From contig NC_135259.1 in assembly GCF_964204865.1 (NCBI RefSeq), forward strand, positions 20,212,001-20,276,000: a DNA stretch of 64,000 nt. The letters run 5' to 3'. Source of the DNA: Styela clava. Lineage: Eukaryota. The position numbers and the translations under genes are program-made. The notes beneath the pieces are model-generated. The model saw nothing but the letters and a program-made list of their open reading frames with translations. It was not told where the DNA came from and did no database searches. The first letter of the stretch is position 1, and every line of letters starts with the position of its first letter. Below are positions 1 through 64,000 of the stretch, piece by piece.

Positions 1-248
1 AGCCGCCCAAGAAAGCAGAATAGCAGCTTTGATATAGGATGAATTATCAATGTATTTATCGGCCATTTTTTTTACCTCGGCTGCTTTGGGTCTATTTGAT
101 GACGTCATCAATTTCTTGATCTCGCTCAAACAAAAATTTGCTTTTGATTTTCTTCCTGCCATGTAAGAGTTGTGAAGCTCATCCAGTAACGATTGCAAAG
201 TACGTTCTTGCCTTTTGATTGGTTTTATAGCGTCTGGTGTTGATGTAT
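1..248 (-). CDS. exon: DTSTPDAIKPIKRQERTLQSLLDELHNSYMAGRKSKANFCLSEIKKLMTSSNRPKAAEVKKMADKYIDNSSYIKAAILLSWAA...
   Basis: ttttgttatag acceptor; 82 open codons to the window edge; amphipathic helical pattern. Confidence 0.75.
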
Positions 249-3200
249 CTATAACAAAAAGTTTGTCGTTTATAAATTAAATTAAATTCATGAGGGCAGT
301 GGGTCCAAAGGTTGATTGACCGGGGGCAAAATTAGAATCGGAAGGATAATCGCGGGCCGGGAGAGCGGAGATCCCGCAATGCCGATACCAGTACGTATAA
401 TCAAGATAACGGTATAGTTGAATTGTCACGAATATAGTTACAATGGCGCTCTCGTAGTAAGGTGACTAAGATGGCGGACACCGGAACGTAGTACGTGTAC
501 CAGGTTAGGGTTAGGCCATAATTTTAATTCAATTTTCCTTGTTTTAGTTATATTACGCTTTTGTGGACTAGCCAAGTGACTCCCGTAGTATTTATACCTG
601 AAATTATGGCCTAACCCTAACCTGGTACACATACTACGTTCCGGTGACCGCCATCTTAGCATACTACATGGGTGCCGTTGGCATTGTTACAAGTCTATTT
701 ATACAAAAGTCTATTGACCCATTGAGGTAAATGTCTGTGGACTGTCTCTGTTAGCCAAGTGAATATACCCCCTGTCCATAGGTTTCAGTGCCTTTACACA
801 GCTCGTTGTAAAGTAGGCAAACAAAATTAGTTACGTTACGTTGTTGGCGTTGAGGTTCGACTTCTCAAGTTCAAACCATTATCCTATATTTATTAGTGGT
901 TTTTAGTTTCGAATTGTGTTTAAAACTAAAACAATTAAATCTCATTTGAACCGTTTATCTCAACCGGGTAGCCATTCTTTCCCAAAGAGATATTTTGCCG
1001 TTCTTGGGAGGGATTTTGCTTTGAATTCTCTCTGTTTTTATTAATATTTCTTTTTATCACTATAATCTTTACTTAATTACACTATAAACTACTTGAACTA
1101 TACAAAAACGGGAATACGAATTGCTCATAACACTGGCTAGGGATCCATTAAAATTACATTAATAAAGCACTATTCATGCTTACTGAGGAAGGAATAAAGA
1201 GTCCCAAAATAGACGAAGGAAAGAATTTGCCCTACAGCAGGGTTTCCCAAACTTTTTGGGCCTCGTACCCCTGTTTTTGAATTTTATTTTTGACGGACCA
1301 ACATGCTATGCCTTCTCAATTTCTATGTCTAACCATTTTAAAAGCATTTTCGGACAGCAATGGATATTCTTCTGTCACGATCAACCAAAAAATGCAGTGA
1401 CTTTTTGTTTAAAATCAACCATTAAAGATTAGAGACTTTTCACATCGTTGCGGACCACAGTTTGGGAACCCCTGTTCTAGAGAAACTGCTTTTATCAAAA
1501 ACTATATTTGAGGGACACGCCATCATGCTGAGTTTATCGAAAAATATCACCCAAGGTTCAAAGGTAATAAGTTAAAGATCAGAAGCTATTCACCTTTTAC
1601 TTTTGACTTTTTTTCCTTGGGCTTGGAGGTCGTTGCTTCTGAGTTTCTAAAGATTTAAAATAGTATTTGTACTGCAAAGATTGAAAAATTGTTCAGAACG
1701 CTCAGTTATATGACGAGCCCTGGCCTATTGCCCGAATTCAAGTAGGGATATATTAATAGCTGAGTCGTGCATTTAAAGCATTTAGCAATACTTTCGCGTA
1801 TATTCATCTAGCTTGGGTTTTAAACCAATGCAAAGTCACATAAGGTAATCAGCCCGGCTCGGGAAAGTGTATTTTTACCCCTAGACGGCAAGGGTTGCAA
1901 GATTGCAATTGGTAGATGAGAGGCGAGCGGAGTTTGAGATTCGAAGTTGAATCCGGAGTGCTAATTATGAAAAAAACGGATCCGGAGTCAAATTTATGGA
2001 CTTCTTGCAAAGTAACAAGAACTAATCACTAATCACCATGGCTTGGGAAAGTGTATTTTTACCGCTAGACGCTAAGTTGTGCAAGATTTGCAATTGGGAA
2101 ATGGGAGATGAGCGTAGTTTCATATTCGATGTTGAATTCGGAGTCATAATTAGGAAATAATCGCGGAGTCGGAGCCAATTTTATGGATTTTCGCAGAATT
2201 CTATATTGAATTTTTTTTTGGGGGGGGGGAGGGGGGATAGGAAGAACATGGATACTTAGAACATGGATATTTACATTTCATTCATTTTGGATATTTACGT
2301 TCGATCCACATATTTTTTTAATAGAACATACTTTCGCCCTGCTATCTCGTATTTGTAGCTTATTGTTTATTCAAGGTGGGGCGCGAGACTTGATAAATTC
2401 TAAAAAAAGGGACGATGCCTAAAAAGTTCGAGATCGCCTGTTCTAAATGCTGGTAGGTTGGTGAAATTACAAAATGGCTACTCACACTCCTTCTGCTGCA
2501 TCTTGACGATTTTCCAATGTTTTCAATCTCTTTTCGAACATTGCCATCCGCTCGAATAATATTTTATCGACTTCACGCAAATCTGAGAAAAATGAACTAC
2601 GCGTGAGTTTGGATATTATTTGAATAAACTTGATAACGAATATAGCTTTACCAAAGATTGGTAATAGGTCGGTGTATTTAGGATACTGTTTATGTAAAAT
2701 GTCACACAACCTTGTTAATATATAGTAATGATGCCTCTATACTGGACTTAAAAAATAATTCGAAGAAAAATGATAGATGTTGTTATACAGGAGAATGAAA
2801 GAATCAACGGTGCCTCTGTCACCCCCTCAAATTCCATCTCTAGACCTGCCCTTTTCTATATTGAAATTAACTTTTTAGTATTTTTAATTGCCAGGTTTAA
2901 CTTGAATTTAATTAATTAAAACTCGTAACAACGCTTGCTAAAACAATTGTTGTATTTCGGGTGAATCAATTTGGCGGAGCAAATTCATCTGGAGTCAAAT
3001 TTTTGAACTGGAGTTGTATCCGGAACCGGATTCCGGATAGCGTCTTTAATAAATATTGTTATTTTAAGTTGTGAGGTATAGTCGGAGTCGGAGAAATTTG
3101 CTTTATTTTTGAATTGATATTCCGATAGACGGAATCAATTTCAACCAAGATTCCGGACCCGGAGTTGAATATAAAGAGTTCAAATATGGCTAATCTAATG

Positions 3201-5022
3201 AAAAAATATATTCGGAGTCAATTTTTTGAACCGAAGTTCGAATCCGGAATCAGTTTCCAGCTAGCAGCATTGAGGGAAGTTGTTGTTCTATAGTTGTGAG
3301 GTAAAGCTGGAGTCAATTTTTTTTGAAAATAATAGATTCCGGATAGTCGAATAACATGGAGTCGAGTCGAGTCTGCATTCCTATATTTACCTTCTGAGCT
3401 TGTGGTTCTTCTATCAGGAGAGAAGTCTTCGTACGAAGTAAGCTGCGCAATATTAATTGTACTGAAATCTCTATCTTCGCTTCTTTTTTCTGAATGTTAA
3501 ATAATTGGTTCAAATATCTGTGTTTAATTCAACTTTTTTGGTGGGGCGGAATCAAATGGAAATTTGCGTAACTCCTGGTCTGTACTGACCGAACTCTATG
3601 TTGTCGCGGAACCCAGTTTAAAAACCATTGATCTAGAGAGGTGGAGTCATTTTTTAATGAAATTCCGGATCCGGAGTTAAATATAAAGTGCTATATATAC
3701 GGAGTCAATTTTTTTACCGGGGTTTCGACTCGGAATCGGATTGAATGTGTCGGCAACCCCGCGGAACCCAGGTTGAAAACCACCGAACTAGAAAGTCATT
3801 TTTTTGAAAAGGAGAGATGGAGTCATTTTTTTTTTTTGAAGATTTCGGATCCGGAGTCAAGTGTTGAGTTTAAATATAGTAATTTTGATGACAGAATAAA
3901 TCCGGAGTCGTTTTTATGAACCGGATTATGGATCCAGTAACGGATTCCAGCCAGCGGCATTGAGAAATTTTGGTATTCAATAGTTTTGCGGTAGAGCCGG
4001 AGTCAATTTTTTTAAGTGAATTGTATCCGGTAAAGGGTTGGAGGTTTTCAAATATTGATTTGAGAGTCGGATACTGGAATGACATGGAGTCGAATCGAGT
4101 CTGCATTCGTACTTTTACCTTCCGAGCTTGTGGTTCTTCTACCAGGAGAGAAGTCTTCGTACGAAGTAAGCTGCGCAATGTTAATTGTACTGAAATCTCT
4201 GTCTTCGTAATCACTTCTTTTTTCTGAACGGAAAATAATTTATTTCAATATCCTTGTATAAAATGAATGTACAGAATTGTAATATAGATTAGAAACAAGT
4301 TTGGTTTGGGACAGAAATTTGACCTGTTATTCGTTTTAATAATTTTACTGCATATAATCCATCACTGAGACAGTTCGCTTAGTTGTTACACACAGTAAAA
4401 AAACATTACTAACTCGTTACTAACACATTACTACACTCGTTACTAAACATTACTAACATTACTAACATCAATAACTCACTGGAACATATACCAGATATTA
4501 TTTCAAAAATATAGCTTCAATGAAAAAGTTCGGTATTCCTAAGGAATGCGTACCAAGATGGACAACGGAACGTAGTATGTATTTCAGGTTAAGGTTAGCC
4601 CATAATTTTAGGTACAAATACTACGGGAGTCACTTGGGTAGTCCCCGAACTAGTAATAAAACTAAAATAAGGAAAATTGGAACAAAATCATGGCCTAACC
4701 CGAACCTGGTACACATCCGCCATCTTGATAAACATACTTCAGGTGTACCAAAAATTCACCTCGTCCCTTGGTGAACAAAATAAAACAAGATGGCGACGAT
4801 TCGAAATTTAAGTGTTGGTAGATTCGAATAGTTTATTATTCGATTCGAATATTTGATTGGAAATGCCCATCGCATAGGTTTCGGGGAACCTCCGCATTAC
4901 ATTTTGTTTACGTTCACATACCTGGTACATACTGGGCCTGTCTGTTCTGATCGTCTGGTTTAGAATTACTTGCTTCGCCTTTCAACTGACTTGGGTCTTC
5001 ATACTCCGAATATGGTGCGGAC
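1..5022 (-). CDS. partial multi-exon gene of unknown function, running off the left edge; low-complexity N-terminal part then predicted helical region
   Basis: Minus-strand exons 5022-4922, 4223-4119, 3489-3391, 2582-2486, 1646-1594 and 248-<1 have AG/GT sites and compatible phases, giving one open frame. No family recognised. Confidence 0.72.
445..676. mobile_element. Merlin-like MITE, long palindromic subtype A
   Basis: AAGATGGCGGACACCGGAACGTAG...GGTTAGGGTTAGG arms in inverted orientation. Confidence 0.8.
1238..1474. mobile_element. hAT-type MITE
   Basis: CAGGGTTTCCCAAAC...GTTTGGGAACCCCTG TIR. Similar elements at ~18123-18643, 45037-45370, 46388-46725, 49467-49871 and 54388-54698. Confidence 0.75.
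1594..1646 (-). CDS. exon: NSEATTSKPKEKKSKVK
   Basis: ctttag / gtgaat; phase 2 to 1 fits flanking exons. Confidence 0.7.
2486..2582 (-). CDS. exon: DLREVDKILFERMAMFEKRLKTLENRQDAAEG (coiled-coil-like)
   Basis: tttttctcag / gtgagt; phase 1 to 2. Confidence 0.78.
3391..3489 (-). CDS. duplicated symmetric exon copy B: KRSEDRDFSTINIAQLTSYEDFSPDRRTTSSE
   Basis: cattcag / gtaaat; 99 nt, phase 1-1. Confidence 0.68.
4119..4223 (-). CDS. duplicated symmetric exon copy A: KRSDYEDRDFSTINIAQLTSYEDFSPGRRTTSSE
   Basis: ccgttcag / gtaaaa; 105 nt, phase 1-1. Confidence 0.7.
4532..4749. mobile_element. Merlin-like MITE subtype A
   Basis: GGTAT...GTACC ends; TSD aaaagttc/aaaaattc. Confidence 0.8.
4922..5022 (-). 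CDS. exon: SAPYSEYEDPSQLKGEASNSKPDDQNRQAQYVP
   Basis: Strong CAG|gtatgt donor; weaker AAG acceptor; phase 2 to 1. Confidence 0.6.
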
Positions 5023-5361
5023 CTTGAATCAAAAGTATTACATTATAAGAATGGTTTTTACTCGGGATTCCGCTGTACGCAATGGTTCTGAAAATACAGC
5101 CTAAAGGTTCCGCTACTTTTCATTCAAATTCGATAGTTTATATCAGGGGTGTGTAACTTCTAATTTAGGAGAACCAGATACAAATAACTGGGTGAAACCG
5201 CGGGTCGCATCTTTAACATGGGATTACTAGTAGTTGTAGACAGATTTGATAGATCTTTTGACATGCGTTGTTTGAAATAGTTACTCAAGCATAGGCTTTG
5301 CAATGCAAACGGGTTAGAAATACTCGCACTAACCAGATTAAACGAAATTAAAAAGTCGTTT

Positions 5362-6039
5362 CGCGGGCCGCACACAATTCAAATTTGGCACTTCTCCGCG
5401 GGCCGCACACAATTCAAATTTGGCACTTCTCCGCGGGCCGCACACAATTCAAATTTGGCACTTCTCCGCGGGCCGCACACAATTCAAATTTGGCACTTCT
5501 CCGCGGGCCGCACACAATTCAAATTTGGCACTTCTCCGCGGGCCGCACACAATTCAAATTTGGCACTTCTTCGCGGGCCGCACACAATTCAAATTTGGCA
5601 CTTCTCCGCGGGCCGCACACAATTCAAATTTGGCACTTCTCCGCGGGCCGCACACAATTCAAATTTGGCACTTCTTCGCGGGCCGCACACAATTCAAATT
5701 TGGCACTTCTCCGCGGGCCGCACACAATTCAAATTTGGCACTTCTCCGCGGGCCGCACACAATTCAAATTTGGCACTTCTCCGCGGGCCGCACACAATTC
5801 AAATTTGGCACTTCTCCGCGGGCCGCACACAATTCAAATTTGGCACTTCTTCGCGGGCCGCACACAATTCAAATTTGGCACTTCTCCGCGGGCCGCACAC
5901 AATTCAAATTTGGCACTTCTCCGCGGGCCGCACACAATTCAAATTTGGCACTTCTTCGCGGGCCGCACACAATTCAAATTTGGCACTTCTCCGCGGGCCG
6001 CACACAATTCAAATTTGGCACTTCTCCACGGGCCGCACA
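5362..6039. repeat. 35-bp minisatellite, ~19 near-perfect copies (CGCGGGCCGCACACAATTCAAATTTGGCACTTCTC), inside a degraded hAT-like element
   Basis: Direct head-to-tail repeats with no spacers. The left flank 5290-5370 resembles 38296-38375. Confidence 0.97.
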
Positions 6040-6456
6040 ATTTTCCTCATTCCATTTACTCATGGCGGTGACAATTCAGCGATCGAAACGCAATATTTGC
6101 TGCTGCCTTATCGCTTCATGAATCTCATAGTGCTTTCACATTGCTATAATGGACCAACGGTAAATGAATCTTGCTTCAAACTATATTTATTAACCGGTAT
6201 TTGTAACTGAGTTTAACGAATATTATTTATAGTGCTAGCGCGTCATTGTTTCCGTCTATTGTACAATTATTGCAATGCAATGAAAAACGATCCGAATACT
6301 CGTTTACTTACTGTTATTGGACACAAAATGGACCTATGGATCGTTTTTGTCGTTGTTATTGTAGTTGTTGTTGTTGTTTGGGGGAAAATTCCTGTGAACT
6401 CTATGAGATTTGTTTTCATAATAAAGCTTTGTGTGATGACGTTGGGCTAAAAGTAG

Positions 6457-6663
6457 GGCGTTTCAGAATTGTGTGTACCGATATGGAGGTGACTAATTTT
6501 GTCCGCCTACTTTACATCAAGTTGCCTAAAGGGACTGAAACCTATGGGCAGTAGGTATATTCACTTGTTTAACACAGACAGTCTTGTAATAGAACTAAAA
6601 AAAGGAAAATCGGAATAAAATTATGGCCTAACCCTAACCTGGTACACATACTACGGGAGTACC
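6457..6663 (+). mobile_element. Merlin-like MITE asymmetric subtype C
   Basis: Same right arm as subtype A; internal GTTCGCCTACTTTACATCAAG-like segment. Other copies at ~740-835, 10510-10672, 13057-13210, 13716-13925, 32006-32220, 36297-36511 and 59065-59264. Confidence 0.8.
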
Positions 6664-9629
6664 AAAAATTGCGCATCGTGTGACGGTTCCACAATTGCAT
6701 TTTAGCGATCTCGTGCTCAGCAAGGTCGACAGTATTTTAACTAGGAAGATCACCGGTACTGTAAAAGGTTTGATACTATTTCATTTTGGCCTTTGTGTTC
6801 ATATATTTGAGCATCGCTCTCTTGTTTCTGCAAGGTTATTCAAATCACAGGTTTTCAAAGTAACTTCAATTTTTCACTGGGATCAGAAGTTAAAACTACT
6901 GGGATTATTGCTTGGAAATTAATGCTAAAAATTTAGTAAATACAGGTTTTTCATAAAGTCCCTTCACAAATTCAATTTTGTTATGAAGTCAGTTCTCAAT
7001 ATATTTTAACCAGGTTTGTTGTTCAATAATTCTTTAAGTATTCTTACTTTATTTAATACATCTGTGGCGACCAAAACAATAAATGGTTCTTTCGAATTCA
7101 AAAAAAATAAAAATTCACAAGACCATAGGAATACCCTATATATTTAAATAAATAAATTACTAAAATTTCTTTTCATACCTATTTTTAGTCCCAGACTTTT
7201 GTCCTTGTTGAGAAGACTTCTGATGACTTCCGGTTTTGACTCCTGACTCCGGATAGAACTAAATTTTGACTCCGGATCCGGAATAACAAATCCACATATA
7301 TTACTACCAAAAGAGATGCAAGTGAATGATAGTTAAACTAGATTTGATATATTTCAAGTTTACACTGTTAGGAAAAATACAGATGGGAGGGATAACACAA
7401 AGCCTTTCGGTGGAAAAAAGTTCTGATTAAATCCGGGTCATAAAAAATGACATCTGGTTACGACTCCTGACTCCGGATTCCGGCTCTGGGGGAAAAAATC
7501 CACGTCACGGATATCCGTTCGACTCCAATACAACGCTGCCGGAAAATCGGAAAAAATTACAATTAACTTTGAATCCAGAATCAAAATTAAAACGAATTTT
7601 GACTTCGAAACGTTCTGAAGTCTCTCAGCGCTTGTGGCCTATGATCTTCTATATCGAACAACTGGTTTCGCTAACGAGATTTCATCGGTTAATTTACGCG
7701 CCACATTCAAATATCGGTATCGATATATTGGCAATATCGGCGTAACGGTATCGGCGATAAAAGCGATATCGGTACATCTCTAATTTAAATCATGCTATTA
7801 TGGTTCTACGTTATCAATTTGAATAAAAACAAAACAAAGGAAGGCAAATGAATAAACACGATACAGTTTAAGAATTTAACAAATCGCGGACAATTTGCTT
7901 CGAATCAATGTCGTCTTAATAGTCAACCTCTTCGCGGGCTTCCTAGCACCAAAAGTTTGAGAACCCCTTGATTATAATATTCGTTTAAATATACTCATAA
8001 ACATTAATCGGTAAGTACCAGTGGCATTTTTTGTTTTTAATTTTCTAAATTTATTTTGGGGTTCCGTAAATAATATTCAATCTCTTCACGGGCTCCATAA
8101 TACTGAAAGTTTAAGAACGAACCCCTGTCTTAGGTATACTATCGCTCTAGTATATTCAACCTGCATAATGCGTTGTTCCACATCCCTCTCTGTATACGAA
8201 GACTATACTGGATTGTAAACCAGTATTTGCGTTATAATCTTCAATCTTGGATTCCAGAATATTCCAAAAACTTTGACTTTACCTGCATTTTAAAGTAAAT
8301 ATTACTTTATTTATTACATGTTAATATTCAGTATATGCTGCTGCCTTATCCATTTATGAACCACTTGGTGCTTCAACATTACTATAATTGATCAATGGTT
8401 AATAAATCTTGCTTCAAACTATATTTAATAATCGTTATTTGTAACTGGTTTTACTGAATAATATTTATAGTCCTAGCACGTCATTGTTTCCGTCTATTGT
8501 AAAATTATTGTAACGCCACGAAAGAGGAGATGAATGTGAAAACTGTTGACTCATTGAAAGGAAATATCGGAAATAACTAACTGCGAACATTGCTACAATA
8601 TCGATAGCGGAGGCCATTGAACAAGCGTTATGCTTACCTTACATTCTCTTTAGCAGTGGCTTATAACCTTTTATGGATCGTGGGCCCCTTTCCGAGAGCA
8701 CTCATGCCAATTGTTATCACTGTAGTGTTATTTATAGTGTTATTCTGAATGGTAGATCTCAAATCCCAAAATTGAACAAGTCTTACGCTTACTTGGCATT
8801 CTCTACAGCAGTGATTCATAACCTTTTATGGCTTGTGGCCCCTTTTCTGAGCCTTTTAGTCATCATTGCCCACTGTTTATCATTCCAGTGGTATTTATAG
8901 TGTTATTTTAATTGGTAATTCAAATTCCATTATGCTCAAACAATTCCTGCTCAACAAACTGGAAACAACCTGTGAAATAACCTTATTATACAATGAAACT
9001 AGAAAAAACAGGGAGTTTTCTTGTAAAGTGAAAAGTGAAAAGAGTTTTGCGCTTAGCATTGTGGCTCCGTTACAACTGCGCTGTGGCTTCCTAAGGGGGT
9101 CGTGGGCCCTCGGTTGGGAATCACTACCCTATATTCGATGCTATGAATAAAAGTGAATAAATCTGTGAGCCCCGCAGTTTTTAAAACATTCATCGCATTG
9201 ATGTATTCAAACTAGATATGTACCGATGTATCAGGTATCGGCAATATCGCGTATTTTTTCGGTATCGGTATTTGTATATCGTAGTCTACGTGATCAATTA
9301 CGCTACTATATACTTCTGACATTGTTTTTGGAGCAACAATAGAATCCGTAAGTCGTACACTATAAAAACATTCATCGTAGTGATGTATTCAAACCATGCT
9401 ATCGTGGTCTATCTCTACGTAATCAATTACGTCACCTCTTACGTAATTTTCTCAAAACAATCAAAGTTGTAAACTCATCACACCTGTCCAGGTACTTATT
9501 GTATTGTTGTATTTCCTGATCAGCCGTCTAAACAATCTCAACGAATACTTAAAGTGGACTTGAAGTAGGTTTAAAACGACAGGTAAATTCTTTCACACAC
9601 GTAGTAAGGAGAAAAGGTACTGTATACCG

Positions 9630-10073
9630 CAGTGGTCGGCAACCTACGGCCCGCAAATCTAATCCGGCCCGCGGAGTACTATAATCCGGCCCGCGACGTC
9701 TCACTGAATTATAGTAACAAAACAGGGGTTTTGACGATTATATTCTGTACGTAACAGAATTTATTGTAAGACAAGTGTAGACTAGATTATATTATAATCT
9801 AAAAGGTATAAAATTCACAATAACTCGTTTAATGAGCCTATAATTCAATTACAATTAGACAAATGGCAAAAAAACGCAGAAAAATTGATGCTAAATGCAA
9901 ATGGTTCGAATAAAGAAATAAATCAATATTCTATTCGAGAGATGAATCACTGCTTCATTTTTTATAAAAAGTATCATCCGTTCGGTTTTCAACTTTCTAG
10001 AAATATGTGCGGCCCGCCAATGTCTTGCAACTTCAATTTTGGTCCGTGAGCGACAAAAGGTTGACGACCCCTG
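9630..10073. mobile_element. hAT-type MITE
   Basis: CAGTGGTCGGCAACC...GGTTGACGACCCCTG TIR, GGCCCGC subterminal repeats, TSD gtataccg/gtatactg. Confidence 0.85.
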
Positions 10074-11043
10074 GTATACTGCTATTGATCAAAGACCTTC
10101 ATATTTGAGTGAGGGAGGGGGATACCCTAGTCTGAGATAAACATAATCGAAGAACTTCAGTTGGTCAGACAGGTAGCTAGCTCCTTTCACAACACGTTGT
10201 AAGGAGAAAAGGGTACTCTCTATTGCTCTTGTCTCGAGACCAAGGGAGGTCGCGACTAAAGTTGGTTATCGAGCAGCGAAAGATTAAATTTTAAAATTTG
10301 AAATCTACTGTCTTGGACGGGAAGTACCGCACGAGTTATCAAACTAATATTGCTTACAAGAGGTGGTTGATTTCTTGACATTGCAATAAAGAGCCAAAAG
10401 ATCTACTGCTGGACGGGGAGTTACCCAATTCAACTTAAATTATTGACGAAGTGTTGTTCCGAAAATTAGTTTGGAGAATTTTGAAGGTGACCTAGGGGTC
10501 ATATTGTTAGGTATGTGTACCAATATGGAGGTAACTAATTGTGTTCGTCTACTTTACATCAAGTTGTGTAAAGGGACAGAAACCTATGGACAGGGAGTAT
10601 ATTCACTTGACCAACACAGACAGTCCCGAAATCGTAATAGAACTAAAATAAGAAAAATCGGAATAAAATTATTAAGTGGTAGACGATTGATTATCGAAGC
10701 ATAAATAATAAACCAACTTTCTATACCGAGAATCGTAGGACACGGTATGGACATACAGATCGTTTTGCCATTATGTTGATGAAATCCTTTTTCTTGTCGT
10801 TATAAAAAAAAAATTTCTCATTCACTATTAGACCAGTTGCTTTGGATTTTTCAGTGGGTAAAGATTATATTTTTTGGCAGAAGGCTAATACTCTTATTTA
10901 TTTCCAATAGTTTCTCTGGGCCTTTTGAGATTCGTTGTTTGTGTGCAATGACGTCATAGAAATTAGAACGTGTGCACCTTGTAGCGGTTCCGCGTTCGCG
11001 ATCTAATGGTCTGGCGGTACCGTGAGTCTAATGTAAAAGATTG

Positions 11044-11390
11044 GGTACTCCCGTAATATGTGAACCAAGATGGCGGATACCGGAACGTAGTATGTGTACC
11101 AGGTTAGGGTTAGGCCACAATTTGAGGTACAAATAAAACGAGAGTCACTTGGCTAGTCCCATAATAGAACAAAAATAGAAAAATTGGAATAAAATTACGG
11201 GTATTCCTGAAGTATGCGCTCCAAGATGTCGCACAACCTGAACCTTAACCTGGTACACAACCAGGAGTTCAGGTTGTGCGTCATCTTGGTGTGCCTATAT
11301 CAGGAGGTCCAAATTATGGCCTTACTCTAACCTGGTACATATACTACGTTCCGGTGTCCGTCATCTTGGTTCACATACTTCGGGAGCGCC
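11044..11390. mobile_element. Merlin-like MITE subtype A with nested short subtype B (11200-11310)
   Basis: Outer TSD aaagattg/gaagattg; inner TSD aaattacg/aaattatg. Confidence 0.85.
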
Positions 11391-13956
11391 GAAGATTGCA
11401 TACCAGTACTACTTCGATTTGGCTTACATGTCCATATATTTAATCATCGCTCTCTTGTTTGAAAATTAATTTGAAATTCCTGTGATTTTACATATCGTAT
11501 TTGAAAGCATGGAATAATACTTATTTTTTGTGGTTTCGATATAACAGCTATATTTTAAGTGGTTTCGTTACAAAACATCGCTTTCAAGGAGGCTTATGTA
11601 TCGTATTACTTGTCGATATTGAATATTGAAGTGTATTTGAAAACCACATTTATATACATGAGAGCAGTGTTTCTCAAGTTATGGATTACGACCAAGGATG
11701 AACATTTCCAATCGAATATTCGAATAGTACATTATTCAAATCGATTCCGAGTAAAATTTCGAATTGCCGCTATCTTTTTTTTTCTTCTTTTCGCCAATGG
11801 TCAAGTTAAAGGCGTATTTGTATTTTTTCAACACAATTCTGACGTATGAATATTTTCTGTAGTGAGTTATTGATAAAATTGTGTTTTTTATTGTGTGTGA
11901 ACGCTCAGCAATCTGTCTGAGTGATGCATGCTATCTTTTCAGTAATTTATGTGTCCTGAGAACGTAAAATAATAGGAAAGTTACGTAAAATTTATATCTC
12001 CCAAATATTCGAGATTCGATTCGATTTAAAAAAAAATATTCGATTCGATTCTGCACGGAAATTTTCTTTGGGTCACGGGATTTTTTCGATAAAAAAGGTG
12101 TTCAATTTTTTTATGGTAAATTCACTGTTTATTTTTTATATTTGTTATTCAAGTGTTACTCAATAGTAATTGTAAACGTGGGTTAGCAGTTGTCTGACTT
12201 TGAAATAATATTTGAGGGAGATAAATTTTATTTAAAATTGATAGTTTTATAATATTTATTTAATTTTGTTCATAAAAGTACCACACCTTTATTTTTTTGC
12301 GTACTCCTAGGTCGCGAGATTTTACAATTTTTTTTTTTTTTTAAATTTGGGTTAAGTGAAAAACGGTTCATAACCACTGGATTTGATTATGTCACTTTAG
12401 AATGCTGAAGATGACAAGTTAGGAACTGAATTTTATGAGAATGTATTGAGATTGAGATCACGTTAACCATATGCAATCACGTACTGGATAGTTTTATGGC
12501 GCTGAGATCGCATACGAAATTGGTAATAATTGAAGTCGCTTAGTAAGATCGGGAACCACTGTTCTAATCTAATCTCAGATAAACAAAATCCAAGAAGTAA
12601 GGCCGGTAAACTAGCGGTGAACAATTAGAGAATAGTACAGAGCGTAGCTATTAGCCAGGCCAATTTTTTTAGGAAAATATTTTTGTACTTATGTGGTATG
12701 TGAACCAAGATGACGGACAACGGAACGTGGTATGTGTACCAGGTTAGGTTTAGGGCATAATTTCAGGTACAAATACTACAGGGGTCACTTGGCTAGTCCA
12801 CAAACTTGTAATAAAATTATGTTCTAACCCCAACCTGGTACACATACTACGTTCCGGTGTCCTCCGTCTTGATGCACATACTGCATGAGGGCCAATTTTT
12901 TTTGTAAATTGACGTAACACAACGCTTGCTCGTGCTTTTTGCTCCGGATAAAAGCAGACACTAATATCTAAAAGCGCTCTACAGACATAGCCGAAGTTAT
13001 CCAAAGCATATAAGCGAGCATTTTCATCTATCTTGGTTGGTTCAATTTAGTGGTAGGGCTACTCCCGCAGTATCTGTACCAGGTTAGGCCATAATTTTAT
13101 TCCGATATTCTTATTTTAGTTCTATTACGAGTCGGGGACTCTCTGTGTTAGCCAAGTGAATCCTGCCCATGGTCTCATTACACAACCAAATTGATGTAAA
13201 ATAAGCAAACAAAGTGGGAAGGGGCGCTTCATAATGATACGCCTGTGATAACAGAATATTTATATAACTCATTCTCTTTCTTGATTGATAAATATAAATT
13301 GATATCTATTATTGGATCCATTATCAATGTGTTACCGTGCCCGCAGGCAACTCTTTGACACTTTCAAAAAACATGTAAAACCACAGTAATTTATACGTAA
13401 TTGAATTAACATAAATGAAAATAGAAGTATAGATTTACCGTCTATATATTATATTTTTTCATTGTAGTGCCCTGTAATGAAGTCGGTGAATATACCGGTT
13501 GTTTCCACATATAAACAATTTTAGGATTTAGAAATTATTTTTTTCTATGAGTATTTTTTTTAGGTAGTATTTCATCATTGAGAATTTACAGTGTGACTGC
13601 AACTCATAACATGTTTCGTATTTTATTCTAAGCATATGGATACGTTTTATATGCCAAATCGTCATGTGTGACAGGTGAGTTTGCATTGTAGGACTTGTGG
13701 GCAAATAGGATTCACAGTACTCCCGTAGTGTGGGTACCAGGTTAGACCGTAATTTTATTTCTATTTTCCTTATTTTAGTGTTATAACGAGTTCGGGGACT
13801 GTCTGTGTTAGCCAAGTGAATATACCTAATGCCCATAGGTTTCAGTCCCTTTACACAACTTGATGTAAAGTAGGCGAACAAAATTTGTTACCTTTACCTA
13901 CATATTGGTACACAGCACACTTCTGGTGAGACGGATTCACTGGTGTTAGTGTTAAA

Positions 13957-14292
13957 ACTAGGGCATTTTTGAATACCTGATTATTTTAGAATCCAATCGA
14001 ATATTTTTTTTCGAATCGAATTGAATCTCGAATACTTGGAAGATATGAAATTGTATGTGACTTTCCCATTATTTTAGGTCCTCCAGACACATAAATTACT
14101 GAAAATCAATACCTCGATACAGAAAAGAGTCATATGTCAGAATTGCGTTGAAAAAATATGGTTTCAATGAGAAAAAAAATTGAGAAATTTATCTCGACCA
14201 TTGGCGGAAAGAAAAAACAAGATGCCGGCGATTCGATAATTTGCTCTAAACCGATTCGAATAATTTACTATTCGATTCGAAATGCCCAGTCT
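13957..14292. mobile_element. MITE with GGGCATTTT(C)GAAT ends and ATTCG-rich subterminal repeats
   Basis: Inverted ends. Shorter or inverted copies at ~62818-62990, 11695-12050 and 4785-4870. Confidence 0.7.
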
Positions 14293-15289
14293 CAGTTAGA
14301 ATAAGCATATGAGGTACATGGTATAGTAAGAGGCAACCGCCCCGAGTAGCACGTTGTAGAAGGACTGAGGGAAGCAGATAAAATGATTTTAATCTGATTC
14401 ATGTGAGTTTGTTGCTTAGTTTGACGACCCAAATAATAATACGAACGGAAAACTCACTCTTACTTAATTCATTCATTCAATTGTATAACAATATGGCTGA
14501 TAGAATTACTGGTAAGAAATCTCTAGGAAGAACAGAGGTGTGTGTAGTCGATTGTTTGGGTTGAGGCGGCTTAGTTCGCTAATTTAATTATTAATATTAT
14601 ACACATTTCACTTTTACTCAACCTTTTTAATTTATTCCTTCACATGTATAACAACATCTATAATTTGTTCATCACTCCAAATTATGTTTAAGTTCAGTAT
14701 AAGGGACATCCTGACCAGAACTGTCCCCGAGCAGCAGAAAAGTTTGGCACGCCCTTGGGTATATAAGTATATATAGATGTTTCCCAGCATACGGGTCGCG
14801 CACGACTCATTCATCACTGGGTCGTCTGAAGATCCTCTCAGATCGCTTTTTTTACCACAAAAACTCAAAAGTTGGTAATTTTATATTCTAGTAATTGTCC
14901 CCGTTATAACTTCCCAAGATCAATTTTACTTAATCATTGCAAAGAACTGAATATAGGCCCCGTGAATATTATCAATTTGCTAACAAATCCCAGAATTATA
15001 TCATTTGTTATAGAATACGTCCTCGTAACGGGTCGAAGCATTTGAGCACCAAACGTTTAATATCACAGTCCTGGTGCACAAAACTAAGCCAGTTATAAGC
15101 ACCATTAAAATAATAATAATATAATAATAATAATAGTTTGTTTCAAATTTGTATTGAGGTGTTTTTCAATAGTAATTGAATATGTGAGAAGTATCGCAGC
15201 GTTCCAGTAAAATAGGTGTTAAGTAAATATGATTGTTTTATATTAGTAATTTAGTTTTGTAGTTGTAATGTTCTGGCTCATTACAGATA

Positions 15290-16870
15290 TAAAACCACGT
15301 AAAATAAAATCAATGAGCGCGAACCCGACTTTTCATTTGAAACACATGGCTTCAAAACTTAGATTACGCATAGGCAATGCACGATGACGCAAAATAAAAT
15401 AAATGACCGCGACTCCGACTTTTCCTTTAAAATATATGACTTCGAAACTTGGGTTATGCATGGACAATGTACAATGACGTAAATTACAAATAAAAATGAG
15501 CGCAAACCCGACTTTTTTCGTTTGAAGCACATGACGTTAAAAATAGGAAACGTTTTGAATGATCGCGAACTCGAACTTTTGTTTGAACGACATGGAAAAC
15601 ACACATATAGCCTAATGCCCAGAAAGAACGGACTCGATTGTCTAAAAATCTAATATAACAGACCTGATAAGTATTATATATTGAATGACTTGCACATATT
15701 TAGAAGATCGATTACCTAAGTTTTTATTTGTCTCGGACTGGGGTCATATCATGTCGCATAAAAACACGGATGTAAAATAAAAAAAGCGCGAACCCGACTT
15801 TCCCTTTGAAGCACCTGACTTCAAAACTTAGATTATGCATAGGCAATGCACAAAGTCTACGGCGTATAATAAAAGAATGAGAGCAAACCCGAATTTTCAT
15901 TTAAAACACATAGAACACACGCATATATTCCATCGTACTCGACTTTTTCTTTGAAGCTAATATCGTTTAAAACTGATTACGCATAGGTAACGCACAACGG
16001 CGTAAATAAAATAAATGATCGCGAACCCGAATTTTCCTTTGAAACACATGACGTTGAAAATACGAAACATATCGAATTAGAGCGAACTCGAATTTCATTT
16101 AAAACACACAGCATTACGTGGCGCTTAGCTTGATGCACAGAGACGTGAAATAAAATAAAAGATCGCAAACCCGACTTTTCATTTGGAGCACATGATGTTG
16201 AAAATAATAAACCTATTGAATGAGCGTGAACCCGACTTTTCATTTGAAGCACATGACGTTAAAAAATAGGAACCGTATCGAACGAGAGCGAACCCGAACT
16301 TTCATTTGAAACATATGGAACACACGCAGATATTCCGGCGCGAACCCGAATTTCAATTTGAAGCAAATATCGTTAAAAACTGATAACGCATATGCCGTAT
16401 AGGAAGGCGTAAAAGAAGTAAATGACTGCAAACCCGACTTCTCCTTCGAAGTACGTAACATTGAAAAATATGAAACACATCGAATGAGCGCAAACCCGAA
16501 CTTTCATTTGAAACACATGGGACACACGCATATATCCTAATGCCAAAGAGAAGAAGATTTGGTTCAGACCTAATTAGTATAGTTCAGGGAATGACTTGCA
16601 CATTTTTAAATGATCGAATACCTGCGCACTTATTTCCCACAAATGGGGCAAAATGTCGCATGCAACTGTGTGAAATAAATAAGCGCAAACCCGATTTTCC
16701 TTTGAGGTTAGTAACGCTAGAATATCAGTTACGAAATGCATGAATATGTCAGTCACGTATTAGCGCAACCTCGAGTGTTTATTTAAAGCGTATGACGCGT
16801 AATTAAATAAAATCATCTAATTAACTAATTTATTAACGAATGAGCGCAACCCCAAATGTCCATTTGAACC
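15290..16870. repeat. diverged tandem array built on GCGCGAACCCGACTTTTCATTTGAAACACATG (~60-80-bp units, ~240-bp higher order)
   Basis: The core recurs roughly 20 times; block 15560-15800 is repeated at 16485-16700. Confidence 0.85.
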
Positions 16871-17116
16871 ATACCATTGAATATTTGAAATATTTTAGTC
16901 ACGCTTCCTCATCACGCGCGAGCAATGACTTTTTAAAAAAATGCTGCATCATGTAGCCCTAAATAATTCGGTCCTGGTGCACACTACTGCACTAGATAAT
17001 CAGCAACAAAGAGAATTAAAGTTTTCAGTCGTAAAACGTGAGAAAGAGTTTTGAAATTGGGCAAAAATAAATGTATTAGAAAATGTTGGGAAATCAATGC
17101 TATAATATATATGCTG

Positions 17117-17352
17117 GGTACTCCTGTAGTATGCGAACCAAGATGGCGGACACCGGAACGTAGTATATGTACCAGGTCGGGGTTAGGCCATAATTTCAGG
17201 TATAAATATGACCGAAGTTACTCGGCTAGTCCCTGAACTCGTAATGGAACAAAAATAAGAAAAATCGGAATAAAATTATGGCCTAACCATAACCTGGTAC
17301 ACATACTACGTTCCGGTGTCCGCCATCTTGGTTCACATATTACAGGAGTTCC
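17117..17352. mobile_element. Merlin-like MITE subtype A
   Basis: ~75-bp inverted arms; GGTAC left end. Confidence 0.85.
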
Positions 17353-18769
17353 AAATGATGCTTGCATTAGCAGATCGTAGCCAGCGCAAAATTTGCGAGG
17401 GGAGGGAGCAAAATTTTATATTTGTATAGTGACGTAATACGATGCTTATACGTGCCTTTTGCTCAGAGTCAGATAAAACTAGCCACCGATATTCAACAAT
17501 ATTTTAAAAGTCAACGCCCATGTTCGAATAAAGTTCTTTATTTAGCAAAGACATAAAAACAAATTGAAAATAATTTTTGTAAATTTTTAATGACTTGTCT
17601 TAAAGTAACTTATCGTCTTCTATATTATGACGTATATTTGTCGTTTATGACGATACAATCACGTTTTGCTTCTATTTATATGTCATACGATAATTTTCTT
17701 GTCATTACGTGACGGTATGTTAGTGTCTTGACTTTTCATATATGGCATAAATAAATCGTTTGGAGGTTTAAGCTAAGCTAGAAAAGATAATGGTTATATA
17801 TCCCGGTCTTCGATTGAGTAAGCATTTTGAATTTCAAAACTGGTAGCGGGCGAGGCGAAATGTTTGCTTATATTTTAATCCAGGCAAGTCATTTTTCATA
17901 TATGTCTTAAATAAAATAATTCAGAGATTTAATGAGCTTGAAAAGATATTGGTCATATAGTGCGGCAGCATTTGTGCGTGCATTCTTAATTTTAAACTAA
18001 TAGCACGAGGCGAAATATTTGCTTTGATTTAATCGAGACGAGTTATCACGAGAAAGGAAAATAGGTATTAATGTATGTGTAGAAAGTGAAAAAGTTTTCT
18101 TACGTATGTGGATGTGTTGGAGCAGTGTTTCCCAAACTTTTTTGGCCGCGGATCCCTGTGTTAGAATCTAATTTTTTACCCCCATTCTATGCCGTAACAA
18201 TCCTTGTGCCTAACCAACGGATGGATAATGTTTTACTTACATCACAATAACACGAACGTGTAATAATGTATTGCAAGAGATTGCTTTCTATTGCTCAATT
18301 TGTCAATTGTCGTAGCAATTTGTGACAAGCAAACTCGTAGGTCCGACTCTACGGCAAGTCACTATACCTGTATTTTATCATTGGTAAGAGATGAAAATGT
18401 TGCCTCGCGCATGCAGGTTTTCCTAATTGCATATACTTACAACAAGTATGTTCTGATGCCCATTCTCTTAAAGTTATGATGTAGTTTTTTCTAGCATAAA
18501 ATACTTAGTGGGCCACAGAAGTTTTATGCAACAAAAATGGACCACGGACGAAAAAAGGTTGAGAAACACTGCTTTAAATCAATCGTGGAACATCGATAAG
18601 ACTCTTTTCATGTCGTCCCAGACCCCCGGTCGGGAAACCCTGGGCTAGAAAGTGTTTTTGAATTTGAGCATAGAGATTTTAAAGAGTTTAGTGTGTGTGT
18701 TTGTGTGTGTGAGAGAGAGAGACAGAAAGAGAGCTACTTGTTCGGAAGATCCTGGTTTGGTGTTGACTG

Positions 18770-20390
18770 CGCTGACTATAAGCGCTGATTTTGCGAGTAA
18801 CACAGGTCCAATGTATTGTAAACATGTACATTTGTCTGCAACCCAGGCAGACGAGAGCGATAGTAATTTTGACAACTCTCATTTCTGTTTTTGTTTAAAT
18901 AAAAAACGTAACTTGAATGCAATTTTAAAGTCATTACATTACAAACAGACGCTCGGAAATGATTTAACTGTTAGGCGCTGTTTTTGCGAGTAACATAAAG
19001 CTAACACTTACATCAGTCTGTGACCCAAGCGGACGAGCGCTTTAGTAAATTTTGACAACTATAATTACTGATTTTGTTTCACTACGTTTCCTTTCTTCTA
19101 TGACCCAAGTTTGCATTGAAGAAAAACGTACAATGAATGCAATTCTAAAGTCATTTAATTACAAACAGACGCCGGAAATGATTTGATTAACAGGCGCGGA
19201 TTTTGTAAGTAATACAGAGCTAACACGTACATGAGTCTGTGAAGTCGTAAATTTTAACTACTGTTTTTTTTTTTTTAAATAGGCTTCTATTATTCTATGA
19301 ACTGAGTTTACATTGAAGAAGAAAGGTACATTAAATGCAATTTTGAAGTCATTTCATTACAAAGAGACGCTCAAAAATGATTTATCTATTAGACGCGGAT
19401 TTTGCAAGTAACACAGAGCTGACACGTACATTCGTCTGTGAAGTCGTAAATTTTAACTACTGTTATTTGTTTTTGTTTTAATAGGCTTCTATTATTCTAT
19501 GAACTGAGTTTGCATTGAAGTAAAAACGTACATTGAACGCAATTTTAAAGTCATTTCATTACAAACAGACGCTCGGAAATGATATAACTATTAGACGCGG
19601 ATTTTGCAAGTAACACAGAGCTGACACGTACATTCGTCTTTGAAGTCGTAAATTTTAACTACTGTTATTTGTTTTTGTTTTAATAGGCTTCTATTATTCT
19701 ATGAACTGAGTTTGCATTGAAGAAAAAACGTACATTGAACGCAATTTTGAAGTCATTTCATTACAAACAGACGCTCGGAAATGATATAACTATTAGACGC
19801 GGATTTTGCAAGTAACACAGAGCTGACACGTACATTCGTCTTTGACCCACGCAGATGAGGGCATTGGTAAATTTTGACAAATATCATTCCTGTTTTTGTT
19901 CAACTCTTGTCCTATTCTTCTGTGAACTGAGTTTGCATTGAAGAAAAAACGTACATTGTACGCGATTTTAAAGTCATTTTATTCTGAACCCTCGAAAATG
20001 ATTCATTAGACGCGGATTTGGCAAGTAATACAGAGCCAATGTATTCTGTTTTTATTTAACTCTTTTCTTTACTCCTGTAAACTGAGATTGTGTAGGAAAA
20101 ATAGGGAAATCCAAATTTGAAGTCTTTTCATTGCAAACAGACATCCGGAAATGATTTATCTATTAAGCGCTAATTTTGCGAGTAACACAGGTCCAATGTA
20201 TAGTAAACATGTAAATTTGCCTGCAACCCAGGCAGACACGCCCGCCAGTAAATTTTGACAACTATTTTTCTGTTTTCGTATAACTACGCTTCCTTCCTTT
20301 TAAGAACCGAGAATGCGTAGGAAGAGAAAACGTAAATTGAATGCAATTTTAAAGTCATTCAATTACAAACATACGCTCAAAAATGTTTTA
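18770..20390. repeat. tandem array of ~200-225-bp units (~7-8 copies)
   Basis: GAACTGAGTTTGCATTGAAG at 19299, 19501, 19703 and 19925; GCAATTTTAAAGTCATT...ACAAACAGACGCTCGGAAATGAT in each unit. Confidence 0.9.
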
Positions 20391-20733
20391 ACTTTTTGTT
20401 GAAGATTCTATATTTGCATTGTTTACTTAGATACTGGTTAAATAATTAATAGTATACAGTTTATATCTTTTCTGTAATCAGTAAAAAAAATGTCAAATTA
20501 CTGTTAAATCTTAGTTATGTTAATTGTGTTTTTTAAAAGCAAAACGCATCCCACACGTTTGAAATTAAATCCACACTATGTCGAGTAATGGCGTATGTAA
20601 AGTCTAACTAAATGGTATTACTTGCTATATAACGTAGAACAGTTGATTTTGAGAAATACACGAGTTCAGTGATGTAGGAGCTTTGCACAAAAGTGATGAT
20701 ATCTCAGGAATATGTTCTAAATTACCCTTTTTC

Positions 20734-20779
20734 GGGTTGGGGGGGTGGGGGTGGGTGGGGGGGGGGGGTGGGGGGGGTG
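20734..20779 (+). other. G-run tract with G-quadruplex potential
   Basis: Six G-runs of 3 or more separated by T/TT in an AT-rich background. Confidence 0.7.
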
Positions 20780-21341
20780 AAGTAGTCATTGTAGATTCTG
20801 CTCGAATGGCTTGACTCATGCGCAACAATTTCTAGACTGAATATCGAGGGCATGCGGGCGTTTCGTTTGGAATTTTTTCTCTGTATTTTATGTATTATTA
20901 CTAATATTCATTCGTTTTTTGTCATTGCTATAACACTTATTTATGCACACATAATTAACTACATGAACTTCACAACAGCGGAAGAGAGATTTGCCAATAA
21001 CACCAGATGAGAGTTCATTAATGATTGGGGAAATTAAATAGAATTTATAAATAGTTTGGGGGGATTTGGGAATAATAGTTCAGTTCATTTAACAGCTGAC
21101 ACACTTTACGTAAAAAATAATTAAGCGATGACTTTGCATTTTTAACTGAGCGGGAACTAATGACTCGCGCACGCATATATAATTTAAAAGTTTAATTTAG
21201 AAATATACTAGCATTTGGCGTTACGCGATAACAACTACCTGTCTTTCATTGTATGCCTTTGCGTCGATGGATCGTGGTATACATGCTAGCAATTAGATAT
21301 TTCTGTGTGACTAATTTTTTATATTCTTGTATGCATCTGTG

Positions 21342-21571
21342 GGTAGTCCCGAAGTATGTGAACCAAGATGGCGGACACCGGAACGTAGTATGTGTACCAG
21401 GTTAGGGTTAGGCCATAATTTTATTCCAATTTTCCTCATTTTAGTTCTATTACAAGTTCGGGTACTAGCCAAATGATTCCCGTAGTATTTGTACCTAAAA
21501 TTATGGTCTAACCTGGTACACACACTACGTTCCGGTGTCCGCCATCTTGGTTCACATACTTCGGGAGTACC
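21342..21571. mobile_element. Merlin-like MITE subtype A inserted in one copy of a tandem duplication
   Basis: TSD catctgtg/cctctgcg; empty paralogous sites at ~22003 and ~23378. Confidence 0.88.
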
Positions 21572-22777
21572 CCTCTGCGCGAACGGGTTTGTATATAATA
21601 CAAGGACGCTGTAACAAGAATAACGATAATTAATTATTTTAAGTAAGTGGAATGATAAATTTAGTTGTACATCGGTTCGGTCTCTAAGGGAATAATACTT
21701 TCCTATTATGCTTTTGTATCAGTAGATGCGTGTACGTATAATGCAAGAATGTTCTAGCATGAGTGAAGATGACTGCTTTAGGTGATTTAAGAGTCTTGCT
21801 GCAAAAATGCTGGTGGAACTGTATGAGTACAATTCGAAGAGGCTGTTAATGTAGCAAGATATGAGATATTTAGAACTAAAGGCATTATCGGCTAGCTAGC
21901 CACCTTTCTTTTGTCTATGCTTTTGCGCTGTTAGATTAGATCGTGGTATACATGTTATCAATTGGATTTCCTGTGTGACTAATTGTTCATCTTTCTCGCA
22001 TGCCTCTGCGCTAGTAGGTTTGTATGAATATAAGGACGCTGTAACAATAATACAGATGACTAATCATATCAGGTAATTGGAACTATATTTTAGTTATACA
22101 GCGGTTAGATTGCTACGGAAGTAAGTAAGTCTCTTTCTTCTATGCTTTTGTGTCGGTGGATCTGTGCGCGTATAATGCAAGAAAGCTGTAGTGGGAGTGA
22201 AAACGACTATTTTAAGTGATTTCAGAGTTTCGCTGCGCAAAGCATTCGCTATGCAGAAGTAAAGATAGATTATTCTAAGTGATTCAAGAGTTTTGCTGCA
22301 CACTAACACAAATGTATTTTTGTAAATTTTGCCAAAGATGAGTATTGTAGGTAATAGGTTCTGAAAGTGCTTCATACGGAGCTTCAGGGTTCGTGAAGCA
22401 ATACCGGCATTATACGGTATGTGACAAAAAGGCGGTAATTCAAGGCGGTTGTTGTCACATTTCGGGGAGTAACAATGTGCACTGATGAATCGTGCTATAC
22501 CTATACATGCTATTTATTTATTTTCTGTGTGACTAATTGTTCATCTTTCTCGTATGCCTATGCGTTAGTCGGTTTGTATATATTACTACGACGCTGTAAC
22601 AATATTATAGATGACTAACCAACTATTGGAACCACTAATATATTAGTACAGTGCTTAGATTATTATGAAAGTAATCATTTCTCTTTCTTCTATGTTTTCG
22701 TGCCGATGGATCCGCATGCGTATAACATAGGATGCTGTAGCAAGAGTGAAAATGACTATTTCAAGTGAGTTAAGAGC

Positions 22778-23171
22778 AGGGATTGGCAAACTACGCCCAC
22801 GGGCCAATTCCGGTCTGTTGGGTACTTCAATTTGGCCCGCCCGATGCTGCCACAATCAAAGTGAAATCAAAATATATACGTTTCAAATAAATATTAGCTC
22901 AAGGAATTTATTGAAATCGCAATTAAACTTAGTTTTAGAACAAGGCTTATTGTTTTTCATTTTTGCTGGAGCTCTAGAAGTATGTACACCAAGATGGCGC
23001 ACATCCTGAACATAGTATGTGTACCAGGTTAGGGTTCAGGTTGTACGCCATCTTGGTGCACATACTTTTGTTATGTAACACTGTAAATATTGTTCATAAA
23101 ATGTTAATTTTACGTCACACTCAGGTGGGTAAAATGTTTGGCACCTGGTTCAAAAACCTTGTCAACCCCTG
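22778..23171. mobile_element. hAT-type MITE containing a nested subtype-B MITE; inverted partial copy at ~23500-23745
   Basis: CAGGGATTGGCAAA...TTGTCAACCCCTG; flanks gttaagag/gattagag. Confidence 0.75.
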
Positions 23172-23899
23172 GATTAGAGTTTCGCGGCTCGAATCAGTGG
23201 AGGACCCGTATATGCGCACAATTCGAAGATACTGTAATTGTAGCTTAAGATATTTAGAAATAAAATGATTATCAACTAGATACCTTTCTTTCAACTATGC
23301 TTTTGCGTTGTTAGATCGTGGTATATATGTTATCAATTGGATTTCCTGTGTGACTGATTGTTTAACTTAATCGCATGCCTCTGCGCTAGCAAGTTTGTAT
23401 GAATATAAAGACGCTGTAACAAATATACACATGACTAACCGTTTTAAGATATTGAAACTTTTAACATATTTGTACAGCGGATAGGCTGAGAACCACTATG
23501 TTAGTGTGACCAGGGGCCATGTAAGAGTGACGTGAAATTTTATGAACAATATTCAAAGTGTTACAAAAGCAAAAGTGGAAAACAATAAGCCTCGCGCCAA
23601 AACTAAATTTAATCTCAACAAATTCCTTGAACTATTTTTCAGCTAAAACATCAATATTTGGTTTTAATTTGGTTGTGTCGTCATCAGGCGGGCCAGATTA
23701 AATAACACAGCGGGCTGGATTTGGCCTGCGGGCCGTTATTTGTTCATGTCAAATCAAGATTCTTGAATGACTTCATTTAGACATAAACGAGTGGCAGTTT
23801 ACTGAGATGAGTCGAGAGCTATTTTGCACGCTGCTTTAATTTTGTTAGTTTTCTATACTCCTTCAAACCTTTTGTAATAAATTTGCAGAACATAGTACA

Positions 23900-25790
23900 T
23901 GGAATCATCCGGATCCGGATCTTGTCCATGATTTGAAATCGACTCTGGTTGCGCATCCCGACTCCGGTTGAAAATTTGAATCCGACGACGGGTTGAGAAA
24001 TTGATTTCGGATTAGAAATTGTTATCTAATTGCGGTACCCATCTCCCAACCGAATATTTGACCATTTTTGCGAATCCCGACTCCGGTTAAAAATTTGATC
24101 TCGACGCCGGTTTTATAAATTGATTCTCATAGTAAATTTCATCTCCGGATCTCGACTTTGAGTAGAGAATCGGAGCCGATTTCCCGAGGACGAATAATAA
24201 ATTAGCTTTAACTCTCGCATTGGTAAACATTGTAGTGTCCGCACCAGGTCTTAGAAACCGGAAAACGTGTGATAATAGACGATGTATCATATTTCCAACT
24301 CCGGAGTAAAATATTGACTTCGATGTTGGTTATCGATTTCGGATCCGGATCTCAAGTCCGGAATTAAGAAATTGACTCCGATTGTGGTTCCTATGATTGG
24401 GATTTTGGTCCACGACTCCGATTAAAAACTTGTCTCCGATTACGGTTCCCGGCTCCCGTGTAAAAAAAAATTAAATTATATTTTTCTTTTCCGGATTGAA
24501 AAACGAACTCCTACTACGGCTTCTGACTTCGGACTGAAATCGATTGCAGTTATCTACTTCGGTTAGAAAAACAGACTCCAGATCCGGATCTCGACTTAAG
24601 AGTAAAGACAATGACTGAACCCGGACTTTAATATTCCGTCCGAGTTGAGCATAGGAAGGCTCGTGTTAAGCGATGAATCATATTCTAAGAATGTTACGAA
24701 AATAGCGTAGAATACTTGAGAGGCTTTGAAAAGTATAAATGACTTCGCAAAATTATTAAGTCCGCAGCGTTATTATTAGCGAATTACGCCCTTATTGAAG
24801 TATGGATAGAGAGCGAAATTTCTATTCCAAACTATCACTAAACGAATTGAACCTTTTTTTGAGTTGCGTATGTCAGATTTTCCAACTACAGAAAAAAATC
24901 TCGACTCCGATGGTGGTTCTCGACTTATGGTCAACAATTGACTCTAATAAAAAAACGAGAATATCGGTCAGTGACCGAAGACTTATCGATCGAAAATTAG
25001 GGGATCCCCATACCAGCGCTCTTACTCCATAGTGACACCTTGTGTCCCATCACTAATCAATTAATAACTCGCTAATTATACTACATAAATCATCCAAAAT
25101 CAATAGGTTTCTGGTACGACATATGATGAATGCACATGCAAAATCTGAAGCAGATTCAATCTTGCTTTCGTGAGATATCGCGTGCATCTAACAGACAGAC
25201 AGCAAATACCTATCAACATACTTACCGATTAAAATCGATAAGTAATGACTGACTTCGCAAAATTATCAAATCGGCAGCTTTATTATTAGCGAATTACGGG
25301 TCATTATTAAGGAGTGAGGTATGAATGACGGGCTGGTTTATAAAATTAATTAAATACTTTTTAGTTGCGTAAATTAAATTCAATGTCGGTGTAAAATATT
25401 GACTCCGATGGTGTTCATTGACTACCGGTCGAAAATTGACTCCGGATCCGGATCTCGAGCTTAGATTAAAAGTAGACTCTGATTTTGGTCACCAATTCCG
25501 GATTGAAAAACTTACCTCTTATGCTGCACCTGATTCAGGATAGATAAAAAAAATGAATTTCGATTGCGCTTAGACTCCGGATTACGATCTCGAGACCGTG
25601 TGAAAGAAATTGATTTCGATTTGCGGTCTTCGAACCCGGATTATAATTCGATTGGAAAACTGACTTCGTCTGCCACTTCTGATTCCGGATACAAAAAAAA
25701 TAACTCCGATTGCAATTAGACTCCGTATCCGGATCTCAATTCTCGATTGAAAAATATACCTCTTGCCCGCTTTTAAACACAGGGTTAGAA
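23900..25790. repeat. GACTCCG/TCCGGATCCGGA-rich degenerate repeat tract
   Basis: Dense GACTCC motifs. The same class occurs at 1930-2180, 2970-4100, 7225-7610 and 33600-34160 (GGAGTC orientation in several). Confidence 0.75.
24972..25246 (+). mobile_element. non-autonomous Helitron/Helentron-like (HINE/DINE-type) element
   Basis: ACAGACAGACAG microsatellite followed by a 3' hairpin (TACTTACCGATT-AA-AATCGATAAGTA). It interrupts a local repeat unit. Confidence 0.5.
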
Positions 25791-25921
25791 GCAATAATCG
25801 GAAAACTCGTGTTAAGCGATGAATAATATTCTACCATTGTCACAGAAATAACACGAAAATTTTGGACGTCTCAAACTCACAGTGCCTTATTATAATGACA
25901 AGGCAAAACTATTAAGTCCTT

Positions 25922-27510
25922 AAGCGTTATTATTAGCGAATTACGGCTTTTATCAAAGTTCAAAGAACGAGTTTCTAAGATACTTAGAAAATATTTTTAG
26001 TTGCGCAACTTAGGAGAACGAAAACTCTAAAATGCAGCGGTCATAAAATTAAATTCAGTCATGACTTGCAAAATATTCTGGTCCCATGACTTGTGTGACG
26101 CATTAGAGGAGAGTGCATTTTTTTAAATAGGCAAAGGGAGTGATGACAACTTTTTTCTTACGAAGAAATTCAACCCCATTACTAAATCGGAGCTATACTT
26201 CTTAAATCACGATAGTAATGACTTTTTTACTGAAAAAAACAGACTTTCAAAATTTATTACGGAATTTAATTTTATATTGTGCAGTGACACATGATGAATT
26301 TAGCTCGTTGTTTCATTTTTCATTTTAAGAGGAAAAAGAAAGAATAATCGTTTTTGTATTGGTATTTAAATCATTCGATAGTTATTTAGAAAAATACTTT
26401 ATCGGCGTCTCGCGGTTTCTATCACTTTATCCCTCGTTAATATCCCCTTACGCACATTGTCGGTGGTCAAGCTTCGATGCGCATGATTGATTATCCCCGT
26501 TTAATAGAAAATATTAATTCCGATGGTGGTTCTCGACCCGATGGTGCGGCTCGTGTTTCCGGATTCTCCAGATTCCAACTCGGGAAGGAGAAATAGACTC
26601 CGTCACTTGACCATGTTCAAACACGAGTCAAGAGGCCATGGAAATCATAAATGAATTGGCAACATTATTGAGTTCTCAGCGTTATTATTATCGAATTACG
26701 GCTCTTATCAAGTATAGAAAACTGGTTTCTAAGAAACTTAGAAAATATGTTTAGTTGCGTAACTTAGGAGAACGAAAACCCTAAAATGTGGCGACAAATA
26801 AAATTCCGCCATGACTTCCATATATTCTAATCCCGTGATCAGTATGACGCATCAGAGGCGGGTGCATTTTTTTAAATAGTTTAAAAATAGGCAAATAGAG
26901 GGATGATAACATTTTTCTGTACTCCCGAAGTATGTGAACCAAGATGGTGGACACCGGGAACGTAGTATGTGTACCAGGTTAAGGTTAGGCTATAATTTTA
27001 TTCCAAATTTACTTATTTTAGTTCTACTACGAGTTCGGAGCTAGACAAGTGACTCTCGTAGTATTTATACCTGAAATTATGGCCTAACCCTAACCCGGTA
27101 CACATAATACGTTCCAATGCCCGCCATCTTGGTTCACATACCTCGGGAGTACTCATTTTTTCTTATGAAGGAATTCAACCCCAGATTGAGATATCCTTTT
27201 TAAATTACCATAGTAATGTCTTATTTATTAAAAAAACACAGACTTGCTTAATTTACTATGGACTTTAATTTTTCATTGAGCAGTGACACATTGTGAATTT
27301 AGCTCGATTTTTTATTTTGAATTCAAAGGGGAAAAAGAAGGTATAAACGTTTTTGTAATGGTATTTAAATCATTCGGCAGTTTTTAAGAAAAATCCTTTA
27401 TCGACAACTCGGGGTTTCTATCACTTACTGTCTCGTTAATATGTCCTTACGTACATCGTCGGTGGTCAAGCTCCTATGCGCATGAGTGATTATCCCATTA
27501 TAATAGAAAA
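25922..27510. repeat. ~600-bp tandem duplication (25922-26515 and 26678-27510), second copy with MITE insertion
   Basis: Colinear similarity, e.g. GCAGTGACACA...GGTATTTAAATCATTCG...GTCGGTGGTCAAGCT. Confidence 0.88.
26918..27153. mobile_element. Merlin-like MITE subtype A
   Basis: Inverted arms; empty paralogous site at ~26150. Confidence 0.85.
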
Positions 27511-28780
27511 AAAGGCGTTAAATAGATGAGTGTTTTACATATGATACTGATGTATATAATGTCGTGTTGGCGCTTTTATCTAAGTACCATGCGTGGTTGA
27601 TTGTGAGACTTAAGATGAAAAATAAGGACATGATGGTGCACATTTTGTTTTGCACGCTATTTTTATTTTTAGCCGGGATAAAGCAGTAAACGAAAAAAGG
27701 GTGTTGCGGTTACATGCATTTATTTTTGAGCGAGTTAGAGAAGGTAATACTTGATTAGGATTGAAAACTTATTGTTTTCGAGTTGAGAAATTTGTTATTG
27801 AAATTATTAAAATTGTTTTGTAGTCACAATTTTTTTGTCTTTGTTTGTTTAATAATAGTTTTTATGGTGCATGCGGTTCTCATTTATCATAGAATATGGC
27901 TATAACTCTTCATTGAGAATGCTTTTCGACAAATCAAGCTTATGTCAATCGTGTCAAGCAATACATTCTGTCAAAATTTTAATCACCTGCCTAAACAATT
28001 TAAATGGTATGATTTAGATAAAAGTTTATTTGTAATTTTATTTATCGTTAGCAAGTTTTGCTATGAGAGAAGTAAGATATACTTCTAAAATTTGTTTGTA
28101 TCAATAGTTCCAATAGTCACAGTAAATTATTATTAATTAGGCAGTATATGTCATATGTGACAGGCAATACCTTCTGTCAAAATTGTAATCACCTGTCCAA
28201 AATTTTTAAATTTTTTACTGAGCATGTGGCTCAGAATTTTCTTAAATCCATACATAGGGTCCAATGACAAATGATAGTGATTACCAACCATGGTCAAAGG
28301 GGCAGTTCATGGTTCCGCCAGCACCAGTCCCATATGCGTCCATACAAATCCTACGGTCTATATCACTTTGGTATATTGTTTTAAAAGTAATCAAAAAATA
28401 CCACATGTCTAAACAAAATATTTTAAAAATATATAGATAGTTTATGATTTATAAATAGATGTAAAAATGACTTAGAACAGTGTCTCTCAATCAAGAAGGA
28501 AATGCAGAAATGTTACTTTGTGTTAGATGAAACTTTAACCTGACTTAATATGCAACGAATAAAAATTTGAGAACTCTATATGATGGATTCTAATTAATTC
28601 AAAAGTCCTGCTGTACACTGACATGGATATATTTTTGTAACCTTAGTCAGACGGAACGTCTCAAATATTTTCGTTATTTTACTGTTTCTTGTTGATAGTG
28701 CGAGAGAGAATTGATTAGGTTATTAATATTTCACGAATCAATCTTTCCCGAAGTGTAGCGGTGATAGATGTGCCTTGATT

Positions 28781-29012
28781 GAGTACTTCTGAAGTATGCG
28801 TACCAAGATGGCGGACATCAGAACGTAGCATGCGTACCAGGTCAGGGTTAGGCCATAGTTTTAGGTACAAATACTACCAGAGGCACTTGGCTAGTTCCCG
28901 AACTCGGAATAGAACTAAAGTAAGAAAAATTGGAATAAAATTATGGCTCTAACTTGGTATACACATACTGCGTTTCGGTGTCCGCAATCTTGGTTCACAT
29001 ACGTTGAGAGTC
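28781..29012. mobile_element. Merlin-like MITE subtype A (diverged)
   Basis: Family arms in inverted orientation. Confidence 0.78.
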
Positions 29013-29649
29013 ATAGATTAGAGTACTAACGTTTCTTTTCTAGCACAAGGTCTGAAGCTGCGTGTCGCCTGGAGGTGCGGTCTGAAAATTTAGAACAGAG
29101 TTTACCGACCGTTGGTAAGTGACAGATTGGCGTAACCAGTGGTTGGATTCTGCCGGTTCGCACCGGTTATATAGAAACGTCTCACGGAATTTTATGAGAT
29201 CAGCGAACCGGTTAGCATTACTGAATACTTTCAATGACATTTTGTAACAGAACCGGGTGAAAAATATGATTTTTGTGATGGAACCGGCTGACAAAAAAAT
29301 TGAATCCCACTACTAGTCGTAACTGACCGATTTTAGTATAATTTGCCAAAAAGTTGAAATCTGAATTGTCCGATGCAGTGGACTAATGCACGCCAGGTGA
29401 TTACGAAATGAATATTTCACGATGTCCAAACTAATCAATCTACCATATGAACAGCAGAGGTAGAAATTAGCATTAATTTTTAATGGTGTTTGCTATAATC
29501 CTATTGTGAAAATGGAATGTCATTTTGCGAGAAACCATTTGCGAGAACTTTTGGATTTAGTGGTAGGTCCTACAGACAGGGGAATAGCCGGGAAGTTTTA
29601 AAAGAAGAGGAGGGGGGATGTCGTTCTGAAATTTTTAATTGCCAAGTTA

Positions 29650-29852
29650 GTACGTAACAGCTAGCGCGTCGGCGGAAAACGGAAAGTGAGCAGACAGCCG
29701 GAAAAAGCCGGATTTTTGAGTGTTTCGATAATCTGAAAAGCATTCCAGGCTGTACGTAACAGCTAGCGCGTCGGCGGAAAGCGGAAAGTCAGCAGAAAGC
29801 CGGAAAAGGCGGATTTTTGAGTGTTTCGATAATCTGAAAAGCATTCCAGGCT
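29650..29852. repeat. 2 x ~102-bp near-perfect tandem duplication
   Basis: GTACGTAACAGCTAGCGCGTCGGCGGAAA...AAGCATTCCAGGCT twice. Confidence 0.92.
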
Positions 29853-31028
29853 ACGAAATATTACATGTATGATACGGAAAGAGCGCTTTTTTTTATTTTA
29901 CATTTCAAAAGAGGGAGTGGGGAGACGGGGGTTCTCACACCCCCACTGGGTGCGTCTCTGTCCATTCAAGCCAGATTTGTAACATTTCAAGTGTCCGCTC
30001 GCGTCTACGGTAAAGCAACATCAGTGTTTTTCGTTTGTTTTGGTTTCCGTCATATTTCACTGGTTATTGAGCCGATATGATGACACTTATGTCGTGGTGT
30101 CAAGTAGAATATTGTTCTTTAAATCTGAAAGTTCAAGAGGTTTTTTACTTGTGGTAAAAATAGTAAAAAGTTCACAAAGTTACCTAGAATTTCATTGAGT
30201 GTGCTCAGTTCTGCTGGGAGATTCAGTCAGATACCGTTTCCCCAAACAATAAGACATGCTATTATTTCAATTTTCTTTTGAAAATTTTCGGGGGGATTTA
30301 TTATAAAGTAGAAAGTATTCATTTACTTATAAATAACACGTTCTTGTTTCGCTCTTTCGACTATAGGTCTTTTTTCAGGTTAGGTCTTGTTTTTGAGGAA
30401 ACACGGTACACTGCCATTGTAGGTTAGTTATCGTTAATTTGGAAGTATTTCAAACATGGGGATCGTTCTCGAAACGTTTATTTATATGTTTTTGAAATTT
30501 AAATCGTATCATGTGGGGTAATATTAGTGATATGTACAGCTGGTTTTAGGTATATGCATGATATCTTGAAGCAAATAGTTTTTTCGTAGTTAAGCATGGA
30601 GTACCGTATCAAAAATGTTTTGCATGAACTATTTAAGTTTTCCTAACCCAAATTTGATTTGACAGTGGTACACAATAGGATAAATTTTTGAAGTTTAAAT
30701 TGAATTTTATTGATGATTTTAATATTTAGATTTAGTTAATGCCGTTGTAGGCTTAGTTATCGAGAAATGATAAGTTTTTATTTTTGAAAGATAGGATATC
30801 GTTTCAAAATCATTTTTCATAATTAAAAAGGTAAATTACCGGTATATAGATTGGAGTCAAAATTAGGTGTAATTATCCTGAGATAAAAGTAGTACTTTAG
30901 AACAAAATTTCATTATAATCGAGAATAAAATAATGTACCGAATACGTTCGGTATAAATTAGATTGGTTATAGTTAACCATTATGTAACAAATTTAAATTG
31001 ATGGCAATACGTAATATAATGAAATTTC

Positions 31029-31263
31029 GGGGCTCCCGAAGTATGCGAACCAAGATGGCGGACATCGGAATGTAATATGTGTACTAGGTTAGGGTTAGGC
31101 CAAAAATTTAGGTATAAATACTACGGGAGGCTCTTGGATAGTCTTCGAACTGATAATAGGACTAAAATAAGGAAAATTGGAAAAAATTATCGCCTAACCC
31201 TAACCTGTTACCCATGTTACGTTCCGATGTCCGCCATCTTGGTTCGCATACTTCGGGAGTACC
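31029..31263. mobile_element. Merlin-like MITE subtype A with perfect 8-bp TSD gaaatttc
   Basis: TSD at 31021-31028 and 31264-31271; ends GGGGCTCCCG...CGGGAGTACC. Confidence 0.9.
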
Positions 31264-32005
31264 GAAATTTCAGAAATTTATTTTAATTTTATTGACAATT
31301 TCAAGATGTGATATTGTTATGTTAGCGAGATTTAGATTTAATGATGTTGTAGGCTTAGTTATCGAGGAATAGCGAGTTTTTATTCTCGAAAGATAGGATA
31401 TCGTATCACGTGTAATGTTGTTACGTCGAGATTTAGATGGGAGTGCTTATATAGGCTTAGTTCTCGATGTATAGGAAGATTATGTTATGGTGCTTGTCAA
31501 AGACAGAGATACTCAACTTTAACAAAGACCCGTATACCAAACTTCAAGATTACCGAGGTACGGTCTTTCCAGCATTATATTTTGGCATCTCTAAACGCGC
31601 ACTTCTTCGAAGTTCTTTTTATATAGTCGAGTGCAAATTAGAGCAACTTATAAAATACCCATCAAATCTTTAAAAAATTTAATAAAAGGAAAGCTTTCAC
31701 ATATCCTAGGTGGGAACAATGATTCGAGAAAAATAATGATGTGCAGTACGAATCAAATACTCGGAAGGTCCGGATTCGGACCGCGGTCAGCTAGTCTTGA
31801 TGTGGGATATACTTCTAACAATGATTTTAAAAATAATATGAAATTCAACTTTCTTTTTATAAAGTGCGATTAGTTTATTGTCATTGCGTTTAGTTTCAGA
31901 TATAATCTTTGAATCTTGGAACGGAAAGGCTTTATTGCAGTTGAAAATAGGGTACCGCCTCAAAAGTGTTCTGTATAGTGGTAATACTAGAGTAGTTCTA
32001 TTTTT

Positions 32006-32220
32006 GGTACTCCCGTAGTATGTGTACCAGATTTAGGGTTAGGCCATAATTTTATTCCGATTTTTCTTATTTTAGTTTTATTACGAGTTCGGGGACTGTC
32101 CGTGTTAGCCAAGTGAATATACCCCCTACCCATAGGTTTCAGTCCCTTTACACAACTTGATGTAAAGTAGGCGAACAAAATTAGTTACCTTCATATTGGT
32201 ACACATACTTCTAATAGGCC
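32006..32220 (-). mobile_element. Merlin-like MITE subtype C
   Basis: TSD ctattttt/ttattttt. Confidence 0.85.
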
Positions 32221-35200
32221 TTATTTTTTTACGTATTAGATATACCGAATCAGATTGACCTTGGTATTTGCAAACAGAGTGGATTCCCGCGGGATAAAAA
32301 AAAATCGACTCAGAAATCCTGAAATTTTGAAAATTATAAATTTCGTCATCGCAGCCTTGGTTCAAGTGTCGATACTTTCCATACTTGCGTTAAGAGTGTG
32401 CTTGACCTTTAGCCTATGGTGATCACTCGTGACCTATGATTCATGACCTTTCCCGGATATTGTTTATTATTGCTATTTTATACGTTTTTGCAAGCTTTAC
32501 AAGTATTCACTGATATTTCCTCTTAACTGGACACTGTACTAGCATACACAGATATATAGAAATTTACCATATTTTGTAAAAATCGCGACATTTCTGGTTT
32601 GGTCTTTTCTAAAAAGGGCACAGCCGGGATTTTTGAGGAATTGGGGGAAGTGGGGGGATACGAAATTTCTAATTGCTAAGTTAGACCGCAACAGCCACCT
32701 GGGCCGGATTTCCATTAGTCTCGAAGGTCTAGAATGCGTTTCAAGCTACGAAATTTCTATGAAATGCTTTTTGTTATTATTTACATTTCATAAAGGGGTT
32801 CTGATCCGCAAATCCCGGGTACACCCGGGTGACAGACATGAGATTTGAAATCGCCAATAAAATTAAAGGTCCACGCTTTAACCATTAGGTCATCTGTACA
32901 CACTGAGTTTATTAATGCCATACAATATAGAAACTTGAAATTATTTGTTATTAAAATCTATATTTTTCATAATTTCGATCTAACACAAATATTATATTGA
33001 TGAACTCAAACCAATGAATTAATAATAATAAAGGTTACAAGTCATTTTGTCGCGAACAGCCGCGCGCACCAATAGCAACAATTATATATGCAAGTTTGAT
33101 CGAAACGTGGCTTTTCAATAGTCGTAAGGGACTAAAAAGCATTTTTTTATATTTTATTATGTGCGGTTATGAACCATCGCCCCTCAACTTTGTTCAGACA
33201 AAACGTTACAGAAATACTTTGTGTTAGTGTGCAGCAAGACTCACGAATTGCATAGTATTTTCCATTGTTTGTGAACAAGTCCTCAATCATAAGTGCAAGT
33301 CATTCAGGATTTCGGTTGCCATCACAGTCGAATGCGTTTTTACTCTGAGTTATTTACTAAGCCTTGAATAGCGAGAAGTATTTCAACCCTAAAAATAAAT
33401 ATCAATTGTGATATAATGCGTCAATGAATAACGTTTGTTGACTATTACTGTATTTACTTATTTTTTTCGCCTTTCTTAAACAAGACTTTGCACAGTCATG
33501 CACTGATGTCTCAACGATAAAGAGTTGCTATTTGTCATTGCATGGCCACTATATTACACCTTGCGTTGGGTGGTTGTCACGAAATTTGAGCCGTCATTTC
33601 AGAGTTTGAAGTCGTAGTCAGAATTTTTCTAGTCTGGAGTCCGGAGCTGGAGTCGAATTTGAAATTTTTATCGTCCGGAGTCAAGAGTTGGAGTTGGAGT
33701 CAACAATTTCAATACTCCTTTTATTTGCGCCTTTTGCGAACGACACTTGCAGAACCATGCATAGGCATCGCAACGATAAGAATCTGCTATTTTTGAAAAA
33801 ATAAGAATACTAACGGTCCGGCATCGCTTACCCAATTTATTACAGCCAGGAAACAAAATTCAAGCCGCCTATCGCTCGTCACTTCAGAGTTTGAAGTTGG
33901 AGTCGAAGTCGTAATTTTTCTGGTCCGAGGTCAAGAGTTGGAGTTGGTGTCGAAATTTCCATAGACCGGAGTCCGGAGTCGAATATTTTTTAGTCCGGAG
34001 TTAAGAGTTGGAGTCGGAGTCCAGAATTCCAATAGTCTGTTTATTTACGCCTTTTGTGAACGACACTTAGGGCAATCCGCACCAAGTCAAGACTTTTAAT
34101 AGTCCGGAGTAAGAAGTTGGAGTGGAGTCGTAATTTTTTAGCATTTTGTCCGGAGTCAAGGTAAATTTAATTTTATTTCAATTTACCTTATTTTAGTTCT
34201 ATTACGGGGACCAAGTGACTTCCGTAGTACCTGAAATTATGGCCTACCCCTCACTCGATACACATCCTACGTTCCGTTGTCCGCCATCTTGATGCACATA
34301 CTATGGAAGCACCCTTGAAAGATGTATAATTGTCAGAATCAAATAAAAAGAATATGGCTGAATTAAAATTCCAATTTGAATACTTTACTATTCGATTCGA
34401 AATGTTCTGCTTTATCCCCGGGTTAAAACGAGCAAATAAGGTCGTATTAATGACAAAATTTAGTTGAATGGCAAATTAAAACGGAAATATGAAATGTTTA
34501 TAAAAACGGAGCAAACCAGTTCAGTTTAAGGAAACGAGGGGTTATTTTAGGTTGTCATTTCCGTTTTAGGTTATTTGCGGTCATTAAGTTATAAAATTTG
34601 GTGGTTATGATGGATGGCATAGTTATAGAGAAGGTAGGTCGCTACGGTGTATCATACAGATTCGCCGCCATCTTTCCTGAGCTAGCATTTCACTAAATGT
34701 TCTCTCTGCGATCTGCGATGTTTATATGTTTTAAATATTTGAACTGTAGAAAAGCCAGTATGTTGGTCGCATGTGTCGTTCTATAGTGAATATTCATTAT
34801 TAAGGAACAATACAATTATACTAATTGAGTTTTTACGTATCGTCGGCGAGTTATAAAATATCAAGAGGGCGAATCACAACATCTCAAAATGTTGGGAACT
34901 ATTACTATTAACTTTTCTAGAATCTTTTGTACAAAGCAAAAATGTGAGATTTGATAAAAACACCCTCGACACGTTTTAAAATAACAAGTTAGCAATTATA
35001 CAGTTCGGGTTAGGAATGATTTAAAAATTTGTCTTCCAGCGCAATCTGCATTCTTAACCCTAACCCAAACTGAACAATTACCAATTTTTTTATTTTGAGC
35101 GATTTTCTTGGTGAGGGCTTTGTCCAAAAGATCTCTTTTCCGTTAAGATGATCTCAAATCGAGCAGTTTGTATTAAAACCACATCTTTGCAACTTTCAAC

Positions 35201-35629
35201 GCCAGGTTACAAAAACTCGTTTTTTTTTCGTCAGCGCCATTTGCATTCTTAACCCGAACCCTAACTGGATAAATAATATTCTTTTGTTTCGCGCGTTGTC
35301 GGGGGTGTTTACTTGACTGGGTCTTTGTAGTAAAAATCCCTTTTTTTGTGATCTCAAATCGTGTTGTTTGTTTTAAAATCATGACTTTGCAATTTTCAAC
35401 GCAAGGTTGCAAACATTTGATTCTTTTCGTCGACATCAGCAAAGTCGTGCAGGAATAACAAAAGACTGCAAATATTTTAGAATTTTTGTCAATATATGAT
35501 AAACTTCTGGAGGGATAGTGCGGTTTAATATTTGTCAGCAACACTTGTTTAGTAGCTATGCGTTTGAGTAATAGAGATGATGATTGACTTAAAAGTGTTG
35601 TTTCGTAGTCTCTTAAGGTTTGGTACGAA

Positions 35630-35812
35630 TCTACTCACTCAACGTAAAGGTGACTCATCTCTGAGCAAAGTTATGAGCACTCACTCAGAAGTAAAGAAGA
35701 CTGATATCTAATCAAAGTTATGAGCACCCACTCAGAAGTAAAGAAGACTGATATCTAATCAAAGTTATGAGCACTCACTCAAGGTAAAGGAGACTCATAT
35801 CTGAGAAAAGTT
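35630..35812. repeat. ~46-47-bp minisatellite, ~4 copies
   Basis: CAAAGTTATGAGCACTCACTCAGAAGTAAAGAAGACTGATATCTAAT. Confidence 0.85.
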
Positions 35813-38800
35813 GAGTGCGAACTCTAAAACGCCAATAGCTACTAAAACTGTACAGCAGCGGTTCCCCACCGTGAGCTCTCAGAGCAGTTGGAAGGGCCAC
35901 AATGCCAGGCGCATAACTTATTTTACTTTTCCACTTTACAAGAAAACTCGTTTTTTCTAGTTTATTGCTTGATAAGTTATTTCACAAGGGTTTCGCTTTC
36001 TTGTGCATGTATTGTTTGAACATAGATGATGGGATGAAGTCAAATCGAACTGTTTGTTTTAAACCCACGACTTTGTGCAATTTTCAACACAAGGCTGCAA
36101 ACACTCGATTCTTTTCGTCAACATCAGAAAAGTCGTGCACTAATAACAAAAGACTGATATTTTGGAATTTTTGTCAATATTTGATAAACTTCTGGAGGGA
36201 TAGGGCGGTTTATTATTTGTCAGCAACCCTCGTTCTGTATTGTAGCTAAGGGTTTGGGTCACAGAGAGATGGTGACTGCCGTATGTATATATTTTTAGTA
36301 CTCCCGCAGTGTGTGTACCGGTTCAGGGTTAGGCCATAATTTTATTCCGATTTTTCTTATCGCAGTTCTATTACGAGTTCGGGGACTGTCTGTGTTAACC
36401 AAGTGAATATTTTCCCCTGCCCATAGGTTTCAGCCCTTTTACACAGCTTGATGTGAAGTAGGCGAACAAAATTAGTTACCTTCATATTGGTACACACACT
36501 TCCTGAGCGCCCAATGTTTCAAGAAAACGAGAATTAAACAATTTAAGCAAATAAAATGTTATGACGTCACACTATTGTATTATGATGTCACCTTTGGTAA
36601 TACAACGCCGTTGGATAGTATTGCGACGAAGCTCTTTGGAGATATTACTTTACTATAGTTAGTATTTGGACGTTTGAGTGTTATGACGTAGGTTTTCTAC
36701 TTATTAGCAACCGTTGTTCAATGCGTGACTGCGGAGCTGGTACTTGGAGATAGTGTGGAGTTCCCGAAGTATGTGAACCAAAATGGCGCACAACCTGAAC
36801 CTAGTATGTGTTCCAAGTTAGGGTACTGGTTGTGCGCCATCTTGGTCTTCATACTTCGGGAGCGCCGAAAGCTGACTTAAAAAGGTTTCAGTATTGAAGA
36901 TTGAAAAAAGTCGCAATAAGGCTATTACATTTTTGAACACGAACATCCTATGGATCGTTTTGCTATTATGCTGTTGTTGATCTGGTTGGAATTCTTCATT
37001 AGAAGGGTATTACTTTTAATTATTCCTAAATTTGTTATGAATCGTATGAGATCTGATATCACATCCAAAATTTTGCTATATTTTTATTTTTAATCGAAAC
37101 ACGGTGTTTAATTCTTCCAGCGTGACGGCGTTTTCCGCTTTGACGCGACACTAGGCGAAACTCGGAGATTAATTGATACTGGTAGGTACCGTAGAAAAAG
37201 TACTTTATTTTAGACTTCGGGTCCATATATTTTAGCATCGCCCTTATGTTTTTAATATCAAGGGCCTGTCTTCCACCCATAATTTTGCCCTCAGTCGCAA
37301 AAGACTATTACTCACTTTGTTTTTCAAATTTCCTTTGACCACCCAAAAGTTTGCTGTTTTTTTCTAGTTCACCGGCTGTCATTGGCATTGCGTTAGTCAT
37401 TTGACCTTTGCATGCATTTATTTCCGCATTGTTCTCTAGAACTAATCAATCATAATTGATAAATTGACGAAGCATCGATTCACGTGGATTACGTATACTT
37501 GCAATGTCTGGAAATATACATTTCCGACGCATTTTGAATTTGAATACTGACAGTGCCGCGAGGGATTTAAAAACCAAAAAAAATGCGACCGGAATCCGGT
37601 TTTGGGCCGTTAGTAAAACCGGTTCTTCCTGAACTTCGGTTTGTAGTAAAAACTTTGGCTACTGTTTTGTTCTTATCAATACTTTCAGGCTTTCTAGTGG
37701 TCGCAAACACAAAATCTTTGGGTATTGATCTTATGACATGCGTTGTTTGCTTTGCACAGGCTACCTGTTAGGGCATTTTAATGGCATACGCCAGTTTGTG
37801 ACGCCCATCAAAAATTTTTATTCAAGTTGCGACTTCCCCGTGAAAAACGCTCTGATATCTTTCAATTTCACCTCCTTTGCAATAAGTTTTATTTAAATTA
37901 TGCCTGGAGAAAGAATTCCGTGCTGTTAATATTGAATATCCGCTTGAGCCAAAGCGATGAACGATGCTTAACAACGCTCGATGTGTCCTTGTTCATAAAA
38001 GAATTATAAATGAATGACATGATGAAACAGCCATATCCAGGTGTGTGTGATGTCATAATTGGAACAGTATCAAATCACCCGTGACATTAGTGAGGTCACA
38101 TAGTTAAGGTTGAACGTTACAATTTTTAAATTTATTGTCTTCTCCAGTTCTCAATTGTGATTCCAACGAGAATTAGACTTTTTCTACGAAACGCATTTAC
38201 AATTCCGCAAACGAGGAGAGTTTTGCGACGCCCCAGAAAATTTGAAACGACGCACTTGAGCGTCGTGACACCCACTTTGATAAATTGGACTCGGGTATAG
38301 GCTTTGCAACGCAAAGAGAATTACTCGCTCGTACCAGATCAAACTAAATAAAAAACTCGTTTCGTGGACCAGACTACATTCATGCGGGCGCATAATTTAT
38401 CCTTGCGTGTCGCATTTAACCCGCGGGCCGCAGTTTACACGTTTCAAACACAGAATACGATAGTAGCACCGCATTTTTGAGAAAATATTTGAATAACATC
38501 ACAATAATATTAAAAAGATTTTCAGAGACTCAAGAAGTCATATAAAGAGTCCCTTTAGTTCACGTCCAGGTTAAATATAGCCCACACGTTGAAAAAGTCA
38601 AAACCTCGTCTCAAAAACGTAGATATAAGCCATTATTTTCATCCGGCCGAGCATGATACTCGACTAAATTCCTAACAAATTGATCAAACTAAAGCGTCGT
38701 CTGCGAATAAATGAATAATTATGACGTCATTATCTATAATTATCACAGATTATCATGGATTCTAAAAGGTATCTTTCGCTAATTATGGACCAGACAAGCG

Positions 38801-39435
38801 ACGCGTTTAAATCTTTTATTTCCGATGGCCGTTTTAAATAAAGTACATTTATGTTTCCTTATTGCCTTAGGCAAAGAGGCACAAATAATTGTTTACGTTT
38901 TTCAGGGCGTGATGCGAGTTTTATAGTATGGCAATTCTAGGGTGTTTCGTAATACACCTTTTATATTGAGAGTCGCGGATGCCACTTTGTTATTCCGTTT
39001 TGGTTGAGTTTAGAGAGCTTAAGGTGTAGTTAGAGTGTGAATATTGAATAGGGCGTCTATAAAGTCTTAAATTTTATTTGCAAAGGAAATCGATACCATA
39101 TATTGTTTTGGTCCTCACAGATGTATTAAATGAGGTAAAAATATTTAAACAATTACTGATTAATAAACAACAAAGTTGGTTAAGATATATTGAGAACTGA
39201 CTTCATAACAATATTGAAATTGTAAAGGGACTTTCTGGACCTGTACTTTATTGTCCAACACTTATTTACCGATGTGTTCTTTTAAATTTCGCTTATCTTA
39301 CACGTTAGGTAAGACCAAGTTAAGTGAACGCATTATCCTATTATCGCCCCACCACAGATTCATGACATGCTTTCTTTGAATATAAATATATGATGAACGA
39401 ACTTGGGGTATGTGTACAGTTCAGAAACCCTAAGG

Positions 39436-39744
39436 CAGTGGTTCTCAACCTTTCATGCTCCCTTTCGGAGGCTTTTAGCACTCATGGCCCCCACTTTAAT
39501 ATTCCAGAGGTATTAATAGGGTTATTTTCATTGATAGTTTCCAAATATCATTATGTTAAAACAATTTGTACAAAAGAGAGCGAAAATACCCTGCGAAATA
39601 ACCTTGTTGAGCAGCAAACTAGGAAAAACTGAGATTTCTTTTAAAGTGAAAAGTAAATTCAGATTTCAGCCCATCCTCGTGGCCCCCCTCCAACTCCTCT
39701 GTGGCCCCCTTAGGGGGCCGAGGTCCCCCAGTTGAGAACCGCTG
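39436..39744. mobile_element. hAT-type MITE with perfect TSD ccctaagg
   Basis: CAGTGGTTCTCAAC...GTTGAGAACCGCTG; related copy at ~8809-9127. Confidence 0.88.
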
Positions 39745-40005
39745 CCCTAAGGTTTAGTTAGAGTATGGACACTAGATTGTCACACCACTCACTTTGTAAT
39801 TTCTTTTTTTTATTTTATTCAGTTTATTTTAGCTTAAGTAAGACTAGGCTCTTATCCGATTATTGCCCCACCACTAAATTTCCTATCCGTTCCGTTTTAT
39901 CCCGAACCTTTTACGTTATGAACTTTTGAGTTGGTGCAGATCTCCGACAGTATGGAGGATTATAAAAGCGACTGTTGGTAAGGTACTATCAGTTAAAATG
40001 GTGAG

Positions 40006-40592
40006 TGTGTTTCTAAGTGACAATCAGATTAACTTGATAATTTTAGCCTGTCGTGGTAAAGAATCTGATATGTATACGTCGCCGTGCGCACCCTATTAGG
40101 TTAGAAAAGTTATTGTAGATCTCCATTTTCCTTAAAATGTAATAATTGTATAAGATCCTAAGTATGCGCACCAAGATGTCGCACAACCTGAATCCTAACC
40201 GGTACACACATACTATATTCAGGTTGTGCACCATCTTGGTGCGCATACTTCTGGAGGTCCAGATAAAAATAGTGGGACACAGTATGATAATATCGTGTTT
40301 CTAAGTGACAATCAGATTAACTTGATAATTTTGGCCTGTCGTAGTGAAGAATCGGATATGTATACGTCGCCGTGCGCACCCTATTAGGTTAGAAAAGTTA
40401 TTCTAGATCTCCATTTTCCCTAAAATGTAATAATTGTATAAGATTCATGAGTATGCGCACCAAGATGTCGCACAACCTGAATCCTAACCGGTACACACAT
40501 ACTATATTCAGGTTGTGCGCCATCTTGGTGCGCATACTTCTGGAGGTCCAGATAAAGAGAGTGGGACAGGCAATACGGCATGATAATATCGA
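40006..40592. repeat. 2 x ~289-bp tandem duplication, each copy containing a subtype-B MITE
   Basis: GTGTTTCTAAGTGACAATCAG at ~40007 and ~40295. Confidence 0.92.
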
Positions 40593-42237
40593 CTCTATAG
40601 AGCAGGGGTGGGCACATTTTCTGCCAATACTAAATTAAGTTTACCGTTTACTTGTAGCGTCAGCGCGTCATATTTAAGAGAGACTCCAATAACAATAAAA
40701 CTTTACGAAATTTGACACCGCAAAGCAGGCTAAACGTTATCATAATTTCCTGATACTTGTAATAATATTTTTTTTATAATGCCGCAACAACTCATCGCTT
40801 CTGTTGATATTTATATGTGATTGGTATTTAGATGTATTATAATGCTGGTATTGGTCCAGGTTAAAAGGCCTATAAGTAGGTTTATATATAATTGGCAAGT
40901 GCTGGCGGTATGGTATTTTGTGGTGCGCCATCAGAATATGGATTCACGCAACAAGATGTATTACATTGAACAAATAGAAGCGCCATTATAACTTCCTGCT
41001 ACTTTCAACAATATTTTGATAATGCTACGCGAGCCCATCGTCATTGCTTATGCTTCCAAGCAGTAATTGCAGTATTTGTTATTTCCCTGTCCAGTAAAAC
41101 TTCTCTCCGGAAGATAATTTTTTGATTTTAGGCAATGAATTCTACTTTGTTTTTACGCATTACTAATATTCTTTACCTATTTAATATTAATATGTAGTAC
41201 TTATTATAAGCTATTCAGGGTAGACAAAAGTCAGATTGCTCGTATCACTAGATCAGGGGTGGCCAACACGTCGACCGGTCGATCGCCATGAGTAGTCCAT
41301 CGCGTGTGACGTTGAGAAATTTGATAACATACCTCAAAAAAATGCTTTAAACCAGTTTCATGTAGCAAATGTTGTGCGTTTTAAAACAGAAATAATCCAA
41401 TACTGAGCACGCGCAAAAAATACGATATACATTTATAGTACTTTATTTTTTTCCGCACCACATATGAGTTGATATGAATTTCAGCCTTTTTTATATATTA
41501 GGTCATTTGGAACATTGAAAAAATAACATAAACCGAGTTATATGCATAACGGGGAAGAAATAAAAAGTTTCTAAATAGCTTAACGAGGAATATATAAAAA
41601 ATGGTACCGCCGAGTCATTTAGTGTTTTTGGTTGTATTATAATGCTGGAACTGATAAAGCTCAAATAGCATATACATAAACATCGATGGTTGCTTGTCAC
41701 ATATGGCACATAGCATGGCACATAGAAAACAGCGGATTTGGTCATGAAAAGCGTTAAAAGTTTTCAACGTTTCTGGTGGCGAGGAACACCAATGAAATGT
41801 TTCAGAAACTTAAGGGAACTCCTGTGCAATAGTTTAATTGTCTATATAGTTAACTGTGAGTATATATAAAAGTGAACACAATACTGGCAAAAAATGATCT
41901 TCAAAGAGTAGCAAATCTGATGCATAACAATATACCTGTAATATTCATAGACTATCAGATCGTAAGTCGATGTAATTTTCGGAAAAAGAACTCGATTATG
42001 TTTAAAAATTGCCTGAGGTCCTGGCTGGGCCGATATTTAATATGAATTTCAGCCTTTTTTTATATATTAGGTCATTACAACATTTTTCATGACATCGTAC
42101 ATAACTCTTCCATGGCATCGTGTACACTTGCATATTTTTATTTGTGTTTATTCATTTATTTAAATTTTTATCGCTAACCTTAGGAGTCTTAGGAGTGTAG
42201 TAATAAACGAATTGAATTATTTTATACAGTGCATAGC

Positions 42238-42243
42238 TATAAA
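42238..42243 (+). promoter_or_regulatory. candidate TATA box (cTATAAA) ~60 nt upstream of the ATG
   Basis: Motif and position only; AT-rich background makes chance matches common. Confidence 0.3.
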
Positions 42244-42299
42244 CTAATATAACAAACAAGTTATTGGTATAATAAAAGTGAAATACATTGAACTCAAAG

Positions 42300-42326
42300 A
42301 TGTGGAAGTTATCGGCCCTCGTGGCG
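42300..42326 (+). CDS. exon 1: start of signal peptide MWKLSALVA
   Basis: aaagATG start and GTAAGT donor. Phase 0 joins exon 2 to give the signal MWKLSALVAMLCLATTVHG. Confidence 0.8.
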
Positions 42327-45300
42327 GTAAGTTTTTTATTTATATATTGCAATTTTATCGACTTTACTTAAATTTTGTTCAAAACCTTTAATAAAATCAA
42401 TGAAGCGAGACTAGCCAGAACATAAGCCAGAATTGGTGATGCTGCCACGTCACCCTTCTTTGATTATTTGGCTCGAAAGCCTTCAATTCAATAAAACACA
42501 TTTATCTAGTAAAAACTATGGAATATGCTAACGCTATGTTGTTATGCGCATATATATAAGTATTTCAGTTTTTAAAATCCCAAGTTCTTTATTAAAAAGA
42601 GATCAATGATCAAATATAAGGACACGAAGACCAAAAAGAGTAGTATGAGTATATAATCATTCACTAATAGTATTGAGCAGTGGTTCCCAAACCGCGGCTC
42701 GCGGGCCAATTACGGCTCGCGTAACGATGTAATATGGCCCGCGAACTTAGTGAAATAGTTTAACACTCTGTGTTTTCATCGTTTTGCGTTCTATGTACAG
42801 CCAGTTGTTACGGCATTATCACAGTTTAAACACATGTTTTATCGCAACAATTCATTGATACCGGTATCTTAATTATGCGTACCGATACCGGTATCGGCAC
42901 CTTGCAGGCGCTCCTCTCTCCTGGTACGCGAATAACATTCCGCTTTTAATATTGACTCCGATCAATCAACTTTGGAAACCAAGAGTAACGGTTATTAACT
43001 GAATATAATTTTGGCCCATCGCGCTAACAAACTTAGCAATCCCATTTATTTGAATTCACATTTCTTACATAAATATTTACAGATGTTATGTCTAGCGACT
43101 ACCGTGCATGGACATTTGCAGATGACCTTTCCCCCGGCCAGGAAGTTTGCATTGGACTTCCTGGATAACGTCAGAACTCCGGCACCGTGCAGTGGAATGA
43201 CATTTACAGGTATATATCAGTAGAAGATGGTATCGAACCATAACAACACCAGGCGGCAATTGATACGCCGTCGCTCCGAAGAAGGCCCTAAATAGTTACT
43301 AGTAAAAATATAGATATGGAAAAAGAATATTTATTTGTTTTCGGATCTTTTTTACAAATCCCGCCATTTAGGCAAAAATTTGAGATTTGAGAAAAACACT
43401 CCCGCCATGCTTTGGATTAAGGAATTAGTAATTATCAAGTTGAAAATATGGATGGATTAGGAAATATTTGAAAATTTGAATTTCCATCATATTCTGTATT
43501 TCTGACCCCAACTGGATAATAAGTAATTTTCCTATTTTAAGAGGGGAGAGGGGGATTTTAGGGATAATGACACCTTAACTCAGAGCTAGCCGCTGTGCCA
43601 GCAGTCACTTATGCACTCCAAGACATTATTTTCGTCACAATTTTAACTTTCAAGGCAATCTGATCACCAGTTTCCTTTCGTCTAAGAGTCTTGTTCCTGA
43701 ACAAAGTGGCAAGAACAAATTCATATTCACAAAATTATTTCTAACTTCTATTTGTTTAAATTTCTACAGATGGAATGCCGATTACGACACTGGAAACAGG
43801 AAAAACAGTCAGAGCTACATGGCACGTCGCTTATCCACATATGGTAAACAGACTTTTATTCTTTCATTCCTAGTGTTTCAACCTTCAAACTCTTATATGC
43901 CCTTTGATAAACATTAGAAAAAAACTTTCCATTTTCATTTCTTTGGTTTGCAATCAGTGTTAAAACGGTCGGACCTTTAGTGTGTCTGGTTGCCTAGTCG
44001 TCAAAGTTTGAATTCACATCTTTTCTTTCGATTACGCTGGAAACAATTGACCAAACCATGTAGAATGCCTATTTCAGTCCGCTGTGAGTGAAATATTAAA
44101 ATATATTTGTCTATACCAGGGGGGCACAACTGAAATGACGATACGCGAAGTTTTTAAAATAATCTTGTCACTTGCCACGTTCGAATAATTGCAAAATTGT
44201 AAACGAACTTCCATAAAATACACAATAACTGACAACAGCAGCACGAGCTACCAATGTGCGAATAAACATGACAATTTAAATTTTTTTTCGGTATAAACGT
44301 CAGTTATTAAGATTATAAATACTGGAGTTACTTTTAACCAAACCGTTCGTACTCCACGTTCGAGAATACGGAGTGTGTTGTGCACCCCAAGGCTAGACGG
44401 TCTCTCACAGCTAGAGCATAATACCCATTAAGTGTGCAAGGAGTGTGCTTCCTTCAATCTTCTATGTAGTCAATGGCCACTTTGATCATGCACGATCTCG
44501 CTTGCAAAATTTAACCCCAATGCCTTGAGGTCATGGAAGCGAGATGTTCTCACAGTAATCTTTATCACAATTTCATATTGACATGGGTAGACGTGGCAAA
44601 GCGAATGAGGAATCATTTCAAATGTTAAGACATATGCTCTTTTAAAATAATATTCAAATATACAATATTCTTGGCAGAAAAGCTCTTGGATCACTCAGAA
44701 AAGCCATATTCAATCTTCCGCATTTTAATTTAATGTATGTATAATCATATTTTTAGGGCGGAATCAGATTTGAGCTTCTGAATGCTACATCCGGCGAAGT
44801 TACGGCAAGCTTGACTGGTGACGGATATCAATACACCAATGATTCAACGTAAGTTAAATTATTAATTTAAACTTTCATTTACAATTGTTTAATAATGGGA
44901 GCTCAAACGAGCGCGGACTTCCGGGTAGCAACAGTGACCTAAAGGTCCAATGTCAAAGATCACCAAATTTGCCACCAGGCATGCGGAAATGACATTTCAT
45001 GTCTAAGAATTATTTCCATAGGAGTATGATTTAGAACAGTGTTTCCCAACCTATGGGTCGGCACACAAATCTCCATCTTTTTTTTACGTGGCCCATTTTC
45101 GTTGCACAAAAATTCTTCTGGCCCATCAACCTATTTTGGGGAAAAACTACAAGCAAAAAAAATTCTACGCAAAAATGGAATTTTCCACTTTATTGGTTGA
45201 AATTAATATTCCCACTCTGTTGCAGAAAACAGCATTTTTATTCATTGCTACTACAAAATTGATTATAATAACACAAATAAAACTAGCAATTTTCAATGAG

Positions 45301-48300
45301 ACTGTGGCCAGGCTAAATGAGTTTCCATGGCCCCGCAGTGAACAATGGCCTACTTGTTGAGAACTTGCGGACTAGAGATTTATTAACATACATTCAAAAT
45401 ATCCTATACCGTATATGCTCGTTTTACCTCCCGGTCTTGATCAAGGGCCCGTTTGAATAGCCGCCCGTGTGAACAGAACATAAAAGTAAATAAGGGCCGG
45501 TGCTGTTGAATTTTAAGCGCCGGTAGATAACACTCACGCTCTAGGCGTCCAATTACGTAACAGATAGCCTTGATTACGTAACACCGTGGTTCCAAACTGG
45601 GCGTCGCGTTTCAATATTGATAGGGCGTCGCAAAACTTTTCTTCTTTTGCGGACTTGTACCTGCGGTGCGTAGCAGAAGTCAAAATTTTCGGTATTCTCG
45701 TTAAATCATACTTGAGAACTGGAAATAACAATATATATATATTAATTATTGTAACGATCGAAAATAACAAGCGCCCGGGCTTGAATAAGGGCCCGGTTAG
45801 TGAGTTGGTTAAAAAAAATATGGGCCCGTGCTACCGAGCAAATACGGTATATACCAATACTATATCAAATAGAAATCCCTCATCGAGAACGAAAAAATTC
45901 CTCCATAAGAAGGGGTACTCCCCAAAGGATTGGGAAATATGGGGCTAGAGATTTCTTTACATGTACATTCAAATTATCATTTACCTTTTCTTGCAGGAGA
46001 CTTTACCATGATCTCACGTTTGGGGCAGATCATGTTTGCGATCACTGTATCCTAAGAATAACTCGGCAAGCAGGTGAATGGACTGCTGGGGCAGATGGAT
46101 ATCTCTTTTGGAGCTGCGCTGATGTGAAAATAATGGCACCAGGTGAGGGGTTGATTTTCAAAGATTTTTTTCTCCCTAATCGGCTTAGGTATATATTGAT
46201 ATTCCTGTGTGAAGTTATTATACCCTAACCGCTCCACAGGTGAGTGAGTAGATGCCCAACGACTTTTTTTTTGGTCTTTTATGTACGGTATTTATCGTTG
46301 TTTTTGTTGAACGTGTTCATACTTTACGCTCTGAGCAAGTCTTCACATAAGCACTCATTGATACCCCTAAGAGGCTAACGCATAGGCCAGTGATTCTCAT
46401 CCTTTTTTCTATCGTGGCTCATTTTTACTGCGCAAAAATCCCGTGACCCATCAACTTTGCCATGTCACGGTAAAACTACAAGAAAAACAAATAATTTTTT
46501 CCGCAAAATAGACACTTTAAATTAAATAATTAGAACGAAAATTACCACTCTGCACCAATCAACATCAGCATCATTTATTGCAACTACAATCAAAATCTAA
46601 CTATAATGTCACAAATGAAACTAAATTTATCAATAACTTTTGCAATTTTTATTAGATTCTTGGCCCACCAAAACTGGTTCTGTGACCAAGCAGTGAGCCA
46701 TGGCCGCCTAGTTACGAACCGATGACTTGGGGCTAACGCTCTAGCCATTGCTAGGCCTCCAACCGCCTATTTGTATTTACACTCACCTTAATAATAAGAA
46801 GCGCTATCACACAATTATATTTCTTTTTTCTCGCTATGCAGGGATTGATTGCTACGACGGAAAATGCTTGAATGGAGGAACATGCAGCGACGGGACCTGC
46901 CAGTGCGTCAAAACCTACACAGGGGACAGGTACTGTGAAATCATTTTATAAAAATTTATCGACATAAAATGAATTTTGAGTCTTGAAATAGACAAACATC
47001 ATCAGGAAATGAAAACACGAACGTGTATACAGGGTGTACAAAAAATTTCGCTCGATTCTATCTATAGTGATGAGAGTTAAAAAAAAATTCATTTTTTTAT
47101 TTATATTTTTCATTGTGCTTGTAATTCTCATTTATCATACAATAAAATTTATTGAAACTTACGATTGTTATTACTATAAATTTGGGCCAAAATATTTTTC
47201 TTACACCCTGTATATATATATATATATAGTAAGGAGAATTAACACGTATATGTAATCAAAAACATGATTGTTTGATATAGTATAGTTTCAACTTGATAGA
47301 GGCCTATTTATTCAATCAGAAAATCACATACAGACGGCATATGGAATTTCATTTTGTTCATGAATAAATAGCTCTGCTTTTTGTAAAGCAATTAAGTAAA
47401 TACAAGGATTGATGGCTTTAAACAGAGTTTCCAAACTCGGGAGTTACCAACGTGAGTGAGGCTCCCACGTTGAAATGTAGAATAGCATTTCTTGTATCAT
47501 ACATATTAATTTTTGGTAGCTTTAAATGCTTTTTAGACCCTAAATGCCCTTTAAAATCCACGTTTCCGGTCTCCGACCGGATCCGCTGGCTGTTACCGTT
47601 TAACCAGGTAATTAGAAATTTCATAACCACTCGTTGAAAATTCTTGGCCATGCCACTAAACCCAATCGAGTTCACCTCCCGAACGAAAAATCGCGAGCAA
47701 TAACTTTTCCCGGTAGCAGTACTAGTATAAGATAATTGATGCATCGGGTGCCAATTCCACACACAAAAAAAAAACTGGTAACAACCGCTTTACTCTCATA
47801 CAGATGTGAGTACAAAAACGACTGTGACGATGATACAGATTGCAATAGTAACGGAGTTTGCTACGATATCCAATCCACGTATTATCCGACCAAAGTCTGC
47901 TATTGTAACGCCGGCAAAATGGGAAGATACTGCAGCAAAGGTAAGGCGTGTTCTTGTCTATAGGCGTAGCCAGGATGCCGTCTCATGAACCCCCGGACAC
48001 CTCTCCCCCCTTAACCCGCTCAAAAAACATGGATTCGGCCTAAATCCAAGTCTAAATAAGAATCTTGGGAATAAATTTAAATGATAGAACCATGTTAGCT
48101 TGAAAATATTGTTTAAAATATGCTAGTCACACTTTATATACTACGATGATTTACGCCCTTCGTTGATAAGGCTCTGCGCAAATGTAAAAATAAAAATCTT
48201 CATCATGCATAGCAATTTTTCGTAGCTTCAAACGCATTTTCGACCGTGAAGACTTTTGAAACCCCACTTTTTTTGACCGTACCCACTTGCCGTTACGATA

Positions 48301-51300
48301 TAACTTGGCGATCAGAAATTTCAGAAACCTCTCCTGATTAAATTTATTTGCTACGCCCTTGTGACGCAATAACATGATAACACCTAAAATATGATAAATT
48401 CTACTGAATATGTTTAATAGTAAAATAGCAGTTCAACAAAATAATATTTTCTCAATTTTTGTGGGCCCATGTAAGATAAGATTATTAACTATAAAACAAA
48501 ATTTGCTGGTCAGCCGAGAGGGATTATCGCATATTGTTATGTAACAACGCGATGAGATTACACGGATTGAACGTCATAAAACATGTAAAGGATTGTAAGC
48601 AAAGCAGTAACCATGGTTACATTAACCGTGGGATAATTTAGTCATGAATACTTATCCAAATATAACGAATTGTAATATATGACAATATTCACACCAAGAA
48701 TGACTTAGCGTATTTCAGTCATTATTTTTATGCCAAGTGTTAATCGATAAGTGTCCAAAGGGCGTCGCGATGTCTAAGCCCAGGGTTTTTCAAAATTTTG
48801 ATGTTTTGGAGCCCGTGAAGAGATTGACTATATTGACTATATTGACCGAAAGGTCAACCTGAGGAAAGTTTTGCTGCTTTGCATGCTATGGACTGCCATA
48901 TTATTGATAAAGTAGTGTCGAAATATAATACAAAATGGCATTATCTATAGTGCAGTGTGCAAGCATCAGAAATTGGTGGTGGGGTAATAACGGATAGTAC
49001 CGATATATTAAAGTTGCAATCGAACTCAAATTTAAATAGGAATTATCCATGACGTCACAAATTTATGAGCATTTTATTATAAGTGGTATCAATCTCTTTT
49101 GTCCACATACAATGATGTTTAAGTACCTCTTGAGCGCGCATATTTGTTGTACCAGAGGTATGCGCAGATGTTTTTTGTTGTTATTGATGACCGTTAGTAG
49201 TGACCAATACGTCATAATAGCCTGTGAAGGATGGGTACTTCTCATTGTATCGAATTTTTTGTTAATATAATAGTCCAGTGCTTACCAACCGTTTTCTACA
49301 CATCACAAGTCGTTAACCTTTAGCATTGAAAAAGCCATTTGGTGTCCTTCCTATCAAACTTACATTTACACTCTTGTCAATGGCTAATAATACTCTAGAA
49401 AAACCACTTTTTTAATGCAAAAATTATGAATGAAAACAGTCTATTTACAACAGCTAGTCCAACAGCTAGGGGTTCCCAAGTTTTATCCAGGACGACCCCA
49501 AGGACAACTTTCAAGTGTCAAGTGCGACCCCATGTCAATATATATATATTTCATGAAACTTTAGAGCTTCTTTTACTGTACTTTTGAGTTTGGTCATGTG
49601 GTGGTATTAAGTAAAATAAGCTAAAACCAAACAGTGATGTCACAATAAGCACCTACATTTTCTATAGCATAAGCATAGAGCGATGCTTACGGGCCTGTTT
49701 TACAGTAAGCCATGCTACAAACTGCTAAATTTAACATGGTTTGTCAAATCTTAGATGATTTGTGTATCCATCCTCTACCATACCTCAGCGACCCCATGAC
49801 CTGTTTGCGACCCTACCTACTTATCACTCCGACCCAATTTGGGGTCGCGACCCTTGGTTTGGGAACCCCTGAGCTAGACTATCGTGTGGTATGTGTTGTG
49901 TATGATCTTTGCTACAAGCAAATTTACTAAATTTACAACATTTGTTTTTAAATTTTCAGATTCTCCTGTAACGAACGCAGTGAAAACAGCTGAAGAGTTG
50001 ACGGGATATTACAAATCCGAGTTGTATGGAAATCCAGAGTTCAGGTCAGCTGACGCTGTCTTCAAATGTTAATTTAATTGCCCTAACTAAGATCGGGCTT
50101 TCTTATGCGACGTTTTTACGCATCATCTCCAAACAAAATTTTAAACAAAATATTTAGGACATACCCAGATGCGGGTCGCAACTTTTTCATTTGAAAAGAC
50201 GGGAAAAAATGTTTTCCTTTATCACACCTAACAATTTTTCGTATCTTTAAACGCTTTTTAGACCGTCAAAATCCTTGAAAATACACGGCGAGAATCTTAG
50301 TGGAAATTTAAGACAGAGTGGACTTGGAAATAGTTCTGCTAGCTTGTTGTTATTGTAAGAATAAAACTGACATTTATCAATTTCTACTGGATCGAGTGCT
50401 TTCACATTTTCAGCACTAAAATATTTTTTTTCCCATTTTCCGGTATTAGGAACCCTAATTTTAAACAAGTTGCGCCATCTCGCGGATTTTCTGCTAAACT
50501 AATTTTGACGAGTTGTTTGATCAATAAACGACTCATATTTATATGACAACAAAACTTTTGTTATCATCCTCTTAGCACACCCTCAGCCTTGCCCAGAGTG
50601 ATAATTCAAATTAATTATAGCATTTGGATTTAGCTCAGATTTCCGAGATTCAATTTGGCAAGTGCTTTGAAAACAACACCAAAAATCTCACAAAAACGTG
50701 CAAAAACCGTAAAAACTTTTTAAAGTGTTGAATCTATCATTTCTAAATAAAATTTACAGGGGAAACTGTTGCTTATATTTTTGACATTTTTTTTCTAGTT
50801 TATCTACTTTCTGTGTTTACTAAAAGACCCCAAAGGAACCCCTAATTATGATTCTACTAAATGGATTGAGTCATCTCGCGATTTTAAGCCAAACCAATTT
50901 TAACGAGCTTGTATTCATATAAAAAAAAGTACCTTAATTTCCATTCTCCTATGACACCAACAGCGTTATCCAGTGGTTACCACAACACTTAGGGTGTATA
51001 TATGAATAGAATACGCAATGACAAACCGTCAAGATTTCTGTTCTTTCGAATTGTATCTCCTTACATTTTGTCTGGGACGTTGCCAGGCGTTGGAATAGGA
51101 ATCCCCATCTCGTTTCGTTACTTTAAAAATGCATTTTTCTGTATCACACGTAGAAATTTTTCGTAGATTGAAACGATTTTTAGACCATAATGACCCTCTA
51201 TAAACCCAAGTTCATCCAATTCGAACTAGCAAGCTGTTACGGTTTTATATGGAAATTAGAAATTGCAGCCCTTGCTTACGAAGCTAGTAATGTTTTATCG

Positions 51301-54300
51301 TAGGTTGAAATCATTTTGGACCCTCAATACACAAACCTGCTAGCTGTTATGGTCCAACTTGCCAATTAGAAATTTTATATCATTCTATTTTTTTTTCTAT
51401 TCTATGGGCCTCAATTTCTATTCTGTTCTGAGTCCCTTAATTTACCCTCCCAGATTTTGGTTATTTTGATCAAATTGCGCCATCTCGCGGATTTTCTGCT
51501 AAACTGATTTTGACGAGATTTTCATCATTCCCCTTATTCGAAATTTGGAAAAAAAATTGTATCATGCGTAGCAATTTTGAGTAGCTTTAACGCTATTTGG
51601 CGCCCAAAGACTCTTCAAAAATCCACGTTTTCTTGCCTCTGGCCGGCCCGTTAGCTGTTTCGGTTTAACTTGGAAATTAGAAATTTCAAAACCCCCATAA
51701 AATAATTTTTTTCTTGTGGGCCCATTTGGCCCGCGTGCCGCAGGTTGCAGGACACCATTGATTGCTTGAACATGGACTTGTTCAGAGAGATAGTTAACAC
51801 TTTATTTTTTTATATCAGCATGTACTGGAAGCTCTTGGGGACCAATAAGGACGAGATCGAAGTTGTTCTGCAAGTAAAGACGAAGACCTGGGTCGCTTTA
51901 GGATGGAGACCAAACACTGTAACTGGAACATGCAGGGTAAGGCTCGATTTTTTTTAATGAGATGTTGAATTAAATGATTTGATACGATAGGATTCACATG
52001 TTTATTGGGGTGGACAGCTTAATGATATGGCGAACCACTGCATCTCATCTTGTTACCAGTCCATATCGGGTATGGGATTAGTTAGACAGTTAATTGTTTT
52101 AGGTGTATTGACTTCATGGTGGATGAACCCCCCTACGGCTGCAAAGAGCACAGCAATCCCCTCGCACATTATAAACCCAGTATGAAATTTGAACGTGCGA
52201 ACCCACGCAGGGGAATCGGATGTGCCGTGGCGACTTATTGCTTAGCACGATGTGCCACAACGCCGACTATAAACTATACATATATATATATATATATAAA
52301 GGCCACCCAAATTATATCTGAATCCGATAATCTACATTATCATATGTATATTGTTTTAATTTAATCAAACACCCATTGGGTTTGACGCTCTCATTAAACT
52401 AGCTACACTTGCTCTCTAAAGATCATTTTGTTTTGCCAGTATTAGTATTGTTTTTTATTACATGCATGTTTATAGTTAAGACAATAAATGTCAACTGAAC
52501 TATGGCACATGGATTAAGGTGTTATAATGGAGTTCCGTTGCTCCTAAACGGTTAAGAACCACTGCTCACGGCTCATTTAAAAAAAAATCCCGACAATGCC
52601 TAATGCGCTCCTTTTTTCAGAGTTTTCCTGTAACCAGTGGAACGCCAACCGGCACTCCGGAAGGATCTCCCGAGGGCACAGCAGAACCGGAAACAACTCC
52701 TGAACCGGCCTCCGAACCGGAAACAACACCGGAACCTACAACGGCGGCTGCTGGTACGGCTCTATCACGAATATGTACAGTTATTTAACTTTAGGATATT
52801 TGAACGTTACGAACCCGGAAGTAAAGCCCGGAACTATAAGAAATATTTATTCAAACTGTCTTAAAGCGCTTTTAAAAGCGGAATTGGCTGAATTCATCAA
52901 CATTTGTCTAGATGTCATAAATACAATTAAGATGTACCATATTTTGAAATGATAACCTTCAAAATAGACCATTGTCCACTGGAAAACTGTAAAAGTTCTT
53001 GTAAACGAAAAATGTGGCTTTAAATGATGTGATTCGGTGGTGTGGCGCATCGTGCCAAGCCTCAGAAATACGCTCGACGTCGCACCTTTGATTACTTTGC
53101 GTGTGTTCGCAGTTTCGAATTCAATGGGAGATAATTATGTGCGAGAGGATTGCTGGACTTCTCGCCGCCGTAGGGTGGTTCACGTAACCCGCTGATCTAT
53201 TAAGGCTTCATCCATCATAAAGACCATGCATCTAAAACAATTAGCCAGTTAATTAGTTGTTTAGCCAAACTTAGGTTCCTTTTTATGTATATATTTGGTT
53301 TGTGAATTCCTTCTTACAGTTCTTCAAGTAACCTAGTGCACAGGGGGGTACTCCCTGAAGTATGCGCACCAAGATGTCGCACTACCTGAACCCTAACTCG
53401 GTACACAACCTGAGTTCAGGTTGTGCGCCATCTTGGTGCGCATACTTCAGGAGGCCCACAGGGTTAATCAAGCCTCTGAAATATTTCAATGTTGTTCCGC
53501 TCCGTTAAAAATATTACAAACCACTGATTATTAACATCTTAGTATTATTTATACAGCTCGGAAACGTCGATCGTTGAGAAGAGTCAAAAGGGAAACTGAG
53601 GTAAGTATTGTCATCAATGATCGGATTTTTAATTGGCTCTGAGTCAGGAACTAAATAATGTCTTTGATTGGTTTTGAGTCGGGAAATAAATCAAAATGTA
53701 AACTATTTTGACCCACTTTTTTATTTTATCCTTGTATGTTATTTTTTTTGGCTGTTGGTCAAGAACTGAAATAAAGCTTAACTTTTTTGACCCCACTTCC
53801 TTAATTTCATCCAATCCGACTTATTCATTGACTTTGAACCCGTGAAATCTTCTTGTAACTTATTTTGACCCCACTTCCTTAATTTCATCTAATCATCGAG
53901 CTTGTCACTTCATAACCACTCTTCCATATCATCTATAGGTAAACATGATCAAGCAACTCTGCCTCGCTGGAAATGTCTCAGAAGCAATCGCTTGGGCCAA
54001 CAGCAATTACAACTCTGATCCAGGAGGTATATTTGCATTCAAATTTTCAGGCCTCGTTTAGAATTTATTTTTTCAAATATTTTTATTTTTGTTTTTCTTC
54101 AAGTAGCTATACAGTTTTTTGCATAATTTATTATTTATGTCCGAAAAGAGACTTGTTTTGTATAATAATCTCAAAAAAAAAAAAAACTTGCGCTCTGGGT
54201 AATGCAAGGGCAAGAGAGTCTTTACCCTTCAATAACAACTTAGTTACGCTCTAGTCTCCTAAGTAATCAATATATTATACAACTATGACAACTAACCAGA

Positions 54301-57300
54301 CGAACCACCAACATAATTCATGGAATTTACCTCTTGTATTATAATTAACCATTGATTCCGATAAACATGGGTTTCGAGAGTCTTGATCAGGGGTGGGAAA
54401 CATACGACCCGCGGGCCAGACCCGACGAGATTTTGACCGGCCCGCTGACTGTACATCAGTACATTAGGATATTACATTATTACACTTTTAGTACGTTACG
54501 ATAAATTCATTATGTGTTTTTGGTTCCTAATTTTTTTATAGTTTAAACTTTACTTTAAACGCGATTCATAATTTTCTCTCTTTCATTAGCGACTAAATAT
54601 GTGATTAAGATATTGAATACTATTCATATTATAATCCGGCCCGCCGAGAACTTTATTTTCCCACATCTGGCCCGTTTACTAGAGAAGTTGCCCCCCTGGT
54701 CTAAAGGGTCTAAAAAACGTTTTCAAGCTACAAAAAATTGCTATGTATAGTACGGAAGGTGTCCTTTTTACATTTCTAAATTGATGCTCCAACCCTCCCC
54801 GTGATTACGCTCATGATTGCGTACAAAGAATTACTTCAACTCGAAATTTACATTTAAACCTGAGATCATATATATGTATATTTGTGTGTGTATATTGTTA
54901 AAATATAATCGAATGCCTATTAGACTTGTCACTATTAAAAAACTTGCAAAACTTTAAAAATCATTTATTTTGCCAGAATTAGGTTTGCTTTTATATATTT
55001 ATAGTTTTTTATACAATTCAAACAATCAAATTATTCCGCATGCAATGTTTCATTAGGATTTCGCAACACCAAAAAGGTTGAAAACGACTGTCAAATGCTT
55101 TATGCTGGTACGCGCTATTAATTGATATTCAATTTCTTGGTAGATAACCTGTGATTAAACTATTAGAAGGCGGCATTTATTCTGACCCTAATTACATAGG
55201 GTCACATGCCTCTCAAGAACTTCATATTCATCATCTTAAATTTGCACCCCAGCTCCAGTGCCGGAACCAGAAGGTACTCCAGAAGGCACCCCCGCACCCG
55301 AAGGAGAAGGAGAGCCCGCTCCTGGAACCACTGCCGCACCAGAAGGTGCTCCCGAGGGCACACCGGAAGGTAACCCGGAAGGAACCCCGGAAGGAGCCCC
55401 GGAAGGTCAACCAGAGGGAAATTCTGCTGCTTTGCATGCTATGGACTGCCAGGATATGGTCTTTCGTGAGTTAAATTTTTAATTTGAACTTGTAATTTTA
55501 CTAGTTGCTGCCTACTAGTAAACTTTAACCTCTTTGTTGCTTGTGTGTTTTGTTTATGGTAAACCTTTTTCCTTATCGTGCTTACTTGAACTGTCCCATG
55601 TCTTCAGTTTATATTTGATAGGACGTTGTTGAATATCGGATTGAGAGACGCCATGACGGGTTCTTTGTACCAAGGTTGCCCGTGTTGGTACTCGTGGCTG
55701 AGTTTGGTTCGCATTTGAAATGTGTGTCATATGAACTGTTTCCCAGACCGTGCCGACTTGAACTGCCCTATATATGGTTCCAATCTATATTTGATGAGAC
55801 CTTGTTCGAAAACATAGCAGTGTCTCCTTGATTGATCTCTGAATGAAATTATTCTCTGAAAGACCGTGAGATACTTAGCTTATAACGGTGAATAAAGGTA
55901 TTAGTAAAAACGAAATGGCGCTAGACTTGAAGCAGTTAAAGTTGTTGCGCAATATTTAAACACTTTTATACTCTACTAACACATTCACTCTCAAACTTTG
56001 TGATTATCTCAAGGACTCTGAAATATTTTTGGCATTTGGGTTTTTATGGTGGAAATTACGCGAGACTAGTTCTCAATCCTTCCTCTATGCCTTTATGCTA
56101 GTGGATCCGTACTACGTTGCAACACAGCAAAATAGACTAAAAACTCATATATTTTTAACCATGTGAGCGTCTCTTTAAACGTAAATTGTTGGATTAGAAT
56201 TTTATGTTTCGTGAGAATACATCTATCCCCTTCAAAAGTCTATCAAGTGTTTATGCTAGTGAATCCATATGATTGTTCATTTTTTGTCATAATTGTAAAC
56301 TACTTGTCTAAGGAAGTCTGATTTTTGTCAGACGAAACGTTACAGAAAGACATTTGTGTAAGCGTGCAGCAGGACTCTTTGAATTGCATTCTACAGTTCT
56401 GGTCTTTTCCCGCCGGTTTTACTGTCAGAGGGAAATAAAGACGTCTGGACCACTACTGCTCTAATGGTTACTAAATTAAATTTTTCAGTTTCGGCTGAAG
56501 GTAACCGACATCGCATTCTTGACTCCTATACCAGAGACAGGTCAACTCCTAGACCCGACTCGTTCTTTGGCGGAACGGATGATTTGACTGCTGCAGCGGC
56601 CTCGCACGTTGATGGAATGTTGCATGCAGCCTTTAGAAGGTAAATTTGTTATTTTCATTCTTTTTATACGTGAATTTTCTCTTCTGAAGGTCCACCTGTG
56701 ATTGGTCGGATCGTATGTAAAAGCGTGGTAGAAGCGCAATAAGCTGAAAACATGACGTCATGAATTATGACGTAATAATCCAAAGTCGTATTAATAGAAT
56801 TGTAACGTCATTAAATTATTTGAAAAAAAAGGAAACGAAAGATTGGCAGTGCGACACATCCGCCTGTGATTTTGTCAAATTGTGTGTAAAAGCGTAGGAT
56901 AAGAGAAATAAGGTGAAAACATGACGGCATAAATGATGACGTCACATTCAATAAAGACGTAATAATGAATTGCAACGTCATTAAATTGTTTGAAGGAAAA
57001 GGGAATAAAAGAAGGCAGTTTGAAATACAATCTCTCAACACTTTCTTTACCTAACATGCTCTTTGCTTTTGTAGGAAGCTTTACAGCTCAGACCAGGCCG
57101 ATCACACCATTCCGGACGGACCAGCAACCTTCATTTGGGCAAGAGGACAAGACCCGAATAGATTCTACCACTGGCCAATCGGTGGACTTGAAAGATGCCA
57201 AGCGTCCAACTATGATTATTACAAGTAAGTATGGATGGAAGATGTGCGAGATAGACTAGCTGGTAAAGCAGGTATGGGCGAGGCCAGAGGCGAAACCAGA

Positions 57301-60300
57301 GGCCGAAAGGGCCACAAAGCATTTGGAGGGGGCCCTAACGCTAGGCGAAAACTAATTTTACTTTTAACTTTACAGGGAAACTCCCAGTTCTTCCTAATTC
57401 CATAGCTTGATGTTTTCTCTCTGCTAAGCATGAATTCTTTGAACATAACAGGATTTGGAATCTAACCCTAGTAACACTGTAAATCCCGCTGGAATGATAA
57501 ACAGGGCACCGTGAGTGCTATAACCCTCCGAAATGGGGCAACGAGTCATAAAATGTTAAGAACCGCAGGTCTCTATAAAAATCTGTCTCGAAAATTCTTT
57601 TCATGAAAATGCTAACTAGAAAATTCTGAAACAAGTACAAATAAAGCACAAACAAATAAAATACAAAGGACCCAATTACAAGTCTTTTAAAGTTAATTTT
57701 GTCTGGGTAGAATATCCCATTAAGGAACATTTCAATGAATATTTAAATTATGACCATATTTTTGACAACTTGGTTGGGATTCGAACCCATGTCTTTCTCG
57801 GACTTAATAATCCAAAATAGTCATCTTTGCTTTACTTGATATCTAGGATCAACGAACTGAAATACCACGGCACCAAAGACTCCCAGAGAGGATCCAGAAC
57901 CATCAATGTTTACGGTAAGTTATACTTTATACATATATTGTGAGATTTATCAAAGTAAGGTTCTGAGCGTTCAACTCGGCGATCTGAGGTCTTTCCTGGC
58001 TTGCTATAAATAATCCTCCCATCAAATAAAGCAACCGATTTAGGTAAAAATGCGCGCTTGTATATCCCAGATACAGTGAAGTAAGTTTGTAAGAAGATCG
58101 TTATGTGACGGTGGCTGCTTTTATCTAGCCTTGTTTGAAGCAAAAGGCACGAGTAGGCGTCCTATTACGTCATTACACCAACGAAAATTTTCCGTTTCCC
58201 CATTTCGGGCTGACTACGTTGTTGGTGCTAGGCCTAAACTATGTGCCTAAATTTAAAATTCAAAACCAATCGGCAAGATTATTAAAAGATAAATAGGTTA
58301 TAACCGATAAGTGATGTGCAAAGAGCAGTACGTAAATAGACTGGATCTACGCAAGGTCCCCGCCGATCCATCGACTCAAAAGTAGAAAGAAAACTCATAA
58401 TAAAGCGTATGGTAGCAATTTTTCTCACAGCATAGTCCCGATGTCCCTAGGCCCCATGTAATTCAATTTGCATAGGGCCCCATAACAGCTAAGGCCGACT
58501 CTGATCATTATTCAAGGTATCACGGTTATCAAATATTTACTTGTATTCCAACTTCAAAATTTTACCTATGTCATCATTGCAATTACTAAATCTTTTTTTT
58601 CTATTTCTATCCCGTAACAGATGATCCTAACTCTACCGAAGAAGCAAGTGAAGGCTCTCACTCTTCCCCAAAAGATTGCACAGAAAATTGCAATTATGTC
58701 GCACGTTGGAGATACAGAAAGAGCACAGGAATGGTGCAATTCACTATAACAGCAAAGGTGGCCCTGCAACAGTGGGCAGCTATTGGATTTTCTGACGACC
58801 AGAACATGGTAAGTATTGCTGAGCAATGTAAATATAAAGTTTGCTTGTGTTACCTATGCTGTAGTTGCCATGGTTACTGTACTTTCGGTGTTTGGAGTCG
58901 ATTACTTCTAGTTGATACTTTAAATATCCGGTCGATTAAATCCGGTCCCTTCAACGCATTAGTACTTTGCAACAATTGGCGGCTAATGGTTTTCTGACGA
59001 CTAAAACGTGTTGAGTACCGCCGAGACATGGGAAAATGAAGCTCTCTTGTATTCTTTATTCTACAGTTGCCAGAAGTGTGTGTACTAACATAGAGGTACC
59101 TAATTTGGTTCGCCTACTTAACATCAAGTTGTGTAAAGAGACGGAAACCTATGGGCACTTGGCTAACACAGGCCGTCCCCGAACTCGTAATAGAACTAAA
59201 ATAAGGAAAATCAGAATAAAATTATGGCCTAACCCTAACCTGGTACACACACAACGGGAGTACCAAATTTTCTACATACAAAAGGCCAAAACTTAAAAAT
59301 GATATTTCCTCTTCCATATTAATTTAATGTAGTGCTTAGAATCATGAATTTTCATACCGTTGTTTTTACAATAATTCTCCCAAAGTGGAAAAGTTCATGC
59401 AATAAACTCGGTACTGTACTGATTAAGCTAAGTATTTGATTTTTAAATTTTTATTCAGGTCAACACGGACGCTGTCGTAGTATGGATGGATAACGCGTCG
59501 AACCCGCCAACAGTAACCGATAGATATATTACCGCCAGGACTCCAGCAGGTGTCGCCCTTGACGGGGGAACCCCCACTACATCCGTTGTTGGGGGAAGCT
59601 ACAATAATGGTCAAATGACGGTAGAATTCACTAGACCTCTAAAATCTACGGTAAGTTGATTCACTGTACAAAAAAAGTGTGCTTCACATCCCACCGGCAC
59701 GTCGGAGGGATTTTTTGTTTTGGGTGTTTGTACTTTTTTGTATCACATATTCCGGAGGGTCCGCAGACACATCCCGTGCGGCCCGCAAAACAAAATTAGC
59801 TTACACTAGATATTGGCAGATATTTTTATTTATTGGCAAAACATTTTTTAGCTAGTCAAACTGGGTTTGCGATCTCGAGATTTAAACCCTTTTCCTAATC
59901 CCGATGTCGGAAATGATATTTAGTACAATCACAGAATCTCTAGGTTGTATCTATAAACGTCAAGGCGGTGGAAATGGCGTCCTGTGATCGGTTCCCAATA
60001 AAAAAAATATAATCGTCTTTTTATAATACAGTAGTCTTGAATAACCTATTGACATATTTTATCAACATTTTTTTCATTGCAGAATTGCAATATATATTTT
60101 CATACCTATTTTCAATTCCTTGCGATTTTTTTTATGTATTAACAATTTTTTGTACGACAAGAAAACCTCATATTTCAATCATTAACACATTTTCTCATAA
60201 TCAAACCGTATAGTACAAAATATTGACTCCATGCACATCTTTTTTTTATTTTCAGGACGATAATGATCTTGGGCTGGACACTTGTAGGTTTTTTCTGTAC

Positions 60301-61317
60301 GCATGGGGAGGTAACGTGAACGGCAATGACCTGACTTATCACTCATCTAGGGAGACCAGCACTCAGAAGATTTGCATCGGTAAGACTATATTTTAAAGTA
60401 AAACGACGCGTTGGCCGTGTGGTAAAATTGTTACAGTTGACTGTGGTAACCTCACAACTGAAACTTTTAAAGGAAGCCAACTCTGATGGCCATATGGCCG
60501 TTTTCCTTTCCTCCCAGTCTATACCAAAAACTTGGCTTATGTTGTTGTATATTTTTATTATCATTGCAATGCTCGTTTTTTCTGGTTGGCGAAATAATTA
60601 ATCTACCCATAATAGCGCCCATGGCATAATTTAAAATTTGCCCCTTTGATCGTTGACTGAAACATTTTTACCGACTGTTGTTAAATTAAGATGCTTGTAC
60701 GTTATTAGTTAGGTAAAAATACGAGTTTCAATTATTTTCAATTTGGAATTATTTTATTGAAACTGATAGATCTTACGAAAAAAAAATTTTCGCCCTATTA
60801 CCTTGCACCGCTTTTCAAACGGCGCCCATGGCCATGGTTGCCATACCCTGGTCTAGATACTCAACTGGGTATCAAAGACTTGATATCATTGCATCACAAC
60901 TTGAAATCTCTGTTCAAACCCTGAGCTTCACCTCAGGGTGTAATAAAGTGGGTAAGCAATGTCGTACCGGAAATGTTCTTGTCATCCCAGATAACATTAC
61001 ATCCGCACTTACATACGAGAATTTCACTTCCAATTAAAAATGGAACATCTTGCCCTGTCATCTCCGATTATCTATCGTGGGTTCGCAGGTTCGAATCTAA
61101 TGGGGGGCGAATATAAGCGAGAGGATTGCTAGACTCCTCAGTCGCCGTAACGTAACCGCGTGACCGGGTCGGTTACGTAAGACAACTCTTGGGCAGATTT
61201 TATTATTGTTATTCTTCATTTACAGATTCTGGCTCGGCAAGGATCGCTATCTCAAACATACTAAGCTGGTCTTGGATTGTTTGTGTGCTTATCATTTCTC
61301 GTCTATCACTTCAATGA
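42300..61317 (+). CDS. 20-exon gene, 778 aa: signal peptide + His1 LPMO-like (His-brace) domain + 2 EGF + 2 DOMON (Met/His haem type) + GPI-like tail; nahoda-like family
   Basis: Manually spliced: join(42300-42326,43083-43209,43770-43843,44757-44848,45997-46142,46842-46929,47804-47940,49960-50044,51819-51936,52621-52753,53557-53600,53939-54026,55253-55465,56489-56639,57075-57224,57847-57914,58621-58808,59459-59650,60256-60379,61226-61317). Total 2337 nt, all introns GT-AG, phases match, no internal stop. Motifs HLQMTFPPARKFALDFLDN, WHVAYPHMGG, FWSCAD, DSYTRDRSTP and ELKYHG match my recollection of Drosophila nahoda-like proteins (not database-checked). Confidence 0.9.
43083..43209 (+). CDS. 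exon 2: MLCLATTVHG|HLQMTFPPARKFALDFLDNVRTPAPCSGMTFT (mature His1)
   Basis: tttacag acceptor, G|gtatat donor; His directly after the predicted V-H-G signal cleavage. Confidence 0.9.
43770..43843 (+). CDS. exon 3: DGMPITTLETGKTVRATWHVAYPHM (second brace His)
   Basis: tttctacag acceptor, gtaaac donor, phase 1 to 0. Confidence 0.88.
44757..44848 (+). CDS. exon 4: GGIRFELLNATSGEVTASLTGDGYQYTNDST
   Basis: tttttag acceptor, gtaagt donor, phase 0 to 2. Confidence 0.88.
45409..45847. mobile_element. Tc1/mariner-type MITE (TA TSD)
   Basis: ta|CCGTATATGCTCG...CGAGCAAATACGG|ta. A similar CCGT-ended element lies at ~30234-30406. Confidence 0.75.
45997..46142 (+). CDS. exon 5: RLYHDLTFGADHVCDHCILRITRQAGEWTAGADGYLFWSCADVKIMAP (end of LPMO-like domain)
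   Basis: ttcttgcag acceptor, gtgagg donor; CxxCxL ... FxxCADV motif. Confidence 0.9.
46842..46929 (+). CDS. exon 6: EGF-like 1 (CYDGKCLNGGTCSDGTCQCVKTYTGDR-C)
   Basis: Canonical EGF Cys spacing; tatgcag / gtactg splice sites. Confidence 0.92.
47030..47210. mobile_element. Tc1/mariner-type MITE (CAGGGTGT TIR, TA TSD) followed by (TA)n
   Basis: ta|CAGGGTGT...ACACCCTG|ta. Confidence 0.75.
47804..47940 (+). CDS. exon 7: EGF-like 2 (CEYKNDCDDDTDCNSNGVCYDIQSTYYPTKVCYCNAGKMGRYCSK)
   Basis: EGF Cys pattern; catacag / gtaagg splice sites. Confidence 0.92.
48846..48898 (+). pseudogene. 53-bp diverged copy of the 3' part of exon 13 inside intron 7
   Basis: ccgaaaggtcaacctgaggaaagttttgctgctttgcatgctatggactgcca vs exon 13 ccggaaggtcaaccagagggaaattctgctgctttgcatgctatggactgcca. 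Confidence 0.8.
49960..50044 (+). CDS. exon 8: linker DSPVTNAVKTAEELTGYYKSELYGNPEF
   Basis: ttttcag / gtcagc; phase 1 to 2 fits both neighbours. Confidence 0.85.
51819..51936 (+). CDS. exon 9: DOMON-1 N-terminal strands (MYWKLLGTNKDEIEVVLQVKTKTWVALGWRPNTVTGTCR)
   Basis: DOMON hallmark xYW ... WVAxG; tatcag / gtaagg splice sites. Confidence 0.92.
52621..52753 (+). CDS. exon 10: Pro/Glu/Thr-rich insert (SFPVTSGTPTGTPEGSPEGTAEPETTPEPASEPETTPEPTTAAA)
   Basis: ttttttcag / gtacgg; phase 0 to 1. Confidence 0.88.
53035..53280 (+). mobile_element. degraded tRNA-derived SINE
   Basis: A-box-like TGGCGCATCGTG and B-box-like GTTTCGAAT; body GCGAGAGGATTGCTGGACT shared with ~51990-52267 (- strand) and 61075-61180. 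Confidence 0.6.
53347..53456. mobile_element. Merlin-like short palindromic MITE subtype B (~105 bp)
   Basis: GAAGTATGCGCACCAAGATG...CATCTTGGTGCGCATACTTC; TSD cacagggg/cacagggt. Other copies at ~22970-23067, 36757-36866, 40152-40260, 40441-40549 and 61990-62100. Confidence 0.85.
53557..53600 (+). CDS. exon 11: 44-nt polybasic exon ARKRRSLRRVKRETE (two furin-type sites)
   Basis: atacag / gtaagt; phase 1 to 0. Confidence 0.8.
53939..54026 (+). CDS. exon 12: VNMIKQLCLAGNVSEAIAWANSNYNSDPG
   Basis: ctatag / gtatat; phase 0 to 1, needed to restore frame between exons 11 and 13. Confidence 0.75.
55253..55465 (+). CDS. exon 13: (xPEG)n repeats then LHAMDCQDMVF (DOMON-1 resumes, haem Met)
   Basis: ccccag / gtgagt; phase 1 to 1. 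Confidence 0.9.
56489..56639 (+). CDS. exon 14: DOMON-1 core LSAEGNRHRILDSYTRDRSTPRPDSFFGGTDDLTAAAASHVDGMLHAAFRR
   Basis: tttttcag / gtaaat; DOMON D-x-Y and FxR motifs. Confidence 0.93.
57075..57224 (+). CDS. exon 15: KLYSSDQADHTIPDGPATFIWARGQDPNRFYHWPIGGLERCQASNYDYY
   Basis: ttttgtag / gtaagt; DOMON IWAxG motif. Confidence 0.92.
57847..57914 (+). CDS. exon 16: INELKYHGTKDSQRGSRTINVY (DOMON-1 haem His)
   Basis: atctag / gtaagt; YHG ... RG terminal DOMON motif. Confidence 0.9.
58621..58808 (+). CDS. exon 17: DOMON-2 start (...CTENCNYVARWRYRKSTGMVQFTITAKVALQQWAAIGFSDDQNM)
   Basis: taacag / gtaagt; WxAIGFSxxxxM DOMON motif. Confidence 0.93.
58948..59025 (+). pseudogene. degraded duplicate of the exon 17 3' end and donor site in intron 17
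   Basis: tgcaacaattggcggctaatggttttctgacgactaaaacgtgttgagtaccgccgag vs tgcaacagtgggcagctattggattttctgacgaccagaacatggtaagtattgctgag. Confidence 0.75.
59459..59650 (+). CDS. exon 18: DOMON-2 core VNTDAVVVWMDNASNPPTVTDRYITARTP...GQMTVEFTRPLKST
   Basis: ttattcag / gtaagt; 64 codons, phase 0 to 0. Confidence 0.92.
60256..60379 (+). CDS. exon 19: DDNDLGLDTCRFFLYAWGGNVNGNDLTYHSSRETSTQKICI (DOMON-2 haem His)
   Basis: ttttcag / gtaaga; YAxG ... YH motif. Confidence 0.92.
61226..61317 (+). CDS. exon 20: DSGSARIAISNILSWSWIVCVLIISRLSLQ* (GPI-signal-like tail)
   Basis: tttacag acceptor, phase 1; small residues SGSA then a hydrophobic stretch; TGA at 61315-61317. Confidence 0.8.
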
Positions 61318-64000
61318 TGACGTTACGAATTACAAATGACGTGTTCGTATCATGTCATCATAACACAAGGCTAACATTACTTCAAGAACGCATCCTAATA
61401 CAGAAAATGAAAACGTGAAAGTTTGATATTAGGAAAAGTTTGAATTCTGTAATTTGCGTTTCTTTGATATTTCTTTTATATTTTTATGTAATTAGTCTAA
61501 AAAAACGTTTTGCAACCTGGGATTTTGAACAAGTGTCTGAAATGAACATTTTGTCCAAATTTTTGAAACTAAAATATAGTCTATCTTATAAGAATTGCCG
61601 GTTGTTATTTAATACCGGTCCGAAATCGTTACTTTGGTCCGAAATTTCCTCTCAATTTTGTTACCTTATCCAATTCTTTGCTGTTTCGGTTTGATTATCT
61701 ATACTCTTCATAATACCAAGGCACAGCCATTCTATATATGTTTACAAATATTTAGAAATCCTATTTCCCATGACAGTCGGTCCTAGGTTATATGGACGAC
61801 GCAAAATTGGAACTAACTTCATTTTGTCAAAATATTCAATATTGACATCATTGCAGCCCAAACTAGATAAAACTGGTTATAATCTGACTTAAAATTCAAT
61901 TTGAGCATTTTCGTCCAAAAAAAAATAATCGTTTGTTCAAATTCAATGCAGTTTCAGTACAGAATTCGGTGCAAAAGAAATAAAAATGGAGTGCTCCAGA
62001 AGTATGCGCACCAAAATTTCGCACAACCTAAATTCTAACCGGTACACACATACTATGTTCAGGTTGTGCGTCATCTTGGTGCGCATACTTCTGGAGGTCC
62101 AAAAAAGGTATTTACTCCACATTAATCTTTTTCATTTTCGTCCGAAGTTGATTAGTGGCATCACCGAACCAATCTATCGTTCAGTTTTGTATTTTCGGCC
62201 ACTTTTGGCTTCTGCACAACAAGCTTTCATATTATTTTCAACTTTCAGAAACTAAATATTGCATTGTATGTTCTGTATTTTGTATGTTTTCTTTATCGTT
62301 TGTTGCACACTTCAATTTTTTTCGAAATTCGACTTTTCCCAAACTGGTCGACTGGCCAAAATGGTTATATTACGTGACTGGCCTATTTCGGTGGGATGGG
62401 CCACCCTTGGAATAAACATTCAAATATTTCCAGCCTCGGCCTATAGTTTGTTTTTAGGAACAAATTTTCGATGGCAAATGTTTAAGATTCTTAATGTTAC
62501 AATATTTTAAAGATATTGGTATTTTAGAGGTAGCGCGTACGACCAGAGGCCGAAAACGTGAGTTCAAAAGTCTTGAGTGGTAAAAAAAAATTGAAATTAA
62601 CAAAGAAATGTTTTATTTACATTCCAAAATAAGTTCTGCCCCGCATTTCTCCTGGCCCCTTTCGACCAGGTCCGACCAATTATCATATTCTACGTTTTCA
62701 GAATATTTTTTTTTGTCACTCAAATTTTTACTTAGATCTTATTTTAATTCTAACAAAACAAAATTCAGTGATTGCATTGTGTGCTAATTAAAATTAAATT
62801 AATTTTTTGTTGTTACCAGGGCTGGGCATTTTCGAATACCTGATGATTTCAGAATCGAATCGAATATTTTTTTTTCGACTTTTGGCGATCATACCAAAAA
62901 CAAGATGGCCAGGATTCGGAATTTTGTCCAACCCGCTTCGAATGATTTACTATTCAATTCGAATATTCGATTCAAAATGCCCAGCTTCAGTTGTTTCTTC
63001 ACGTGGAAGTTTCAATATAATAAAGTTACAACAATAAGATATTCATTGATTTAAAAATAGGGATAGAATAAGGCTAGGGAGCATTTCTTCAATAATATTA
63101 TACAAACGAAGATGCGTGTAAAAGGTTTCTGTCTAATCGCCTTTTTGCATCTTCAGTCGTATATAAGTGCTGCAAATCTAAGATCGATTGATTATATAAC
63201 TAGGAGAATTGTGTTGAGGGTGGGCCCGCTACCTGCCACGGTCAATTTGGTTATTTGTATTCAGCACCCCTTCCTTCCCCCTTCAAAGTTATCTGATACT
63301 TCCATGGTCTTTTTGCATCACCAGTTATATCTAAGTACTGGAAATCTGAGAGCGATTAGTTGTAACTAGAAGATCTTCATACTTCAGAAACAGGGACTAA
63401 AGGGCAATTTTTCAATATATTGACACTAAGGACGCGTGTCTGTACAGAAAGCAAGGGGCGTAGCCCATTTGTGTGAACGGGGGGAGGGGAGAAGGGTGCT
63501 TAGAGCGGCCCCTAGCTGTTGCGGTCTAACTTGACAATTTTTTCAAAATTTCAAAAATTCTTGACTACGGCCCTGGCCTTCTAACAGCTCCATCCACATC
63601 TTCATATCTCATTCAGTACTCGAAATTTGAAATCGATTGGTTGTAAGTTAACTACGAGATCTTCATACTTCAAAAGTAGGGATAGGATTAGAGAACAATT
63701 CTCCATTATATGGACACGAAGGTCGCGTATCAGTACTGAAGCACCGACTTTTCTGAAAACATCGACTGGAGAGCGTAAGAAGTTACAACGTTTGAGCAAT
63801 ATGCACCAAATAGCGGGCAAAAAAGACACAATTAGTGATTATATAAATAACCATAGTCTTTGTAGGAAAGGTTGAGTTGGAAGTTGGTAATTAGAGCTAA
63901 TTTATACAGCTAGCTAATTAGATTTCATATTTCCTGAACAGTGTTGAACTTTCAGAAAATGGTCAGAGCGAGCCAATTTCTGACGAAAACTGCACAACCG

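What the first reader, a model, noticed from the sequence alone, without database searches (positions are those of the whole stretch)
42300..61317. Animal cell-surface protein fusing a His-brace (LPMO-like) copper domain to two haem-type DOMON domains: a possible self-contained LPMO + cytochrome system
Seen: after a 19-aa signal (cleavage V-H-G|H) the mature protein starts with His. A second His lies at mature position 56 in WHVAYPHMGG, and the domain ends CxxCxL...FWSCADV. Two EGFs follow, then two DOMON domains that each keep a Met and a C-terminal Y-H, then a GPI-like tail. Established: His1 + H-x-G + aromatic-xx-C-A-D is the layout of LPMO-fold histidine-brace copper proteins (AA10/AA11/AA15, X325/Bim1). 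Met/His DOMONs bind b-type haem, as in the cytochrome domain of cellobiose dehydrogenase, the natural electron donor of fungal LPMOs. Inference: one polypeptide carries both the copper site and a haem relay, so it could oxidatively remodel extracellular polysaccharide (chitin, or cellulose if the host is a tunicate). Alternatively it could reduce or capture copper like Bim1. As far as I recall, nahoda-like proteins are annotated only as EGF/DOMON proteins.
Basis: partly seen in the sequence, partly recalled or inferred. Interest (0 to 1): 0.92.

Follow-up and report, generated by a model that had tools for sequence, protein, structure and literature searches.

The report
Animal copper His-brace plus DOMON protein
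This sea-squirt gene encodes a cell-surface protein that starts with a small copper-binding domain of the kind found in polysaccharide-cleaving LPMO enzymes, followed by two haem-type DOMON domains; the same layout is conserved in invertebrates from sponges to tunicates (the insect 'nahoda' family), and its function is untested.

Summary
The stretch holds a 20-exon, 778-aa gene whose exon translations all match RefSeq 'uncharacterized protein LOC120343320 [Styela clava]'. Spliced RNA contigs from three studies confirm the first six junctions. After a 19-aa signal the protein starts with His. His75, the CxxC pair and FWSCADV follow, then two EGFs, two DOMONs with Met and Tyr-His, and a GPI-like tail.

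The N-terminal domain has the LPMO fold. A family profile finds Thermobia AA15 as the best solved structure (E 7e-5), with the second His on catalytic His91. An AlphaFold model of the sponge member matches AA15 (Z 11.3), AA16, LaX325 and AA10/11/13/9, with His1 on residue 1. In 133 relatives His1 is kept in 132 and the second His in 129.

This is the 'nahoda' family, found from sponges and placozoans to tunicates. It is mostly annotated only as EGF/DOMON. Pfam misses the copper domain in this protein.

Prior notice is thin: one paragraph in Voshol et al. 2019 and sporadic Pfam hits.

Copper binding, haem binding, electron relay and substrate are all inferred. A Bim1-like copper-handling role fits about as well as true LPMO catalysis. 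Earlier scan notes cover only this same stretch, not other DNA.

The parts
42300..42326 (+). Exon 1: start codon and first 9 residues of the signal peptide
   Evidence: Sequence. Joint 42326|43083 in spliced contigs of 3 runs. Exact match to P0207 residues 1-9.
43083..43209 (+). Exon 2: rest of the 19-aa signal (ends V-H-G), then His20 = mature His1 (43113-43115), the PPAR motif, the invariant DFLDN motif and Cys45
   Evidence: His1 kept in 132/133 relatives, D34 100%, C45 100%.
43770..43843 (+). Exon 3: strand carrying His70 and His75 (43838-43840); His75 is the second His-brace residue
   Evidence: The family profile aligns this His with His91 of TdAA15A (PMC5823890). Kept in 129/133.
44757..44848 (+). 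Exon 4: GG after His75 and the middle strands of the copper domain, with one N-glycosylation sequon
45997..46142 (+). Exon 5: C-terminal strands of the copper domain: C121/C124, Glu134 (46076-46078), Phe144 (46106-46108), S-C147-A-D149
   Evidence: Weak Pfam LPMO_10 hit to profile positions 151-183/183. E134 99%, F144 95%, C147 100% conserved.
46842..46929 (+). Exon 6: EGF-like domain 1
   Evidence: Pfam EGF/EGF_TEN weak hits. Joints. P0207 residues 157-184.
47804..47940 (+). Exon 7: EGF-like domain 2
   Evidence: Pfam EGF_TEN spans residues 157-237 of P0207.
49960..51936 (+). Exons 8-9 (49960-50044, 51819-51936): linker and the N-terminal strands of DOMON-1
   Evidence: Pfam DOMON hit to profile positions 6-39. 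Exact match to P0207 232-298.
52621..55440 (+). Exons 10-13 (52621-52753, 53557-53600, 53939-54026, 55253-55465): roughly 150-aa acidic Pro/Glu/Thr-rich insert inside DOMON-1, with two dibasic furin-type sites in exon 11
   Evidence: P0207 residues 299-449. Similar dibasic pairs in Clavelina, Saccoglossus and P0067.
55441..57914 (+). End of exon 13 and exons 14-16 (56489-56639, 57075-57224, 57847-57914): body of DOMON-1 with Met450 (55441-55443) and Tyr564-His565 (57866-57868)
   Evidence: Pfam DOMON. The Met, the neighbouring Cys and the Tyr-His are invariant in 37/37 aligned members.
58621..60379 (+). Exons 17-19 (58621-58808, 59459-59650, 60256-60379): DOMON-2 with Met643 (58806-58808) and Tyr735-His736 (60340-60342)
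   Evidence: Pfam DOMON on residues 602-724 of P0207 (protein-level E 6.1e-43). Met kept in 25/30 and His in 22/32. The Met aligns with Leu in human DBH.
61226..61317 (+). Exon 20: small-residue stretch (D-S-G-S-A), short spacer, hydrophobic tail and stop; a GPI-attachment-type signal
   Evidence: Sequence. No GPI predictor was run, so this is inferred from the pattern.

Best explanation
The gene is the Styela clava member of the pan-invertebrate 'nahoda' family. It encodes a secreted, probably GPI-anchored cell-surface glycoprotein. Signal-peptide cleavage exposes His1 of a compact (about 136 aa) LPMO-fold domain. His1 and His56 (mature numbering; His20 and His75 of the precursor) form a histidine brace that binds one copper, with Phe144 at the axial position and an invariant Glu134 nearby. 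Two EGF modules hold this domain next to two DOMON domains that bind haem b through Met/His. I think it most likely works as a membrane-tethered copper redox enzyme. Electrons from an extracellular reductant or a membrane cytochrome pass through the DOMON haem(s) to the copper. The copper then activates O2 or H2O2 to modify an apical-matrix polysaccharide: chitin in most phyla, and chitin or tunic cellulose in tunicates. Shown here: the gene model, its expression, the fold, the residue conservation and the family range. Inferred: copper and haem binding, the relay, and the substrate.
For: Gene model and expression.

LPMO fold: a family profile finds TdAA15A as the best PDB hit (E 7.1e-5), with the second His on His91, which is a brace residue (PMC5823890). 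The AF2 model of sponge member P0022 has pLDDT 87.4. Its Foldseek hits are almost all LPMOs. In the wide VIA-align search the 17 matches with Z>=8 are all LPMO or LPMO-like: TdAA15A Z 11.3 with 135 residues aligned and 26% identity, AA16 10.3, LaX325 10.0, and AA10/11/13/9. In most of them model residue 22 (His1) is paired with chain residue 1.

Conservation in 133 members: His1 132/133, second His 129/133, Glu134 99%, Phe144 95%, four Cys 99-100%, and the -1 residue small in 132/133.

Pfam: LPMO_10 or BIM1-like reach their cut-offs in some members. ESM Atlas neighbours carry LPMO_10 or BIM1-like (a lead only).

DOMONs: Pfam E 6e-43 on this protein. Met and Tyr-His of DOMON-1 are invariant in 37/37. 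CDH-cyt Pfam hits occur in 5 of 41 members, best 4.6e-10. Foldseek on the P0092 model hits the cytochrome domains of CDH and of pyranose dehydrogenase.

Met/His is the haem-b ligand pair of the CDH cytochrome and of CYBDOM DOMONs and is absent from DBH (PMC10691727). Here the Met aligns with Leu of DBH. Haem DOMON (AA8) domains are the known electron donors of fungal LPMOs (PMC4507011, title and abstract). The smallest active LPMO, JdLPMO10A (142 aa), is of similar size and is the top Foldseek hit of the P0092 model.
Against: No metal, haem or activity data exist. I could not read model coordinates, so the His-His distance and the positions of Glu134, Phe144 and the DFLDN acids are not measured. 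The stretch between the two His residues is only 55 aa, so the loop region that forms most of the flat substrate-binding face in AA10/AA15 is largely missing. LaX325, which has no polysaccharide activity, matches nearly as well as AA15. BIM1-like Pfam hits cover the whole profile, whereas LPMO_10 hits cover only its C-terminal half. Pfam finds nothing in the N-domain of this very protein. The family also occurs in a placozoan and a crinoid; my recollection is that chitin is not established in those groups. Met/His of DOMON-2 are less conserved (83% and 69%). No electron source is fused.
Confidence: 0.4

Rival explanations
1. Copper handling rather than catalysis. The His-brace domain captures extracellular Cu(II) at the cell surface, as fungal Bim1/X325 does. 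The DOMON haems reduce it to Cu(I) for hand-off to a CTR1-type importer, so the protein would be a surface cupric reductase and chaperone of invertebrates.
For: There is a GPI-type tail, as in Bim1/X325 (PMC10952591). BIM1-like Pfam hits reach the cut-off and cover the whole profile in P0006 (27.7 bits) and P0092 (29.8 bits). LaX325 matches at Z 10.0 over 123 residues. The domain is short, with a reduced loop region. Acidic residues D34 and D37 next to the N-terminus are invariant. The family is present in taxa where chitin is not established as far as I recall. Haem DOMONs of CYBDOM proteins are candidate metal reductases (PMC10691727).
Against: The best sequence and structure match is a true LPMO, TdAA15A. 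Whether an Asp fills the fourth copper position, as in X325, could not be tested. Known Bim1/X325 proteins have no haem domain. No link to copper transporters is seen in the window.
Confidence: 0.3
2. A redox-silent matrix or adhesion protein. The LPMO-like domain and the DOMONs act as carbohydrate-binding or protein-binding modules of an apical extracellular-matrix glycoprotein, comparable to the GPI-anchored DOMON protein Knickkopf in insect cuticle, and the metals are structural or absent.
For: The DOMON superfamily includes sugar-binding members (PMC6950343; PMC10691727). Relatives carry mucin-like acidic repeats and SEA domains typical of surface glycoproteins. The closest PDB sequence match of DOMON-2 is the non-haem DOMON of DBH.
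Against: Both brace histidines are kept in 97-99% of 133 members, and Met/Tyr-His of DOMON-1 are invariant from sponge to tunicate. That is hard to explain without cofactor binding. The Met is exactly the residue that DBH lacks.
Confidence: 0.15
3. The His-brace resemblance is superficial. The mature N-terminus is not His20, or the domain is a generic immunoglobulin-like beta-sandwich with no copper site.
For: No signal-peptide predictor was run. Pfam gives no N-domain hit for this protein itself. Fibronectin-III-like and Ig-like sandwiches appear at Z 6-7 in the fold search.
Against: All matches with Z>=8 are LPMO or LPMO-like and start at His1. The profile hit to TdAA15A is significant and puts His on His91. 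His sits directly after a -3/-1 cleavage motif in 132/133 members.
Confidence: 0.05

Closest known systems
AA15 LPMOs of animals (Thermobia domestica TdAA15A, PDB 5MSZ)
   Same: Animal origin. N-terminal His after a signal peptide. The second His sits in a P-H-x-G context that aligns with His91. Both share a C-x-x-C pair before the last strands and an aromatic-x-x-C-A-D ending. This is the best sequence (E 7e-5) and structure (Z 11.3) match.
   Different: Only about 20-26% identity. About 136 aa against about 195, with 55 instead of 90 residues between the two His. Phe instead of Tyr184 at the presumed axial position. Tyr instead of Ala89 two residues before the second His. Four instead of ten cysteines. 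It is fused to EGF and DOMON domains and a GPI-type tail rather than to CBM14/GH18 or to nothing. Activity is unknown.
X325 / Bim1 LPMO-like copper proteins of fungi (LaX325, PDB 6IBH; Pfam PF20238)
   Same: Small LPMO-fold His-brace domain on a GPI-anchored surface protein. The Pfam BIM1-like profile is matched end to end in some members. Z 10.0.
   Different: Animal rather than fungal. Whether an Asp completes the copper plane is untested. It carries haem-type DOMON domains that X325 proteins lack. Most members, including this one, are below the Pfam cut-off.
Cellobiose dehydrogenase cytochrome (AA8) with a fungal LPMO
   Same: A Met/His haem-b DOMON-fold domain is paired with a His-brace copper domain. 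Foldseek hits CDH and PDH cytochromes, and five relatives hit Pfam CDH-cyt.
   Different: Here both are in one polypeptide, with no flavin or PQQ dehydrogenase to feed the haem. The protein is membrane-tethered and belongs to animals. Electron transfer is not shown.
AIR12 and CYBDOM/SDR2 (FRRS1) DOMON cytochromes
   Same: Extracellular Met/His DOMON(s) at the plasma membrane. AIR12 is also GPI-anchored (my knowledge). The S-x-D-x-x-M motif of CYBDOM DOMONs (PMC10691727) recurs in DOMON-2. A plant DOMON+DUF568 cluster is an ESM Atlas neighbour (a lead only).
   Different: No cytochrome b561 membrane domain is fused. A copper domain stands where SDR2 has a reeler domain.
Drosophila nahoda and 'DOMON-like domain-containing protein nahoda' of insects
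   Same: Same family and domain order. Insect members found with a sandfly family member (P0088) carry this name and keep His1, the second His and the DOMON Met/His.
   Different: Insect members are longer (1000-1500 aa), with mucin-like repeats and in some a SEA domain. In the papers I could search, nahoda appears only in passing (one or two mentions each), in papers on other topics.

Membership tests
LPMO superfamily (His-brace, LPMO fold) | Immunoglobulin-like beta-sandwich of the LPMO type | tested here: met
   AF2 model of family member P0022 (pLDDT 87.4). All VIA matches with Z>=8 are LPMO or LPMO-like, and the Foldseek top hits are LPMOs. This was tested on a sponge homologue (about 45-50% identical), not on the window's own protein.
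LPMO superfamily (His-brace, LPMO fold) | His as residue 1 of the mature protein | tested here: inconclusive
   His20 follows a 19-aa hydrophobic signal with V at -3 and G at -1. His is kept in 132/133 members and -1 is small in 132/133. His1 of the model pairs with residue 1 of solved LPMOs. Cleavage itself was neither predicted with SignalP nor measured.
LPMO superfamily (His-brace, LPMO fold) | Second His completing the brace | tested here: met
   His75 aligns with His91 of TdAA15A in a significant profile hit (PMC5823890) and is kept in 129/133. Spatial adjacency was not measured because no coordinates were available.
LPMO superfamily (His-brace, LPMO fold) | Copper binding and oxidative cleavage of a polysaccharide | not testable with these tools
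   Needs protein chemistry.
CAZy AA15 / Pfam LPMO_10 (PF03067) | Sequence membership: Pfam LPMO_10 above the gathering score | tested here: not met
   No LPMO_10 hit at E<=0.1 on P0207. Exon 5 alone gives 13.9 bits against a cut-off of 23. 11 of 41 relatives hit at E<=0.01, but only P0053 (27.8 bits) and P0208 (24.2 bits) were seen above 23, and always over the C-terminal half of the profile only.
CAZy AA15 / Pfam LPMO_10 (PF03067) | Axial Tyr (Tyr184) and Ala89 next to the brace, as in TdAA15A | tested here: not met
   The aromatic of the aromatic-x-x-C-A-D ending is Phe144 (95% Phe). The residue two before the second His is Tyr, not Ala. The Phe-to-Tyr184 equivalence rests on the Pfam profile end and is inferred.
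X325 / BIM1-like (PF20238) | Pfam BIM1-like_dom above the gathering score | tested here: not met
   Not found on P0207. Met by relatives P0006 (27.7 against 27) and P0092 (29.8) over the whole profile. 4 of 41 members hit at E<=0.01.
X325 / BIM1-like (PF20238) | Asp carboxylate in the fourth equatorial copper position | not testable with these tools
   Invariant Asp34, Asp37 and Asp149 are candidates.
X325 / BIM1-like (PF20238) | GPI anchor | tested here: inconclusive
   The C-terminus has small residues, a spacer and a hydrophobic tail of about 15 aa. No predictor or experiment was used.
Haem-b DOMON (CDH cytochrome / AA8, CYBDOM, AIR12 type) | DOMON fold | tested here: met
   Pfam DOMON E 6.1e-43 on P0207, two stretches. 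Foldseek hits DBH DOMON and the CDH and PDH cytochromes with the P0092 model.
Haem-b DOMON (CDH cytochrome / AA8, CYBDOM, AIR12 type) | Met and His axial ligands at the conserved positions | tested here: inconclusive
   Met450/His565 are invariant in 37/37. Met643 is kept in 25/30 and His736 in 22/32. The Met aligns with Leu in non-haem DBH. The Met-His spacings (115 and 93 residues) are close to the 98 of CDH (Met65/His163, from my memory). No residue-level alignment to a haem DOMON was obtained.
Haem-b DOMON (CDH cytochrome / AA8, CYBDOM, AIR12 type) | Bound haem b with a cytochrome spectrum | not testable with these tools
   Needs purified protein.

The most novel reading that the evidence does not exclude
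An ancient animal enzyme class. The nahoda family would be a self-sufficient, membrane-anchored LPMO whose own DOMON cytochromes deliver electrons to the copper site. It would be used from sponges to tunicates to oxidatively remodel chitin or cellulose in apical matrices (tunic, cuticle, eggshell). That would make it the first natural LPMO-cytochrome fusion and a missing redox partner for animal LPMO chemistry.
Probability: 0.25. Interest if true: 0.9.

Novelty: new variant of a known kind. Interest (0 to 1): 0.7.

Why it matters
Histidine-brace proteins are known in animals only as stand-alone or CBM/GH18-linked AA15 enzymes. Haem DOMON domains are known as the electron donors of fungal LPMOs, but there they sit on separate proteins. 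Here both are in one conserved surface protein found across invertebrate phyla, including Drosophila (nahoda), Ciona and filarial nematodes. In the papers I could search it is mentioned only in passing.

If the copper domain is catalytic, this shows how animals power LPMO chemistry at the cell surface, and it bears on how tunic, cuticle and eggshell are built. If it handles copper, it is a candidate for the unidentified surface cupric reductase of invertebrates.

Either outcome can be tested directly with existing genetic models. The nematode and arthropod members would then be of applied interest. Credit for first notice is shared: Voshol et al. 2019 and Pfam already hint at the domain.

Tried and rejected
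1. Pfam on the window's single exons gave only sub-threshold hints for the N-domain (LPMO_10 13.9 bits on exon 5). Pfam on the full database protein P0207 gave no N-domain hit at all.

2. phmmer of the single sponge N-domain against PDB sequences was not significant (TdAA15A E 1.6). Only the family profile was significant.

3. The search for homologous proteins with the N-domain region of P0006 found just two proteins. The word index limits its reach, and an alignment query was needed.

4. Complex prediction of the P0092 copper domain (residues 19-148) with its DOMON (240-405) and haem returned 'no answer' (score 0.00). This is neither support nor evidence against binding.

5. Exon-wise scans of the species' genome with PF03067 and PF20238 found nothing. 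They are uninformative for intron-split genes.

6. Model coordinates are not exposed, so I could not measure the His-His distance or place Glu134, Phe144 or the DFLDN acids.

7. tRNA and Rfam scans of the window found nothing.

Exons were searched by reference, and the full-length work used the database protein P0207, which a search returned and which the exon translations match exactly.

9. Rejected: that the gene is a pseudogene or an assembly artefact. The frame is intact, all splice sites are GT/AG, and it is expressed.

10. Rejected: that the Closterium algal hits are family members with a brace. They lack His1 and the second His.


Full report
**What is in the sequence**

The + strand between 42300 and 61317 carries one gene of 20 exons. 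I placed the first five exons by reading the DNA. I placed the rest by local tblastn with homologues plus GT/AG and phase bookkeeping.

Spliced contigs from runs of three separate studies show GT..AG joints at 42326|43083, 43209|43770, 43843|44757, 44848|45997, 46142|46842 and 46929|47804. They continue after 47940 into the exon at 49960. The gene is therefore transcribed and spliced as modelled.

A late search returned P0207, RefSeq 'uncharacterized protein LOC120343320 [Styela clava]', 778 aa. Every exon translation is an exact substring of it, in order. The exon lengths sum to 2337 bases, which is 778 codons plus a stop.

Exons were searched by reference, and P0207 served as the full-length form. 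The window lies on contig 13 of a 377-Mb assembly, and the copper domain is single-copy there.

**Check of the observation**

The signal is 19 residues, split between exons 1 and 2, and ends V-H-G. The next residue is His20 (43113-43115). Mature position 56 is His75 (43838-43840). The domain ends with C121-x-x-C124, Glu134, and Phe144-W-S-C147-A-D149.

Two EGF exons follow. DOMON-1 is interrupted by an acidic insert of roughly 150 aa that holds two dibasic sites. It keeps Met450 and Tyr564-His565. DOMON-2 keeps Met643 and Tyr735-His736. The last exon encodes small residues, a spacer and a hydrophobic tail.

**What the N-terminal domain is**

- A 48-aa exon query against 1.8 billion representative proteins found 66 relatives. 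They include full-length proteins from a tunicate, a hemichordate, a scallop, a hairworm and a sponge.
- On these, Pfam gives BIM1-like_dom at 27.7 bits (cut-off 27) and LPMO_10 at 27.8 bits (cut-off 23).
- A profile of seven members finds TdAA15A as the best PDB sequence (E 7.1e-5). It aligns the family's P-H-x-G-G with P90-H91-I-G of the enzyme. His1 and His91 are that enzyme's copper ligands (PMC5823890).
- An AlphaFold2 model of the sponge member P0022, built on 46 sequences, has pLDDT 87.4.
- Foldseek returns almost only LPMOs for this model.
- The Foldseek-independent search of 48,161 chains puts TdAA15A first: Z 11.3, rmsd 3.1 Å, 135 residues aligned, 26% identity. Next come an AA16, LaX325 (Z 10.0), and AA10, AA11, AA13 and AA9 enzymes. 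All 17 matches with Z>=8 are LPMO or LPMO-like. In most of them the alignment starts at model residue 22, the His, paired with residue 1 of the chain.
- In 133 family members with a complete domain, His1 is kept in 132, the second His in 129, Glu134 in 99%, Phe144 in 95% and the four cysteines in 99-100%. The residue before His is G/A/S/C/T in 132 of the 133. His lies 16-35 residues from the annotated start in most members.
- The other His of the motif (His70) varies: it is Arg in nematodes. His75 is therefore the likely ligand.

I conclude with about 0.9 confidence that this is a genuine LPMO-fold histidine-brace domain. It is not a regular AA15 or X325 member. Pfam sees nothing in this protein's own N-domain. 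Identity to TdAA15A is near 20-26%. Only 55 residues separate the two His, against 90 in TdAA15A. The residues matching Ala89 and Tyr184 are Tyr and Phe. An invariant D-F-L-D-N motif has no counterpart that I know of.

**The DOMON domains**

Pfam DOMON is strong on this protein (E 6.1e-43). The closest solved sequence is the DOMON of human DBH. In that alignment the family's Met sits opposite a Leu of DBH.

Published work states that Met/His ligate haem b in the CDH cytochrome, that the pair is universally conserved in CYBDOM DOMONs within an S-x-D-x-x-M motif, and that it is absent from DBH and from sugar-binding DOMONs (PMC10691727).

In the family, Met, the adjacent Cys and Tyr-His of DOMON-1 are invariant (37/37). 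In DOMON-2, Met is kept in 25/30 and His in 22/32. This protein has both pairs, and DOMON-2 shows the S-x-D-x-x-M pattern.

Five of 41 members hit Pfam CDH-cyt, best 4.6e-10. The whole-protein model of the compact member P0092 (pLDDT 86.5, pTM 0.82) hits the cytochrome domains of pyranose dehydrogenase and CDH as well as DBH. I rate haem binding at about 0.7, and it is inferred.

**Family and annotation**

A search with a sandfly member returned insect proteins named 'DOMON-like domain-containing protein nahoda', 'Nahoda protein' and 'nahoda'. It also returned members from chelicerates, crustaceans, springtails, a priapulid, molluscs, an annelid, Trichoplax and Styela. Earlier searches added nematodes (Brugia, Loa), a crinoid, Saccoglossus, Ciona and a sponge. 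No vertebrate appeared, though the searches were not exhaustive.

Names and precomputed Pfam tags are almost all 'uncharacterized', EGF or DOMON. Of 41 members scanned, 11 hit LPMO_10 and 4 hit BIM1-like at E<=0.01.

The only paper I found that links these domains is Voshol et al. 2019. [quoted passage not shown] The papers that mention nahoda do so only once or twice each and are on other topics. Searches for LPMO with DOMON, histidine brace with DOMON, and LPMO with ascidian gave nothing else relevant.

**How it most likely works**

Shown: a transcribed gene for a secreted multidomain protein with an LPMO-fold domain at the very N-terminus and two DOMONs.

Inferred from the families:
- One copper is held by the amino group and side chain of His1 and by the second brace His (mature His56, precursor His75).
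- One haem b is held per DOMON.
- A GPI anchor is attached.
- Electrons flow from haem to copper, as between the CDH cytochrome and fungal LPMOs.

The output is open. For catalysis on a polysaccharide: the nearest relative is an active LPMO. There is a near-invariant Glu, and Phe at the axial site as in chitin-active AA10s. The size is comparable with the active 142-aa JdLPMO10A. Haem DOMONs are the classic LPMO donors.

For copper handling: the substrate-face loop region is cut down, the domain resembles X325/Bim1 equally well and shares its GPI-type tail, it has invariant acidic residues, and it occurs in taxa where chitin is not established as far as I recall.

My odds are about 0.4 for the redox-enzyme reading, 0.3 for copper capture and reduction, 0.15 for a redox-silent matrix role and 0.05 for no brace at all.

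**Limits**

No coordinates were available, so adjacency of the two His residues is inferred from homology. The complex prediction gave no answer. SignalP and GPI predictors were not available.

**Verdict**

The structural interpretation is supported. The functional claim is open. This is a new variant of a known kind, with thin prior notice, and I score interest at 0.7.

Noticed in passing
window 45400-45960 (intron 4 of the gene): A dispersed repeat of about 450 bp. The genome scan gave 565 first-look candidates, with copies of 80-91% identity on many contigs. RNA-type contigs cover it at a depth of about 2000, far above the flanking exons. It is probably a non-autonomous transposable element.
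   Followed up: partly
window 5362-6039: A minisatellite of a 35-bp unit, 19.4 copies, 98% matches. It explains the three overlapping long ORFs listed at 5385-6210.
   Followed up: partly
window 48846-48899 (intron 7): A degenerate in-frame copy (72% identity over 18 aa) of the 3' end of exon 13, the part that encodes the DOMON-1 Met motif. It looks like a leftover of an exon duplication. It is not in the RefSeq protein; the laid stretch (42250-48100) did not reach it, so the RNA contigs say nothing about it.
   Followed up: no
window 53557-53600 (exon 11) and homologues P0006, P0039, P0067: Two dibasic furin-type sites sit 5-20 residues apart inside the acidic insert of DOMON-1 and recur in Clavelina, Saccoglossus and another tunicate. 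Invariant cysteines flank the insert (P0006 C302 and C439). The protein may therefore be cut into two chains that stay joined through the DOMON-1 sandwich.
   Followed up: partly
P0106-P0108 (Closterium, charophyte algae): Very long algal proteins (1583-2186 aa) match the family's copper-domain C-terminal motif and the DOMONs, but they lack His1 and the second His. They may be brace-less relatives outside animals.
   Followed up: no
P0092 (434 aa, ENA; organism unknown): A minimal family member: copper domain, two EGFs, a single uninterrupted DOMON and a GPI-like tail. AlphaFold gives pTM 0.82 for the whole chain, which suggests a fixed arrangement of the domains. It would be a convenient construct for biochemistry.
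   Followed up: partly
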